Notes: generated by a model from the letters alone, not told the origin. 64,000 bases of DNA from Calditrichia bacterium (GCA_027006055.1 JALTKX010000085.1:668-64667); one strand, 5' to 3'; positions 1-64,000 are shown, counted from the first letter of the stretch. Numbers and translations are program-made.

Positions 1-1
1 T

Positions 2-3000
2 CAGATGGAACAGATTGAAGTGGACGCCGGTACCTCCACCTTTGACATCACCGTTTCCCTTGCTGACCAGACCAAAGGGCTTCTGGCTTCGGTGGAATAT
101 TGCACCGACCTGTTTGAGCGGGAAACCATCGAACGTTTTATCCGTCAATATGAAAACCTGCTGGCGGCGGCGATCGAACGTCCCGGCAGTCCCATCAGTA
201 AGCTGCCCGTCCTCAATGCCCGGGAAGAACATCTCATCCTGAAAGAGTGGAATCATTCTGATGTGCATTACGACTGGCGGCGTTGCATGCACCATCTGGT
301 GGAAGAAGAAGCGCGCCGTCAACCCGGGGCCGCGGCCGTGGCCATCGCCGGGCGTTACCTGACTTATGAACAATTAAACCGCCGCGCCAACCAACTGGCC
401 CGACATCTGCGGACGATGGGAGTTGGCCCCGAAACGCCCGTCGGCATCAGTCTGGAAAAATCCCTGGATTTAATGGTGGCCGTGTTGGGCGTGCTTAAGG
501 CCGGAGGCGGTTACGTGCCCATGGACCCCGACTATCCGCCCGAGCGCCTGGCCTATATGATCAGTGACTCGGCCACGCCGGTTTTGATCACCCATAGCCA
601 TCTTCTGGAGCGCCTGCCGCAAACACAGGCTGAAATTCTCTGCCTGGACAGCGAACGGGAGACCCTGGAAGGCTATGAAACGGATAACCCGGATGTTCCG
701 GTCCTCCCGCAAAACATGGCCTATATGATATATACCTCCGGCACCACGGGACAGGCCAAGGGCACCGTTATCAGCCACCAAAGCTGGGTGAACTCCTATT
801 ACGCCTGGGAAGAGGCCTATGAACTCAAAACCCGTTGCCGCTCGCACCTGCAAATGGCCAACTTCTCCTTTGATGTTTTTGCCGGTGATACCATCCGCGC
901 CCTTGCTTCCGGCGGAAAGATGACGCTTATCCCCAGGGAGACGCTGCTCAATGCCGAAATGCTCTACCGGGAAATGCTGCGCGAGCAGATCACCATTGCC
1001 GAATTTGTTCCGGCGGTACTGCGCAATCTGACCGGCTATCTTGACGAGATCGGCAAAGACCTCTCCTTTATGCGCTGCCTGATCGCCGGCTCGGACGCCT
1101 GGTACGTGGGCGAATACCGGCGTTTTATGGAATACGGCGGCAGCGAAACCCGTCTGATCAACTCCTTCGGTCTTACCGAGGCCGCCATCGACAGTACCTA
1201 TTTTGAAGCCAGCAAACTCGACCTGCCGGCGGATCGCAACGTGCCCATCGGCCGTCCCTTTGCCAATATGCAGGTCTATATTGTGGACAGCCATCTTAAC
1301 CCCCAACCCATCGGCGTGCCCGGAGAAATTTGCGTGGGCGGCGCGGGCGTGGCCCGGGGCTACCACGGCCGGCCGGAGCTGACGGCGGAGAAGTTCATTC
1401 CCGATCCCTTTGGCGGCCAACCCGGCGCGCGCATGTACCGCACCGGCGATAAGGGGAAATTTCTGCCCGACGGCAACATCGAGTTTATGGGCCGTATCGA
1501 CTTTCAGGTCAAATTGCGCGGTTTTCGCATAGAGCTGGGCGAAATAGAATCCGGCCTGGCCCGTCATCCGGCCATCGATCACGCGGTGGTCATCGTCCGT
1601 GAGGACGCCCCGGGCGATAAGCGGCTGGTGGCCTACTATACCCTGGAACGGGAACCCGCGCCGGGTCTTTCGGCCCTGAAATCCTTTTTATTGGAAAAGC
1701 TGCCCGACTACATGATACCCAACGCCTTCGTACGGCTGGAGGAGATCCCCCTCACTCCCAACGGCAAGGTGGATCGCAAAGCCCTGCCCAAACCGGATGA
1801 AAAGGATTTTGGGGCCATGGAAAGCTATGTAGCCCCGCGTAATGAGGCCGAGGAGAAAATGGCCGCCGTATGGGCCGAGGTACTGGGACTGGAAAAAGTG
1901 GGCGTAAACAACAACTTTTTTGATTTGGGAGGCCATTCCCTGTTGGCCACGCAACTGATCTCCCGCGTCCGGGAGACCTTTGACCTCGATATCCCCCTGC
2001 GATCCATTTTTGAACATCCGACCGTGGCCGGGCTGGCGGAGAAGACAGAGATTGCCCGGCGGGGCACCCCCACGGTGCAGGCGCCGCCGATCATGGCCGT
2101 TTCACGCTCCGGCGAGTTGCCGCTCTCCTTTGCCCAGCAGCGGCTGTGGTTCCTAGAAGAGCTGGAACCGGGCACGGCCAACTACAACATTCCCGAGTCG
2201 GTACGCATCAAGGGCAAGCTGGACGCCGACCTCTTTCAACGCTGCCTGAACACCATTATTGCCCGGCATGAAAACCTGCGCACCAATTTCATCAGCCGGG
2301 ACGGGCACCCCGCGCTGGTGATCCACAAGGAACGCACCGTGGAACTGGAACGCTTTGATCTGCGGGCGATGGAAGCGGAAGAGCGTGAACGGGAGGCCCC
2401 GCGCATTGCCGACCGCTTCGCCAAAACCATTTTCAACCTGTCCGAGGGCCCGCTGCTGCGCGCCGGTCTTATTCACATGGGCGAAGATGATTTTATATTG
2501 CTGGTGACCATCCATCACATCATCAGCGACGACTGGTCCACCCAGGTTTTTATCCGCGAGCTGGGTATTCTTTACGAGGCTTTCCTCAGGGATGAGCCCT
2601 CTCCCCTGCCACCCCTGCCGGTGCAATACGCGGACTTTGCCCATTGGCAGCAAACCTGGCTTTCCGGCGAGGTACTGGAAGAGCAGCTGGCCTTTTGGCA
2701 AAAGACCCTGGACGGAGTTTCGCCGGTACTGGAACTGCCGACCGATCGTCCGCGTCCCAAAGTGCCCTCGCAAAGGGGCAGCTATCTTACCTTTTCCTTT
2801 ACGCCGGCCGAAAGCGCGGAGATCAACACCTTTACCCGGGATCACGGCCTGACGCCCTTTATGACCCTGCTGGGCGCCTTTGAAACACTGCTTTACCGCT
2901 ACAGCGGACAGGAGAGTTTCAGCATCGGCACGCCCATCGCCAATCGTAACCGCGCCGAAACGGAACCCCTGATCGGTTTTTTTGTCAACACCCTGGTGCT

Positions 3001-6000
3001 GCCGGCCCGGCTGGAATCCCGGCCCACCTTTAACAGGCTGCTGGAACAGATCCGGGAAACCGCCCTGGACGCCTTTGCCCACCAGGATGTGCCCTTTGAA
3101 AAAATCGTCGACAGGCTTCAACCGGAACGCAGCATGAGCCACACGCCTCTTTTCCAGGTAATGTTTGCCCTGCAAAATGCCGGGAAACCGGCCAGTGGTC
3201 GGGCCGATGACCCCGACGCCGCTTTTCGGGTGGAACCGGTGGAGGCCCACAGCGGCATGTCCAAGTTCGATATCACCCTGTTTATGCTGGAACAGGAAGA
3301 GGCCTGGGCCGGGGCCTTTGAATATGCCACCGATCTCTTTGATGCCGAAACCATGGAACGCATGGCCGCCCACTTTAGGCTGCTTACCATGCAACTGATC
3401 CGGCATCCCCATACGTCCATAGAGGCCGTGCCTTTTATAGACGAACGGGAGCGGGCGCTGCTCATCACGGAGTATAACACCCCTCCGGCGCCGCCGCTAC
3501 CCTTTGACAACATTGTCTCTCTTTTGGAAGACCAGGCCGAACGCTCCGCCGACAAGATTGCCCTGGAGCAGGACGGCGTGCGCTACAGCTACGGCGAATT
3601 CAACAACGAGGTTAATCGTCTGGCCCATCTACTCATCGAAAAGGGACTGGGCGCCGAGCAGCGTGTCGGTCTCTGTTTTGAGCGCGGCCCGGAAATGATC
3701 ATCGCCCTGTTCGCCATCCTTAAAAGCGGAGCGGCCTATGTGCCCATAGACCCGGCCTATCCCGCGGAACGTATCGCCTATATGACGGATGACGCCGGGC
3801 TGGCCCTTATTCTGTACCATCAACCCACGGCGGCGGTTTTGGAAAGCTTGTCCCCGGATGTTCCGAGGCAGGCGGTCACCCTTTCTCCCCGGGAGCCTTC
3901 CGGCGGGCAGATAAGCAATCCCCAAACCGCCCTGGCCGCCGAACAACTGGCCTATATGATCTATACCTCCGGCTCCACCGGCCGGCCCAAGGGCACCCTG
4001 ATCACCCACGGCGGACTGATGCACTACCTGAACTGGGCGTCCCGGGGCTATCCCCTTAAGGAAGGACGCGGTTCCCTGGTACATTCCACCCTGGCCTTTG
4101 ACGCCACGGTGACCGCCGTATACACCCCCTTGCTGAACGGGCAAACCATCACCCTGGCGGACAACGGAAACGATTTGGAAGCGCTGGCCGGGGCCCTGAC
4201 CCGCTACAAGGATTTTAACATCGTCAAAATCACCCCGGCCCATCTTGAGCTGTTGGCGCACCAGATTCCACCCGCCCAGGCCGCCGCCCTGAGCCGCGCC
4301 TTTGTTATAGGCGGGGAAAACCTGAGCGCCGATCAGATAGCCTTTTGGCAAAAGTACGCGCCGGACGCGCATCTTTTTAATGAATACGGCCCCACGGAAA
4401 CGGTAGTGGGCTGCGTGGTTTTTGACGCCCGGGGCTGGCAGGGGCAGGGCTCCGTGCCCATCGGCCGCTCCATTCCCGGAACCCCGGTTTATGTTTTGGA
4501 CAGCCGCCTGCAACCGGCGCCTCACGGCGTTCCCGGCGAGCTCTATATCGGGGGTGCGGGCGTGGCCCGGGGCTATCACCGGCGGCCGGAGCTGACTGCG
4601 GAACGTTTTTTACCCGATCCCTTTGGCCCGCCGGGCAGCCGAATGTATAAAACCGACGACATCGTCCGCTATCTGAACAACGGCCTGTTGATCTTTCTGG
4701 GCCGCGCCGATGATCAGGTTAAGGTGCGCGGCTACCGTATTGAATTGGGGGAAATTGAAAGCCTGCTCAATGAACAGCCACAGGTAAGAGAGGCCGTGGT
4801 TGTGGTACGCGAGGACGCGCCCGGGGATAAGCGCATAGTGGCCTACTGGGTTCCCGCCGACAAAGCGGCACAACCGGAAGCCCTCCGCCAGGCCCTGGCC
4901 CTGGCCCTGCCCGAATATATGCAGCCTACGGCCTTTGTCCCCCTGGAAAGCATTCCGCTGACGCCCAACGGCAAGGTAGACCGCAAGGCGCTGCCCGCCC
5001 CGGAGCTGGACCGCTCGGCGCTTTCCCGCGAATACATCGCCCCGGAAACCGAAAGCGAAAGAAAGCTGGCGGAAATCTGGGCGGCCCTTCTGCAGGTGGA
5101 GCAGGTGGGCAAGCTGGATAATTTCTTTGAGTTGGGCGGCCATTCCCTGCTGGCGACCCAGCTTATGGCCCGTATCCGGGAACAGTTTTCCCTGGAGGCG
5201 CCGCTGCGTCTGTTATTTGAAACCCCCACGCTGGAAGGGCTGGCCGGACGGCTGGATACCCTGGAAGCGGGCGCGACGGCCGCCCTGCCCCCCTTAAAAC
5301 CCATGCCCCGCGAGGAGCCCCTGCCTCTTTCATTTGCCCAGCAAAGGTTGTGGTTCCTCGATCAGCTCAATCCGGGCAGCGCCCTTTATAACATCCCCGC
5401 CGCCTTTATTTTAAAGGGCGAGCTGGATCATGAGGCCCTGCGGCGCACCCTGAACGCCATCGCCGAACGTCACGAAACCCTGCGCAGCACCTTCGACAGC
5501 CTACAGGGTAAACCCTTTGTGGTCATCCATGACCATTTGGAGCCGGAGATCGAATTCAGAGATATCCGCGAAACGGAACCGGCGGAACGCCAGCGCCGCG
5601 CCCGCCGCATGGCCGCCGAAGAGGCCATCCGACCTTTTGATCTGCATAAAGGCCCCCTGCTGCGCTTAAGCGTTATCCGTCTTGAGGAACAAAGTCATCT
5701 TCTGATCCTGAACATGCACCACATCATTTCGGACGGATGGTCCACATCGGTGCTGATGCGCGAGGTAAGCCTGTTGTACCGGGCCTTTGCCCTGGGAGAA
5801 ACAGCGCCGCTGCCGCCGTTACCGCTGCAATATACCGACTACGCCATCTGGCAGCGCCGCTGGCTGGTGGACGAGGCCCTGGAAGAACAGATGGCCTACT
5901 GGAAGGAAAAAATCGGCCTTAATCCCCCTCCGCTGCAACTGCCCACGGATCATGCGCGGCCGGCCATGCAAACCTTTAACGGCGCCGTGCTGGACTACGC

Positions 6001-9000
6001 TCTGGATACGAAATTGACGGAAGCGGTAAAGACCCTGGCCCTGGCAAACAACCACACCCTTTATATGGTGTTGATGGCCGTCTGGAAAATTTTGATGTTT
6101 AAATACAGCGGTCAGGAAACCATTTTTACGGGCACGCCCGTGGCCAACCGCCGCTTCCGGGAAACCGAACCGTTGATCGGCTTTTTTGTCAACACCCTGG
6201 TAATGCGCGCCGATATCGACAACGGCCTGACCTTTATGGATGTTTTAGATCAGATCCGGCAAAACAGCCTGGAGGCCCAGGCCCACCAGGACATTCCCTT
6301 TGAACAGTTGGTGGACGCCCTGGTTCAGGAACGCGATATGAGCCGCTCCCCGTTGTTTCAGGTGATGTTTGTACTGCAAAACACCCCGGCAGCCGCCATG
6401 GAAAACGACGGGCTGACCATCGAAGCCTTTGAGAGCGACGAACAGATAGCGAAGTTTGACCTGACCCTTTCCATGCTGGAAAGTCCCTCCGGCCTCAAGG
6501 CGCAGTTGGAATACAACACCGACCTTTTTAAGGCAGCCACGGCCCGGCGTATTATGGAACACTTCCGCTTGTTGCTGCAACAGGTGACGGCGGAGCCCGG
6601 ACGGCCCGTTGGCGCCCTGAGCCTGATGGACGACGAGGCCCTTGCCGCCCAAAGCCGTTTCCTTGTGGGTGGAGCGCATCCCTTTCCCGACGAACATCTT
6701 ATTCATCAGCTCTTTGAGCAAACGGCCGAAGCCTTTGCCACCAAAGAGGCCCTGCGCTACAAACATGAAAGTTATACCTTTAACGATTTAAACCGCGCCG
6801 CCAACCGCCGGGCCCATCAACTGCGCCGGGCGGGACTGAAGGCGGAGCAGTTGGTCGGCATCTCGCTGGAACGCTCCCCCCACATGGTTATCGCCCTGTT
6901 GGCCGTCCTTAAGGCCGGTGGCGTATATGTGCCCATAGACCCCGAATATCCCGATGAGCGTATCCGCTATATTTTAAAGGATGCGGGTATTGGCATGCTG
7001 CTGACCACGAAAAAGACCATGCAACGGCTGCGGAGCGTTCTTGAGCGGAACGGCCCGGAGACCATCCTATTCCTGGACGAGGAAGCGGACGAAAAATTAC
7101 CGGACGACAATCCCATGGCGGTTAATCATCCGCGCAACATGGCTTATATGATCTACACCTCCGGCTCCACCGGCCGGCCCAAGGGCACCATGGTGGAACA
7201 TCGCAGCCTGTGTAACCTGACCACCTTTCAGATCAAGGACTTTCTGCTTAACGAACACAAGCGCTGCCTGCAATTTGCCAGTTTCAGCTTTGACGCCTCC
7301 GTATCGGAAATATTTACCACGCTGGTCAGCGGCGCCACGCTGGTGCTGGCCGATAAGGAAGAGATGATGCCCGGACCCGGACTGGTCAGGCTGATGCGTG
7401 ATGAACATATCACCACCATCACCCTGCCGCCCTCCGTTTCGGCCCTGCTTGAGCCGGAGGATTTCCCGGAACTCGAAACGCTGGTTTCCGCCGGAGAAGC
7501 CCTTTCGCCGGAGGTGGCCAACCGTTGGCGCATCAACAACCGTCGGCTGATCAATGCCTACGGGCCCACGGAAAACACCGTCTGCGCCACCCGCCATGTC
7601 CTCCATCATCCCGAAGAGCACTCCAGCGTGCCCATCGGCTCGCCCATAGACAACGTGCGGGTTTATGTGCTGGACAGCCGGTTGCAGCCGCAACCCTTTG
7701 GCGTGCCCGGAGAACTTTATCTGGCCGGAGACAGCCTGAGCCGCGGCTATTTTAAGCGTCCCGATCTGACGGCGGAACGTTTTGTGCCGGAGCCCTTTAG
7801 CGGCATTCCCGGCGCGCGCATGTACCGCACCGGAGACCGCGTGCGTTTGTTGGACAGCGGCCTTCTGGAATTTTTGGGACGCATGGACGAGCAGTTGAAA
7901 TTGCGCGGTTTCCGCATAGAACCCGGTGAAATCGAACATCAGTTGCGGCAATACCCCGCCGTTACCGACGCCGTGGTTATGGTGCGCGAGGCCGCGGGAC
8001 AACAGCATCTGGTGGCTTACTATATTGCCTCCGGCGAGATAGAGACCGGCGCCCTGCGCGCCCATATGGCCGGCCGCCTGCCCCACTACATGCAACCGGC
8101 GGCCTATGTGCATTTACAGTCCTTTCCCTTAACGCCCAACGGAAAAGTGGATAAGCGCGCCCTGCCGGAACCGCAATGGTCGGCGTCCGACACGCAACGT
8201 CCCTATCAGGCCCCGCGCAACGAAGATGAGGCGAAAATGGCCGGTATCTGGCGCGAAGTGCTGAACCGGGAGAAGATCAGCATCCATGACAACTTTTTTG
8301 AAATAGGCGGCCACTCCCTTTTGGCCACGCAGTTGGTCAGCAGGGTGCGCGATCTTTTCGAAACCGAGGTGGAGCTGCGTCTGCTTTTTGAAGCCCCCAC
8401 CATAAGCGCCTTTACCGCCCAGGTGCTGCAAAGCGCCTTGCAGGGCGGCGCGGGCCGGGGTATCCCCCTGGCGCCCGTGGAGCGCAATCAACGGCTGCCG
8501 CTTTCCTTTGCCCAGCAGCGTCTGTGGTTTCTGGATCAACTGGCGCCCGATCAATCCTTTTACAATATCCCGGCTTCCATCCGTCACCGCGGCAAGCTGA
8601 ATATCGGAGCTTTCAAAAAAACCGTCGAGGCCCTGATTATGCGTCATGAGGTATTGCGCACCACCTTTGGCGTGGAAGAGGGACAACCCTATCAGATAAT
8701 TCATCCCCGTTCCATCACCGAGGTGGATGTTATCGATCTGACAACGGTTGAAGAACAGGCGCGCGAGGAAGAGGCCCGGCGGTTGGTGAACGAGGAAGCC
8801 AACGAATCCTTTGATCTGGAACTGGGGCCCCTGTTCCGCGCCAAAATCGTCATCATCGCCCCCGATGACCACCTGGTGCTGTTTACCATGCATCACATCA
8901 TCTCCGACGGCTGGAGCGTGGGCATATTGATGCGCGAATTCACCATTCTTTACCAAAGTTTTGAACGGGGCCGGGAAAATCCCCTGCCGCCGCTGCCCCT

Positions 9001-12000
9001 GCAATATGCCGATTATGCCGTGTGGCAGCGTTCCTGGCTAAAGGATGAGGAGTTGCAAAAGCAGATTGACTACTGGAAAGAGCATATCGGCCTGAATCCG
9101 CCGGTATTGCAATTGCCGCTGGACTTCCAACGGCCGGCGGTACAGACCTTTAACGGCGACAGCCTGCCCTTTACCGTGGAGCAGGAAACCCTGGAAAAAC
9201 TGAAAGCCTTCGGCCAGCAGGAAGGCGTTACCCTGTTCATGACCCTTTTGGCGGCCTTTCAAACCTTTTTACATCACTACAGCGGGCAGGATGAAATACT
9301 GGTCGGTTCGCCCATTGCCAACCGTACCCGCTCGGAAACGGAGGCCCTGATCGGCTTTTTTGTCAACACGCTGGTCTTCCGCGCCGACTTTGACGAGCGG
9401 CTCACCTTCCGCCAGCTTCTGGCCCGCACGCGAAAGGATACCCTGGACGCCTACGGCCATCAGGATTTACCTTTCGAACAACTGGTGGAAATTCTTCAAC
9501 CCGAAAGGGACATGAGCCACTCGCCCGTTTTTCAGGTGATGTTTGTGTTGCAGAACACGCCCAGCGGCGAGGTGGATATGGGCGACAGCCGCATCCGCCC
9601 CATCGAGGCCGAACAGAAAATCGCCAAATACGACCTTTCGCTGATCGCCATGGAAAGCCCCCACGGGCTGCAGGTGGAGTTTGAATACAACACCGATCTC
9701 TTCCATGAAAAAACCATCCGGCGCATGCAGGAGCGCTTCGCCTTTCTGCTGGAGATGCTGGCCGATCAGTGCGACCGGCCGGTCAGCGCGCTCTATTTGC
9801 TGCCGGACAAGGAGCGTGAAAAGGTGCTGGCCCTGGGTCGCGGACAGCGGCATCCCGCTCCCGGCCGGGAATTGATACAGCATCTTTTTGAAGAAACGGT
9901 TCTGCGCTATCCTCATCATACGGCGGTGGTTTTTAAGGATCGTTCGCTGAGCTTTAAGGAATTGAACGAACGGGCCAACCGCCTGGCCCGTTTTCTGCGG
10001 GATAGCGGCGTCGGCCCGGAAAAACTGGTGGCCATTTCGCTGGAGCGCTCCGTGGAGATGGTCGTGGGCCTGCTGGCCGTTATCAAGGCCGGCGGGGTTT
10101 ATGTGCCCGTGGACCCCGATTATCCGCTGGAACGTATCTCCTATATTTTAGAGGACGCCAAAAGTCCCTGGCTGCTGACCTCCCGCGCGCTCGGGGAGCG
10201 CTTCCGGGATTTAGATGCCCGGCTTATTATGCTGGACGACCCCCTGCCCGGGGCATACCGGGAAAAAACGGAAAATCCGCGCTATCTCAACCAGCTGGAG
10301 AATCTGGCCTATGTGATATACACCAGCGGCTCCACCGGCCGGCCCAAGGGCACCATGCTTACCCATCGCGGCCTGTGCAACCTGACCCTGCGGCAGATTG
10401 AGGATTTTCAGCTTACCCCGGAACGGCGCTGTCTGCAGTTTGCCAGTTTCAGTTTCGACGCCTCCGTCTCGGAGATATTCACCACCCTGGTCAGCGGCGC
10501 CGCCCTTTATCTTATGGACAGGACCACCCAAACATCCACAAAAAAACTGACCGGCCTGATGCGCGACAGCCGCATCACCACGGTAACGCTGCCGCCATCG
10601 CTTCTCACTATTCTCAAGGATGAACCACTGCCGGATCTGCACACGCTCATTTCCGCCGGTGAAGCGCTGGCTCCCGATCTGGCGCGCCACTGGTCTGCTA
10701 AGTGCCGTCTGCTTAACGCATACGGCCCCACGGAAAACACCGTCTGCGCCAGCCGTTATGAGGTAAGTCCGGAGGAAAAACGGGCCACCATTCCCATCGG
10801 CGCGGCCCTGGGTAATGTGCGCCTTTATGTTTTGGATGAGAATATGAACCTGACGCCTACCGGACTGCCGGGCGAACTTTACCTGGCCGGAACCAACCTG
10901 GCCCGGGGCTACCTTAATCGTCCCGACCTGACCGCGGAGCGTTTTCTCCCCGATCCCTTTGACGGGGAGCCCGGCGCGCGTATGTACCGCACCGGCGACA
11001 GGGTGCGCTGGCTGGAAAGCGGACATCTGGAATTTCTGGGCCGGGCGGACAGCCAGTTAAAAGTGCGCGGTTTCCGTATAGAGCCCGGAGAGATCGAGGC
11101 GCGCATGCGGTCCCATCCCGCCGTGAAAGACGCGGTTTTGAACCTTGCCCGCGGCGGGAACGGCGTTTCCTATCTGGCCGCCTATGTTATCTGGAAGGAA
11201 GAGGCCCGGCCGGAAGCCTTGAAAACGGCCCTGAGCGAACACCTGCCGGACTATATGGTTCCCGCCGTCTATATCGCCCTGGAACAGATACCGCTTACGC
11301 CCAATGGCAAGGTGGATTATCGCGCCCTGCCCCAGGCGGCCCTACAGGCGGAAACGGCCGGCAGCGAATACATCGCGCCGCGTAACGCCATGGAAACGCG
11401 CCTGGCGGAGATATGGGAAACCATACTCGGCGTTACGAATGTGGGCGTGCGGCACAGCTTTTTTGAACTGGGCGGCCATTCGCTGATGGCCATGCAGTTG
11501 TTGAACGCCATCGAGAAGCAGTTTAAAAAAGACGTCACCCTGATCGACTTCTTTAAGGAACCCACCATAGAGCATCTGGCCGCCCTGCTTACGGAAGAGC
11601 ACACCGAAGAGAGCGGTGTCAGGCTGATGCAACTGGCGAAAGGCGCGGCCAACCGGCCGGCCGTCTTTTTTGTCCATCCCTCGGGCGGCGCCGTGCACCA
11701 TTATCAGGAACTGGCCGGGCGCCTGACCGCGGGATTGCGTTTTTACGGCATTCAGGCCCAGGGGCTGGACGGAAAAACGCCCCTGCATAAAACCATAGAG
11801 GAGATGGCCGAGGCCTATATCGGCGCCATGAAGGAAGAACAGGCGGAAGGCCCCTATATCCTGGGCAGTTGGTCGCTGGGTGTTATCATCTCCTACGAAA
11901 TGGCCCGGCAGCTGCGCGCCCGGGGCGATGAGGTGGCCCTGCTGATGCAACTGGATCAGGGGCCCTTTGTTGAACATAAAAGTCCCGAGGATACCGCCGA

Positions 12001-12400
12001 AATGCTGACGGAGATGTTTAAGCGCTATTTTGAGGTGGATACCGAAGCGCTGCGCAAGCTACCCGAGGACGAGCAGTTCCGGGTGGTGCTCAAAAAGGCC
12101 AAAAAGGTGAAAGTGGTGCCCCGTTTTGTGCGGGTTGCCGACTTTCAGCGCTACATCACCGTGAACGAGACACAGATTCAGGCCTGGCTCAAATACAGGC
12201 ACAAACCGCTGCCGGGAGCCGTTCATCTGTTCCGCTCCGAAGAGAACCGGGACAAGGGCGATTTACGCTGGGGCGAACTGTGCGGGCAGGTGCATATCAT
12301 CGACGTGCCGGGCGATCATATAGCGATGCTTCAAAACCCCGATGTGCGCGAACTGGCCCAGGCCATGGACGCCTTGCTGAAGGAGAACATCAAAGCCTGA
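2..12400 (+). CDS. Non-ribosomal peptide synthetase, 5'-partial (runs off left window edge); visible domain string (C)-A-T-C-A-T-C-A-T-C-A-T-TE
   Basis: The frame is open from nt 2 and begins inside the C-terminal lobe of a condensation domain. It has four AMP-binding cores (YTSGTTGQAKG, then YTSGSTGRPKG x3), four carrier motifs (GGHSL), three HHIISD(D/G)WS condensation motifs and a terminal GSWSLG hydrolase. Stop codon at 12398-12400. Confidence 0.97.
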   Translation, partial: QMEQIEVDAGTSTFDITVSLADQTKGLLASVEYCTDLFERETIERFIRQYENLLAAAIERPGSPISKLPVLNAREEHLILKEWNHSDVHYDWRRCMHHLVEEEARRQPGAAAVAIAGRYLTYEQLNRRANQLARHLRTMGVGPETPVGISLEKSLDLMVAVLGVLKAGGGYVPMDPDYPPERLAYMISDSATPVLITHSHLLERLPQTQAEILCLDSERETLEGYETDNPDVPVLPQNMAYMIYTSGTTGQAKGTVISHQSWVNSYYAWEEAYELKTRCRSHLQMANFSFDVFAGDTIRALASGGKMTLIPRETLLNAEMLYREMLREQITIAEFVPAVLRNLTGYLDEIGKDLSFMRCLIAGSDAWYVGEYRRFMEYGGSETRLINSFGLTEAAIDSTYFEASKLDLPADRNVPIGRPFANMQVYIVDSHLNPQPIGVPGEICVGGAGVARGYHGRPELTAEKFIPDPFGGQPGARMYRTGDKGKFLPDGNIEFMGRIDFQVKLRGFRIELGEIESGLARHPAIDHAVVIVREDAPGDKRLVAYYTLEREPAPGLSALKSFLLEKLPDYMIPNAFVRLEEIPLTPNGKVDRKALPKPDEKDFGAMESYVAPRNEAEEKMAAVWAEVLGLEKVGVNNNFFDLGGHSLLATQLISRVRETFDLDIPLRSIFEHPTVAGLAEKTEIARRGTPTVQAPPIMAVSRSGELPLSFAQQRLWFLEELEPGTANYNIPESVRIKGKLDADLFQRCLNTIIARHENLRTNFISRDGHPALVIHKERTVELERFDLRAMEAEEREREAPRIADRFAKTIFNLSEGPLLRAGLIHMGEDDFILLVTIHHIISDDWSTQVFIRELGILYEAFLRDEPSPLPPLPVQYADFAHWQQTWLSGEVLEEQLAFWQKTLDGVSPVLELPTDRPRPKVPSQRGSYLTFSFTPAESAEINTFTRDHGLTPFMTLLGAFETLLYRYSGQESFSIGTPIANRNRAETEPLIGFFVNTLVLPARLESRPTFNRLLEQIRETALDAFAHQDVPFEKIVDRLQPERSMSHTPLFQVMFALQNAGKPASGRADDPDAAFRVEPVEAHSGMSKFDITLFMLEQEEAWAGAFEYATDLFDAETMERMAAHFRLLTMQLIRHPHTSIEAVPFIDERERALLITEYNTPPAPPLPFDNIVSLLEDQAERSADKIALEQDGVRYSYGEFNNEVNRLAHLLIEKGLGAEQRVGLCFERGPEMIIALFAILKSGAAYVPIDPAYPAERIAYMTDDAGLALILYHQPTAAVLESLSPDVPRQAVTLSPREPSGGQISNPQTALAAEQLAYMIYTSGSTGRPKGTLITHGGLMHYLNWASRGYPLKEGRGSLVHSTLAFDATVTAVYTPLLNGQTITLADNGNDLEALAGALTRYKDFNIVKITPAHLELLAHQIPPAQAAALSRAFVIGGENLSADQIAFWQKYAPDAHLFNEYGPTETVVGCVVFDARGWQGQGSVPIGRSIPGTPVYVLDSRLQPAPHGVPGELYIGGAGVARGYHRRPELTAERFLPDPFGPPGSRMYKTDDIVRYLNNGLLIFLGRADDQVKVRGYRIELGEIESLLNEQPQVREAVVVVREDAPGDKRIVAYWVPADKAAQPEALRQALALALPEYMQPTAFVPLESIPLTPNGKVDRKALPAPELDRSALSREYIAPETESERKLAEIWAALLQVEQVGKLDNFFELGGHSLLATQLMARIREQFSLEAPLRLLFETPTLEGLAGRLDTLEAGATAALPPLKPMPREEPLPLSFAQQRLWFLDQLNPGSALYNIPAAFILKGELDHEALRRTLNAIAERHETLRSTFDSLQGKPFVVIHDHLEPEIEFRDIRETEPAERQRRARRMAAEEAIRPFDLHKGPLLRLSVIRLEEQSHLLILNMHHIISDGWSTSVLMREVSLLYRAFALGETAPLPPLPLQYTDYAIWQRRWLVDEALEEQMAYWKEKIGLNPPPLQLPTDHARPAMQTFNGAVLDYALDTKLTEAVKTLALANNHTLYMVLMAVWKILMFKYSGQETIFTGTPVANRRFRETEPLIGFFVNTLVMRADIDNGLTFMDVLDQIRQNSLEAQAHQDIPFEQLVDALVQERDMSRSPLFQVMFVLQNTPAAAMENDGLTIEAFESDEQIAKFDLTLSMLESPSGLKAQLEYNTDLFKAATARRIMEHFRLLLQQVTAEPGRPVGALSLMDDEALAAQSRFLVGGAHPFPDEHLIHQLFEQTAEAFATKEALRYKHESYTFNDLNRAANRRAHQLRRAGLKAEQLVGISLERSPHMVIALLAVLKAGGVYVPIDPEYPDERIRYILKDAGIGMLLTTKKTMQRLRSVLERNGPETILFLDEEADEKLPDDNPMAVNHPRNMAYMIYTSGSTGRPKGTMVEHRSLCNLTTFQIKDFLLNEHKRCLQFASFSFDASVSEIFTTLVSGATLVLADKEEMMPGPGLVRLMRDEHITTITLPPSVSALLEPEDFPELETLVSAGEALSPEVANRWRINNRRLINAYGPTENTVCATRHVLHHPEEHSSVPIGSPIDNVRVYVLDSRLQPQPFGVPGELYLAGDSLSRGYFKRPDLTAERFVPEPFSGIPGARMYRTGDRVRLLDSGLLEFLGRMDEQLKLRGFRIEPGEIEHQLRQYPAVTDAVVMVREAAGQQHLVAYYIASGEIETGALRAHMAGRLPHYMQPAAYVHLQSFPLTPNGKVDKRALPEPQWSASDTQRPYQAPRNEDEAKMAGIWREVLNREKISIHDNFFEIGGHSLLATQLVSRVRDLFETEVELRLLFEAPTISAFTAQVLQSALQGGAGRGIPLAPVERNQRLPLSFAQQRLWFLDQLAPDQSFYNIPASIRHRGKLNIGAFKKTVEALIMRHEVLRTTFGVEEGQPYQIIHPRSITEVDVIDLTTVEEQAREEEARRLVNEEANESFDLELGPLFRAKIVIIAPDDHLVLFTMHHIISDGWSVGILMREFTILYQSFERGRENPLPPLPLQYADYAVWQRSWLKDEELQKQIDYWKEHIGLNPPVLQLPLDFQRPAVQTFNGDSLPFTVEQETLEKLKAFGQQEGVTLFMTLLAAFQTFLHHYSGQDEILVGSPIANRTRSETEALIGFFVNTLVFRADFDERLTFRQLLARTRKDTLDAYGHQDLPFEQLVEILQPERDMSHSPVFQVMFVLQNTPSGEVDMGDSRIRPIEAEQKIAKYDLSLIAMESPHGLQVEFEYNTDLFHEKTIRRMQERFAFLLEMLADQCDRPVSALYLLPDKEREKVLALGRGQRHPAPGRELIQHLFEETVLRYPHHTAVVFKDRSLSFKELNERANRLARFLRDSGVGPEKLVAISLERSVEMVVGLLAVIKAGGVYVPVDPDYPLERISYILEDAKSPWLLTSRALGERFRDLDARLIMLDDPLPGAYREKTENPRYLNQLENLAYVIYTSGSTGRPKGTMLTHRGLCNLTLRQIEDFQLTPERRCLQFASFSFDASVSEIFTTLVSGAALYLMDRTTQTSTKKLTGLMRDSRITTVTLPPSLLTILKDEPLPDLHTLISAGEALAPDLARHWSAKCRLLNAYGPTENTVCASRYEVSPEEKRATIPIGAALGNVRLYVLDENMNLTPTGLPGELYLAGTNLARGYLNRPDLTAERFLPDPFDGEPGARMYRTGDRVRWLESGHLEFLGRADSQLKVRGFRIEPGEIEARMRSHPAVKDAVLNLARGGNGVSYLAAYVIWKEEARPEALKTALSEHLPDYMVPAVYIALEQIPLTPNGKVDYRALPQAALQAETAGSEYIAPRNAMETRLAEIWETILGVTNVGVRHSFFELGGHSLMAMQLLNAIEKQFKKDVTLIDFFKEPTIEHLAALLTEEHTEESGVRLMQLAKGAANRPAVFFVHPSGGAVHHYQELAGRLTAGLRFYGIQAQGLDGKTPLHKTIEEMAEAYIGAMKEEQAEGPYILGSWSLGVIISYEMARQLRARGDEVALLMQLDQGPFVEHKSPEDTAEMLTEMFKRYFEVDTEALRKLPEDEQFRVVLKKAKKVKVVPRFVRVADFQRYITVNETQIQAWLKYRHKPLPGAVHLFRSEENRDKGDLRWGELCGQVHIIDVPGDHIAMLQNPDVRELAQAMDALLKENIKA
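290..1790 (+). other. Adenylation domain 1; by-eye Stachelhaus code DVGEIGSIDK (ornithine)
   Basis: Anchors: LTYEQLN (A1), MAYMIYTSGTTGQAKG (A3, about nt 716-765), FDVFAG (235/236/239), AEFVP (278=E), CLIAGSD (299=I, 301=G), NSFGLTEAAID (322=S, 330=I, 331=D), PNGKVDRKALP (K517). Boundaries are approximate. Confidence 0.75.
1826..2046 (+). other. Carrier (T/PCP) domain 1
   Basis: FFDLGGHSLLATQ motif. The phosphopantetheine-accepting Ser codon is tcc at 1937-1939. Confidence 0.9.
2117..3440 (+). other. Condensation domain (LCL-like) of module 2
   Basis: Starts with LPLSFAQQRLWFLEEL. The HHIISDD active-site motif is at 2513-2533. Boundaries are approximate. Confidence 0.85.
3515..4996 (+). other. 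Adenylation domain 2; by-eye Stachelhaus code DATKVGEVGK (asparagine)
   Basis: Anchors: LAYMIYTSGSTGRPKG (about 3946-3995), FDATVT, VKITPAH (278=K when the TP is aligned to GrsA P280-P281), FVIGGEN (299=V, 301=G), NEYGPTETVVG (322=E, 330=V, 331=G), PNGKVDRKALP. Confidence 0.7.
5033..5260 (+). other. Carrier (T/PCP) domain 2
   Basis: FFELGGHSLLATQ motif. Ser codon tcc at 5144-5146. Confidence 0.9.
5321..6640 (+). other. Condensation domain (LCL-like) of module 3
   Basis: Starts with LPLSFAQQRLWFLDQL. HHIISDG motif at 5717-5737. Confidence 0.85.
6700..8170 (+). other. Adenylation domain 3; by-eye Stachelhaus code DASTVAAVCK (tyrosine)
   Basis: Anchors: MAYMIYTSGSTGRPKG (about 7139-7186), FDASVS, ITLPP (278=T, gap-free against GrsA numbering), TLVSAGE (299=V, 301=A), NAYGPTENTVC (322=A, 330=V, 331=C), PNGKVDKRALP. 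Confidence 0.75.
8204..8430 (+). other. Carrier (T/PCP) domain 3
   Basis: FFEIGGHSLLATQ motif. Ser codon tcc at 8315-8317. Confidence 0.9.
8495..9815 (+). other. Condensation domain (LCL-like) of module 4
   Basis: Starts with LPLSFAQQRLWFLDQL. HHIISDG motif at 8891-8911. Confidence 0.85.
9872..11335 (+). other. Adenylation domain 4; by-eye Stachelhaus code DASTIAAVCK (tyrosine / aromatic)
   Basis: Anchors: LAYVIYTSGSTGRPKG (about 10304-10350), FDASVS, VTLPP (278=T), TLISAGE (299=I, 301=A), NAYGPTENTVC, PNGKVDYRALP. Confidence 0.72.
11369..11600 (+). other. Carrier (T/PCP) domain 4
   Basis: FFELGGHSLMAMQ motif. Ser codon tcg at 11480-11482. Confidence 0.9.
11640..12397 (+). other. Terminal thioesterase (TE) release domain
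   Basis: VFFVHPSGG oxyanion-type start and a GSWSLG nucleophile elbow (Ser codon 11873-11875). A C-terminal PGDH segment is consistent with the catalytic His. It is the last domain before the stop codon. Confidence 0.88.
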
Positions 12401-12490
12401 GAGCGCCGGCCGCCGCGGGCGGACTAATTTTTTTGTTCGATAGTAAAAAAAAGTTAAGTTTAGCAAAAAATAGTAACTAAAAGCCAGAGT

Positions 12491-13906
12491 ATGAGTCATA
12501 ACGAAACCGCAACGCTGAAGAACGAGGGGCACAGCCTGTCCACAAGCAACAAGTTGTTCAATCGCAACTATCTTATGTTGTTTCAGGGACAGTTTGTAAG
12601 CCGCCTGGGTAACAGCATCTACTCCATCGCCATCATGATCTGGCTGAAACAGATCACCGATTCGGGAACGGTTATGGGCATATTTGCCGCCTCCACGGCC
12701 CTGCCCATGATTATGATGAGCGCCATCGGCGGCGCCGTGGCCGACCGTCTCCCGCGTAAGGCCATCATCGTCGGTACCGATGTGGTTAGCGGGCTGGCCA
12801 TGTTGTTCCTGGCGGCAACCTTTTACGCGAATCTGCCGCCGGTTTACAGTATCGCGGGGGTCTTTATCGCCGGGCTGATCATGTCTACCATGCGCGCGTT
12901 TTTCGGGCCGGCCATCAATGCGGCCATCCCCGATCTTGTTCCGGAAAAACGCATTTCCGGCGCCAATTCCATGGGCAAGTTGTCGGAAAAATTCAGCCAG
13001 TTTTTCGGCTATTTTTTCGGCAGCCAACTGCTTATGATTCTTGGCCTGCCCATTCTGGTTATCATCAACGGCGTCAGTTATCTTTTATCCGCCTTCAGCG
13101 AATCGTTCATCCACATCCCGCAGCGCCTGCCGGAAAAAACAAAGGGGGTAAAGGCGTATCTGCGGGCCTTTAAGACTGATATTGGCGAAGGGCTGCGCTA
13201 TATTGGCCGGAACCGGGGGTTAAAAAAACTGCTCTACCTCTCCATTTCCACGGCCTTTTTCTCCACGCCGATCATGATCCTGTTGATTTTTTACGTGACC
13301 GATTTTTTAAAGCTCGGCGAGCAATGGTTCGGTTATTTTCTGATCGATTTCGGGGTCGGTTCCCTGGTGGGCACCATCATCGTCAGCATCTTTAACGTGC
13401 ATGGCGCCGCCCGGAAATTCTTTCTGATACTCTTTTTAATTTTCGAAGCGGTGGGTTATGCTCTGCTCGGTCAGGTTTCTTCCGCGGAGCAGGCCCTGGC
13501 CCTGGTGTTCATCGGCGGAGTGATGAACGGGTTCACCACCATCAGCATTTTTACCCTGATGCAGATTACCACCCCCAGTAAAATCCGCGGCCGCATCTTT
13601 GGCACGCTGACCACCCTTTCCGGCGCCATCGCTCCCCTGGGCATGGCCCTGGGCGGTTTTTTATACGACTTTTTCGACAAGGACATCGCCATGATCTACG
13701 GCATATCCGGCGCCGGTATGCTGGTGGCGGTATTCTTTGTCTCGCTGAGCAGGGACTTCCGGCGTTTTATCGCCTATCAAACCCCGGAACAACTCGGTCA
13801 TACCGGCTTCAGCTATACGATAAAAAAAGTACACAAAAATCAAATTTTAGAACAAAAAGAACGTTTCATTGAAGAACAATTCAAAAAAACAAGGAGTCAA
13901 TTATGA
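12491..13906 (+). CDS. MFS transporter (EntS/MFS_3-like putative exporter)
   Basis: 471 aa with about 12 hydrophobic helices. The N-terminal [22 protein letters not shown] plus [11 protein letters not shown] loop is typical of the MFS_3 drug/siderophore exporter type. Its stop overlaps the next start by 4 nt (ATGA). Confidence 0.85.
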
Positions 13907-14115
13907 GTGAAGAACGCGAGGACAAAACCGTATATAAGGTTGTTGTTAACGACGAAGAGCAATACTCAATTTGGCCGGCCGACCGCGAGAACGCGCCGGG
14001 TTGGAAAGACGCGGGCAAATCGGGCAGCAAGCAGGAATGCCTCGATTATGTGAAAGAGGTCTGGACCGATATGCGTCCCAAGAGCCTGCGCGAAAAAATG
14101 GACGCGCAAAAGTAA
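13903..14115 (+). CDS. MbtH-like protein (adenylation-domain chaperone)
   Basis: 70 aa carrying the MbtH signature [10 protein letters not shown]...PGW...[21 protein letters not shown]. Confidence 0.93.
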
Positions 14116-14123
14116 ATCCGTTT

Positions 14124-14145
14124 CATCGCCGGGAAACCGGCGATG
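14124..14145 (+). other. Perfect 9-bp stem / GAAA tetraloop RNA hairpin without a U-tract
   Basis: catcgccgg-gaaa-ccggcgatg, 9 nt after the MbtH stop codon. It is followed by catcatag rather than a T run. Confidence 0.6.
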
Positions 14146-14215
14146 CATCATAGTCAAACAACAGACCTTTTATATCCGTCCGGAATACGGCTAATGCATA
14201 ACAGAGGACAGGCGT

Positions 14216-14833
14216 GTGGATTCAAAAAAACTGGTAACCATCCTGACGGCACTATTAGCGGTTGAATGGATATTCGCGGCCATTGCGCCCTATGACCGGA
14301 AAGACTGGCTCCTGGAAAATATCCTGGTCATTCTTTTTGTACCGGTGATCTGGCACAGTGTGTTAAAGGCTCCCCTGAGCAGGCTTTCATACATCTCCCT
14401 GTTTCTCTTTTTATATCTGCATGAGTTGGGCTCGCACTACACCTACGCCCAGGTGCCTTACAAGGAGTGGGCCGCTTCTCTTTTGGGCTGGGACTTAGGC
14501 GGGGGCCGTAATAATTTCGACCGTCTGGTACATTTCCTGTACGGTTTTTTGTTTACCATCCCGGTTATGGAATGGTTTGCCCGTAAATATTCCCTAAGGG
14601 GATTTGTAAAATATTTTTTACCGGTTAATCTGATCATGTCCACCTCCATGATTTATGAACTGATCGAATGGCTGGTGGCGGAACTTTTTGGCGGTGATTT
14701 GGGGCAGGCCTATCTGGGCACCCAGGGCGACGTGTGGGACGCCCATAAGGATATGGCCCTGGCCAGTCTCGGCTCCGTGTTAATAATGGGCCTCTATCTT
14801 CTGTATAAAAAAAGGTACGTGAAAAACAGATGA
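14216..14833 (+). CDS. DUF2238 (E. coli YjdF-like) polytopic inner-membrane protein, function unknown
   Basis: GTG start, 205 aa, 5-6 hydrophobic helices. HELGSHYTY and YELIEW segments match my memory of DUF2238. Its stop overlaps the TEII start by 4 nt. Confidence 0.6.
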   Translation: MDSKKLVTILTALLAVEWIFAAIAPYDRKDWLLENILVILFVPVIWHSVLKAPLSRLSYISLFLFLYLHELGSHYTYAQVPYKEWAASLLGWDLGGGRNNFDRLVHFLYGFLFTIPVMEWFARKYSLRGFVKYFLPVNLIMSTSMIYELIEWLVAELFGGDLGQAYLGTQGDVWDAHKDMALASLGSVLIMGLYLLYKKRYVKNR

Positions 14834-15588
14834 ACAGAACATCGAATCCGTGGCTGGTAAAAAGCGCGGTAAAACAGAACCCGAAATTAAAACTCTTTTG
14901 TCTGCCCTTTGCCGGCGGCAGCAGTGTGGCCTACCGGGATTGGGGCCGTTTGTTACCGGACGGCATAGAGGCCATCGCCGTGGAAATTCCCGGCCGGGGA
15001 CAGCGTCTGATGGAGCCGCTGATCACCAGCCTTCCCGAACTTGTGGAGCAGATAGGCGCCCACATCCGGGATGAACTGGACAGGCCCTATGCCTTTTTCG
15101 GGCACAGCATGGGCGCCACCCTGGCTTATGAACTGAGCCATCATCTGGCCACCCGCTTTAACACGCAACCCGTTTTCCTTTTTCTTTCGGGACGGAGCGC
15201 CCCTCATCTTTGCGACCGGGAAGAACCGATCCACCAACTGCCGGACGAGGACTTCCGCGAGAAAATACGCAGTTTTGAAGGCACACCGCCGGAGATTATG
15301 CAACATAAAGAGCTGATGGAGCTGCTGATGCCGATAATCCGCGCCGATTTTAAGATGGTGGAAACCTATGTTCATGAAAGCCGTCCACCTCTGGATATTC
15401 CCATGAGCCTGTTTGGCGGGCTGGAGGATGAAAGCACCCCGCGCGCACATCTTGACGCCTGGCAGGGCTATACGACGTCCTCGTTTTCCGTGCGCATGTT
15501 TCCCGGCGGACATTTTTTTCTGCAAAAACAGACAGGACGCATACTTGAGCTGATTCTTCGTGACCTTAGCGGAATTATGGCTCTCTAA
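14830..15588 (+). CDS. Type II (editing) thioesterase
   Basis: 252 aa alpha/beta hydrolase with LFCLPFAGGS, a GHSMGA nucleophile elbow and a C-terminal GGHFF His motif. This is the classic TEII layout. Confidence 0.9.
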   Translation: MNRTSNPWLVKSAVKQNPKLKLFCLPFAGGSSVAYRDWGRLLPDGIEAIAVEIPGRGQRLMEPLITSLPELVEQIGAHIRDELDRPYAFFGHSMGATLAYELSHHLATRFNTQPVFLFLSGRSAPHLCDREEPIHQLPDEDFREKIRSFEGTPPEIMQHKELMELLMPIIRADFKMVETYVHESRPPLDIPMSLFGGLEDESTPRAHLDAWQGYTTSSFSVRMFPGGHFFLQKQTGRILELILRDLSGIMAL

Positions 15589-15594
15589 GGTATT

Positions 15595-16317
15595 ATGAAC
15601 AGCGATTTGTGGCATACATATCATGATGAACGGCCCGCCGCGGACGAACTTTTTATCTGGCTGCTCGATTTTGAGCGCCTGGGGAAAAGCACGAGATTTG
15701 AGGCCATGCTAACGGAAGAGGAACGGAATCGCGCCGCGCGTTTTTATTTTGAAAAAGACCGCCGCGCCTTCACCATTACCCGCGGTTATCTTAAGGAACG
15801 CCTGCAAACGTTGAGCGGTTTGCCGGTCGCGGACAGAAACTTTGAGTTTAACAGTCAGGGCAAGCCCTATCTTAAGGGCTCTTCTCTTTTCTTTAACGTA
15901 TCGCATTCGGGAAAAAAAGCGCTTGTGGCCCTGACCCCGCTGGCGCCCGTGGGCGTGGATGTGGAAGCGTTCCGCCCCGATATGGGCACGGAAAAGATAG
16001 CCCGCCGCTTTTTTTCGGAAAAAGAGGTCGCGGAATTCAACGCCCTGCCCCCGGAGCAGCGCCCCCAGGGCTTTTTTAATGCCTGGACGCGCAAGGAGGC
16101 CTTTATAAAGGCCGCGGGACTGGGGCTTTCCATGCCGCTGCACTCTTTTGACGTGAGCCTGACGCCCGGCCGCGAGGCCAGACTGATCGCGGCCCGCCAT
16201 CCCGGATATGACGCGCGGGACTGGCATTTAGACGCGCTGCCTATCGAACCGCCTTATGCGGCGGCTTATTGCATAAAACACACATCCGCCCGGGTTCGCC
16301 TGTGGCTGGCAGAATAA
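15595..16317 (+). CDS. Sfp-type 4'-phosphopantetheinyl transferase
   Basis: FNVSHSG, GVDVE and WTRKEAFIKA motifs. Confidence 0.9.
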   Translation: MNSDLWHTYHDERPAADELFIWLLDFERLGKSTRFEAMLTEEERNRAARFYFEKDRRAFTITRGYLKERLQTLSGLPVADRNFEFNSQGKPYLKGSSLFFNVSHSGKKALVALTPLAPVGVDVEAFRPDMGTEKIARRFFSEKEVAEFNALPPEQRPQGFFNAWTRKEAFIKAAGLGLSMPLHSFDVSLTPGREARLIAARHPGYDARDWHLDALPIEPPYAAAYCIKHTSARVRLWLAE

Positions 16318-16331
16318 GGACAAAGCAAACC

Positions 16332-17429
16332 ATGCAGATACTTGTCGGGACAAAACTTAACAACTGGGTAAAACTTTTTGGCCGTCATTTTAGGGAAATA
16401 CCGGCCGGGAAGCTGGGTGTCGCCCTGCAACTGACCATTACCACCTACTTCCGCAATAACCGTTTTGAAGCGAAAGAGCATGAAGCATATGGCGATAAAA
16501 TAGAAGCGGCCCGGGTAAATCCGGCACCGGTATTCGTTCTGGGCCACTGGCGCAGCGGTACTTCCCATCTGCACCGGCTTTTAAGCCTGGGGGAGCAATT
16601 CACCTACCCCACGGTGTTTGATATATACAGTCCGCACTCCTTTCTGTACACGGCCCCGATGCTTCACGAAAGAATGAAAACAGCTGGCGCGCAAAAAAGA
16701 CCGATGGATCAGATGAAAATAAAATTTGACGATCCCGGCGAGGATGAGTTCGCGCTGGCGGTGATGTCCCTGATGTCCCCCGTGCTGGCCTGGGTATTCC
16801 CTAAATCCACGGCCTTTTACGACCGCTATCTGACCTTTGAAGAAGTGGATCAAAAGGAGATAGACCACTGGAAGGCGCAATTCCTTTACTTTATAAAAAA
16901 GCTGAATACGCGGAATCCCAAACCGGTTATCCTTAAGTCGCCACAACATACGGCGCGTATACGATTGCTTAAGGAGATGTTCCCCGGAGCGCGGTTTATC
17001 CATGTGCACCGCAATCCGTACGATGTTTACAACTCCACGGTTAAACTGTATGAAAAAACCGTGCGCCCCATGCAACTGACCGACAGCATCGCCCCGGAGC
17101 AGATGCGGGAAGGCATTATTGAGCGCTACGCCACCATGTACCGCAATTTTTTCCGGGAGAGCGCTCTTCTTCCGGAAGATCAGTTTTTGGACGTCAGCTA
17201 TGAAGAGTTGGACCGCCAGCCGCTTCAACTGATAGAACGGATATTCAAGCATTTTGGCTTTGAGGGCTATGAAGCCTACGAGCCTTTGCTGAAAGCGCAT
17301 CTTGACAACATAGGAAATTACAAAAAGAACACATATACCCCCGTGGCCGAACCCTGGCTTTCGCGCCTGAACAGGGAATGGGCCATTGCCTTTGATAAAT
17401 GGAATTATCCTCTAAAAACGGAGAACTAA
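16332..17429 (+). CDS. PAPS-dependent sulfotransferase family protein (ST1)
   Basis: 5'-PSB loop GHWRSGTSHL and a 3'-PB-like KSPQHTARIRLLKEMFPGARFIHVHRNPYDV. I prefer the ATG at 16332 (AAGGA 13 nt upstream) over the tracked 16269, which overlaps the PPTase gene. Confidence 0.82.
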   Translation: MQILVGTKLNNWVKLFGRHFREIPAGKLGVALQLTITTYFRNNRFEAKEHEAYGDKIEAARVNPAPVFVLGHWRSGTSHLHRLLSLGEQFTYPTVFDIYSPHSFLYTAPMLHERMKTAGAQKRPMDQMKIKFDDPGEDEFALAVMSLMSPVLAWVFPKSTAFYDRYLTFEEVDQKEIDHWKAQFLYFIKKLNTRNPKPVILKSPQHTARIRLLKEMFPGARFIHVHRNPYDVYNSTVKLYEKTVRPMQLTDSIAPEQMREGIIERYATMYRNFFRESALLPEDQFLDVSYEELDRQPLQLIERIFKHFGFEGYEAYEPLLKAHLDNIGNYKKNTYTPVAEPWLSRLNREWAIAFDKWNYPLKTEN

Positions 17430-18499
17430 TGGATAGTGTTACCGGCCTGTTACCCGGACAGTGGTATAACCTGCTTCGGGATAACGGATTTAAGATTAGC
17501 CGGCCGGGGCGGACGGCCCTAATTACCGCCCTCAGCTTAAGAAACAGGAACTACCTTAAAAAAGAAAGGAGCCTTTATCCCGCGGAACCGCCTTCGGCGC
17601 CGGTCTCTCCGCCGCCCCTGTTTATTTTGGGACATTGGCGCAGCGGCACCACCTTTCTGCATAATCTTTTAAGTCTGGACGAGCGGCTTACCTTTCCCCA
17701 TGTCTATCAGGTAAACAATCCTCACACATTCTTGCATATCAGAAATTGTTTTCAAAAGGAACTCAGGGAGCGTTCCGCGAAGAAACGATCCATGGACAAC
17801 ATAAAGACCTCACCCGTTTCTCCGGGAGAGGATGAGTTTGCCCTGGCCGTCTTAACCCTGACCTCGCCACTGATCGGCTGGTTGTTCCCACAGCGGCAGG
17901 AATACTATGACCGCTACACTACTTTTGAAAAGGTCGCCCCGGAAGTTACGGAGCAGTGGAAAAAAAGCTATGGCGCTTTTTTCAGCAAAATTCAGTATGC
18001 CGATCCGGGCAAGCCCATTCTTTCAAAATCGCCCTTAAACACGGCCCGCATAAGGCTTTTAAATTCCATCTTTCCGGGAGCGCGCTTTATTTTTATCCAC
18101 CGCCATCCCTTGCAGGTTTTTAAATCAACCCGCCGTCTGTACGACAGCGCCATCGCGCTTTCCGCTTTACAACAACGGAAATACGACGTCGACGCGCGCA
18201 TCCTGAAACGCTATGCGGAGATACACGACGCTTATTTAGAGCAAAAGAGGGAGATTGACAGCGACAAGCTTTTGGAAGTATCTTTTGAAGAACTCGATTC
18301 TGATCCGCTTAAGGTGCTCCAACAGATATACCGTTTTCACAAGCTTGAGGGTTTTGATGATTTAAAAAAGGAAGCGGAACCGTATCTGAGCGGCCTGAAC
18401 CATAAAAAGAACAGATACAATGAGGCGGAGCCCGGAATCATTGAAAAAATTAAACGGCATTGGGAACCCTTTTTGAGGGAATGGAATTACAAGCTTTAA
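17429..18499 (+). CDS. PAPS-dependent sulfotransferase family protein (ST2), paralogue of ST1
   Basis: GHWRSGTTFL and KSPLNTARIRLLNSIFPGARFIFIHRHPLQV. It is collinear with ST1 over the whole length, roughly 40 percent identical by eye. The ATG at 17429 overlaps the ST1 stop (TAATG). Confidence 0.82.
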   Translation: MDSVTGLLPGQWYNLLRDNGFKISRPGRTALITALSLRNRNYLKKERSLYPAEPPSAPVSPPPLFILGHWRSGTTFLHNLLSLDERLTFPHVYQVNNPHTFLHIRNCFQKELRERSAKKRSMDNIKTSPVSPGEDEFALAVLTLTSPLIGWLFPQRQEYYDRYTTFEKVAPEVTEQWKKSYGAFFSKIQYADPGKPILSKSPLNTARIRLLNSIFPGARFIFIHRHPLQVFKSTRRLYDSAIALSALQQRKYDVDARILKRYAEIHDAYLEQKREIDSDKLLEVSFEELDSDPLKVLQQIYRFHKLEGFDDLKKEAEPYLSGLNHKKNRYNEAEPGIIEKIKRHWEPFLREWNYKL

Positions 18500-18538
18500 T
18501 TTTTGTAAATTACACCTTGCTCACTTAATATAACGATA

Positions 18539-19516
18539 ATGAAATATTTAGTATTACTAACAGGTCTGACCGGGTTGCTTTTCCAAGGGTGTGACGCGCC
18601 CCGTCTGAATCCATTAGACCCGGCCGCCGAAAATTATCAACTTCAGTCCGAAACGATTCAGTTGCGCCGTTTAAGCAACCCCGCCCTTCCCGTTCCCTCG
18701 GTGCGTGTGCTGGCTCCGGAGATCGGTCTGAGCGGCCTGAGCGACGCCAACGGAGACGTTCGTTTTTCCCACGGACGGATCGCAAGCTATGCCGTGAGGA
18801 CGGAAAGCGACCTCTATTTTGACAACGGCGCCACCATAAAAGGCGGCGCCTTTAACGATCCCCTGCTGTTAAACGCCAGACCGGTTATCCATAGCCGGAT
18901 CGTCCATTCCATTTATAACAACACCAACAAATCAACCGAGTATCTGGCCCGTCTGGAGGTTAACGATCCCGATGGTCTTACCGACATCCGCGCCGTGGAA
19001 CTTCAGATAGCGGAAAATGCCTACCGGGATACCCTGCGGGTGTTGGACGGCATGAAGGGGCTTTTTATCACCAACAAAAATATAACTGAAATCGACGCGG
19101 GAATGACCGCCGGTGAGTTACCGGAAAAACACTTTTTCTTTACCGTCTTCAACCAAAACGGGGACTCGGTACAAACGGACGCCTCAACAATAACCCGGGT
19201 TATCGTGCAGGATATCTACTTTACGGAACCGGCGCCGCAAAGCACGCTCAGCGGCGATATCACCTTCCGTTGGAATGATTTTAGCCTGGATTATCCCTTT
19301 AGCTTTGAGCTGGAGATTTTTGCCATCGTGGACAACAGTTTTCAACTGATAAAAAAGTATGAGGCCATTCCCTCCGTTCAACGGGAAATGACTGTCAGTG
19401 ACGGTCAGGTGCTAGCCTTGCTTTCGCCGTTAAACAACTTTGCCCGTGTCAGTATTGTTGACAATTCACAAAATATTTGTTATTCCGTTCCACTCTTTTT
19501 TACCTACAGTCCGTAA
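18539..19516 (+). CDS. Lipoprotein, function unknown
   Basis: Signal peptide with lipobox LLFQGC. No motif I recognise in the mature part. Confidence 0.6.
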   Translation: MKYLVLLTGLTGLLFQGCDAPRLNPLDPAAENYQLQSETIQLRRLSNPALPVPSVRVLAPEIGLSGLSDANGDVRFSHGRIASYAVRTESDLYFDNGATIKGGAFNDPLLLNARPVIHSRIVHSIYNNTNKSTEYLARLEVNDPDGLTDIRAVELQIAENAYRDTLRVLDGMKGLFITNKNITEIDAGMTAGELPEKHFFFTVFNQNGDSVQTDASTITRVIVQDIYFTEPAPQSTLSGDITFRWNDFSLDYPFSFELEIFAIVDNSFQLIKKYEAIPSVQREMTVSDGQVLALLSPLNNFARVSIVDNSQNICYSVPLFFTYSP

Positions 19517-19517
19517 T

Positions 19518-20972
19518 ATGTCACAATTCGATTCCATAGACCTAAAGGAGCTGGAAGCTCTGCACGCGCTTACGGAAAAGATGGCCTCCCTCGAGGACGA
19601 TCAGGAAATCCTGAGGACGGTATTAAAACACTTCGTTATTCAGATCGGCGCGGAGGTGGGCGCGTTTATATACTACGACCGGCAAAGCGACAGCTTTGAT
19701 ATACGGATTATAGAGTCCACCCTGCCCGTACATGATGAAGCGAAATATTTTTCCCAAACGGTTTTCAGGAAAATACTGGAAACGCGCCGCGCCCATCTTA
19801 GTTTTGATACCGGCACGGATGAGGAGCGCCCTCAAAGTAAAAGCATTGTCATTAATCAGATTCACGCCATTCTGGCCTTTCCCCTGATCATTAACGATCA
19901 GGTATACGGCATCATGTATTTCGACAGCAGGCACAGCCGGCAAAAATTTACCGAGGAGTCCCGGCAGCTATTGGCTTTTTTCGCGCCTATCGCCTCCCTG
20001 ACGCTGGCCCGGGCACTTAGCGGAAAGGAAATCCGCCGGGAAAATGCCCTTTTAAAAAGCCGCCTGCCCGGTGAAAAACTGCCCGACATTATCGGGGAAT
20101 CCGCCGCCATAAAACAGGTAACGCGCCTGGTGCATAAAGTGGCCCCCACCGACGCCTCCGTATTGATACTCGGAGAAAACGGGGTAGGCAAGGACCTCGT
20201 CGCCCGGGCCATTCACCGTTTGAGCAAGCGCCGCCACAAACCCTACATGGCACAATTCGTGGGCAACCTCCCCGCCACGATTTTGGAAAGCGAACTTTTC
20301 GGATATAAGAAAGGGGCGTTTACCGGAGCGAACTCGGATAAAATGGGTATTTTTGAGGCCGTGGACGGAGGAACCCTTTTCCTTGATGAAATTTCCGAAC
20401 TCTCCTTTGATCTGCAGAGCAAGCTGTTGCGTGTTTTACAAAACAAGGAGATTAAGCGGCTTGGCGAAAACACGATCCGCCGGATAGATGTGCGCATTAT
20501 CGCCGCCACCAACAGGGACTTAAAGCAAATGATCGCCGAGGGACGTTTCCGGGAAGACCTCTATTATCGGCTCAATGTCATATCCCTTACCGTTCCCCCC
20601 TTGCGGGAAAGGCGTGATGATATCCCCCTGCTGGCCGAACATATCCTGAAAAAACTATCGGGGGAGGAGGAACGGCGTCTTTCCGCGGGGGCCATAAAAA
20701 AACTCATGGTCTACAACTGGCCCGGCAATGTCCGCCAATTGGAAAACGTTTTACAACGGGCCCATATAGTCAGTGAGGAGGAGACGATCCGGGAAGAAGA
20801 TATTTTACTTGACGACGCGGGAGAAACCATGGACGGCACCATGGAAGAGCTCAAGAACCGGCTTATCCGCCAAAGATTAGAGCAGTTTAACGGTAATAAA
20901 ACCCTTGCGGCTAAAAGTCTGGATATTTCCCTGCGTTCACTGCAAATGAAAGCCAGGGAGCTGGGCCTGTAA
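19518..20972 (+). CDS. Sigma54-dependent transcriptional activator (GAF - AAA+ - Fis-type HTH)
   Basis: Walker A GENGVGKD, ESELFGY, the GAFTGA loop, an N-terminal GAF-like region and a C-terminal HTH (NKTLAAKSLDISLRSLQMKARELG). The start ATG at 19518 lies 1 nt after the previous stop. The tracked upstream extension overlaps the lipoprotein gene. Confidence 0.9.
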   Translation: MSQFDSIDLKELEALHALTEKMASLEDDQEILRTVLKHFVIQIGAEVGAFIYYDRQSDSFDIRIIESTLPVHDEAKYFSQTVFRKILETRRAHLSFDTGTDEERPQSKSIVINQIHAILAFPLIINDQVYGIMYFDSRHSRQKFTEESRQLLAFFAPIASLTLARALSGKEIRRENALLKSRLPGEKLPDIIGESAAIKQVTRLVHKVAPTDASVLILGENGVGKDLVARAIHRLSKRRHKPYMAQFVGNLPATILESELFGYKKGAFTGANSDKMGIFEAVDGGTLFLDEISELSFDLQSKLLRVLQNKEIKRLGENTIRRIDVRIIAATNRDLKQMIAEGRFREDLYYRLNVISLTVPPLRERRDDIPLLAEHILKKLSGEEERRLSAGAIKKLMVYNWPGNVRQLENVLQRAHIVSEEETIREEDILLDDAGETMDGTMEELKNRLIRQRLEQFNGNKTLAAKSLDISLRSLQMKARELGL

Positions 20973-22489
20973 TGACCATCGACCGCTACCGGATTATAGA
21001 AGAGATCGCCCGTAACGGCCCGATTACCGTTTACCGCGCCCATCATGAGATATTAAAGCGCATAACACTCCTGAAGGTGTATGACGGCGCCGACCAGGAG
21101 TTGATTGCCCGCTTTGAGGAAGAAGCCCGCATCGTGGCCGCCCTGGAATCCGACTTTGTCACCCGGATTTATGATTTCGGTTTTGCCAACGACCATCTCT
21201 TTTTTATTGCCGCGGAATATGTGGAAGGGGGCAACCTGACCCGCTATCTTTCCCGGCGGCAACCGGACATGGAACAACGGATCCGCCTGTGCGCGCGGAT
21301 AGCCCAAGCGGTATGCTATATACACGACAAGGGGTATATACACCGCGACCTGAAACCGGAGAACATTCTGGTTACCGGGGAAGGAGAAATAAAACTCACC
21401 GATTTCGGCATTTCCCTGCATGAGGCGATAAAAAGGCACACCCCGGATCAAAAGCTGGTGGGCACGCCGCTGTATATGGCGCCGGAACAGGTGAATAATT
21501 TACCGGTAAGCAGGCAAACGGACATCTTTGCCCTGGGGACCATTTTTTACACACTTTTCACGGATCACCCTTTCGACGCCCCGTCCTATGGGGAAATATT
21601 CGCTAAAATCATCAGCCACCGCCAGCCGCCCCTGGCGGAAACGGATGCGCGGATACCGGAATGGTTCTCGGAACTGGTTCAGCAGATGTTGCAAAAAAAG
21701 GCGTCCAAACGGCCGGAAGACCTGCACTCGGTTCTGCAAACCTTTCGCCGGTACACGGATATGCCAAATAATTCCGGGGATGTGGAGGATGAAAGAAGAA
21801 GAATGCATCCCCTTGCCGGACTTCTTATTCTGTTGGTTCCCTTACTGCTTTATGTGATGTTTTCCATGGTTAGGGAGCGGCAGCAGCGCGAGCCGGTACA
21901 ACCGCTTTCTCCGGCCGACTCAGGCCTAAGCCGCCAACAGGATACCACCGTACAACCGGATTCTCTTCCGCGGCCGGTCAAGGCGCAACCCTCCCGCCCC
22001 GCGCAACAGACGGATAACGACGGCAGCCCGGCCGGACTTACCGTCAATAAGGAACCGGCTCGGCTTTGGGTAAACGCCTTCCCCTGGGCAAGAGTCTACA
22101 TTGATTATGACTTTATAGACGTCACCCCCCTTAAGGATACGCTGCAACTCAAACCCGGCTGGCATAAGCTTCAGCTACAGAATCCCGCCTATGCCACCTG
22201 GACCGATTCCGTGTTTTTAAAGGCGGGGGAGTTTAGGGAACTGGGCTATCATCTGGACTCTTTGTGCTATACCATGCGTATACAGGTTCAGCCCTGGGGC
22301 AAGGTCTACATCGATGGGGTTTATATCGGCGACACGCCTCTTAACAAACCCTTGTTGTTGACTAAGGCCAACAAATCGCTTACTATTAAAAACAGATATT
22401 TTAAAACCTATACGGAAAAGCTTGAATGGGACGGCTCCCCCGTTGTGGAAAGAAAAATCATTTTAGAAAAGAAGGCCGGGATTCAATGA
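20972..22489 (+). CDS. Hanks-type Ser/Thr protein kinase with TM helix and two PEGA-like extracytoplasmic domains
   Basis: HRDLKPENILV, DFG and GTPLYMAPE. TM helix LAGLLILLVPLLLYVMFSMV. The C-terminus has two repeats of the type (A/Q)(F)PW(A/G)(R/K)VYID...TPL. TAATG overlap with the activator gene. Confidence 0.88.
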   Translation: MTIDRYRIIEEIARNGPITVYRAHHEILKRITLLKVYDGADQELIARFEEEARIVAALESDFVTRIYDFGFANDHLFFIAAEYVEGGNLTRYLSRRQPDMEQRIRLCARIAQAVCYIHDKGYIHRDLKPENILVTGEGEIKLTDFGISLHEAIKRHTPDQKLVGTPLYMAPEQVNNLPVSRQTDIFALGTIFYTLFTDHPFDAPSYGEIFAKIISHRQPPLAETDARIPEWFSELVQQMLQKKASKRPEDLHSVLQTFRRYTDMPNNSGDVEDERRRMHPLAGLLILLVPLLLYVMFSMVRERQQREPVQPLSPADSGLSRQQDTTVQPDSLPRPVKAQPSRPAQQTDNDGSPAGLTVNKEPARLWVNAFPWARVYIDYDFIDVTPLKDTLQLKPGWHKLQLQNPAYATWTDSVFLKAGEFRELGYHLDSLCYTMRIQVQPWGKVYIDGVYIGDTPLNKPLLLTKANKSLTIKNRYFKTYTEKLEWDGSPVVERKIILEKKAGIQ

Positions 22490-23271
22490 ATATTTTTATA
22501 ACGCGTCTTATGGCAATCGTGCTGTTAAGCGCTTCCCTGTTTTCTCTCAGGGCCCAGTCGGGACAAAAGGCGCTGAACGATCTGGAGAGAGAGTTCTCAA
22601 AATTTGCCTATGAAAAAGTGATTAAAAAAGGTGAATACTATCTTGGGGAATCCTATATCAATCAAAAAGATTCCCTGGCCATCTATACCTACCTTTTGAA
22701 TGCCGCCTATGCCCTGCAAGATACCTCCCGGGCCAGAAGATATATCAACGGCATTTTGGATATTAACGGTAATTACAGCATGGATGCCAAAACCACTTCG
22801 CCCAAAATAATCGAACTATTCGAGATGGTTAAAAAGCAGCGGCCGCGCTACCCCGGGCCCGAAAAAAAGAGCCCCCCCGCCAAATCCGCGGTTATACGCG
22901 GGCCCTCCGCGGGTCCCGAACTGTTTCTTTCAACACTGGCTCTGCCCGGCAGCGGGCACTGGCAGGCGGGCCTTAAACCGGAAGCCTACTACAAAACCGG
23001 TATAAGCGGCGCTCTTTTAACGGCGCTGCTCTACACCACCGTTCAGGCCGCCCGGCTGGAGAAAAGCTACCTGTCGGCCTCGCTTTCCGGGGAATTTGAG
23101 GCGCGCTATGCCGATTATAACCGTATGTATAAAAGCCGTAATTTTCTGATAGGCGCCTATGTAGCCTGGGGGCTGTATAATGTTTTTGACCTGGCGGAAT
23201 CCATGCCCGGGCTGCATATCAACAACACGGGGGAACGTATCTCCCTGGGCCTTAATATTCGGCTCCGATAA
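22486..23271 (+). CDS. Secreted/membrane protein with TPR-like N-terminus, function unknown
   Basis: Start ATG at 22486 (ATGA overlap with the kinase stop). Signal peptide MNIFITRLMAIVLLSASLFSLRAQ. A C-terminal LALPGSGHWQAG plus hydrophobic segments resembles DUF5683-type proteins, but this is a weak call. Confidence 0.5.
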   Translation: MNIFITRLMAIVLLSASLFSLRAQSGQKALNDLEREFSKFAYEKVIKKGEYYLGESYINQKDSLAIYTYLLNAAYALQDTSRARRYINGILDINGNYSMDAKTTSPKIIELFEMVKKQRPRYPGPEKKSPPAKSAVIRGPSAGPELFLSTLALPGSGHWQAGLKPEAYYKTGISGALLTALLYTTVQAARLEKSYLSASLSGEFEARYADYNRMYKSRNFLIGAYVAWGLYNVFDLAESMPGLHINNTGERISLGLNIRLR

Positions 23272-23276
23272 ATTTT

Positions 23277-23311
23277 ATGCATTTTTTTCATTACTATGCA
23301 TTTTTTTCATA
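23277..23311 (+). repeat. Tandem direct repeat 2 x tatgcatttttttcat (period 19 nt); candidate enhancer (UAS) for the sigma54 activator
   Basis: Exact 16-nt copies at 23277-23292 and 23296-23311, about 75-110 nt upstream of the -24/-12 element. Each contains the ATGCAT palindrome. Confidence 0.55.
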
Positions 23312-23385
23312 GTAAAAACTGACATTTATTTCTTTCACTATCTTCTCTTCCCCCATTGTTCCCGTTTTAAGCGCTTTTATTTTTA

Positions 23386-23401
23386 TGGCACGGCTATTGC
23401 A
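23386..23401 (+). promoter_or_regulatory. Sigma54 (-24/-12) promoter
   Basis: tggcac-ggcta-ttgca is an exact match to TGGCAC-N5-TTGCA. It lies 47 nt upstream of the ATG at 23448, with AGGAGG at 23437-23442. Confidence 0.75.
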
Positions 23402-23447
23402 AAGCTGTACCGTGTTCAAAAGTAACCACTATCCACAGGAGGTACAT

Positions 23448-25649
23448 ATGAAAAACATATTTACCAAAAGGTTGCCTCTTTTTGCAGCAACCCTGTTTTT
23501 TTTCTTTGGCGCCGCGCAGGCGCAATTGTTCCCCACCGTTTCGGGGACGGTAACACTGGACAGCGTTCCGGTTCCCAATTTTACTCTGTTTCTCTCCCCG
23601 ACAGACACAACCCTGAATATTCCCGGTCTGCCCCAGGAGACGGCAGAGGATGGTACATACAGCTATAACCTTATTCCCGGCGTCAGCTACACCATCACCG
23701 CCTACGATACCTTTTCCTACAAACCTTTCAGTGAGACGGTAACGGCGGAAGGCACAAACAACTACATCGTTGACATTGCTCTGGAAGCCCGTCCTCAAGA
23801 CGCTCAGTTTGCCGGTTCCGTGGCTTTTCAGGGAAATGCCGTATCCACCGATATTTATCTGTTAAAACTGGATGATGGCGTTGACCTTTCCGACTTCGAA
23901 CAGGTAGAAAGCTACTATGCCCCGCCGGTGGTTCCCGTTCGTTGGGCTTCTTATCATTTTATGTCCGATGATAAGGGCGCCTTTAACGGCGGATTGCTCT
24001 TCGGTAAGTATGTAATCTATGTTCCCGGCAATGATCAATATCTGCCTTACTGGTCAGCCTTTGAGGCCAACGGCGATATTTCCGCTTTCGCCATTAATCT
24101 GGTTGAAAAGGTTTCCGTATCGGGCGCCGTGGCCAATTTTGAGGGATACAGCAGTGTTAAAGTCGGCGCTTTTTCCATAAATGCCGGCCGGCCGTTTTCC
24201 GCCGAAGTCAATATGCAGGACGGAACCTACAGCCTTGATGTGGCGCCGGGCGAATATGTTTTCCAGATAACGGCCTACTTCTTTGTCGATGATGAGCCCT
24301 ACACCTATGTCGCCTACTATGACGGCAAATCCAAGCCTTCCGAGGCCGATCATGTTATGGTGGAAGGCGATATGCAGGGCATCGACTTTACCTTGCCGAA
24401 TCCCGATGTTTCCCCCTTTACCGTCACCGGCATGGTCAGCAGCAATCAAAGCGGAGCCGCGATTGCCGGCGCTCATGTGACCGTTGTCAGCGTTAATGCC
24501 GCCCAGAACACAATGCGCAGCTATGACGCCGTGACCGATGAAAAAGGCATGTATACCATCAACGCCCAGACACTGCTTGCCGAAGATTCCCTTATAGCCT
24601 TTGTCAACGCCGATGGTTTTTTTGCCGAATTCTATGATAATCAAACAACATTCCTGACAGCCGACAAGGTGGTTTTCCGTCCCAATGATGTTATCACCCT
24701 GGACTTTGGCCTGGATACACTGGATACCAGCAACGGCTACAGGATCAGCGGTACCGTAACCGATACCCTGGGCAACCCCATTCCCTTCGGTCAGGTAACG
24801 GCCTATACTACGGCAACCAATATCGGCGTAACCTATGTTATGGTCGACTCCCTGGGCAACTATTCCTTCGACGCCATCTTTCCCAGTGGCAGCACAGTTT
24901 ATCTGCAATGCTGGGCCGGTTACGATTATAAGCCTCAGATGTATGATCATGCCGATACATGGGAAGACGCCACACCGATTCAGATTGACAACGCCGATGT
25001 CAGCAATGCCAACTTTGAGCTGAAGCCCATGCCGGCCAGCCGCTTGCCCCTTGGCTATATCAGTGGCACGGTTGTGATCAACAATAACGGTGTTAATGCC
25101 GCGGAAGAAAATCCGTATGAAGGGGTTAATGTTTATCTCCGGGATAAGGAAACGAATAAGGTTAAGCAGGTTGACTTTGTTGATGAAAACGGCAGCTATA
25201 CCCTGCCCATCGAGACTTATGGTTCCTATGAAATTATCGTATCCGCTCCGGGTCACGAAGACCTTGGTCAGGACGTCGATGTAACACAGGAAAGCGGTCT
25301 GGATGTAACCGGCGTTGAAGTTAGCCTTGGCCCCACGGGTATTGAAAATCCGGTTGACGGATTGATGCCCAAAACAACTCAGTTGCATAACGCTTATCCG
25401 AATCCGTTTAACCCCTCTACCACGATTTTGGTTGACATGGCTCAAACTGAAGTTGCCAGCCTGACCATTTATAACGTGGCCGGACAAAAAGTGGCTACAC
25501 TGTACAGCGGTGTTCTTCCCGCCGGAAAGCGTCAGTTTACCTGGCACGGCGTGGACGCCAATGGCCATCAGGTGGCTTCCGGGTTATACTTTTATCAACT
25601 GAGAACTAAAGAAATGACCCAAACGAAATCTATCATCTTCCTCAAATAA
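23448..25649 (+). CDS. Large secreted surface protein with Ig/carboxypeptidase-regulatory-like repeats and T9SS (Por) C-terminal sorting domain
   Basis: Signal peptide MKNIFTKRLPLFAATLFFFFGAAQAQ and repeated (G)(T/S)V.D..G.P(I/V) beta-sandwich-like units. The C-terminus YPNPFNPSTTI...LTIYNVAGQKVATL...FTWHGVDANGHQVASGLYFYQL matches the TIGR04183-type sorting signal. Confidence 0.85.
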   Translation: MKNIFTKRLPLFAATLFFFFGAAQAQLFPTVSGTVTLDSVPVPNFTLFLSPTDTTLNIPGLPQETAEDGTYSYNLIPGVSYTITAYDTFSYKPFSETVTAEGTNNYIVDIALEARPQDAQFAGSVAFQGNAVSTDIYLLKLDDGVDLSDFEQVESYYAPPVVPVRWASYHFMSDDKGAFNGGLLFGKYVIYVPGNDQYLPYWSAFEANGDISAFAINLVEKVSVSGAVANFEGYSSVKVGAFSINAGRPFSAEVNMQDGTYSLDVAPGEYVFQITAYFFVDDEPYTYVAYYDGKSKPSEADHVMVEGDMQGIDFTLPNPDVSPFTVTGMVSSNQSGAAIAGAHVTVVSVNAAQNTMRSYDAVTDEKGMYTINAQTLLAEDSLIAFVNADGFFAEFYDNQTTFLTADKVVFRPNDVITLDFGLDTLDTSNGYRISGTVTDTLGNPIPFGQVTAYTTATNIGVTYVMVDSLGNYSFDAIFPSGSTVYLQCWAGYDYKPQMYDHADTWEDATPIQIDNADVSNANFELKPMPASRLPLGYISGTVVINNNGVNAAEENPYEGVNVYLRDKETNKVKQVDFVDENGSYTLPIETYGSYEIIVSAPGHEDLGQDVDVTQESGLDVTGVEVSLGPTGIENPVDGLMPKTTQLHNAYPNPFNPSTTILVDMAQTEVASLTIYNVAGQKVATLYSGVLPAGKRQFTWHGVDANGHQVASGLYFYQLRTKEMTQTKSIIFLK

Positions 25650-25679
25650 GCTAACTCCTCAAATTAGCTTAACCCCAAG

Positions 25680-25712
25680 GTCCCCCGAATATCCCCGGGG
25701 GACTTTTTTTTT
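25680..25712 (+). terminator. Rho-independent terminator of the T9SS-cargo gene
   Basis: 8-bp GC stem gtcccccg / cgggggac (25680-25687 / 25696-25703), followed by T9 (25704-25712). Confidence 0.85.
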
Positions 25713-25714
25713 GC

Positions 25715-25750
25715 AAAAAAAAAGGATTCTATCTTCAACATAGAATCCTT
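25715..25750 (-). terminator. Rho-independent terminator of the convergent GNAT gene
   Basis: 11-bp stem aaggattctat / atagaatcctt (25722-25732 / 25740-25750). An A7 run on the + strand (25715-25721) gives a U-run on the minus strand. Confidence 0.75.
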
Positions 25751-25770
25751 TTTTACTTCACGTTTAACTA

Positions 25771-26559
25771 TCAGGCCGAAAGAGAATGGCTTCCCTCAAC
25801 GCCGTGATTAAAATGATGGTTCCATTTAGACTTTAACAGACTCATTCTCAGGACATCATGGTATTCGTCTTCTATAAGAATATCATGATATAACAGCCCC
25901 TCAAGCTCAAAGCCGAAACGACTGTTAAGATTTATATTGTTGATATTTGTATCCAGGGAATGGATAAAAACCTTATTCATTTCAATTATGTGAAAAGCAT
26001 AAAACAAAAACAGAAACGTGGCCAGTTTACCAATGCCCTTGTTGCGGAACTGATTGGTGCCGATAAACTTTTTCATCTCCAGTTTACGGGACTGCCGCTC
26101 AACGCCATCCGCGCCGATTATCCCCACAAAGGTGTCCTGATACATCACCGCCAGATAATCACGTGATTCACTTAGAAGATAGGCGCTTAGAGCCGCCTTT
26201 TCCTTGGGAAAAAAACGAATAAAAGTATTATTGATTTCCTTTTCTCTCAGCCAGTCGGCAATTGTCGGAATGTGTTCTTTTTTCAATGGGCATATTTTAA
26301 CCGCTCCCAGGCGGAGGTACTTATCGGTTTGCCAATGATTATCTATTTGGCTTGTATCAAAGTCATAAAGATTTCCCGGCGAGGCATGGCCGTTATGGTT
26401 CCCTTTGGTTACATAATCAAGCAAATCCATGCTTACCGTTAGTATACCGCTTTTATTGACTCCCTGCTTAATTAACTCCTTGTAAAAGGAACTTGTTACG
26501 ACGCGAAGCAATTGTTTTTGTTTTAAAGCATCAATGGAAACGGTATCATTCTCTGCCAT
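25771..26559 (-). CDS. GNAT-family N-acetyltransferase with about 100-aa N-terminal extension
   Basis: The C-terminal half has the RimL-like pattern (FIGTNQFRNKGIGKLATFLFLFYAF...GFELEGLL). I prefer the ATG at 26559, which has GGAGG 7 nt upstream. Confidence 0.7.
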   Translation of the reverse strand: MAENDTVSIDALKQKQLLRVVTSSFYKELIKQGVNKSGILTVSMDLLDYVTKGNHNGHASPGNLYDFDTSQIDNHWQTDKYLRLGAVKICPLKKEHIPTIADWLREKEINNTFIRFFPKEKAALSAYLLSESRDYLAVMYQDTFVGIIGADGVERQSRKLEMKKFIGTNQFRNKGIGKLATFLFLFYAFHIIEMNKVFIHSLDTNINNINLNSRFGFELEGLLYHDILIEDEYHDVLRMSLLKSKWNHHFNHGVEGSHSLSA

Positions 26560-26636
26560 TTTGACCTCCAAAGGGTGGGAAACATCCATGTATGGCCTTA
26601 TTATACAGAAATAAAAAGAAGAATTCGTGTTCCTGC

Positions 26637-27068
26637 TCAATTATTTTTAGTTTTTTTTAGCACCATCATGGTAATGCGGGATTTACAGATAAGCCTGCTC
26701 TTTTCATCGATGATATCGATATTCCAAACCTGTGTGGACCTTCCGATATGCACGGGCGTGGCCTTACCCAACACATAGCCCTCTGTTTTTGAGCGGATAT
26801 GATTAGCGTTGATCTCCAAGCCGACCGTATAATACTCCTCGGGATTCACAGAAAGATAACTGGCCACGCTGGCCACCGATTCCGCCAGAGCCAGCGAGGC
26901 CCCGCCATGCAAAATGCCCGCCGGCTGCCTGGTTCTTTCATCCACGGGCATGGAAGCGGTGAGTGATCCTTCCGTAATTTCCGTGAATAGGATATTCAGG
27001 TGCGACAGTAAAGTCTTTTTAGAAAAAGCGTTTATTTCTTCCAGGGCGTACTCTCTAAACCAGATCAT
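26637..27068 (-). CDS. PaaI/YbdB-type hotdog-fold acyl-CoA thioesterase
   Basis: GILHGGASLALAESVAS plus GLEINANHIR...ATPVHIGRSTQVW. Start ATG at 27068 preceded by AAGGAGAAAGG. Confidence 0.8.
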   Translation of the reverse strand: MIWFREYALEEINAFSKKTLLSHLNILFTEITEGSLTASMPVDERTRQPAGILHGGASLALAESVASVASYLSVNPEEYYTVGLEINANHIRSKTEGYVLGKATPVHIGRSTQVWNIDIIDEKSRLICKSRITMMVLKKTKNN

Positions 27069-27645
27069 TACCTTTCTCCTTATAGGACATATAACTTTCA
27101 TACAGCTTATGACATAGTGGGGGCGCACTTTCTATTAAACGCCCGGCCGGAACCCGATCTTCATAGTAATCGCTGACAACTTTTATGGAAGTAAGCGGAA
27201 GCGACAGGCTACGGGCCTCTTCAGCTAAAAAAAACAATTCCATATCAACAATATTTACAGAGTATTTTTTTTGGGGGGGATGAACCGCCTCTCCGGCTTC
27301 CCGAATGGTCATACAACCCACACGGTGTAAGGCCAGGCCGCTTTTGGGCAGTTGTATCTCTTCTCCGGTGTCCGGCTGGTAACACAAACCGGCTTCCACA
27401 ATCGTACCGATGGGCAAGGCGCGGTTTAGAACGGCGGCAAAACCCAGGTTAAGAAACTGAATATCCTTAAATTCCTTACTCAGCTTTTTTATTCCGGGCA
27501 AAATATGTCGAATTAGTTTATCTTTACTGCCGGTCTGGATCAGGCAGGTGTCGCCGGAGAGATAGCCAAAAGATTCTTTTCTAAAGGTCATTTTATTAAA
27601 AAAGCAGCGAAATTCCGCTCTATGGGCAATAAGGAGTACGATCAT
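27055..27645 (-). CDS. Nucleoside phosphorylase-superfamily protein (MTA/SAH nucleosidase or futalosine hydrolase-like, divergent)
   Basis: Pattern MIVLLIA..E...LGFAAVLN..LPIGTIV...VDMELFFLAEEA...IKVVSD follows the PNP_UDP_1 fold landmarks. The Gly-rich phosphate/ribose loop is not obvious. Confidence 0.5.
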   Translation of the reverse strand: MIVLLIAHRAEFRCFFNKMTFRKESFGYLSGDTCLIQTGSKDKLIRHILPGIKKLSKEFKDIQFLNLGFAAVLNRALPIGTIVEAGLCYQPDTGEEIQLPKSGLALHRVGCMTIREAGEAVHPPQKKYSVNIVDMELFFLAEEARSLSLPLTSIKVVSDYYEDRVPAGRLIESAPPLCHKLYESYMSYKEKGNDLV

Positions 27646-27732
27646 CTTTTTACTTGTCAGATGTGTAATTGAACACGAATGTGAAATATTTTATGCTTAA
27701 GTTACAGAATTTTCAGGAATAATGAGGGATTA

Positions 27733-28521
27733 ATGAACCATAATAACAACCATAAAATAGATATTGACTCTAAATCATCATCCCATACCGGGTTTAAAGG
27801 CCTGTTTGAGAGAATGCTTCGCCGCTTTATGACAGTTACCTTTATGGCGGCCCTGATTCCCATTTATCTCTTAGCCATAGTTATCATTGGAATATCACTA
27901 ACGCCCGGAGTCTATTTTTTTAATTTTGTCCGTGAATACACGTCGACCTGGTCTCCCCTCCTGGCGAACCTTTCACTGGGAGTGGCCATTGTCTCGGGAT
28001 ACTTTATGTATGGTTTTACAGTAATTTTTGTTACGCCTTTTTTCAATTTCATCCTCCCCTTCAGGCTTAAACCTTTCCGCGGCCCTTACTATTCCTGGGA
28101 GAGCGTTCCCTGGTATGTTCATAACGCCCTGCTCTATCTGGTACGCTATACCTTTCTGGAATTTGTAACGCCCACTCCCATCAATGTTTTGTTTTATAAA
28201 ATGATGGGCATGAAAATCGGCAAGGGGGTACAAATAAACACTACCAACATCTCCGACGCTGCTCTTATAGAGCTTGGCGACAAAGTAACCATCGGAGGAT
28301 CGGCACATATAATTTGTCATTATGCCGCCAAGGGATATCTGGTCATCGCACCGGTAAAAATTGAAAAAGGCGCCACCCTCGGTTTAAAATGCACTGTTAT
28401 GGGAGACGTGCACATAGGAGAAAAAGCGGTTATCTCACCCCACGAGGTGGTGTTGCCCAAATCACGGATTCCCGCGCATTACCGCAAGAATAAGCCTCAG
28501 AAAGAGGTTGCCGAGATATAA
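27733..28521 (+). CDS. Membrane-anchored left-handed beta-helix (hexapeptide-repeat) acyltransferase-like protein
   Basis: Two long N-terminal hydrophobic helices, then hexapeptide-like turns (IGKGVQINTTNISDAALIELGDKVTIGGSAHII...IEKGATLGLKCTVMGDVHIGEKAVISPHEVV). Confidence 0.65.
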   Translation: MNHNNNHKIDIDSKSSSHTGFKGLFERMLRRFMTVTFMAALIPIYLLAIVIIGISLTPGVYFFNFVREYTSTWSPLLANLSLGVAIVSGYFMYGFTVIFVTPFFNFILPFRLKPFRGPYYSWESVPWYVHNALLYLVRYTFLEFVTPTPINVLFYKMMGMKIGKGVQINTTNISDAALIELGDKVTIGGSAHIICHYAAKGYLVIAPVKIEKGATLGLKCTVMGDVHIGEKAVISPHEVVLPKSRIPAHYRKNKPQKEVAEI

Positions 28522-28664
28522 AATATATGTTTTTTACCACTTTCGATTATTATCGGCCTTTTTACTATTTTACTGATGACAACTTTCACATAGCTAAATT
28601 ATTTTTTCACTATTTTGAATCATCAGTTAATTAGGGTAACTATTTATCAACTAAGGAGAGCATT

Positions 28665-29519
28665 ATGAATACCAAGAAGGTACTATTATCCGGATTTGTG
28701 CTTGGCGCGCTCGTATTGACGAGCTGTGAAAATGCCGCCGATGCCAATAAAGCCAAAATCGAACCGATTTCCATTGATCCCACACAGGAAGTGATTAGCA
28801 ATGAAGCGGAAAATGTGGCCGCGATTGCCATCAACATGCAAAGCCGTGTTATTTTAGATCACCAGGAATTAATCGCGCTTGACGAAAAAGCCCTGGGAAA
28901 AGTGAGCGGTGATAAGGTTTACCGTTGGAACCCCGAGACCATGTGGCATACCTGGGAAGACGACCTTAACAATCCCGCATATCCGGAAGCCTTTGCCGGT
29001 CATTACAAGCGCGGGCAACAACATATCGACGCCCAGGGAAATATTGTAAAAAAAGCCAAATACGCCGTAGGTATCTACTTTTACTACAATACCAGCGGTA
29101 AATGGGGGTATGTAAATGATGAGCCTACCGGTACTTCCTGGAATCACAATATGGCTACAGAAGAAGATCCGGCCATTGCCATCGTAACCCAGGACGGTTA
29201 CTTTTTTTCCGGTGACGCAGAGTATCATACCATCTGGGATGGTTACTATACCGATAAAACCGGCCAGTTTAACAACACTCTGGTTCGTTTCGAAACCAAT
29301 GTTGTAATGAGCGTTGACGAATTATTGATGAGCATGGATGGAAGCACCGTGACCATGTTTGGCGATCTTCACTTTGAAATGCTGCCCTGGACGGCGGATT
29401 TAACCGCTGATGGCAGTGATACCGTGAAAGGTTCCCTGAAATATAATGGTGTTACCGTACAGGAATTGACTTACAGCGTGGCAGAGCTTGTATCAAAAGC
29501 ACAAAGTATTATGCCTTAG
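28665..29519 (+). CDS. Lipoprotein, function unknown
   Basis: AAGGAG RBS and a signal peptide with lipobox VLTSC. No recognisable motif in the mature part. Confidence 0.6.
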   Translation: MNTKKVLLSGFVLGALVLTSCENAADANKAKIEPISIDPTQEVISNEAENVAAIAINMQSRVILDHQELIALDEKALGKVSGDKVYRWNPETMWHTWEDDLNNPAYPEAFAGHYKRGQQHIDAQGNIVKKAKYAVGIYFYYNTSGKWGYVNDEPTGTSWNHNMATEEDPAIAIVTQDGYFFSGDAEYHTIWDGYYTDKTGQFNNTLVRFETNVVMSVDELLMSMDGSTVTMFGDLHFEMLPWTADLTADGSDTVKGSLKYNGVTVQELTYSVAELVSKAQSIMP

Positions 29520-29542
29520 TTTCCTTAGTTAACTGAAGCACA

Positions 29543-29576
29543 AAAGCCCCGGCCTTTCGGTTGGGGCTTTTTTTTT
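29543..29576. terminator. Bidirectional rho-independent terminator between convergent genes
   Basis: Long hairpin aaagccccggcc-tttc-ggttggggcttt (29543-29570), followed by a T run to 29576. On the other strand the same hairpin is followed by tttt and lies downstream of purL. Confidence 0.8.
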
Positions 29577-29640
29577 ACGGCATTGTCCACCTTCCCGCCG
29601 GGTGCCCACATATCCTTCGCGGCAAGCGTGCTCTTTTGTT

Positions 29641-32600
29641 CTACTTAAAGTAATGAACGCCGGACTTAAATATTTCCTGATCATGATTTCCCGGGACATT
29701 ACAGGCCACAAAGGCCCCTGTTCTTTCCGAATGCCCCATTTTACCAAATATTTTTCCATCTGGGCTGCATATTCCTTCGATGGCATATACGGAGCCGGAG
29801 GGGTTGTTTTGCGCATCGCGGGCATATCCGCCGCCGGGAGTGGCATAGCGGCTTATAATTTGCCCCTTGTCCGCCAGTTCTTTTATTGTTTCCTCCGGGG
29901 CATAAAACCGCCCTTCCCCGTTTGAGACGGGAATAACATAATCTTCGTCCATGCTTAACAACTGTGTCCATGGCGAAAGGGACGACACTATCCGTGTGTG
30001 CACATATGCGGAATGATGCCTTTTTAAAAGATTAAAGGTCAGGGTAGGCGCACCCGCGGGCAGGCGATCCATAATGGTACCGTAAGGCAGAAGCCCCAGG
30101 CGAACCAGTGCCTGAAAACCATTGCAGACGCCCAGTATCAGCCCGTCGTTTATATCAAGCATTTCACGAACGGCATCGGCAATAAAGGGATTTCTGAAAG
30201 CTGCCGCGATAAACTTTCCAGAACCGTCGGGCTCGTCGCCCGCGCTAAAACCTCCGGGAATCATAATAATCTGACTGTCTTTAATCTTTTCCGCCATAAG
30301 TTTTAAAGAATCTTGCAGCATGGCCGCGGTTTTGTTTCTAAAAACAAATATTTCGGCCCGGGCGCCGGCCTTTTCCCAGGCAGAGGCGGAATCATATTCA
30401 CAATTCGTGCCCGGAAATACGGGAATAAATACCTTGGGTCTGGCTATCGTATGGCGGCCGCGCAAACGTCCCTTTACATTTTTCACGTTGATCGCGTTGG
30501 TTTTCTCTCCGTCATGGCGGGTTGGGAATACGCTTTCCAGCGGTTCTTCAAACGCCCGGCGCAGCTGTTGTAATTCCAGGGTCATGGAACCTGCTTTTAC
30601 AACGGCCTCTTTCACCGTTTTCCCTAAAAGCTCAAAGGCGCCCCCCTTTTCTTTCATCTCTCCAAAGGCTGCTTCATCCACCTCTAAAATAAGACCGCCA
30701 TAATAGGGAAAAAAGATAGTGTCCGTTTCATTCAGCTCAAATCCGATTTCTTGTCCGAAGGCCATTTTTGTCAGAGCCGCCGCGCATCCTCCGGCTCCAA
30801 TGGCCTGCGCGGCATAAATTTTATTTTTACCGATAAGCCCGTGAATTATATGATAGCCCTCCCGGGCAACATCCAGGGCGGGCACATATCCCTCATCCAT
30901 GGGCACGGCAAACCTTACCAGCAAATGGCCGGCTTTTTTAAGGTGATTGCTGATTACATGAGAGGCTTTAACCGGGGCCAGGGCAAAAGAGACCAGGGTC
31001 GGCGGAACATGCAGATCCTTAAAACTACCGGACATGCTGTCCTTACCGCCTATGGCGGCCCGCCCGAGAGCCATTTGCGCCTTATAGGCGCCCAACAGGG
31101 CCGCATAGGGTTTGCCCCAGCGGGCCGCATCCGTGCCCAACTTTTCATAATATTCCTGAAAGGTGAAATAGATATCATCCACCCCGACCCCAACGGCAAC
31201 AAGCCTGGCCACGGAATCCATCACCGCGTACATCCCTCCGTGAAACGGCGACCACTCGGAAAGATAGGGATCAAACCCCCAGCTCATGGCCGTGGCGGTC
31301 TCGCTTTCGGTAAAGGGCAGGCGGGAGACCATGGCTTCCGCGGGGGTGGCCAGATTTTTACCGCCAAAGGCGTTCAGGATGTTTAGCGTGCCGATGGAAT
31401 TGTCAAACTGTTCCACCAGTCCCCGTTGGCTGCATATATTTATATCCGCCATGAGCTCCAACCAACTCCGGGGTTCCTGCGCGGGACGGTAATGTTTTCG
31501 GGGATGCAGATAGGCCTCCTCCGACGGCGCCTTAATATATACCCTGCTGCTTCGTCTCAGACCGTTGCTATCCAAAAATGAACGGGCAATATCTACAATA
31601 TAGCGGCCCTTCCATTTCATTCTAAGCCGTTTTTCCTCCGTAACCACCGCTATTTTGACCGCGTTTACATTTTCAGCATCCGCCAACGTCAGCAACTCCT
31701 CATAATCTCCCGCGGAAATGACCACGGCCATTCTTTCCTGCGATTCCGACAAGGCCAGTTCGCTGCCATCCAGGCCTTCATATTTTTTGGGCAAACTGTC
31801 CAGATCAATATCCAGACCATCGGCCAGCTCTCCCACCGCCACGGATACGCCGCCCGCGCCGAAGTCATTTGCTTTTTTTACCAGCCTGCTAAAACGTGGA
31901 TTTGAAAACAGGCGTTGCAGTTTTCTCTCCTCGGGCGCATTGCCCTTTTGTACCTCGGCGCTTTTTTCCAGGGCCGTGTCATCATGAGCCCGGGAAGAGC
32001 CGGTGGCCCCTCCAATACCGTCCCGGCCGGTGGCCCCCCCGACCAGAATGATATAATCTCCGGGGCGGGGCTTTTCACGGCGCACCTGTTTGGCGGGAAC
32101 GGCGCCCACCACGGCACCTATCTCCATGCGCTTGGCCATATAGCCCGGATGGTAGATTTCCCGTACCAGACCTGTATTTAAACCGATCTGGTTGCCATAG
32201 GAGCTATACCCCTTTGCCGCCATGGTTGTAATCGTACGCTGGGGCAGCTTTCCGGGCAGCGTCTCCTCCAGGGGTGCCCGGGGATCCCCGCTGCCGGTAA
32301 GACGCATGGCCTGATAGACATAGGCCCTGCCGGATAAAGGGTCGCGTATGGCGCCGCCAAGACAGGTGGCCGCGCCGCCAAAGGGTTCAATTTCCGTGGG
32401 ATGATTATGTGTTTCGTTTTTAAAGAGAATCAGCCAGTCTTCCTCGCCGGACGATGTATCGATCTTTATACGGATCGTACAGGCGTTTATCTCATCACTG
32501 ACTTCCAACTCCGGTAGTTTTCCCGCTTTGCCGAGTTCCTTCATACATATGGTAGCCAGGTCCATCAAACAATCAGCACGCCCTGATGAACCGTAAACGC

Positions 32601-33387
32601 GTGAGCGTGAGGCCAGATATTCCCGGTAGGCAGCGCGGATGGGAGCGGTAAGCCCGGCCTCTTCAAACTCCACCGATTTAATTTCCGTTAAAAAGGTGGT
32701 ATGACGGCAATGATCGGACCAGTAGGTATCCAACATCTTCAGTTCCGTTTTCGTGGGCTCTCTTTTTTCTCTGTCCCTGAAATAATCCCTGCAAAAAGCC
32801 AAATCCTCCACGGTCATAACCAAGCCCAGCTCACCGCGGAGTTTTTCCAGCTCTTTTCCACCGGCGGAGATAAATCCCTTTACAGAAGGAACCCTTTCCG
32901 GTTCACTGTAATCATCCCTTAAGGTGGAAGGCTTTTCCAGCCCGGCTTTACGGGAGTCCACGGGGTTGATGCAATATTTTTCTATCCTCGCCCTATCCCC
33001 GGGAGATATCCGTCCAAAAACGGCGATGACCCGCGCGCTTTTAACCAATGGCTCCTGGCGGCTATCCAGAATCCGGATACATTGCCCGGCGGAATCCGCT
33101 CTTTGATCAAACTGCCCCGGTTGGTAAGATACGGCCAGCAGAAAATCTTCGCCCAGGGGCGGCAGCTCTTCTTCGTACACGCGGTCCTGCACCACATCGG
33201 AAAAGATGGTGTCCCGGGCCCGCTGGTATATCTCTTGCGGAATGTTTCCTATATCATAGCGATTGAACAGACGAACATCTTTTACGGAAGGTATTTGAAG
33301 GAAATGCTGAAAATCATGGAGCAGGTTTTTGGCTTCCAGATCATAGCCGCTTTTTTTTTCTACAAAGATACGATATATCCCGGACAT
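29641..33387 (-). CDS. purL: Phosphoribosylformylglycinamidine (FGAM) synthase, single-chain large form
   Basis: 1248 aa with duplicated AIR-synthase-like domains (NETHNHPTEIEPFGGAATCLGGAIRD). The C-terminal glutamine amidotransferase has a GVCNGFQ nucleophile and GHSER. Confidence 0.95.
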   Translation of the reverse strand: MSGIYRIFVEKKSGYDLEAKNLLHDFQHFLQIPSVKDVRLFNRYDIGNIPQEIYQRARDTIFSDVVQDRVYEEELPPLGEDFLLAVSYQPGQFDQRADSAGQCIRILDSRQEPLVKSARVIAVFGRISPGDRARIEKYCINPVDSRKAGLEKPSTLRDDYSEPERVPSVKGFISAGGKELEKLRGELGLVMTVEDLAFCRDYFRDREKREPTKTELKMLDTYWSDHCRHTTFLTEIKSVEFEEAGLTAPIRAAYREYLASRSRVYGSSGRADCLMDLATICMKELGKAGKLPELEVSDEINACTIRIKIDTSSGEEDWLILFKNETHNHPTEIEPFGGAATCLGGAIRDPLSGRAYVYQAMRLTGSGDPRAPLEETLPGKLPQRTITTMAAKGYSSYGNQIGLNTGLVREIYHPGYMAKRMEIGAVVGAVPAKQVRREKPRPGDYIILVGGATGRDGIGGATGSSRAHDDTALEKSAEVQKGNAPEERKLQRLFSNPRFSRLVKKANDFGAGGVSVAVGELADGLDIDLDSLPKKYEGLDGSELALSESQERMAVVISAGDYEELLTLADAENVNAVKIAVVTEEKRLRMKWKGRYIVDIARSFLDSNGLRRSSRVYIKAPSEEAYLHPRKHYRPAQEPRSWLELMADINICSQRGLVEQFDNSIGTLNILNAFGGKNLATPAEAMVSRLPFTESETATAMSWGFDPYLSEWSPFHGGMYAVMDSVARLVAVGVGVDDIYFTFQEYYEKLGTDAARWGKPYAALLGAYKAQMALGRAAIGGKDSMSGSFKDLHVPPTLVSFALAPVKASHVISNHLKKAGHLLVRFAVPMDEGYVPALDVAREGYHIIHGLIGKNKIYAAQAIGAGGCAAALTKMAFGQEIGFELNETDTIFFPYYGGLILEVDEAAFGEMKEKGGAFELLGKTVKEAVVKAGSMTLELQQLRRAFEEPLESVFPTRHDGEKTNAINVKNVKGRLRGRHTIARPKVFIPVFPGTNCEYDSASAWEKAGARAEIFVFRNKTAAMLQDSLKLMAEKIKDSQIIMIPGGFSAGDEPDGSGKFIAAAFRNPFIADAVREMLDINDGLILGVCNGFQALVRLGLLPYGTIMDRLPAGAPTLTFNLLKRHHSAYVHTRIVSSLSPWTQLLSMDEDYVIPVSNGEGRFYAPEETIKELADKGQIISRYATPGGGYARDAQNNPSGSVYAIEGICSPDGKIFGKMGHSERTGAFVACNVPGNHDQEIFKSGVHYFK

Positions 33388-33451
33388 GGCGCCTCGCTGT
33401 TATGTGGAAGCGCCAATTTAAAAGTTCCGGCCCTTTTAAGAAAGAGAAAAT

Positions 33452-34669
33452 TTAATTGATGGAATATGTGGGTTTCACATAGGGAAAGCTGACAATAAAC
33501 TCGGTTCCTTGTCCCGGTTCGCTGTTCAGCGTTAACGCCCCGTCATAGTTTTCAACCAGGGATTTTACCATATAAAGGCCCAGTCCCGTTCCGGTCGGCC
33601 CGTCGCCGCTCCCGGCCTTGGGTTTGGTTGTAAAAAAGGGGTCGAAGATATTTTCCTGAACCTCCGGGGGAATACCCGGACCGTTATCCCTGATGGAAAA
33701 GCAGGCCCGCGTCTCTTTACGGTAGGTACGGATATCAATGCGGGCATCCTCCTGGTCATACATGGCGTCCAGCGCATTACGCAGCAGATTTTGGAATATC
33801 TGGTTTACTTCCCCCGGTACAACCTTTACATAAAGAGGTTCGGGCGTCAGCTCAATATTCTTTTTGGTGCTGTGTTTAAATTGTAAATCAGCGTTAAAGA
33901 ATTGGATTTCCTGTTCCAGCAATTCATTCAGGTTCAAAACACGCGCATCCATTTCGGAATCGCTACGCACCTTGGCCATGAGATTGTTGAGCATATTAAG
34001 CATCTGATTATTGGCGTTATGAAATTTTTTATAATATTTACTGGAATAATCGATAAACTCTTTCCATTGTGATATTGACTCGGGATTTGAGTTATCATCA
34101 AGGGGCAACATCTCATATTTCATTTCCAGAAGTTGAACTCCGTTGGAAATGATGGTTATGGGATTTTTCAGATTGTGCACAATACCCTGGCTAAACAGGC
34201 TGAAGGCGGCATTCCGTTCGGCTGTGATTAAACTCTTGGTTCTTTCACGCAGAAGATGCTCAAGATTTTTATTGTATTGCTCTACCTGCGCCATGGCCTC
34301 GCGGAGTTTTAGGTGGGTTTTAACCCTGGCCAGCACCTCCGCGCTGTCAAACGGCTTGGCTATGTAATCCGCCCCTCCGGCATTAAATCCTTCCAGCTTA
34401 TCTTCTGTACTGGATTTTGCCGAAATAAACAAAACCGGCAGATTGGCATGCTGCTCATCTTCCTTTAATTTCCGGCAAACGGAAATACCATCCATTCCGG
34501 GCATCATCACATCGAGTAAAACCAGGTCGGGCTTTACATTTTCCACCATTTCCAGGGCATCCGTACCGTTTTGCGCAACGGCGATATCATAACCGTCATC
34601 GGAAAGTATTTTTCCCAAAACCTGAATATTTTCGGCAACATCATCAACGATAAGTATCAAATTCTTCAT
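33452..34669 (-). CDS. Response-regulator receiver fused to histidine kinase (REC-HisKA-HATPase)
   Basis: REC: LIVDDV...LLDVMMPGMDG...AKPF. H-box-like GIVHNLKNPITII. ATPase N/G boxes: LLRNALDAM, DNGPGIP, GTGLGLY. Confidence 0.88.
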   Translation of the reverse strand: MKNLILIVDDVAENIQVLGKILSDDGYDIAVAQNGTDALEMVENVKPDLVLLDVMMPGMDGISVCRKLKEDEQHANLPVLFISAKSSTEDKLEGFNAGGADYIAKPFDSAEVLARVKTHLKLREAMAQVEQYNKNLEHLLRERTKSLITAERNAAFSLFSQGIVHNLKNPITIISNGVQLLEMKYEMLPLDDNSNPESISQWKEFIDYSSKYYKKFHNANNQMLNMLNNLMAKVRSDSEMDARVLNLNELLEQEIQFFNADLQFKHSTKKNIELTPEPLYVKVVPGEVNQIFQNLLRNALDAMYDQEDARIDIRTYRKETRACFSIRDNGPGIPPEVQENIFDPFFTTKPKAGSGDGPTGTGLGLYMVKSLVENYDGALTLNSEPGQGTEFIVSFPYVKPTYSIN

Positions 34670-34670
34670 T

Positions 34671-36326
34671 TTATTTTTCTCTTTTTGTATATGTATCTGT
34701 TAGAACCTGAAACTGAGTTTTTAAATAACTCATATCAAACTGAATAAGCGCCATGGACATTTTTTCAAACCAATGTGCCAACTCTTCACTTTTATAAGCA
34801 AACACTATTTCTCCCACTTTAATCAGAGTATCCTTAATCTCGCTTAATACCGGCCCGTTTATATGCTGTTCATAACGTTCCACTAGGTCGGCCAACAACG
34901 GATAAACGCTAAAATCAATGGAAGACTTGCTCTCTGTTCCCGCGGGTATACTGTCTTCCGTATGTTGTCCGCCATATTGATGTAACAGGTCATCAAGCGC
35001 ATTAAAATCCACCGGCTTTAAAAGATAATCATCAAAACCGGCCTGTCGGGCATTTTCTATATCCTTGTTGTCGTTGCTGGCGGAAAAGGCGATTATGGGA
35101 ATATGAGCAAGGGCTTTATCGGATTTAAAAAGCCGCAAGCCTTCATATCCATCCTTTCCGGGCATGTTTATGTCCATGAGTATCAATTCAGGTTTATTTT
35201 TTTTCGCCAGTTCCAACCCTTTTTCAACGGAAGGCGCTCCCCAAACCGTGTGTCCTTTTGTTTCATAAAAGCGCTGAATAAGGATGCTGTTCTCAACCGT
35301 ATCATCAACAATAAGAAATTTCCGGCATACCTTTTCCGGAACATCCGTATCCTGGTTTGCTTTTTCGGCAGAGGCGTTAAGTCGTACAACCTTGATATCC
35401 CTGAGATGAAGCCGCACTTCCGTTCCCTCTCCCACGATGCTGTCAATCTCCAGAGTCCCATCCATTTCATCGGCAATCAGGCGGCAAAGTACCAGCCCGA
35501 TACCCAACCCCTCATAACTCACATCCGACGATGACAGCGGATGGTTTAAATAGTTTTTTATCTTTTCCAGATGATCTTGCGGAATTCCCGTGCCGCTATC
35601 CTTTATGGAAAGGGAAAGTGCGGCCTTCTCCTTACTTAAGGATAGAATTTTCGATTCAAAAATAATTTCCCCGTCTGTTGTATGTCTCAGGGCATTGTCC
35701 ACCAGGTGAAATATGATTCGTCTGACATGATAGTCATCTATTAATAAAACCGGGTCTTCATCAGGGACAACTTTTATAAAATCAATATTTTTTTCTTTGA
35801 TTTTTTTAAACAGATCCTCCCGGCAGGTATTCAATATTTCGCCCAGGCTCACTTCTTTTTTTTCAAGCACAAGCTGTCCCGCCTCCAACTTGCTCAGGGA
35901 AATAAGATCATTAATTAAACCGGTAAGTTTGTGCGCGGAATGGATGATTTGTTTTATGTAGCTGGCCGGACCGTTATTTTCTTTTTTCTCCTCTTCATAA
36001 ATAATTTGGGCGAAACCAAGAATGGCGTTCAGTGGTGTGCGCAGTTCATGGCTGATATTGGCCAGAAAGCCGCTGCGTATGGCATTGGCATTTTGTACCA
36101 GTTTCAGGGCATCCTCCAGGGAACGGTTTTTCTCTTCCAGGGCATTCTGTGTCTGTTGAAGTTCTGCCGTTCGTTCCTTAACCAGATTATCCAGTTGCGC
36201 GTAAAACTCAAAATACTTTTGCGTGGCCTCATCCTTTTCGCGGCGGGTGAGTTTTAACTCGTTTTCCAAATGCTTAATTCGCTTTTCCAGAAGCAGGGTC
36301 GTGTCATCCTTAACAACGGCTTCCAT
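34671..36326 (-). CDS. Hybrid sensor histidine kinase (coiled coil-HisKA-HATPase-REC-C-terminal helical domain)
   Basis: H-box ISHELRTPLNAILGF, DSGTGIP, GLGIGL and REC (LIVDDT...LMDINMPGKDG...LKP). It lies 1 nt from the downstream gene and abuts the upstream HDOD gene. Confidence 0.9.
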   Translation of the reverse strand: MEAVVKDDTTLLLEKRIKHLENELKLTRREKDEATQKYFEFYAQLDNLVKERTAELQQTQNALEEKNRSLEDALKLVQNANAIRSGFLANISHELRTPLNAILGFAQIIYEEEKKENNGPASYIKQIIHSAHKLTGLINDLISLSKLEAGQLVLEKKEVSLGEILNTCREDLFKKIKEKNIDFIKVVPDEDPVLLIDDYHVRRIIFHLVDNALRHTTDGEIIFESKILSLSKEKAALSLSIKDSGTGIPQDHLEKIKNYLNHPLSSSDVSYEGLGIGLVLCRLIADEMDGTLEIDSIVGEGTEVRLHLRDIKVVRLNASAEKANQDTDVPEKVCRKFLIVDDTVENSILIQRFYETKGHTVWGAPSVEKGLELAKKNKPELILMDINMPGKDGYEGLRLFKSDKALAHIPIIAFSASNDNKDIENARQAGFDDYLLKPVDFNALDDLLHQYGGQHTEDSIPAGTESKSSIDFSVYPLLADLVERYEQHINGPVLSEIKDTLIKVGEIVFAYKSEELAHWFEKMSMALIQFDMSYLKTQFQVLTDTYTKREK

Positions 36327-37214
36327 CTATAATGCGCCTTTCTCCAGCATTTCCGCTATCTCCAGTTGTCCTTCCTGGATAATCATGTTTAATGACTCCT
36401 GCTCCAGATTCAATGTTTCCAGGCAACGGGTATACAGATCATCATCAAAGAGCGTGGCGCTATAGTAGCCAATTTGGGCAAAATGGCATTGTATGGCGGC
36501 AACATGCATAACCGCCGTTATTTCAAAGTGCTCCTCGGGTGCGTCAAAGGGGTTGGCATGATAGGCGATGCAGCTAATGATTTCTTCAGGGAGGTTCCAG
36601 TTCCGGGCTATTTCCCTGCCCAAATAGGCGTGATTAAAGCCAAATACCTTTTCCTCAATGCGGGAAAGATGTTCGCCCTTGCTATTGGCAAGATGCAGGA
36701 TTTTGGTAAAGGCCTTTCTTAAAAACTGCTCCTCGGCGATTAAACCGATTTTGTGCAACAGTCCGGCGGAATAGATATTGTCACCGCTTTTGCCAAACTC
36801 ACGGCGATAGATCATTTTTGCAAAATGCGCCGTGGCCACGCTATAGGCCCATAACTCGGAGCGGCGATAGCCCTCGATGGCTTCATCCCGGTCAAACAAT
36901 TCACAGGCCTTTTGGCGCAGGGCCAGCTCGCGCACCGTATTGAAACCTACCCAGACAATTGCCTTGCCCACATCGTCAATTTTGTTTTGGGGGGCATAAA
37001 AAGATGAATTAGAAACCCGTAGTATTTTCGCGGTTAAGGGGGGGTCTATACTTATTATATCCTTTAAATCCCTGGCGGTGGACTTTGGATCGTTAATTAA
37101 ACGGATAATGTTGCCCACAACGGACTTTATGGAAGATAAGTCGGAATCGTTAATGGCACTAAGAATACGCTCTATGCGTTCCGTCCGTTGGTCCGTCTGT
37201 ACTGCTGCTTCCAT
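36327..37214 (-). CDS. HDOD-domain signalling protein
   Basis: KILRVSNSSFYAPQNKIDDVGKAIVWVGFNTVRELAL and downstream HK/H..D-like helices typical of HDOD. Confidence 0.8.
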   Translation of the reverse strand: MEAAVQTDQRTERIERILSAINDSDLSSIKSVVGNIIRLINDPKSTARDLKDIISIDPPLTAKILRVSNSSFYAPQNKIDDVGKAIVWVGFNTVRELALRQKACELFDRDEAIEGYRRSELWAYSVATAHFAKMIYRREFGKSGDNIYSAGLLHKIGLIAEEQFLRKAFTKILHLANSKGEHLSRIEEKVFGFNHAYLGREIARNWNLPEEIISCIAYHANPFDAPEEHFEITAVMHVAAIQCHFAQIGYYSATLFDDDLYTRCLETLNLEQESLNMIIQEGQLEIAEMLEKGAL

Positions 37215-37303
37215 GGTACACTCCTGTTGCTTATGGAATGACTATCGGAAGCGGATATTGCGACCTTTAAAGAGGCGGCGATAGTGAATAGAATCAGAGC
37301 CTC

Positions 37304-37534
37304 TTATAAAGCCTTTAACTCACGAACGGTTTTTATCTCTATCGGCACGCCGTCTATCTTAGGGGGAATTTTCTCCCGGAGCGACTCCGGATGATTGACA
37401 ACCCCAATATAAATACCGGCGGTATTATCAATTTCACCGATACCTATGGAAACCACATTGCTTATGGCCAGCCAGTCGCTTTCGTGCCGCCGTTTTACCC
37501 TTTTGGCCCGTTCCAGGGCCTCCGTGCCGTTCAT
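37304..37534 (-). CDS. 76-aa protein homologous to the N-terminal (pro-like) domain of the adjacent S1 protease
   Basis: NVVSIGIGE...IPPKIDGVPIEI aligns with protease residues NVVATGIGY...IPAEIDGLPTDV. ATGA overlap with the protease stop. Confidence 0.6.
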   Translation of the reverse strand: MNGTEALERAKRVKRRHESDWLAISNVVSIGIGEIDNTAGIYIGVVNHPESLREKIPPKIDGVPIEIKTVRELKAL

Positions 37535-38565
37535 TCGGGCAATCCGACATTCAACAGTTCAAAAACATTTTGTATTCTGTTGATGATGGTGGAGTTGGCG
37601 CTACCCGCAAACAGCAGACCCACGATTTCGTTATTGGTATTTAATATGGCGCTGCCGCTGTCTCCCCCGGCGCTCATGTTGCCGGCCATGAGCTGATCCA
37701 CAAACGTGGCCGTTTTTCCCGCGCCATAACTTACCTGGGAGGTGACATCAATCTGCAAAATCTGCCCTTCGGTATAGGCTGTCGTTCTTCCGCTTTTCTT
37801 AACATCCATGCCTAAAAGGCCCTCGGCCACCCCGCTGATTGTGCCAATCTCCAGAATTTCCGTCAATAAGTCCTCCTGATTGAGCGGTTTGGCGATGGCG
37901 GCATCTACCAGATTATCGGCGGCCCGCGGCTCATAAACGGCCTTTAGCCGCGACTTGCGCCCGGCCATGGCCGAAAGGGCGTTCAAAATATGCGCCGAGG
38001 CATTGGCAATGGCGCATCCACTATCCCCTCCCCCGTTTCCGCCGGGGTCCGGCTCGTTATCATAACGGATGGGCACAAAATCGCTCAGCCGTGCCAAAAC
38101 ATCATTTTGCCGGCTGCCGCCGTCCGTGGGACCGGGTTGCAGGATATCATCGCCGATTGAAGCGTCGTTACTGTTAGCCATGACATGATTGTTGGAGAGA
38201 ATGTATTTTTCACCACCTTTCATTACCGCGCAGCCCAGGGTGCCCGCCGTAATGGCATAATGCCCCAGACTGATACCGCCCATCGCCGGGCGATGGCGCG
38301 CCTTGTGATTCTGGAAAATACTCAACGGCCCGGTGGCATATACATCGGTCGGCAGGCCGTCAATCTCGGCGGGGATGCGTTCGTTTAAGGACAGACTTTG
38401 TAAACTTTGCTTATGTTCCACCGAACAGACCAGACACAGGGCGTCGGTTTTTTGCCCGTCCACATATTTATATCCTATCCCGGTGGCCACAACATTTCTC
38501 TTTTCCATAAGCGTTTGCCGGACATCCCTGATAAGCGAGCGGGCTTCCTGAATTGACAAGGCCAT
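37531..38565 (-). CDS. Trypsin-fold (S1) serine protease with N-terminal pro-like domain
   Basis: Putative triad: His127 (SNNHV), Asp221 (NLVDAAIA), Ser303 (GGDSGSAI). GGAGGAG RBS. No obvious signal peptide. Confidence 0.75.
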   Translation of the reverse strand: MALSIQEARSLIRDVRQTLMEKRNVVATGIGYKYVDGQKTDALCLVCSVEHKQSLQSLSLNERIPAEIDGLPTDVYATGPLSIFQNHKARHRPAMGGISLGHYAITAGTLGCAVMKGGEKYILSNNHVMANSNDASIGDDILQPGPTDGGSRQNDVLARLSDFVPIRYDNEPDPGGNGGGDSGCAIANASAHILNALSAMAGRKSRLKAVYEPRAADNLVDAAIAKPLNQEDLLTEILEIGTISGVAEGLLGMDVKKSGRTTAYTEGQILQIDVTSQVSYGAGKTATFVDQLMAGNMSAGGDSGSAILNTNNEIVGLLFAGSANSTIINRIQNVFELLNVGLPE

Positions 38566-38670
38566 TACGCTCCTCCCATCTTGTTAAATGATTTTTTTTT
38601 TGTGTAAGTCTCTTGCCCGGCGCCGTAAGTGGTTATAGATATGTTACCGTAATGCGCGTGGGATCGGTGT

Positions 38671-39840
38671 TTAGGGAATATTTGAAAGAACCAGCCCGTC
38701 CCGGCTGTCAATTTCGTCGGCATAAGAGTTGACCAGTTCCGGCGCGTAGTTGTGGGCTACCCGCAGATGATCCAGGGCTTCGTCATGGTTGCGTTGACGA
38801 TAGGCCTTGTAGGCCCGCAGATGCCCAAGGGCCAGCATTTCCCTGTCCGCTTCCGTGGGCTTTTTAAAGCTGCCCTCCAGGGCCGGAATCGTTAGGGTAA
38901 GTCCCTTAACCAAAAAGTCCGGATTTTCAATTTTATCGTGATTGGCCTCGTAAAGCAGCGGCCATAAATAGCCGTTATCATAATAGTGCCTGGCCAGGCG
39001 CCACAGGCTTTCACCGTGCCGGGTAAGATGACTACGCGCGCTTCTTTTAGCTACGGACTGTGCCTCCGGCGCCGGTTGGGATACCGGGGGCGTTTTTAAG
39101 GTGGGTTCCGCTTCCTGCTTCTTTTCATTAACGGCAGCCGTTTCAATCCCCGCCTGCGAAGTCAGCGCCGACGTCGTTGGCTCTTCCGCCCGGGTACCGT
39201 CCTCCTCGGGTCTGTAGTTCATATAAACAAAAATGAGCAGCAGGATTACAAATACAGTGGCATAAAGCCCCTTGCGCGAGTGACTTTCCTCTTGCGGCGG
39301 CGGCGTTTTTTTCTCCCCGCTTCCCTCCGCCGCAGGATCTTTATGCACAATCGCCGGAGCATATTTAACTTCTCTCTTCGGGCTGCTTTTCTGCTCATCG
39401 GCCTCCCGGGATATTAAAGGAGCCTTATCAGTCTCCACTTTTGCTTCAATGGCGCCATCCACAAAGGAATCATTTAAAAAGCGGTTAAAAGCGTCGGCTT
39501 CTGTATTCGTTTCCGGGACGGGCTCCAGGGGCAAGGGTTTTAAATGGGCATATTGTTTATTTATCAATTCCCGTAATCGTTTTTCCGGCTTAAAATAGAC
39601 CTTACGATGGGCGGGAATCGTGATGGCCCGACCGGTTCCGGGATCGCGCCCGGAACGCTCGCCAACATTTTTCAGACGGAAGATACCCAAACCGCTCAGT
39701 TGCACCACCCCGTCCTCCAGCAGGCCTTCCCTGATGACGGCGGCCATTTCACGAACAAACAGACGACTGACATTTTGCGACACACCGCCCCGGGCGGAAA
39801 TGTCCTCTATTAATCTTTTAAAGGATATTTTCTCATGCAT
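38671..39840 (-). CDS. HU/IHF-fold DNA-binding domain - TM helix - LysM domain fusion protein
   Basis: N-terminal HU-like region (LSGLGIFRLKNVGERSGRDPGTGRAITIPAHRKVYFKP). TM helix GLYATVFVILLLIFVYMNY. C-terminal LysM (GESLWRLARHYY...LLYEANHDKIENPDFLVKGLTLTIP). Confidence 0.75.
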   Translation of the reverse strand: MHEKISFKRLIEDISARGGVSQNVSRLFVREMAAVIREGLLEDGVVQLSGLGIFRLKNVGERSGRDPGTGRAITIPAHRKVYFKPEKRLRELINKQYAHLKPLPLEPVPETNTEADAFNRFLNDSFVDGAIEAKVETDKAPLISREADEQKSSPKREVKYAPAIVHKDPAAEGSGEKKTPPPQEESHSRKGLYATVFVILLLIFVYMNYRPEEDGTRAEEPTTSALTSQAGIETAAVNEKKQEAEPTLKTPPVSQPAPEAQSVAKRSARSHLTRHGESLWRLARHYYDNGYLWPLLYEANHDKIENPDFLVKGLTLTIPALEGSFKKPTEADREMLALGHLRAYKAYRQRNHDEALDHLRVAHNYAPELVNSYADEIDSRDGLVLSNIP

Positions 39841-39850
39841 AAGGCTGTCC

Positions 39851-40123
39851 TTACTTGATCTCTTCCTTCAGGGCACGGGACGGTTTAAAAAAAACGCTGA
39901 CCTTGCGGGGAATAAGCATTTTTTTCTTAAAATGCGGATTGTAGGCTTGTCGTTCCTTGCGCTCCACGCTTCCAAACGTTCCCAGCCGGGGAATATTAAA
40001 ATGATTGCGTTCCACCAGATGGTCGTTCATCACACCTATACAGTGTGTGTACAAAACCTTTGTTTCCTTAAGGGATTTTTGCATTCTGCCGGCAATCCGT
40101 TTTAATGCTTCGCTGGTATTCAT
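39851..40123 (-). CDS. HU/IHF-like small DNA-binding protein (divergent)
   Basis: 90 aa with the arm region RLGTFGSVERKERQAYNPHFKKKMLIPRKVSVFFKPS. Confidence 0.65.
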   Translation of the reverse strand: MNTSEALKRIAGRMQKSLKETKVLYTHCIGVMNDHLVERNHFNIPRLGTFGSVERKERQAYNPHFKKKMLIPRKVSVFFKPSRALKEEIK

Positions 40124-40364
40124 ATTCTTCTCATTTTTGGATGAATGTCATAATAAATCATATCGGGCGGGTTGTCAAATATTAATTTTGCGCCGGAACC
40201 CGCGCGATCCCCTGTTTAATATATCGGTAATTATTGGCAAAGAAAAAGCCGCAATCGTTTTTTATTTTCCGTCGGGACAGGTTATGGAAGCCGGTCCGGC
40301 GGATGAGCTATGTATCCCCGGCGCCCTCTTTACATCAAAAAAAGAAAGTAAAAACGAGGTTCCC

Positions 40365-41681
40365 ATGGAAAAACATGTTGTGGTGATTGGCGCCGGTCCC
40401 GCCGGTTTGGAGGCGGCGCGCTCGGCGGCGTTGCATGGCGCGCGGGTTACCCTGATCAGCGATGAAGAACCGGGTGGACGGGCGGCCTGGCATAGTCTAT
40501 TACCGAGCAAAATATGGCTGCAATATGCGCTGAAAGCGAATAAAGGAGAGCTCCCCTCCGGCCAGGCCTTACCCGGCGGAGAAATCCAACGCGCCCGTGA
40601 AAGCTGGGCCTCTCACAGCAGCCGCCTGTTGGAACAGCTTGGCGTTCGCCTGATTAGGGGACAGGCCCGCTACATGCATGCCGGACGGATTGACGTGCTC
40701 GGTCCCCGGAATGAAAAGCTGGAAGAGCTCTGTCCGGATGCCTCGATTATCGCCGGCGGGTCCATCCCCAACTTCCCCGATGGCTTAAAGCCCGACGGCA
40801 GACGAGTCATCGCTCCCCGTTTTATGAGCGCTTTAAGAGAGCTGCCCTCAACCCTGGCCGTAATCGGCGGCGGCGTTACCGGAACCGAGTTCGCCTATCT
40901 CTTTTCTTCCCTGGGCTTAAAGGTAGAGTGGTTTGTGGATAGCTATGGTCTTTTACCCGGCTTTGACAGGGAGATGAGTGCTCTGCTGAAGAAAACCTTG
41001 CTTAACGCCGGCATAACCATGCATGAACCGGTAACTGTCAGCGCCATTCACCGTTATGCCGACCATGTAACCGTTGAAACCACCGGGGGCGAAACGATCA
41101 CCACGGAAATGGCCTTTGTGGCTATCGGGCGTGTTCCGGATATAAAACGTCTTGGGCTCGGCGTTCTGCATGATGATCCCTCCGGCGAGATTAAACTGAC
41201 AACCGATCCCTATGGCCGCACTCAATTTGAAACGATCTATGCCGTGGGCGATGTGGTTAATTCCCGTAAAACCGCCAACCGGGCCATGGCCCAGGCCTAT
41301 ATCGCGGGCGCCCACGCGGCCGGGAAAGATGTAGAGCCCTTTGATGAAAAGAATGTCATCTCCGCCGTATATACCGAACCCGGACTGGCACAAGCGGGTG
41401 TGTTGCAAGGGCCGGATATAAAAACATACCTGACCTCTTATTCCCATTCCATGATCAGTCATATTTCCAATAGCAGCGGTTGGATAAAGCTGGCCGTAAA
41501 CGGCGGGGGCTTCTTAAGCGGCGCCGCCGTCCTGGGCCCCCATGCCGCGGAAATAATTACTCCGGCCATGCTGATCATGGACAGCCGCAAACCCGTGGAT
41601 TACTATAAAAAGTTTTACGCGGCCAACCCGACCTACAGCGAGCTTTTTTTTGACGCGCTGAGGCAGTTGCCCGCCCAATAG
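40365..41681 (+). CDS. Class-I pyridine-nucleotide-disulfide-oxidoreductase homologue lacking the redox-active CxxxxC and the catalytic His
   Basis: FAD fold VVVIGAGPAGLEAA and NAD fold LAVIGGGVTGTEFA. GGRAAWHSLLPSK sits where GGTCLNxGCIPSK is expected. ANPTYSE sits where HAHPTxSE is expected. Start ATG at 40365 with GAGG 6 nt upstream. Confidence 0.75.
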   Translation: MEKHVVVIGAGPAGLEAARSAALHGARVTLISDEEPGGRAAWHSLLPSKIWLQYALKANKGELPSGQALPGGEIQRARESWASHSSRLLEQLGVRLIRGQARYMHAGRIDVLGPRNEKLEELCPDASIIAGGSIPNFPDGLKPDGRRVIAPRFMSALRELPSTLAVIGGGVTGTEFAYLFSSLGLKVEWFVDSYGLLPGFDREMSALLKKTLLNAGITMHEPVTVSAIHRYADHVTVETTGGETITTEMAFVAIGRVPDIKRLGLGVLHDDPSGEIKLTTDPYGRTQFETIYAVGDVVNSRKTANRAMAQAYIAGAHAAGKDVEPFDEKNVISAVYTEPGLAQAGVLQGPDIKTYLTSYSHSMISHISNSSGWIKLAVNGGGFLSGAAVLGPHAAEIITPAMLIMDSRKPVDYYKKFYAANPTYSELFFDALRQLPAQ

Positions 41682-41693
41682 GTCTCTTTTGAC

Positions 41694-41722
41694 TCCCTGC
41701 CTGTTTCCATTACGGGCAGGGA
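41694..41722 (+). terminator. Probable rho-independent terminator
   Basis: Stem tccctgcc / ggcaggga with an 11-13 nt loop, followed by a T-rich tail (atttgattcttt). It lies 12 nt after the stop codon. Confidence 0.55.
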
Positions 41723-41792
41723 TTTGATTCTTTGCATAAAAGTTCCTATTATCTGCGGCTTAAATTTTCATCCTTAAACCTCGGGAACTTTA

Positions 41793-42725
41793 ATGCAAAA
41801 AATTTTATCTCATAAAACAATCCGTGATTATGTGGCCATATTTATCGGCGCCATGCTCATGGGAATTTCCATATCGGTTTTTTTAATAGACGCCCGGGTG
41901 GTGCCTGGCGGTATCTCCGCCGTGGCCATGGCCATTCACTATCTAAGCGACGGGGCCATACCCGTGGGACTTTCCTTGTGGCTGATGAACATCCCTCTTT
42001 TTTTATGGGGGACGCGGGAACTGGGCAGCACCTTTGCCGCCCGCACCGTTTTCGGCTTCAGCGTAAGCGCTTTCAGTATAGACCTCTTTCGCGGCGATAT
42101 ACCGGGCCTGGGTTTTATTAAATGGAACAGCAGCGCCCCTATCCTGGATCTGCTGCATCATGATTTTTTCTTTCTCACGGTGATCGGCGCCGTTTTGCTG
42201 GGCGTGGGCATGGGGCTGGTGCTGCGGCATCGGGGCACCATAGGCGGCGCGGACGTCATAACCGCCATTCTTCACAAGCGCTACGGCATTAAGCCGGGAC
42301 AGTCGATTATTTTCCTCAATGTCATTATTATTTCACTGGCCACTGTCGTGATAGAGCTCAAGGAGCTTTCCCCCGAAAGGCCGGCGCTCTCCTTGGCTTT
42401 TTATGCCTTTTTGCTTACTTTTATTCTTTCCCGCATAGTGGATATGTTGCTGGACGGTTTTGACTACGCCCGTTCCGCCTGGATCATATCGGAAAAATGC
42501 GAGGAGATTAGCCGGGCCATTCTGCATGACATGAACCGCGGGGCCACGGCCTTTAAGGGACGCGGACTTTATCTCAATACCGACCGTGATATTTTGATGA
42601 CCGTTATTACCCGCCGGGAGCTTCCGGGACTGCAGGAGCGCATTCAGCAAATCGATCCCGAAGCCTTTGTAATTATCAGCACCGTTCACGAGGTGCTGGG
42701 CGAGGGGTTTAAGCGCCGAACTTAG
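41793..42725 (+). CDS. YitT-family membrane protein (DUF161 repeats + DUF2179 C-terminal domain)
   Basis: Polytopic N-terminus with GGISA...GG(A/T)D patterns. The soluble C-terminus (GATAFKGRGLY...VITRRELPGLQERIQQIDPEAFVIISTVHEVLGEGF) is typical of YitT. Confidence 0.75.
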   Translation: MQKILSHKTIRDYVAIFIGAMLMGISISVFLIDARVVPGGISAVAMAIHYLSDGAIPVGLSLWLMNIPLFLWGTRELGSTFAARTVFGFSVSAFSIDLFRGDIPGLGFIKWNSSAPILDLLHHDFFFLTVIGAVLLGVGMGLVLRHRGTIGGADVITAILHKRYGIKPGQSIIFLNVIIISLATVVIELKELSPERPALSLAFYAFLLTFILSRIVDMLLDGFDYARSAWIISEKCEEISRAILHDMNRGATAFKGRGLYLNTDRDILMTVITRRELPGLQERIQQIDPEAFVIISTVHEVLGEGFKRRT

Positions 42726-42733
42726 GATGAACT

Positions 42734-43987
42734 ATGAAACAGTATAATTTGATTCTTGACGTAACCAGCAGTATCGCCACGGCTCTTATTGCCATTCTGT
42801 TGCCGCTGGAGATGGTTTTACCGATTAAAACACAGTACATTATTTATATTTACAGCGTGACCTCCCTTATACTATTTTTGGATTTTATCCGAAACGTCCA
42901 AAGTTATCGTGAGCGGCAAAACAGTGACGAGGCCCATGGCGTATTTCAAAAGCACCATTCGCTCCCCTTGCTGGCCATTGATCTTATCGGCGCCCTGCCG
43001 TTGGGCCTGTTCTCCCTTTCTCCCTATCTGGGTATGATTCAGTTGGTTAAAATGGTGCGCGTGGCCCAATACCAAAGTTACTGGAACCGCCAGACCGTGC
43101 GCTTTAGTGATTATCAGCGATTGGGATTTTTTCTTTTCTGGATTGCCATCGTCACCCACTGGCTGGCCTGCGGATGGCTGGGCCTGCATCATTTTGAGGG
43201 GATTAATGACGCCGTTACCCTCTATGTCCGTTCCCTCTATTGGAGCGTGGTCACCCTAACCACCGTGGGCTACGGCGATATAGTGCCCACCAATAATATC
43301 GAAACACTCTATTCCATGATGGTGATGATTTTTGGAGTGGGCGTTTACGGCTATGTGATCGGTAATGTGGCCCATATTCTGGCCGCCCGCGATCCGGCTA
43401 AGGTGGCTTTTCAAAATAATATGGAGCAACTTAAAGCCTTTGTACGCTACCGCGACCTGCCCGCCGGCTTGCAAAATAAAATCAGGGACTATTATGCCTA
43501 TCTCTGGCAAAAAAGGATGGGCCATTCAGAGTCCGAGTTCCTGGAGGGCCTGCCCAAATCCCTGCGCGAGGAGGTGGAGCGCCACCTGAAACGTAAAATA
43601 CTGGATAAGATTCCGTTGTTCAAAGGCGCCGACGACGCCTTTTTGGACGCCATTGCCTTTCGTTTAAAACCGGTTCTGGCCACGCCGGGTGATTATATCA
43701 TCCGCGAGGGGGAGGAAGGCAATGAGATGTACATTGTCATAAAGGGAAAACTGCAAGGCCATACGGAAGCGCATCCCGATAATACCTTTACCCTGCGCGA
43801 GGGCACCTTTTTCGGAGAAATTGCCCTCATCCAAAAGGAACCGCGCACCGCCACCATTGTGGCGGTCAGCTATTGCGATCTGTATATGCTGGAAAGGGAA
43901 ACCTTTAATTTTGTTTTGGAGCAATATCCGGCCATTGCCGAGCGGATTCGTAAAACCGCGGAAGAACGCATAAAAAGCAACCGTTAA
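42734..43987 (+). CDS. Cyclic-nucleotide-gated potassium channel (MloK1-like)
   Basis: Six-helix core, TTVGYGD selectivity filter and a C-terminal cNMP-binding domain (FFGEIALIQKEPRTATIVA). Confidence 0.88.
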   Translation: MKQYNLILDVTSSIATALIAILLPLEMVLPIKTQYIIYIYSVTSLILFLDFIRNVQSYRERQNSDEAHGVFQKHHSLPLLAIDLIGALPLGLFSLSPYLGMIQLVKMVRVAQYQSYWNRQTVRFSDYQRLGFFLFWIAIVTHWLACGWLGLHHFEGINDAVTLYVRSLYWSVVTLTTVGYGDIVPTNNIETLYSMMVMIFGVGVYGYVIGNVAHILAARDPAKVAFQNNMEQLKAFVRYRDLPAGLQNKIRDYYAYLWQKRMGHSESEFLEGLPKSLREEVERHLKRKILDKIPLFKGADDAFLDAIAFRLKPVLATPGDYIIREGEEGNEMYIVIKGKLQGHTEAHPDNTFTLREGTFFGEIALIQKEPRTATIVAVSYCDLYMLERETFNFVLEQYPAIAERIRKTAEERIKSNR

Positions 43988-44154
43988 ACCCTAAAGCGAC
44001 GTTGAGGCTGTTTCTCTCCTTTGGGATCCAGGGCGCAGGCGGAACACGCGCCATGGTCTTCTTCCGAGAATTGCCTTATAATGCCTTTCACCGTATACCA
44101 GGCAGCCAGCACCACAATAAGGCCCACTACCAGATATTCATTATTCCATTCCAT
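43984..44154 (-). CDS. FeoB-associated Cys-rich small membrane protein (56 aa; below the ORF-track length cut-off)
   Basis: Hand translation: MEWNNEYLVVGLIVVLAAWYTVKGIIRQFSEEDHGACSACALDPKGEKQPQRRFRV. It has one TM helix followed by CxxC. The ATG lies 1 nt after the feoB stop. Its stop overlaps the convergent K+ channel stop. Confidence 0.65.
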   Translation of the reverse strand: MEWNNEYLVVGLIVVLAAWYTVKGIIRQFSEEDHGACSACALDPKGEKQPQRRFRV

Positions 44155-44155
44155 C

Positions 44156-46303
44156 CTACCCCCAAATTTTTCCGATATGATAAACGGTGAACGAAGCCAG
44201 ATAAGCCAGCGTGGTCATATAAAATATCATCAGGGCCGGCCAGCGCCAACTGTTTGTTTCCCGCCTGACAATGGCCACGGTTGCCATGCACTGCATGGCC
44301 AGAACATAATAAACCAGCAGCGACAGCGCCGTCCAGATGGTGTATAGCGGCTTTCCTGTTTGCGGGTCGGTATCGGAGACCAGGGCCTGCCTTAAGTCCA
44401 CGGAGCCTTCATCGGCGTCTTCCAGATTGTAAATGGTGGCCAGCGTGCTCACCATAACCTCGCGCGCCGCAAAGGAGGTTATCAGACCGATTCCGATTTT
44501 CCAGTCGAAACCCAGAGGTTTAATCAGCGGCTCCAGGGTTTTTCCAAAGCGCCCGGCATAGGTTTGCTCGATGGGCGTTTTGGCAAAATCGTTGTCATCC
44601 CCCTGTCCCCCGCTCCTTGGGAAGGAAGCCAAAAACCATAATACAATCGTTACCGCCAGAATGATTTTTCCGGCGTCGGTAACAAACAAACGGGCCCGTT
44701 CCACCATCTGAAGCGCGGTCCAGCGCAGCGATGGCCTGCGGTACGGGGGCAGTTCCATAACAAAGGAAGAGGGGCGGCCCGTCCCTTTTATGGTCTTTTT
44801 AAAGACATAAGCGGAGACCGCCGCCACCAGGATGCCCAGCAGATAGAGCGACAATAGGGTCAGGGCACTGTAGGATATTACGCCGAAAACAGAGCCGGCG
44901 GGTATAAATGCGCCGATGATCAGCACATATACCGGGAGCCGGGCGCTGCAACTCATAAAGGGAGCGATAAGAATGGTGATCAACCGTTCCTTCCAGTCAT
45001 GAACGGTGCGCGTGGCCATAATACCGGGGATGGCGCAGGCAAAGGATGAGAGAAGCGGAATGACGCTGCGGCCCGAAAGACCGGCGCCGCGCATAACCCG
45101 GTCCATCATAAAAGCCACACGGGACATATACCCGGTATCTTCCAATATCCCTAAAAAGAAAAACAGAGCCAGTATCTGCGGTAAAAAGACCAGAACCGCT
45201 CCTACCCCGGCGATGACGCCGTCGATTACCAGGCTTTGCAATAAACCCGGCGGTATCAGGCGGGCGGCCAGCAAACCCAGCTCGTGCATGCCGCTGTCAA
45301 TCCAGTTCATGGGCACTTCGGCATAGGAAAATATGGTCTGAAAGATGGCGGCAAAGATCGCCAGAAAGATAAGGGGACCCAATACGGAATGTGTCAATAT
45401 TTTATCCAGACGTTCCGAAATATCGGACGAAATAATGTCACTGCGGGTAACACAGCGACCGAGCATGCGGTCTATCCATTTATAGCGTAATCGCGCCTCG
45501 GCCATATGCCAGTTTATATCCAGGGCTTCCAGTTCCTTGCGGGCCGTGCCGATGAGTTTTTTCAGACGGGCCCCATCCAGATTCCGGCTCCATTCGCCTT
45601 CAAGATATTTAATGGCGTCATCACTGGAAATAAAACGAATGGCCAGGGAACGGCAGTAGTCCTCGTTATAGTATGTATTCTCTTTCAGATAGTCACAAAC
45701 AGGTTCCAGTACCCGGGAGAATTCTTCTTCCACTTGCAGATGACGGGTTTTAAGGGTATCCTGTTTCCCACCCAGGGCCACAATCCCCCGACGCAGTTCG
45801 TCAATGCCCTTATTCTTTTTGGCTACAACGGGCACCACCATAACACCCAGTTCGGCCTGCAAACAGTCAACATCTATCTTCAGACCGTTTCTTTTGGCCA
45901 CATCCATCATATTCAGGGCAAGAATAACCGGCTTGCCGATATCCATGATCTGGGTCAGCAGATAGAGATTGCGATTTAAATTGGAAGCATCCGCCACCAG
46001 CACAATAATATCGATGACGGAAATTTTATTTTTAGGGTTGGTTAAGATATCGCTGGCAATTTTGTCATCAAGCGATTTTGGGACCAGGCTGTATAAACCG
46101 GGCAGGTCTATCAGCTCCACATCGGTATCGCTGAAGGTAAAGCTGCCGGTTTTCTTTTCCACGGTTACACCGGGGTAGTTGCCCACTTTCTGATGCAGGC
46201 CGGTCAGACTGTTAAAAACGGATGTCTTACCCGTATTCGGATTGCCCACCAGGGCCACGGTCAGCCCGCGGCGCGGCGAGGATACGTTTTCGGAGGGATT
46301 CAT
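44156..46303 (-). CDS. feoB: Ferrous iron transporter FeoB
   Basis: N-terminal G domain (GNPNTGKTS, DLPG, NMMD) and a polytopic C-terminal permease. Confidence 0.95.
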   Translation of the reverse strand: MNPSENVSSPRRGLTVALVGNPNTGKTSVFNSLTGLHQKVGNYPGVTVEKKTGSFTFSDTDVELIDLPGLYSLVPKSLDDKIASDILTNPKNKISVIDIIVLVADASNLNRNLYLLTQIMDIGKPVILALNMMDVAKRNGLKIDVDCLQAELGVMVVPVVAKKNKGIDELRRGIVALGGKQDTLKTRHLQVEEEFSRVLEPVCDYLKENTYYNEDYCRSLAIRFISSDDAIKYLEGEWSRNLDGARLKKLIGTARKELEALDINWHMAEARLRYKWIDRMLGRCVTRSDIISSDISERLDKILTHSVLGPLIFLAIFAAIFQTIFSYAEVPMNWIDSGMHELGLLAARLIPPGLLQSLVIDGVIAGVGAVLVFLPQILALFFFLGILEDTGYMSRVAFMMDRVMRGAGLSGRSVIPLLSSFACAIPGIMATRTVHDWKERLITILIAPFMSCSARLPVYVLIIGAFIPAGSVFGVISYSALTLLSLYLLGILVAAVSAYVFKKTIKGTGRPSSFVMELPPYRRPSLRWTALQMVERARLFVTDAGKIILAVTIVLWFLASFPRSGGQGDDNDFAKTPIEQTYAGRFGKTLEPLIKPLGFDWKIGIGLITSFAAREVMVSTLATIYNLEDADEGSVDLRQALVSDTDPQTGKPLYTIWTALSLLVYYVLAMQCMATVAIVRRETNSWRWPALMIFYMTTLAYLASFTVYHIGKIWG

Positions 46304-46316
46304 GAACGTCAGTCAA

Positions 46317-46538
46317 TCAATTAACGCGAATGCACCGGGCGCGGGAGCGGCGCAGCGAAAGATGATATCCGCGTACATCTATTTCGATCGGGTCCCCCAG
46401 GGGAGCGCTTTTTACAAACACAACCGGCGTGCCTTCCATTACCCCTAGCTCCATCAGGTAATCCATATCCGCGTCATTCTCCGTAAAGCTGTCAATGACC
46501 GCTGTTTCTCCCGGCTTTAAATCGTTCAATGTTCTCAT
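46317..46538 (-). CDS. feoA: FeoA-family protein
   Basis: 73-aa SH3-like FeoA pattern (L..L..G....I......L.ELG...G..V......PLGDPIEI...G..LSLRR). It lies 13 nt upstream of feoB. Confidence 0.88.
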   Translation of the reverse strand: MRTLNDLKPGETAVIDSFTENDADMDYLMELGVMEGTPVVFVKSAPLGDPIEIDVRGYHLSLRRSRARCIRVN

Positions 46539-46670
46539 AAGGCCTTTACGCTTGTCATATTAGTTTAACTTATCGTAACATCAGTTAATTTAATAAGTGA
46601 AACCATATAAATCTACCCAAAATTGAACATTTTTCGGATAAAAAAGGATTTAATTTCCCAGCGCGCCGTC

Positions 46671-48839
46671 CTATAGATTTTTTTTCAGGTAATTACTCAT
46701 CATCGTATAGAGGTGCATATAGCTGTTTGGAGCGTTTAAGGCATGGTTTAAACCGGGATAGACCATAAGATCGAACTGCAGGGCCGAACGTTGCAAACGC
46801 TTTGCCAACTGCATGGTATTTTGAAAATGGACATTGTCATCGGCCGTGCCATGGACAATCAAAAGCTTTCCCTTTAAATTCCGGTAATAATTCAACGTAT
46901 TGGCCGCATCGTAACCCGCCTTATTCTCTCCGGGCAGTCCCATGTAACGTTCTGTCCAAATGGTATCATACAGGCGAAAGTCCGTTACCGGAGCCACGGC
47001 CATGCCCACCTTAAAATATTCAGCCCCGCGGAACATACAGTTCAGGGTTAAATAGCCGCCGCCGCTCCAGCCCCAAATGGCAATGCGCTCCTTATCCACA
47101 TACGGTAGCGTGGCCAGATATTTTGCGCCTTCGATGTGATCCTTAACGGCATATTTTGAAAGATCCCCATAGGCCAGGTTTTTAAAGGCCTTGCCCCGGG
47201 CGCCGGTGCCCCGGTTATCCAGGGTAAAAACCATATAGCCCTCCTTCGCCAGCCATGAAAACCAGACCTCGCGCGTACGTCCCCAGCGGTTTACCACAAT
47301 TTGCGAAGCCGGACCGCCATAGCCGTAAATCACAACGGGATATTTTTTGGCCGGATCAAAATTGGCCGGTAAAAAAGTGCGGGTATTGAGCTTTACGCCG
47401 TCGCCTGTGGTAAACTGCCCAAAGGTGGGAAAGATAAAATCATAATCCTCAAGATTAAGATCATTTTCAACCAGGACGGCCAGTTGCGCTCCATCCTCCC
47501 TCTTTAGCAGGCTGCGGTTGGGCGTATCCGCCGCGGACCAGTTGTCAATAAAAAATCGGTAATCGGGAGAAAAGTTGGCGCCATGCACCCCGGCCTGCGG
47601 GGCGATCAGACGAATATCACCCGTCTTTCTGTTCAGGCGATAGATGTTCCACTCTGTGCCGCGCTCCCTGTTGGCACGGAAATAGATATGGTTGGCGTTG
47701 GCGCCATACACGTCGGAGACCTCCCAGGCGCCGCCGGTCAGGGCCTTTGTGTTGCCGTTGCGGGCATCTACCAGATAGATGTGATTAAACCCCGATCTCT
47801 CACTGGTCCATATAAAATGATGGTCATCCACAAAAAAGAAATTATCATGAATATCCACCCAGGCGGAATCCTCCTCCACCATCAGCACCTCGGATGTGCC
47901 GTCCGCGGGCAAGGCCCGCAGCAGTTCCATTTTATTCTGGTGGCGGTTCAGCCGCTGAATAAGCAAAATATCGGCGTTCATCCAGGATAGGCGCGGGATG
48001 TAGATGTCTGTCTCTTCTCCGATATCCATCCATTGCGTTTTGGCGTCGGCAAGGGTAACCACGCCTATTTTCACAAGAGCGTTATGCTGCCCCGCCTTGG
48101 GATAGCGTATTGTCTCCACCCGGCCGTTAAGCGGCTCAAAGTCGACCCAGCTAAAAGTGGGCTCCGGCGACTGATCCAAACGCCAGTAGGCTATGCGCTT
48201 GCTGTCCGGAGACCAGCGCCAGCCGTCCGATATGGCAAATTCTTCTTCATAAACCCAGTCGAAGGCGCCATTAATGATATCGGCGTTTCCATCGTGCGTG
48301 AGTTGAATGGTTTGGCCGCTTTCCGTGTTATAGGCAAAAATGTTGTTTTTCTCAACATACCCCACCCATTTCTTATCGGGCGAAATTTTGGCATTGGAGA
48401 CATAGGGGTCGCCCTGAATAAGCGAATGAAAAGTTCCCGAGGCCAGATCATAAATAAAATAGCGGGCCACCGTGGAATGACGCCAGATACGTTTTACATC
48501 CGCTTTAAACAAAACCTTCCGACCGTTCTCTATCCATTGATAGGAACTGAAATTGAGAGGTTTTTCATCTCCCGGCCGTATAAGCGCGGCGCCGTCAATC
48601 AACAGACGCTCCTTTTTGCTCTTTAAATCAAAAAGATAAATGGATTTTTTGTTTTGCGAGGAGGATTTAAGATATGTCACCCCCCGGTTACCGGGTAACC
48701 ATTGAACGGCGGTGATGTAGTCCAGGGAAAAAGCGGCCGATTGAAAAATCGTTTCCAGGGTAAGCTCTTTTTTCGCCGGGGGCGTTTTAGCCGGCAGCAA
48801 GGCGCCGAGCATCAGGACAAACACAATAAAATATTTCAT
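46671..48839 (-). CDS. Dipeptidyl-peptidase IV / S9B prolyl oligopeptidase-family serine peptidase, secreted
   Basis: Signal peptide and an N-terminal beta-propeller region. The C-terminal hydrolase has a WGWSGGGY nucleophile elbow, GTADDNV (Asp) and NHAL (His). Confidence 0.88.
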   Translation of the reverse strand: MKYFIVFVLMLGALLPAKTPPAKKELTLETIFQSAAFSLDYITAVQWLPGNRGVTYLKSSSQNKKSIYLFDLKSKKERLLIDGAALIRPGDEKPLNFSSYQWIENGRKVLFKADVKRIWRHSTVARYFIYDLASGTFHSLIQGDPYVSNAKISPDKKWVGYVEKNNIFAYNTESGQTIQLTHDGNADIINGAFDWVYEEEFAISDGWRWSPDSKRIAYWRLDQSPEPTFSWVDFEPLNGRVETIRYPKAGQHNALVKIGVVTLADAKTQWMDIGEETDIYIPRLSWMNADILLIQRLNRHQNKMELLRALPADGTSEVLMVEEDSAWVDIHDNFFFVDDHHFIWTSERSGFNHIYLVDARNGNTKALTGGAWEVSDVYGANANHIYFRANRERGTEWNIYRLNRKTGDIRLIAPQAGVHGANFSPDYRFFIDNWSAADTPNRSLLKREDGAQLAVLVENDLNLEDYDFIFPTFGQFTTGDGVKLNTRTFLPANFDPAKKYPVVIYGYGGPASQIVVNRWGRTREVWFSWLAKEGYMVFTLDNRGTGARGKAFKNLAYGDLSKYAVKDHIEGAKYLATLPYVDKERIAIWGWSGGGYLTLNCMFRGAEYFKVGMAVAPVTDFRLYDTIWTERYMGLPGENKAGYDAANTLNYYRNLKGKLLIVHGTADDNVHFQNTMQLAKRLQRSALQFDLMVYPGLNHALNAPNSYMHLYTMMSNYLKKNL

Positions 48840-48906
48840 GGGAGTACCTCCGGGTTGCTTGGGTTTTGCACTTTATTTAAACCATCTGTTTTAAGAAAAA
48901 CAGCGG

Positions 48907-49869
48907 TCAGGATAGAACACGATTAATGGGCTTTCCCTCAAGAAAAGCGCGGATATTCTCGGCGGCCAGGTCGATCAGCCGTTGCCGGGCCTCTCGGGTG
49001 GCCCAGGCGATATGGGGCGTAATCAGCGTATGTGGATTTTCAATAAGCGGATGCTTTTCCCCCGGGGGCTCTTCACCCAGCACATCCAGCGCCGCGGCCC
49101 GGATACGCCGCGCCCTCAGCGCTTTGTCCAGGGCGGCTTCATCGATAAGCCCGCCACGCCCCGTGTTTATCAACACCGCTTCCGGCTTCATCAGGGCCAA
49201 CGTCTTTTCATTGATTATAAAGCGGGTTTTATCCGTCAGGGGACAATGCAGGCTGATAAAATCACTTCCGCTAAAAAGGGTCTCCCGCTCCGCGGCCTGA
49301 ATCTGATCATCATCCGTTTTAAAGGGCGAGCGGGTGTGCACCAAAACCTTCATCCCAAAGGCCCGGGCAATCCGCGCAACCTGCCTGCCGATGGCGCCAT
49401 AGCCGATTATGCCCAGCACCCGGCCGGAGAGTTCCAGCAAAGGTTTTTCCCAAAAACAGAACATGGGCGAGCGGGCCCAGCGTCCTTCCTTAACCAGGGC
49501 GCTATGATAGCCGGCCTGTTGGCTAAAGTGCAAAATGTAGGCAAAAACCATTTGGGCCACGGAGAAGGTGCTGTAGGAGGGTATATTGCAAACGGCAATC
49601 CCTCTGGCCCGCGCGGCGTCAATATCGATATTATTATAACCCGTGGCTAAAACCCCGATATAGCGCAGGTCGGGCAGAGCCGCCATGTGTTCGTCCCTTA
49701 AAACCACTTTATTGCTCAAAACAAACGGTACGCCGGCAAGATGCTTTTTAAAAGCGCTTTCTTTCAGTTGGTCAAAAAGCAACAGTTCTCCCAACTGGTG
49801 CAGGGGGCGCCAATCAACATCGCCCGCATCCAGGGTGAGGCGATCCAGCACGGCGATTTTATGGGTCAT
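48907..49869 (-). CDS. D-isomer-specific 2-hydroxyacid dehydrogenase (glycerate/hydroxypyruvate reductase-like)
   Basis: NAD fold GIIGYGAIGRQVARIARAFGMKV and catalytic-region NTGRGGLID...TPHIAWAT. Confidence 0.85.
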   Translation of the reverse strand: MTHKIAVLDRLTLDAGDVDWRPLHQLGELLLFDQLKESAFKKHLAGVPFVLSNKVVLRDEHMAALPDLRYIGVLATGYNNIDIDAARARGIAVCNIPSYSTFSVAQMVFAYILHFSQQAGYHSALVKEGRWARSPMFCFWEKPLLELSGRVLGIIGYGAIGRQVARIARAFGMKVLVHTRSPFKTDDDQIQAAERETLFSGSDFISLHCPLTDKTRFIINEKTLALMKPEAVLINTGRGGLIDEAALDKALRARRIRAAALDVLGEEPPGEKHPLIENPHTLITPHIAWATREARQRLIDLAAENIRAFLEGKPINRVLS

Positions 49870-50285
49870 TCAGGCTCCCCGACTTCACACAACTCTATCA
49901 ATATCCCGTTGCTGCTTTTCGGATGCATAAAGGCGATTTTTTTGCCTTCGGCGCCATCCCGGGGTTGTTCATCAATCAGACGGAAACCGCGTTCCCTTAA
50001 GGTGTTAAGCGTTTCCTGCAAATTGTCCACCCGGTAGGCGATGTGATGGATTCCCGTTCCCTTTTTATCCAGATATTTTTGTATGGGAGAATCGGGAGCG
50101 GTGGGCTGCAGATATTCGATGGTGGCGTCACCCACGTGATAGCCCAACACCCGCACCTTTTGATCGGCCACCGTTTCCCGGATGTGTGGCACAAGGTCAA
50201 AGCCTTCGCGCATGGTCTCTTCAATGGCCGACAAATCGGCAACCGCGATACCTATATGATCGATTTTTTTTAACATGACAGACAC
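49866..50285 (-). CDS. Methylmalonyl-CoA epimerase (VOC family)
   Basis: IDHIGIAVADL...GIHHIAYRVDN...LIEL. 139 aa. 4-nt overlap with the downstream gene. Confidence 0.8.
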   Translation of the reverse strand: MSVMLKKIDHIGIAVADLSAIEETMREGFDLVPHIRETVADQKVRVLGYHVGDATIEYLQPTAPDSPIQKYLDKKGTGIHHIAYRVDNLQETLNTLRERGFRLIDEQPRDGAEGKKIAFMHPKSSNGILIELCEVGEPE

Positions 50286-50290
50286 TCCGA

Positions 50291-51760
<1,470 letters not shown>

Positions 51761-51862
51761 CTACCTTTCCACTATTTTTGATGGGGAAAACAGAACGGAG
51801 ACATCGTCCTTTTGCCCGCTTATTATGCCGGTTAAAAAACCGACAAATTTTTAGATATGTTT

Positions 51863-52492
51863 TTATTTATGGTTTAATATTTTTGAAATTCTTTTTTGAT
51901 GCCGTTCCGCCCCGCCGCGCGTAGTAAGAAATGTCAGACATATTTCCCGGGCCGCCGTGGAGCCGATAATTTTACTGCCCAGGGTCAGCATATTGGCATA
52001 GTTATGCTCACGGGCGCTTTTAGCCTCGGTTACATTGTTGCATTTGGCCGCCAATACACCGCTTACCCTGTTTGCGGCCATGGCCGAGCCGATCCCCACA
52101 CTGTCGATCATGATTCCTGCGTCTGCCTCTCCGGAGGATATCTTCTCCGCTACCTTAAAGGCAAAGTCGGGATAGTCACAGGGTTTGGCATGGGCGGGAC
52201 CTAAATCAATAACCATAAAATCATGTTGCCGCAAAAAATCCTTAAGCTCTTCCTTAAGGTAATAGCCCCCATGATCCGAGGCGATGGCGATCTTATGAAA
52301 AGGCTTGTTTAAAAAGATGCGTTGCTCAAAGCGGCAGCGCCCTCCCGTTTCCCCTTCCCGTTCCAGGGCCACTCCCAGGCGGGCGGCCAGGTCCCGGGCC
52401 GCGGGGGTGATCACCGTATCCGTGTCCACGTTAAGCTTTTGTCCCTTGCGCGCCGCATGGCGGATATCTTCTTCGCCGATCAATTTTTTCAT
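51863..52492 (-). CDS. RpiB/LacA/LacB-family sugar-phosphate isomerase homologue with about 65-aa N-terminal extension and altered active-site loop
   Basis: The core aligns with E. coli RpiB (IAIASDHGGYYLKEEL...REHNYANMLTLGSK...RHQKRI). It reads IDSVGIG where RpiB has ICGTGVG. Confidence 0.65.
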   Translation of the reverse strand: MKKLIGEEDIRHAARKGQKLNVDTDTVITPAARDLAARLGVALEREGETGGRCRFEQRIFLNKPFHKIAIASDHGGYYLKEELKDFLRQHDFMVIDLGPAHAKPCDYPDFAFKVAEKISSGEADAGIMIDSVGIGSAMAANRVSGVLAAKCNNVTEAKSAREHNYANMLTLGSKIIGSTAAREICLTFLTTRGGAERHQKRISKILNHK

Positions 52493-52601
52493 AATACTTT
52501 CTCTAAAAAATGGATTTTTATCCGGGGAAAACGGATACTATTTTTTCAGTGTAAATATAGAACACGCAACCATGAGCTTCAAGCCTTGAAGGCGGATCGG
52601 C

Positions 52602-54149
52602 TCAAACAATTTCATCATCACACCCCTGTCGGGCCACGGCCAGCACCTCTCCCCGACGGAGCATCATAACCGCTTTTTCCATATCCAGATTCATCTGCCG
52701 GTCCCTGTCCCAAAAGGGGATGCTCTTACGGACATATTCATGCAAAGCCCTGGTGGCTTTGGCCGGACTAAGAGGCTTGCGAAAATCCAGGGCCTGCAAG
52801 GCGCATAAAAGCTCTATGGCCAGCACATATTCCGCGTTTTCCACAATGCTCAAAGCCTTGCGGGCGGCATGGGTGCCCATGCTCACGTGGTCTTCCTTAT
52901 TGGCCGACGTGGGAATGGAATCCACGCTGGCCGGATGAGCAAGCACCTTGTTTTCCGATACCAGGGCCGCCGCCGTGACATGGGCAATCATAAAACCGGA
53001 ATTCAAACCGCCCTCCGTGGTCAGGAAGCCGGCCATCTCGTTCATGGAGGGGTCCATCATATGTTCAATGCGCCTTTCGGAGATGCTGGCCAGCTCGGCC
53101 ATAAGTATCCCCAGATAATCCGCGGCCAGAGCCACCGGTTCGCCATGAAAATTGCCCCCGGAAAGAACGTCGCCATTATCGGGAAAAACCAGGGGATTGT
53201 CCGTAACACCGTTCATCTCCCGCTCAAAGACAGATTGTACATATTCGAAACCATCGCGTATGGCGCCATGCACCTGTGGGATGCAACGCAAACAATAGGC
53301 ATCCTGTACTCTGTGGTCGGAATCCTTATGGGAGGCCACGATGGGGCTGTCCGCCAGAAGATTTCTGAAGTTGCGGGCCACCTTCTGCTGACCTTCATGG
53401 CGGCGTATCTGCTGGATGCGCGCGTCAAACGCGGTGAGGGTGCCCAACAAGCCTTCCAGCGAGGCGGCGCCGATCACATCGGCGGACTTGAGCAGGTTTC
53501 CTGCCCGGATAAGGGCGAAAACGGCGTTGGCCTGAATGGCCTGTGTGCCGTTTAACAAGGCCAGACCCTCTTTCTCTTCCAACTCCAGGGGCCGCATACC
53601 GGCCTGTTTTAAGGCTTCTTTTGCCGGTACGCGTCTTTTTTGCCCTCCGTTAAAAACAAATACATCCCCTTCGCCAATGAGAGGCAGGGTCATATGCGCC
53701 AGGGGCGCCAAATCGCCGCTGGCCCCCACGGAGCCTTTTTCCGGAATAACCGGCAAAATATCCCGGTTCAGCATCTCCGTCAAAAAGCGAACCAGTTCCG
53801 GCCGGACGCCGCTGTATCCCTGCGAGAGATTTTTTATCTTCAATAATAGCATCAGGCGGGTAATATCATCGGCAAAGGGCTCCCCCACGCCGGCGGCATG
53901 GCTGAGTACCAGGCGCTTTTGCAGTTCCCGGGCCTTCTCCCTGGGAATGCGCACATCAGCAAACTTACCAAAGCCGGTGGTAACGCCATAGACGACGCTG
54001 TCCCGGGCGATAATATCCTTTATGACCTGACGCCCTTTATTAATATTGTCGATAACCTCATCCGACAACACCACCACGGGACGATCCCTTAAATAGCCCT
54101 CGAGCATCTCCAGGCTAAAATCCTGCCCATCCAAAAGAAAACGAGACAT
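52602..54149 (-). CDS. hutH: Histidine ammonia-lyase
   Basis: MIO-forming GSVGASGDLAPLAH and the HAL-type selectivity pair in LVLSHAAGVG. 515 aa. Confidence 0.9.
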   Translation of the reverse strand: MSRFLLDGQDFSLEMLEGYLRDRPVVVLSDEVIDNINKGRQVIKDIIARDSVVYGVTTGFGKFADVRIPREKARELQKRLVLSHAAGVGEPFADDITRLMLLLKIKNLSQGYSGVRPELVRFLTEMLNRDILPVIPEKGSVGASGDLAPLAHMTLPLIGEGDVFVFNGGQKRRVPAKEALKQAGMRPLELEEKEGLALLNGTQAIQANAVFALIRAGNLLKSADVIGAASLEGLLGTLTAFDARIQQIRRHEGQQKVARNFRNLLADSPIVASHKDSDHRVQDAYCLRCIPQVHGAIRDGFEYVQSVFEREMNGVTDNPLVFPDNGDVLSGGNFHGEPVALAADYLGILMAELASISERRIEHMMDPSMNEMAGFLTTEGGLNSGFMIAHVTAAALVSENKVLAHPASVDSIPTSANKEDHVSMGTHAARKALSIVENAEYVLAIELLCALQALDFRKPLSPAKATRALHEYVRKSIPFWDRDRQMNLDMEKAVMMLRRGEVLAVARQGCDDEIV

Positions 54150-54376
54150 TTAATTTCCTTTCAAAAATCCGTTCCGCCCTTTAAGCGGAGTCGTTCCCTC
54201 AACAATCCCCCTTAGGATTGCCTCCCTGTGTAAATGAATGAATTTAAAGAAATCAGCGGGTTTTTCAAAACGACAAAACAATGCCCGCGTGCCGCGGAAG
54301 GCCTTTCCCGCCTTTATCTGGGCAGACCCGGCTCATTCTCTCAACTCTTTTGCCATGTGAACGATAATATTACAAA

Positions 54377-57300
54377 ATGATGAGAAGATATATGAAAAAA
54401 GTCCCCTATATATACTTTTTATTCCTGATTCCCTGGCTTTCGCTTTTAGGACAAAAGCCCTATTTGCAGTTTGAACACTATACTTCCGCTCAGGGCCTTT
54501 CCCAGAACTCGGTGTATGCCATTATCCAGGATAGGCAAGGCTTTATGTGGTTTGCCACGCAGGACGGCTTAAATCGTTTTGACGGCTACGGTTTTAAAAT
54601 TTTCCGCAATGAGAACCACCTGAAAAGCACGGCTTCAAACTATATCTACTCCATGGCCGAAGACGCCCATGGGCGCATCTGGATAGGAACAACCACGGGA
54701 CTGGCGATTTTTGATCCCAAAAACGGCAGTTATACGGACGTGGAAATAACCCGCGACACCGAAATCAACCAGGTAGTACGCGCAACGGACGGCAGCATGT
54801 GGGTGGCCATCAACAAGCTGGGTATTTTCCATTTTTCCAGCGATGGCGAAACAATGGGCCATTATTTAAACGAACTTGTTTCCCCGGAAATAACCTTTTT
54901 GTATGAGGATAATAAAAAAAGGATATGGGCCGGCAGCGCCAACCGGGGTATTTCGATATATAATCCCTCCTCCGGTACATTCAGCGCGCTCAAAGACCCC
55001 GCGTTGCAAAAGATCACCGTTTCGGCCATTAGAATGACGCCCGGCGGCGAGACATGGATCGGCAGCCGGCAAAACGGGCTGCTGCGCTACAGGGAAAACG
55101 CCCATACATTTGAGTCCGTAACGGCGGATGACGGGCAATCGGGGCTGTCGAGCAATAATATCAAATACATATTTTCGGACAGCAAAAAGCGAATCTGGAT
55201 TGCCAGCGAGGAAGGATTGAACCTTTTCAATGAAGAACGACAGACTTTTTACAAATATAACTACGACCAGGCCGACCCCAACGGCCTTAGCAACGATGAT
55301 ATCAATTTTATTTTTGAAGACCGTTCCGGAGCGTTGTGGATAGCCATGAACAACACCGGGATATGCCGATACAGTCCCAATCTGACCTATTTTAAAAATT
55401 ACGACGCCCAATCCAACGGCTCATTTTTACCTTCCAATATCGTTTGGTCCTTTTATGAAGACGATGACGGTGAATTGTTAATCGGAACCGAAAACGGCCT
55501 GACCATATACAATCCCCGGACAGGTTCGGCACGGATTGTCAATACGGAAAACTCCCCGTTATCGCACAACACGATCCGCCATATTCATAAGGATGAGGCC
55601 GGTTTTTTCTGGCTGGCCAGCGACGGAGGGGGGCTGATACGCTTTGACAAAAAAACGGGACGGATAAAGACATTTTTAAACGATCCCGCCGATTCCACCT
55701 CCCTCTCCAACAATCGCTTGCGCTACATTTTCCCCCGTGATGCCGGCAGCCTGTGGGTGGCGACTCTCGAGGGATTAAATATTTTTAATATTACATCAAA
55801 CACATTTAAGCTGTTGCAAAAAAGTACATCCTCTAAAAATACTCTCTCGGACGATCGTATTCTCAGCTTGTATCAATACCGTGACGGCCCTCTGTTTATC
55901 GGCACCTATAATGGCCTGTCGCTTTACAATGAAAAAACCAATACCTTTAGGAATTTTCATAAGGATAAAGATAACCCTGCTTCCATAAGCTCCAACATCG
56001 TCATTTCCGCCCTTCACCGGAGGGAAGACCCGGAAGATGTTTTCTGGCTGGGCACATCCGAGGGATTGAATCGCTTTAACCTAAGCACGGGAGAGTTTAA
56101 AAGCTTTACAACGCGGGACGGCTTGCCTAACAACATCATTTATTCCATTGAAGAAGACAGGCAGGGCCACCTGTGGATGGCTACCAACAAGGGCTTGTCA
56201 CAAATGGATGTTGAGGCGCAACACTTCCGTAATTTTAACCTGAAGGATGGTTTAAGAAACGATGAGTTCAGCGCCAACGCCTCCATCGCCCTAAAAAACG
56301 GCCAGCTTTGGTTTGGTGGCGTGGAAGGGATTACAGCCTTTACCCCGGAAGAGATCGGTATAAACAAAAACGTACCGCCCATTGCCATCACCTCCTTTTC
56401 CATTTATGACAGGGAGCTGCCCGTGGACAGCATTCTGGCCGTCAAACCCCGTATCGACCTCAGCTACGCGGATAAGTTTTTCAAGATACAGTTTGCCGCG
56501 CTGGAGTTCACCAATCCCCTTAAAAACCGTTACAAATATAAACTGGAGGGCTTTGACAGCAAATGGATTGACGCGGGGTATAATCACAGCGCAAGCTATA
56601 CCAATCTTGATGGCGGAGAGTATGTTTTCCGGGTTATCGCTTCCAACAACGACGGAATCTGGAATGAAAAAGGTCTGGAAATCCCCATCTACATAAAACC
56701 CCCGTTCTGGGAAACGGTTTGGTTTATTGGCGCTTTAATTTCCCTGGTTCTTCTGGGTATTGCCTTCTTTGTCCATTTACGCCTTAACGCCATAAAGCGC
56801 CAAAGAGAGGAACTAAAGGAAAAAGTACGCGAACGTACCTCGGAGTTGTTAAAACGGAATGTTGAGCTTAAGAGAAGTCAGGCGGAACAGAAGCGCATAC
56901 TGCACAATGTGGAAGAAGGCTTTTTCCTGCTGGATAGCGGTATGAAGATACAAAACGCCTATTCAAAATCGCTGGAAACCATTCTGGAGGACGACGCGAT
57001 CGCGGAACGTCCCATATTTGACGTCCTGGCCGGACATATCGGGGAAAAAGAGATGGATATGACCCGGGACTATCTGAACATGCTTTTTGAGGATACCCTG
57101 GATGAAGAGCTTATTGCCAGCCTGAATCCGTTAAACCGCATAAAAACGATATTTAAGAACGGGGATGATGACACCCTTACGACGAAATATCTTGACTTCC
57201 GTTTTAAACGCATTACCGAGTTCGATAAAATTTCGGGTATAATCGCCACGGTCAGCGATGTAACGGAAGAACATCTATTAGGAATTAAACTGGCCGAAAC

Positions 57301-58288
57301 CGAAGCCAAATCCAAAAAGCAGATGGAATGGATGCTGGGCATTTTGCACATTGAACCGCATATGCTGATTGAGTTTAATGAATCAGCCCACAGGGAACTG
57401 GATTATATAAATACCATTATGGCCGGCAATGAGAGTCGCGCCGACTATCCCCGGCTAAGCGAACAGATCGCCCGCTCCCTGCACCTGATCAAGGGCAATG
57501 CCAATCTCCTTAATCTTGAATATTTTGCCAATATGGTTCACCGGATTGAAGAAAAATCCAATAAACTTTGTTGCCGTTCCCCCTTAAGCGGCAGTGATTT
57601 TATTCCTGTTTTTATGGATCTGGACCGCTTAAAGAAAGAACTAAACGAGCTGGGCAAGCTGATAGAACGCATGGCCCGGTTTTCATCCGGCACACCTGGT
57701 GACGGGGAGAAAAAGAGCAAAAAGAAAGACCTTATTCACACACTCCGCAACTATGCTGACAAGATCGCCTCGGAAATGGGATTGCGCGTTCATTTAAAGG
57801 CGCAACCTTTTCATACACAAAACATCCCCCTTAAACAGCTTATGGTTCTTAAGGATATATTTATTCAGCTTGTACGCAACAGTCTGAGCCATGGTATTGA
57901 ACCGCCGGAAGAACGCAGGGAACGGGGTAAGCGGGAAACCGGGACGATTGAAATAAGTCTGGAAAAGGAATCCGACTCCATGCTAGTCATTCGTTACACG
58001 GATGACGGCCGTGGATTGCAATATGACAAGATTAAACAGAAAGCCTGTACCCGCGCCGCGCATGACGACGCGGAACTGGATAAGTGGAGCAAGCCCCAAC
58101 TGGCGGAACTTATTTTTGAACCCGGCTTTACCTCCAAGGAGAAAGCGGATATGTACAGTGGTCGCGGCATGGGGATGGACCTTGTGCGCGACCGCCTAAA
58201 AAAACACGGGGGCGGGATTGAAGTAGAATCCAAAGAGGGCGAATATTGTACCTTTATTATTAAATTGTCATTGACACACAGAAATTGA
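54377..58288 (+). CDS. Sensor kinase: periplasmic two-component-regulator beta-propeller repeats + Y_Y_Y domain - TM - coiled coil/PAS-like - Hpt - CheA-type ATPase core (no CheW-like domain)
   Basis: The N-terminus has many repeats of the (D/S)..G.(L/I)W(I/V)(A/G)T..GL..(F/Y) type. Then YKYKLEGFDSKWIDAG (Y_Y_Y) and the TM helix WFIGALISLVLLGIAFFVHL. The Hpt reads SLHLIKGNANLL. The kinase boxes read QLVRNSLSHGIEPPEERRERGKRETGTIEI, DDGRGL and SGRGMGMDLVRDRLKKHGGGIEVES, which closely follow CheA P4. The start could also be 54380 or 54392. Confidence 0.85.
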   Translation: MMRRYMKKVPYIYFLFLIPWLSLLGQKPYLQFEHYTSAQGLSQNSVYAIIQDRQGFMWFATQDGLNRFDGYGFKIFRNENHLKSTASNYIYSMAEDAHGRIWIGTTTGLAIFDPKNGSYTDVEITRDTEINQVVRATDGSMWVAINKLGIFHFSSDGETMGHYLNELVSPEITFLYEDNKKRIWAGSANRGISIYNPSSGTFSALKDPALQKITVSAIRMTPGGETWIGSRQNGLLRYRENAHTFESVTADDGQSGLSSNNIKYIFSDSKKRIWIASEEGLNLFNEERQTFYKYNYDQADPNGLSNDDINFIFEDRSGALWIAMNNTGICRYSPNLTYFKNYDAQSNGSFLPSNIVWSFYEDDDGELLIGTENGLTIYNPRTGSARIVNTENSPLSHNTIRHIHKDEAGFFWLASDGGGLIRFDKKTGRIKTFLNDPADSTSLSNNRLRYIFPRDAGSLWVATLEGLNIFNITSNTFKLLQKSTSSKNTLSDDRILSLYQYRDGPLFIGTYNGLSLYNEKTNTFRNFHKDKDNPASISSNIVISALHRREDPEDVFWLGTSEGLNRFNLSTGEFKSFTTRDGLPNNIIYSIEEDRQGHLWMATNKGLSQMDVEAQHFRNFNLKDGLRNDEFSANASIALKNGQLWFGGVEGITAFTPEEIGINKNVPPIAITSFSIYDRELPVDSILAVKPRIDLSYADKFFKIQFAALEFTNPLKNRYKYKLEGFDSKWIDAGYNHSASYTNLDGGEYVFRVIASNNDGIWNEKGLEIPIYIKPPFWETVWFIGALISLVLLGIAFFVHLRLNAIKRQREELKEKVRERTSELLKRNVELKRSQAEQKRILHNVEEGFFLLDSGMKIQNAYSKSLETILEDDAIAERPIFDVLAGHIGEKEMDMTRDYLNMLFEDTLDEELIASLNPLNRIKTIFKNGDDDTLTTKYLDFRFKRITEFDKISGIIATVSDVTEEHLLGIKLAETEAKSKKQMEWMLGILHIEPHMLIEFNESAHRELDYINTIMAGNESRADYPRLSEQIARSLHLIKGNANLLNLEYFANMVHRIEEKSNKLCCRSPLSGSDFIPVFMDLDRLKKELNELGKLIERMARFSSGTPGDGEKKSKKKDLIHTLRNYADKIASEMGLRVHLKAQPFHTQNIPLKQLMVLKDIFIQLVRNSLSHGIEPPEERRERGKRETGTIEISLEKESDSMLVIRYTDDGRGLQYDKIKQKACTRAAHDDAELDKWSKPQLAELIFEPGFTSKEKADMYSGRGMGMDLVRDRLKKHGGGIEVESKEGEYCTFIIKLSLTHRN

Positions 58289-58306
58289 TTGTACCAGAGG
58301 GGGGAA

Positions 58307-58690
58307 ATGGTGAATGATCAAATTAAGATAATGGTGGTGGATGATTCCTCCATTATCCGTAAAATTATACAACGGGGGGTTACCGAGAAGAACTACCAGC
58401 TTGTGGGCACTGCTTCAAATGGCCTGGAAGCCATTGACCTTTTTAAAGAAAACCCGGCTGATATTGTGACCCTGGATATTACCATGCCCGAAATGGATGG
58501 CCTGGTTGTCCTGGAACATTTATTGCAAATAAAGCCCGATGTACAGGTTATTGTCATCAGTGCCCTGTCGGATAAGGCCACGGCCATAGAGGCCATTAAA
58601 AAAGGGGCCAAATCATTTATACCCAAACCCTTCACTACGGAGCAGGTACAACAAACCATTCAAAAGCTTGCCGAAAAGGTGGCTGTATGA
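58307..58690 (+). CDS. CheY-like single-domain response regulator
   Basis: MVVDDSS...TLDITMPEMDG...SALS...IPKPF. The ATG at 58307 follows a G-rich RBS. The tracked TTG at 58289 is less likely. Confidence 0.88.
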   Translation: MVNDQIKIMVVDDSSIIRKIIQRGVTEKNYQLVGTASNGLEAIDLFKENPADIVTLDITMPEMDGLVVLEHLLQIKPDVQVIVISALSDKATAIEAIKKGAKSFIPKPFTTEQVQQTIQKLAEKVAV

Positions 58691-59133
58691 CAAATTCCGA
58701 ACTTAAATATGTTGTAGACACAACCGTTAACTTTTTTAAGGAAACAACGGGCGCTCCGGCTGAATGCGGCGTCCCCTACACAAAAAACGGTTCGCCGATC
58801 ATGCTGGAATACAGTGGCATCATCGGTATTTCCGGAAAGCGCAAGGGCAGTATCTACTTTACATCCGGGCAGAGCCTGTTGCAAGGCATGGCAATGAAAA
58901 TGCTGGGGGTTAAGGAAGTGGGTACTGATGACTTTAAGGACCTTTCCGGTGAAATAGCCAACACCATAAGCGGAAATCTGCGCAAGGTGTTCGGCCGGGA
59001 GTTTCATATTTCAGTGCCGGTGATCGTTGAAGGACGGGCCCGGGATATCAAACTGCCCAGGGATATCGACGCCTACATCATACCCATAAACTGGAATGGT
59101 AACAAAGCCTATCTTGTTGTCGGCCTGGAATAA
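58687..59133 (+). CDS. CheX-family CheY-P phosphatase-like protein
   Basis: 148 aa. DLSGEIAN fits the CheC/CheX D-x3-E-x2-N motif, and the overall size and pattern are CheX-like. ATGA overlap with the CheY gene. Confidence 0.72.
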   Translation: MTNSELKYVVDTTVNFFKETTGAPAECGVPYTKNGSPIMLEYSGIIGISGKRKGSIYFTSGQSLLQGMAMKMLGVKEVGTDDFKDLSGEIANTISGNLRKVFGREFHISVPVIVEGRARDIKLPRDIDAYIIPINWNGNKAYLVVGLE

Positions 59134-59139
59134 GGTGTG

Positions 59140-59961
59140 TTACAGAAAAATATCGGGATGGATTTTATCCTTGTAGGCAGGGTTATAAGCATAACGATCA
59201 AAATCGTCATAGCCGCATTCCCGCAGAAAAGGTTCATCCAGCAGGGTGTTGCCGCTTAGTCCCTGCCTGCTCACTATTTCGTAGGCGGCGTCCGCCATGA
59301 TGTCCGGTTTGCGGCAATGATTAAGCATCCCGGGGCCGCCCACGGCAAACTCGATGGCCGCCGTGGCAATCAACGTTGCCGGCCACAGGGTGTTTACCGA
59401 TATCCCATCCTGTTCAAATTCGGCCGCCATACCCAGGGAAAGCATGGTCATGCCGTATTTGCTGACCGTATAGGGGCTATAATCCTTTAACCATTTAACA
59501 TCCATATTCACAGGTGGCGAAAGACTTAGAATATGCGCATTTTCCGCTTCTTTAAGATAGGGGTGCGCGGCGCGGGCACATAAATAAACCGCCCGTGCGT
59601 TCACCTGGTGCATGCGATCAAATAGTTTTGGCGTGGTTTTTTCCACCCCCGTCAGCGATATGGCACCCGCATTATTGATAAGACCATTAATTCCTCCAAA
59701 AGTCTTTACGGCCATCGCCACCATGTTTTCTACTTCTCCGGCAAACCGTACATCGGTTTTAACGGCCAGGCCCCGGCCCCCGGCTTCCTCCACCTGCCGC
59801 ACCGTTTCCTGAATGGTGCCTTCCAGTTTGGGATGAGGCCGGCCGGTTTTGGCAGCCACGACGATGTTGGCGCCCGCCCCGGCCAATCGCAAGGCAATGG
59901 CCCGGCCAATACCGCGACTGGCTCCGGTTATAATGTATGTTTTATCTTTTAATACCGGCAT
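59140..59961 (-). CDS. Short-chain dehydrogenase/reductase (SDR)
   Basis: ITGASRGIGRAIA (TGxxxGxG), NNAG and YTVSKYG (YxxxK). Confidence 0.88.
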   Translation of the reverse strand: MPVLKDKTYIITGASRGIGRAIALRLAGAGANIVVAAKTGRPHPKLEGTIQETVRQVEEAGGRGLAVKTDVRFAGEVENMVAMAVKTFGGINGLINNAGAISLTGVEKTTPKLFDRMHQVNARAVYLCARAAHPYLKEAENAHILSLSPPVNMDVKWLKDYSPYTVSKYGMTMLSLGMAAEFEQDGISVNTLWPATLIATAAIEFAVGGPGMLNHCRKPDIMADAAYEIVSRQGLSGNTLLDEPFLRECGYDDFDRYAYNPAYKDKIHPDIFL

Positions 59962-60080
59962 GTCATCCTTTCCGGGAAATATTTTGTACTTTTCCCTTTG
60001 CCTATGGTTTTATAAAATTTCGGATCCATTTAATGGATAATTTTTGAATTAAAAACAACGCTAAAAATAAACGAACGAAT

Positions 60081-60545
60081 TCAGGGCAGCTCAAAATAAG
60101 ATAAGACCGCCTCGCGGGCCTTTTCCACATCCGCGGATCTAATGATACAGCACACCGAGGAAACACTGCTCGAAATACCATAGATGTTAACCCCGGCATT
60201 ACCGATATAGGAACAAAAACGAGCCGCGATACCCGGTTTTTCCCGGAAATGCGGCCCATAAATGGCAAATGTGGAAACGTCATCTATCCGCTTAATATTA
60301 AGCCCGCTGATGTTTCCCGGATTCTCCTTCATATAGGTCTCTACCTCATCCACATAACGGCTTTCAATACAGAGCTGGATTACAAAAAAACCTCCGTCGG
60401 TACTGGATTCCGTCAGATATTCCAGATTTATATTCCTCTGAGCGTAAAACTTAAGAATGCTGCCGGCCACGCCCGGTTTATCCTCGGCCTGCGTGATGCG
60501 ATACAGTGTAAGGCCGTTGTTTAGCATTATACCGCCTATTTTCAT
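60081..60545 (-). CDS. Stand-alone tandem ACT-domain protein
   Basis: 154 aa with two beta-alpha-beta-beta-alpha-beta units resembling the aspartate-kinase regulatory ACT pair (DKPGVAGSIL..., EKPGIAARFC...). Confidence 0.65.
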   Translation of the reverse strand: MKIGGIMLNNGLTLYRITQAEDKPGVAGSILKFYAQRNINLEYLTESSTDGGFFVIQLCIESRYVDEVETYMKENPGNISGLNIKRIDDVSTFAIYGPHFREKPGIAARFCSYIGNAGVNIYGISSSVSSVCCIIRSADVEKAREAVLSYFELP

Positions 60546-61897
60546 GAAGCGGCCTCCGCCGGTAAAAATATGCTAAAGGTACTGCCGCGCCCCGGAGCGG
60601 AATCCACTTCGATCCATCCTCCCAGATTATCGACAATTTGCCTTACCAGGCTAAGGCCCAGGCCGCTGCCGCTTTCCGCGTACTCTTTTGCCTCGGCGGA
60701 GCGATAAAAAGGATCGAATATCTTTTTCAAATCATCGCCGGCAATGCCGATGCCTTCATCCTGTATGATTACGGCCAGACCTTTCTCTTTTTTTTCGGTG
60801 CGGATATGGATAGTGCCCCCTTCCCGGTTATAACGCACGGCATTCCCCACTACATTTCCAAATAGTTTTTGCAGACTGTTTTTATCCGCCAAAATCAGGG
60901 GCAGCTCATCGTCAGAATCGGTTTCAAAGCGCATATGTTTATTTTCCGCTACCGGTCTTTCCATCTCAACAACCTGTTTTAACAGCTCTTTAACATCAAC
61001 ATAGCCGGCCGCTTCGTTTTTCCCTTTCGACTGCTCCCATGAAAGTTCCAGCAGCTCCTTTAACATGCCAAGCATCTGCTCCGCGCGGGCCGAGGCGCGT
61101 TTAAGCAAATGCCGGGCCCGGTCCGGCAACCCGTTTCCGGCGGAGGCCAGCACCACGTCTATGCTGGTTTTTATGGAAACAACCGGTGCTTTAAGTTCAT
61201 GGGAAGTATAGCGATAAAAAGAGCTTTTTTCACTTTCCTTTTCCATCAACAGCCTGTTTAGCTGTTTTACTTCCCGTTGGCTTTTCCGGAAAAGTTTCAT
61301 AAAACTTGTGCATATATGCGTTGTCAGAAAAACGGTTGTTGTAAAAACGGCCACGCTGAGAATATTCAGATACGGGTTTTGATGAAACTGCGCTTCATAA
61401 AGACAATTATGGGCGATAAAATGATAAAACTCGGCCCATACAAGAACATTAAACAACAAAAAGACAAATGTTGTGAAAAGATATGGAAGGTTTTTGGGGA
61501 AAATAATGCTGCTGATTATGACATGAAAGATATAGAAAAAATATAACGGGTTCTCAACCCCTCCGGTCAGATGGATCAGCCAGGTCAGGATAAGAACATC
61601 CACAAGCATATGGACGGAAATAAAGGACAGCTCGCCCATCAGGCTGTAATTCTTTTTAAAGATGTAAATGGCCTGGTATATTAAATTCGAAACGGCCAGC
61701 ACGATCAGAGTAAGCCAAATCGACTCGTAGTCCAAAAGAATATCCGCGGAACGTGCCAATAGTATCAACAGAAAAAAACCGGCATTGGCCACCCAGCGCC
61801 AACGTATGGACCACAAGATGCGCGAGTTGAGCATGGTGGCATTTAACAGGGTAAACTGCGCGCCGAGGCTTTCGCTAAAAGAGAGTTTGCTTTTCAT
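60542..61897 (-). CDS. Membrane sensor histidine kinase
   Basis: About six N-terminal TM helices, H-box YTSHELKAPVVSI, and N/G boxes NVVGNAVRY, DEGIGI, GSGLGLSL. 4-nt overlap with the ACT gene. Confidence 0.88.
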   Translation of the reverse strand: MKSKLSFSESLGAQFTLLNATMLNSRILWSIRWRWVANAGFFLLILLARSADILLDYESIWLTLIVLAVSNLIYQAIYIFKKNYSLMGELSFISVHMLVDVLILTWLIHLTGGVENPLYFFYIFHVIISSIIFPKNLPYLFTTFVFLLFNVLVWAEFYHFIAHNCLYEAQFHQNPYLNILSVAVFTTTVFLTTHICTSFMKLFRKSQREVKQLNRLLMEKESEKSSFYRYTSHELKAPVVSIKTSIDVVLASAGNGLPDRARHLLKRASARAEQMLGMLKELLELSWEQSKGKNEAAGYVDVKELLKQVVEMERPVAENKHMRFETDSDDELPLILADKNSLQKLFGNVVGNAVRYNREGGTIHIRTEKKEKGLAVIIQDEGIGIAGDDLKKIFDPFYRSAEAKEYAESGSGLGLSLVRQIVDNLGGWIEVDSAPGRGSTFSIFLPAEAAS

Positions 61898-61906
61898 AAA
61901 TCCCGC

Positions 61907-62293
61907 TCAATAGCCCAGATGCGCTTTAACCTTCTCCACCAGATGATCCGGGTTTACGGGTTTGTCGATAAACTCCTGCACGGGAAGAAAGGCTTTATCC
62001 TTTTCCGGGTCAAAGGAGAAACCGGTCTCCTGACCAACCGCCGAAAGCATGATTATCGGGATATCCCGGGTCTCTTTATGACTTCTCAGGCGGTAAGCCA
62101 CATGGAACCCTTCGTCCTGCTCGCCCATCATAATATCCAGTAAAATCAAATCGGGATGTTCCTTCAGGGCGCGCTCCTCACCCTTTTTACCGGACTGGGC
62201 GTCCAGAACCTCCAGGCCGGCCTCTTCCAGGGTCATGCGCATGGCCTCAACCAGATCGATATCATCATCAATGATAAGCACTTTCTTCTTCAT
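61907..62293 (-). CDS. Single-domain response regulator (REC only)
   Basis: LIIDDD...LLDIMMGE...LSAV...DKP. Confidence 0.85.
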   Translation of the reverse strand: MKKKVLIIDDDIDLVEAMRMTLEEAGLEVLDAQSGKKGEERALKEHPDLILLDIMMGEQDEGFHVAYRLRSHKETRDIPIIMLSAVGQETGFSFDPEKDKAFLPVQEFIDKPVNPDHLVEKVKAHLGY

Positions 62294-62738
62294 ATAACAA
62301 AGCCTCCCTGTTAATCAGGTTTAAAATTTCGGGGATTGCTTTTTTTACCGGAACCGAAAGTTCCGTATCAAAAGCGACACGCTCCGGCTGCACACCGATT
62401 ATTTTACACGGAGCGCACGGGCCCAGTTGCCCGGCCATGCGGTAAACCTCGGCAAAACCAAACCCATGAAGGGAAACATGGCCGGAGACTTCTCCGAGGT
62501 TTGCCTCACTTACATCAAATATTTTTACCGATCCCGGAGGCAGATTCATATCCGCGCAGTCCACCAACACAACAGGAATCTCTTCCAGCAAATGTTCCAG
62601 AACGGTAAACGCATCCGCGCCGGCATCGATTAACCGCAGGGAATCACCCGTGCTCATGGTTTCCAGAACTTCTATGATCTCCGGCCCAATGGCGTCATCT
62701 CCGCGCAGGGCGTTGCCCAGACCAATAACCTTAATCAT
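62268..62738 (-). CDS. [NiFe]-hydrogenase maturation endopeptidase (HyaD/HybD/FrhD family)
   Basis: N-terminal VIGLGNALRGDDAIGPEI and downstream VDCADM...HGFG. It lies immediately downstream of the large-subunit gene. Confidence 0.85.
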   Translation of the reverse strand: MIKVIGLGNALRGDDAIGPEIIEVLETMSTGDSLRLIDAGADAFTVLEHLLEEIPVVLVDCADMNLPPGSVKIFDVSEANLGEVSGHVSLHGFGFAEVYRMAGQLGPCAPCKIIGVQPERVAFDTELSVPVKKAIPEILNLINREALLYEEESAYH

Positions 62739-62742
62739 CGCA

Positions 62743-64000
62743 TTACTCTTCTATAAATTGAACATCCAACATATGCACGGAACAGGAGATACAGGGATCA
62801 TAAGACCTCACCAGCATTTCCAGCTTATGGGTAATCTCCTCCTTGCTTTCGTCAATAACCTCCGGCACCAGTTTTTTCATATCGTCATCAATATTTTCAA
62901 GATTCTGTCCCGTGGGAATAATACAGTTTGCCTTAACAATATTACCCTGACGGTTGTAGGTATAATCATGGAATAAAATGCCGCGCGGCACCTCGGTTGC
63001 GGCTATTCCCCGGCCATATTGCGCGGGCGTCTGATTGGGTTTTTCAAAGCGAATACCATCGCTCAACAGCCTGTCCATCAGCATAATGCTGTTTTCAATG
63101 CAATGGGCCACTTCCACCAACTGCGCCACCGTATTCATATAGGGATTAAAACAAGGAGCCGAGAGCCCCAGCTTTTTCGCCACTTCTCCGGCAAAGGGGT
63201 GCAATTGTTTATGGTTGTTGTTAAAACGGGCAAGAGCGCCCACCATATACGAGCTGCGGTTAAAACGGGCATGCTTGCTGGAAGAATGCGCCACAACAAA
63301 CTCGTTGGTTATGTCCAGATAGTTTTCCACGGGGTAGGTCCCCGTGTCCGAGGAGCATATCACACCGTCATAAAAAGCGTATTCCTCTTCGGAAGTCAGG
63401 CTTATGTATTCCGTCTCCCGGTTAAAGGCGGGAATCTTATCGGCCAGGGAAGCGATAACATCAACGATAAAACGGATATCGGTCATGCCCTCCGTTTTCA
63501 GCCTTTCCTGCAAAGCTTTCAATTCCTTTTCCCGGGGCAACATGGTAAAGCCGCCCGGCACGCAACGAATGGGGTGTATGGCCCGGCCGCTGATCACATC
63601 CCCGATATCATTGGCCAGCCTTTTCAGCCGCAGGGCGGCCAGAACAACATCCTTATGGGTATTCACCAGCGGGAAGACCGACCCGACCTCTAAAAAGTCC
63701 GGCGCGGCCAAAAACAAGGCATGCAGGGTATTGCTTTGAAAAGTGGCGCCGTCGGTAAGGATGCGCCGCAGAATTTTTGTTTGTCCGGAAACTTCCAGAC
63801 CCAGTGCCTTTTCCGTGGCCTTTAGCGAGGCAATTTGATGCCCCAGTGAGCATATTCCGCATATACGGGAGGTAATTATGGCCACTTCCATAAAGTTACG
63901 CCCCTTCAACATCGCTTCAAAAAAACGCGGCGCTTCCACAATATCCAACTCGGCCTTTTGCAATACGCCGTTTTTCATATTGACAACGATGTTGCCATGC
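62743..64000 (-). CDS. [NiFe]-hydrogenase large subunit, 5'-partial (N-terminus beyond right window edge)
   Basis: L1 motif RICGICSLGH and C-terminal L2 motif DPCISCSVH, followed by a 9-aa cleavable tail. The frame stays open upstream of the tracked Met (…HGNIVVNMKNG), consistent with the (R)IEGHG start lying off-window. The short length suggests a group 3-like enzyme (inference). Confidence 0.88.
   Translation of the reverse strand, partial: HGNIVVNMKNGVLQKAELDIVEAPRFFEAMLKGRNFMEVAIITSRICGICSLGHQIASLKATEKALGLEVSGQTKILRRILTDGATFQSNTLHALFLAAPDFLEVGSVFPLVNTHKDVVLAALRLKRLANDIGDVISGRAIHPIRCVPGGFTMLPREKELKALQERLKTEGMTDIRFIVDVIASLADKIPAFNRETEYISLTSEEEYAFYDGVICSSDTGTYPVENYLDITNEFVVAHSSSKHARFNRSSYMVGALARFNNNHKQLHPFAGEVAKKLGLSAPCFNPYMNTVAQLVEVAHCIENSIMLMDRLLSDGIRFEKPNQTPAQYGRGIAATEVPRGILFHDYTYNRQGNIVKANCIIPTGQNLENIDDDMKKLVPEVIDESKEEITHKLEMLVRSYDPCISCSVHMLDVQFIEE

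Follow-up and report, generated by a model that had tools for sequence, protein, structure and literature searches.

Gene content of the locus

The 64,000-nucleotide stretch of DNA analysed here (the window) stems from an uncultivated Calditrichota bacterium from a hydrothermal or sediment habitat and contains the 3' end of an extensive, multi-gene non-ribosomal peptide synthetase (NRPS) cluster. ORF and Pfam analysis recovered the gene string that a preliminary description of this DNA had reported, all on the plus strand and in the order NRPS tail, MFS, MbtH, DUF2238, type II thioesterase (TEII), PPTase, ST1 and ST2. The spacing between these genes is 100 nt or less, or the genes overlap. The host had been described as FCB-like, and Calditrichota indeed belongs to the FCB group.

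The string starts with the terminal NRPS gene, of which the 3' portion of 4132 codons is present (2..12400); the reading frame is open at the window start. An exporter gene of the EntS/MFS_3 type follows (12491..13906; Pfam MFS_1 and MFS_3, with an EntS-like NCBIfam match below the cut-off), and its stop overlaps by 4 nt with the gene of an MbtH-like A-domain chaperone (13903..14115; Pfam MbtH, E 1e-22). The next genes encode a DUF2238 membrane protein (14216..14833; Pfam, tblastn), a type II (editing) thioesterase (14830..15588; Pfam Thioesterase, E 2e-49) and an Sfp/HetI-type 4'-phosphopantetheinyl transferase (15595..16317; Pfam ACPS and AASDHPPT_N, with a HetI-like NCBIfam match below the cut-off). 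After a gap of 14 nt the string ends with two PAPS-type sulfotransferase genes, ST1 (16332..17429, 365 aa, start as in relatives) and its paralogue ST2 (17429..18499, 356 aa). The TAATG link noted earlier between them was found at 17427-17431, where the ST1 stop and the ST2 start share one base and a GGAG lies upstream. The DUF2238 gene is not part of the core, since the tblastn table shows it missing in loci L010 and L013 and in every non-Calditrichota cassette.

Further plus-strand genes lie downstream. A lipoprotein-like protein of 325 aa without a Pfam match (18539..19516) follows the sulfotransferase genes in every Calditrichota case and is possibly associated with them. The second gene encodes a sigma-54 enhancer-binding protein with GAF-AAA+-HTH_8 architecture (19518..20972; Pfam), a possible cluster regulator which is syntenic in Calditrichota only. 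A Ser/Thr protein kinase with a C-terminal PEGA domain (20972..22489; Pfam) and a 261-aa protein without a Pfam match (22486..23271) are likewise syntenic in Calditrichota. The only convincing intrinsic terminator downstream of the string is a plus-strand hairpin with an 11-bp stem and a T run (25677..25706), 3' of the gene for a T9SS-tailed protein (23448-25649). This hairpin is a lead only, because the total of terminator-like sites is not above the shuffled expectation. PAPS-synthesis genes and a sulfatase were not found in the window, and a P450 was found neither in the window nor in any NRPS-linked cassette.

The terminal peptide synthetase

Pfam analysis of the NRPS tail revealed four Condensation, four AMP-binding and four PP-binding domains and one Thioesterase domain, arranged as (C)-A-T-C-A-T-C-A-T-C-A-T-TE; no E or MT domain was detected in the tail. 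All of its His-motifs read HHIISDG/D, and the carrier GGHS serines and the TE GxSxG motif are visible in the translation. The full gene encodes 4519 aa in the identical contig L001 (gene length taken from L001 and L004), which puts some 387 aa of the first C domain ahead of the window. C-A-T modules, a terminal TE and the neighbouring MbtH, TEII and PPTase genes mark a type I modular NRPS cluster. The latter three proteins serve the synthetase.

The Stachelhaus codes of the A domains were read by alignment to GrsA-PheA, and GrsA as a control gave its own code DAWTIAAICK. A domain 1 (approximately 161..1790) carries DVGEIGSIDK, an Orn code (PMC3992020), and A domain 2 (approximately 3392..4997) carries DATKVGEVGK, an Asn code (PMC3547906). 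A domains 3 (approximately 6584..8168) and 4 (approximately 9749..11333) read DASTVAAVCK and DASTIAAVCK; the former deviates from the Phe code of GrsA by the changes W239S and I299V, and also I330V. Both strings, which were found in no open-access paper, are presumably Tyr codes according to the Stachelhaus 1999 table. The four codes match the earlier readings Orn, Asn, Tyr and Tyr. The last synthetase is predicted to add L-Orn, L-Asn, L-Tyr and L-Tyr, and the terminal type I thioesterase (11666..12359; GSWSLG serine motif, Pfam Thioesterase at residues 3888-4119) would release the chain.

Orn-Asn-Tyr-Tyr is probably only the C-terminus of the product. The terminal gene opens with a C domain, and relatives possess two to three further NRPS genes upstream with at least four to six more modules, which include the aromatic-like code DAATVVG(V/I)GK. 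Consequently, the product is probably not an Orn-Asn-Tyr-Tyr tetrapeptide, and acceptors for sulfate other than the Tyr pair are possible.

ST1 and ST2 and their relatives

Both sulfotransferases matched Sulfotransfer_3 (PF13469) in the Pfam search proposed for them, with 121.6 bits (E 7e-35) for ST1 and 115.3 bits (E 6e-33) for ST2 at a cut-off of 27. They share the 5'-PSB loop GHWRSGT(S/T), which reads GHWRSGTS in ST1 and aligns with the loop of STF1, and a KSPxxTARIRLL...FPGARFIxxHRxP segment. Across 62 family sequences, ST2 among them, neither the GHWRSGT of the 5'-PSB nor R227 and S235 of the 3'-PB (ST1 numbering) varies, so that the PAPS-binding motifs reported for both proteins are intact. 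ST2 is 36% identical to ST1 and retains every invariant column of this alignment. Judged by these motifs and by the predicted fold, ST1 and ST2 look like active PAPS-dependent sulfotransferases.

The AF2 model of ST1 (pLDDT 95.2, pTM 0.93) places helices at residues 2-59 ahead of the core. The best 50 matches of a Foldseek search against the PDB comprise sulfotransferases and retinol dehydratase, which has the sulfotransferase fold, and nothing else. By profile and fold searches the nearest solved relatives are mycobacterial STF1 and STF9, then the CurM and olefin-synthase (OLS) ST domains, then TPST. STF1 (PDB 2ZQ5; profile E 1e-14, TM 0.65) and STF9 (PDB 2Z6V; E 3e-16, TM 0.70) share with ST1 and ST2 the RxGT(T/S) 5'-PSB, a length of about 365-410 aa and the N-terminal helical extension, but are only 16-20% identical to them. 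This kinship, a size of about 360 aa and the extension place both proteins in the Stf1/Stf9/Stf3-like subfamily. To our knowledge, the physiological substrates of STF1 and STF9 are undefined, and we know of no NRPS link for either. The Stf3/Cyp128 sulfomenaquinone system of M. tuberculosis belongs to the same broad Sulfotransfer_3 lineage. There stf3 adjoins cyp128 (PMC7404182), and Stf3 acts on a P450-installed aliphatic omega-hydroxyl of a lipid, whereas the window cassette is free of P450 genes and tied to a peptide synthetase. A system of this type was rejected for the cassette because no P450 is adjacent.

The CurM ST (4GBM) and the OLS ST (4GOX) are the third and fourth best neighbours in structure and sequence and also belong to a thiotemplate assembly line. 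They are embedded in a PKS module (ACP-ST-TE), unlike the free-standing ST1 and ST2, and sulfate a beta-hydroxyl, which thereby becomes the leaving group of a decarboxylative elimination; no beta-hydroxyl is made here. An activating ST of the CurM type was rejected, since ST1 and ST2 are encoded separately, four genes past the TE, and neither a KR nor beta-hydroxylation is encoded. The nearest characterised relatives, Stf3 and the CurM ST, act on aliphatic hydroxyls. TPST1/2, tick TPST and RaxST sulfate Tyr phenols in peptides and share the RSGTT-type 5'-PSB and the R...S 3'-PB. The TPST-type match is weak but significant (profile E 6.5e-4, fold TM about 0.45, 12-15% identity); these enzymes are much more distant kin and act on ribosomal proteins or peptides.

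StaL and Teg12-14 are free-standing PAPS enzymes in NRPS clusters that sulfate phenolic or hydroxyl groups of the released peptide scaffold. ST1 and ST2 follow this logic, being stand-alone PAPS enzymes encoded beside an NRPS, but in a different setting, as the StaL/Teg hosts are actinomycetes and the substrates cross-linked heptapeptides. StaL is listed among the natural-product sulfotransferases (PMC11143521). No kinship with them was seen: no StaL/Teg chain appeared among the PDB profile matches at E<=10 or among the top 50 fold matches, and membership of that family was rejected. Sulfation in NRPS pathways has also been described for SulN (sulfazecin), TotS (totopotensamide) and AerL/ST domains (aeruginosin-type) (PMC11143521, PMC10143770). 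We liken these to ST1 and ST2 by description only. Their hosts belong to other phyla and their acceptors differ, with SulN forming an N-sulfamate on Dap, TotS acting on chlorinated dihydroxyphenylglycine and the AerL/aeruginosin ST on Choi or glyceric acid.

The same cluster is present on 13 metagenome contigs, as is the identical MbtH protein, and the same two-ST cluster was found, identical or orthologous, at 92-52% ST identity. Even where the order is rearranged, as in L010 (MbtH-ST-TEII-PPT-ST), the genes stay linked. The arrangement is not due to chance, because the gene set is retained at ST identities as low as 52% and is found again in other phyla. NRPS, MFS, MbtH, TEII or PPT genes lie beside the ST in 17 of the 80 GTDB loci with family members, and all 17 fall into one neighbour-joining clade with ST1 and ST2 (bootstrap 61/100). 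Outside this clade none of 56 STs (53 loci) has the NRPS cassette beside it; a few weak A-domain- or PPTase-like matches were seen. Members of the clade adjoin an NRPS-MFS-MbtH-TEII-PPTase cassette in Calditrichota, Cytophagia, Anaerolineae, Melioribacteraceae and Blastocatellia, with the MFS_3/EntS-like pump kept and the ST as sole tailoring enzyme. In the last three groups the ST gene lies directly 3' of the TE-ending NRPS gene. A split into ST1-type and ST2-type enzymes appears specific to Calditrichota, and the ST2-type grouping is weak (bootstrap 31-49%).

The wider family comprises more than 1000 homologues, almost without functional annotation, and lies mostly outside NRPS clusters, in Planctomycetota, Verrucomicrobiota, Rhodobacterales and cyanobacteria. 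Some of its non-NRPS members pair with P450 and isoprenoid genes or adjoin a capsule-synthesis gene; a P450 adjoins L023 and L032, as cyp128 does stf3. One homologue, 39% identical, is named Stf3 enzyme in the JGI annotation. Thus, the tie between sulfotransferase and peptide synthetase proposed in the preliminary description is supported, as ST1/ST2-like enzymes are NRPS-linked across five phyla and act as sole tailoring enzymes of the cassette. By their position in the tree, ST1 and ST2 are assigned to an NRPS-dedicated clade, moderately supported at 61%, of the Stf1/Stf9/Stf3-like Sulfotransfer_3 family.

The predicted sulfated peptide

Since both STs stem from a branch that adjoins peptide assembly lines in several phyla, the product is probably a sulfated non-ribosomal peptide. 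Sulfate would be moved from PAPS to peptide hydroxyls, after release or possibly while the peptide is carrier-bound. As the cassette encodes no hydroxylase, P450 or KR, the acceptor would have to be an intrinsic side-chain hydroxyl, for which the phenols of the two C-terminal Tyr residues are the best visible candidates. The anionic product would then be exported by the EntS-type MFS pump. We consider this reading, a Calditrichota NRPS product sulfated by ST1 and ST2 with the Tyr pair as best visible acceptor, the best explanation of the locus, with a probability of roughly 55%. For its parts the confidence differs: O-sulfation on Tyr has about even odds, and an exact double sulfation is rather doubtful.

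Within the window, no visible residue other than those of the Tyr-type modules bears a hydroxyl, and Tyr-type codes occupy the last one or two modules in 10 of the 12 NRPS-linked lineages with visible A domains. Because these relatives are homologous, this recurrence is not independent evidence. The equation of two Tyr residues with two STs could not be upheld. Asn-Tyr-Tyr-TE recurs in Anaerolineae and Melioribacteraceae with one ST only, so that a rule of one ST per Tyr fails; L027, L029 and L054 have two Tyr-type modules (Asn-Tyr-Tyr-TE or Tyr-Tyr-TE) and one ST, and L013 has two STs and one Tyr-type module among the last two. L018 has two STs with only one module visible. The duplication probably points to two sites or to two states of the substrate and not to a simple count of Tyr residues.

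Sulfation of the peptide on a residue from the upstream modules is the most serious competitor, less probable than the Tyr pair but still a real prospect. Possible acceptors are a Ser, a Thr, the aromatic-like DAATVVG(V/I)GK residue or a hydroxy-acyl group at the N-terminus. The opening C domain and the upstream NRPS genes of relatives leave room for such residues, the ST count does not track the Tyr count, and the nearest characterised relatives act on aliphatic hydroxyls. Moreover, L073 keeps its ST although neither of its last two modules has a Tyr-type code; they read as Asn and as DAETIAGVCK, the latter presumably Lys-like. Against this weigh the recurring Tyr-type modules, the sole visible carriers of a hydroxyl, and the lack of a Ser or Thr code in L095, a cluster read for its modules alone, in which eight modules are readable.

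It is improbable that sulfation is transient, an on-line activating, protecting or pro-drug step whose sulfate is removed or used in release or export, so that no stable disulfate would be left at the end. SulN, which reportedly acts in trans on the carrier-bound peptide (Oliver et al. 2018, cited in PMC11143521), and the CurM ST of curacin would serve as models; the CurM and OLS STs come next after STF1 and STF9, and in the non-Calditrichota cassettes the ST gene lies right next to the NRPS gene with the terminal TE. However, ST1 and ST2 are free-standing and not placed beside ACP-TE as in CurM, no beta-hydroxylating enzyme is encoded, and the window has no sulfatase. For substitution at carbon, an aryl sulfate should also leave poorly, which on chemical grounds makes the CurM-like alternative raised earlier unlikely for a phenol. 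Least probable of all is that the STs belong to an unrelated pathway for envelope lipids or polysaccharides and merely happen to lie beside the NRPS. The mostly NRPS-free family, its members with P450 and isoprenoid or capsule-synthesis neighbours and the JGI name Stf3 would fit this. Yet the adjacency holds across five phyla and through changes in gene order, the NRPS-linked STs group in the tree, and ST1 starts 14 nt after the PPTase gene and overlaps ST2 by one base.

With a sulfated peptide as the preferred reading, the cluster is a solid genome-mining lead and not a conceptual surprise. The sulfated non-ribosomal peptides known to us are few and come from actinomycetes, pseudomonads and cyanobacteria with other ST lineages. 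Here it is the Stf1/Stf9/Stf3-like lineage that appears to have been drawn into a self-sufficient NRPS cassette, as its only tailoring step. This cassette would have spread among five or more phyla of bacteria from sediment and hydrothermal sites, most of them uncultivated. Tentatively, the NRPS-dedicated clade may mark a horizontally spread family of sulfotyrosine peptides with a conserved ...Orn-Asn-Tyr-Tyr C-terminus in Calditrichota, Anaerolineae, Ignavibacteriota, Cytophagia and Acidobacteriota, doubly O-sulfated at Tyr-Tyr in Calditrichota. If so, these non-ribosomal peptides would be bacterial equivalents of phytosulfokine and similar disulfated peptide signals, in phyla from which we know of no characterised natural products. 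For Calditrichota, too, no characterised natural product is known to us, and the predicted product of this cluster has probably been isolated by nobody so far. Its confirmation would give Calditrichota a characterised natural product, provide a class of peptide-sulfating enzymes of use for biocatalysis and assign a substrate class to one branch of a very large, barely annotated family.

Organization of the NRPS-sulfotransferase gene string

Gene and domain calls confirmed the coordinates and the gene order of the preliminary description. The NRPS tail extends from the window start to 12400 as a single open frame; it carries one Thioesterase domain and four each of the Condensation, AMP-binding and PP-binding domains, and no domain for epimerisation or methylation was called in this region. 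Downstream of it, the same strand carries seven more genes that either overlap or are separated by gaps not exceeding about 100 nt. They encode a MFS_3/EntS-type transporter (12491-13906), MbtH (13903-14115), a DUF2238 membrane protein (14216-14833), a type II thioesterase (TEII, 14830-15588), a Sfp/HetI-type PPTase (PPT, 15595-16317) and the two Sulfotransfer_3 proteins ST1 (16332-17429) and ST2 (17429-18499). The stop of the PPTase gene lies 14 nt before the start of ST1. ST1 and ST2 are joined by a TAATG at 17427-17431, whose A belongs to both the stop of ST1 and the start of ST2, with a GGAG upstream. DUF2238 was rejected as a core component of the cassette, being absent from the relatives L010 and L013 and from all other phyla.

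Five further co-directional genes with tiny gaps or overlaps follow ST2 (18539-25706). The first encodes a lipoprotein-like 325-aa protein; then come the genes for a sigma-54 GAF-AAA activator, a Ser/Thr kinase with a PEGA domain, a 261-aa protein and, last, a T9SS-tailed CarboxypepD_reg protein. Only one terminator hairpin was convincing for the co-directional string, at 25677-25706. NCBIfam models matched neither ST1 and ST2 nor the proteins of 325 aa and 261 aa. All Calditrichota relatives keep the five-gene block in synteny with the cassette, and other phyla lack it; it may represent lineage-specific regulation or just a conserved neighbourhood.

Genes for a GNAT acetyltransferase and a 4HBT thioesterase lie just past the block on the minus strand (25771-27128) and recur at the corresponding position in L007 and L008. 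The region from 26 to 64 kb is of housekeeping character (purL, IMPDH, FeoB, DPP-IV and two-component genes). It includes, on the minus strand, two tandem hybrid histidine-kinase/receiver proteins with an HDOD-domain protein (33452-37214), which look like a signalling module with no relation to the NRPS-ST finding. A 389-aa protein on the same strand (38671-39840) carries an N-terminal HU (Bac_DNA_binding) domain and an extension of roughly 295 aa without domain match. Neither PAPS-synthesis nor sulfatase genes were found within the window.

Affiliation of ST1 and ST2 and their association with NRPS genes

ST1 and ST2 are paralogues with 36% identity. Both retain the GHWRSGT(S/T) 5'-phosphosulfate loop and the 3'-phosphate pair R227...S235, which are invariant in an alignment of 62 sequences. 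The AlphaFold model of ST1 was of high confidence (pLDDT 95.2). By sequence profile and fold, the closest solved structures were STF1 from M. tuberculosis (2ZQ5) and STF9 from M. avium (2Z6V), followed by the ST domains of CurM and olefin synthase and then by tyrosylprotein sulfotransferases. Kinship with StaL/Teg was rejected, as neither appeared in the profile or fold searches. The window cluster resembles StaL/Teg, TotS, SulN and AerL in its working logic, the sulfation within NRPS pathways (PMC11143521; PMC10143770), whereas ST1 and ST2 descend from the Stf1/Stf9/Stf3 lineage and not from that of StaL/Teg or, probably, of the other three.

The ST family is large: the homologue search gave 1107 matches, and species-representative genomes contain more than 592 loci. 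NRPS, MFS, MbtH, TEII or PPTase genes adjoin the ST in 17 of 80 GTDB loci. They belong to Calditrichota, Cytophagia, Anaerolineae, Melioribacteraceae and Blastocatellia; a few come from MAGs without classification or under different labels. A neighbour-joining tree built from 85 ST ORFs places ST1, ST2 and all NRPS-linked STs in one clade. Exactly this split received a bootstrap of 61/100; the ST1-type core reached 100/100 and the ST2-type grouping was weak (31-49). Outside the clade lie 56 STs (53 loci from Planctomycetota, Verrucomicrobiota, Rhodobacterales, cyanobacteria and others), none with an NRPS cassette beside it. Judged from these neighbourhoods, with 17 linked loci in one clade and none outside, the wider ST family is mostly not NRPS-linked, but the branch with ST1 and ST2 is. 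The proposed NRPS link thus survived a comparison that the preliminary description had itself named as a possible refutation.

Orthologous clusters with two STs were kept at 61%, 54% and 52% ST identity, one of them with the order changed to MbtH-ST-TEII-PPT-ST and without DUF2238. Cassettes outside the Calditrichota show the order NRPS-TE, ST, MFS, (MbtH), TEII, PPT, with the ST as sole tailoring gene. The Anaerolineae cassette L027 contains a gene of the choline/carnitine O-acyltransferase family between MFS and TEII (L027:10113-12068), an extra tailoring step not seen in other cassettes. Secreted SBBP beta-propeller proteins were observed beside or inside the NRPS-ST cassette of three unrelated relatives (L014:11283-13862; L017:14346-17675, minus strand; L018:4340-6343), two of the three with T9SS sorting tails.

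At two loci outside the clade, from Lentibacter (L032:9956-12327) and Luteolibacter (L023:8730-11272), a cytochrome P450 gene comes immediately after the ST; in L032 an HMG-CoA reductase also adjoins. These pairs resemble the Stf3/Cyp128 logic for sulfomenaquinone (PMC7404182), an analogy which suggests that sulfated isoprenoid lipids may occur outside mycobacteria.

The nearest ST homologues were found in Caldithrix/Calditrichota MAGs; the earlier guess of an "FCB-like" host was right. An identical MbtH protein occurs on 13 contigs, including one from a hydrothermal-vent metagenome, and window positions 3903-24115 are matched at 100% by scaffold REYS20-1_SAMN12239307_METAG-scaffold_230 of ENA ERZ23495147. 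The G+C content is 57-61% in the NRPS gene (window 1-12000), about 52% in the accessory genes and 42-55% elsewhere in the window. Horizontal acquisition would fit this contrast and also the spread of the cassette across phyla. In the 93% identical relative L002/L007 (ENA ERZ23491050 scaffold_34) the terminal NRPS was called as two overlapping ORFs of 3124 aa and 1406 aa, owing either to a frameshift or to faulty assembly.

Predicted peptide sequence and length

For code extraction each A domain was aligned to GrsA-PheA; the code of GrsA itself (DAWTIAAICK) was recovered as a control. The window codes are, in order, DVGEIGSIDK, DATKVGEVGK, DASTVAAVCK and DASTIAAVCK. We take the last two to be Tyr codes according to the Stachelhaus table; neither string was found in the open-access literature. 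DVGEIGSIDK is given as Orn (PMC3992020) and DATKVGEVGK as Asn (PMC3547906). All visible C domains of the window carry HHIISDG/D, in contrast to the HHLL(F/L)DG of C domains after E domains in relatives. This difference points to an L configuration of all four residues.

In an identical contig the last NRPS gene encodes 4519 aa, of which approximately 387 aa of the N-terminal C domain precede the window. Upstream walks via the proteins P0220, P0241, P0316, P0357 and P0301 all led into other lineages and show the layout of relatives, not the window's own genes. In the relative L093 the gene before the terminal NRPS ends with a carrier domain and a short tail. The preceding gene of relatives encodes approximately 2130 aa (C-A-T-C-A-T) with the codes DAATVVG(V/I)GK and DAWTIAAVCK (Phe-type). 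Still further upstream L095 contains NRPS genes of 2155 aa and 2621 aa with Gln, Asn and E; L096 and L177 contain partial NRPS genes, and L177 shares only 44% identity with the window in their overlap. For L095, with eight readable modules, no tie to an ST-bearing locus was found. A scan of a single metagenome revealed no ST within reach at 79 loci among the matches listed, and the best of these loci were other NRPS families. In L176, a related assembly line, two NRPS genes are separated by an insert with a PhdYeFM/ParE toxin-antitoxin pair and a gene for an AAA_14/DUF4143 ATPase (L176:7004-8914).

The product extends beyond these four residues. Because the last gene opens with a C domain, truncated in the window, and relatives possess additional NRPS genes upstream, Orn-Asn-Tyr-Tyr is to be taken as the C-terminal end of a longer chain, which may comprise eight to ten or more residues.

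Predicted acceptor and extent of sulfation

Since the cassette is without a hydroxylating enzyme, the acceptor would have to be an intrinsic hydroxyl of the peptide, and Tyr is the only one visible. The preliminary description assigned one ST to each Tyr. Two STs accompany the last visible modules Tyr, Tyr in L009 and L010, Tyr, DADTTAGVCK in L013 and the single visible Tyr-type module of L018. One ST is found with Asn, Tyr-type, Tyr-type in L029 and L054, Tyr-type, Tyr-type in L027, Tyr-type, Asn in L017, and Asn, DAETIAGVCK in L073, where an ST is thus present without a terminal Tyr module. Across these relatives the ST number does not track the number of Tyr modules, and a rule of one ST per Tyr was rejected. 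The Asn-Tyr-Tyr-TE ending is, notably, kept in three phyla, which points to the horizontal spread of one cluster family. We estimate a probability of about 75% that the product is a sulfated non-ribosomal peptide. For the sulfation of at least one C-terminal Tyr the chances appear even, and double sulfation in the exact sense, each Tyr served by its own enzyme, is rather unlikely.

No description of this cluster family, or of any sulfated peptide from its phyla, was found in the open-access literature. With its predicted sulfation chemistry, the NRPS-ST cluster represents a well-supported lead for genome mining.
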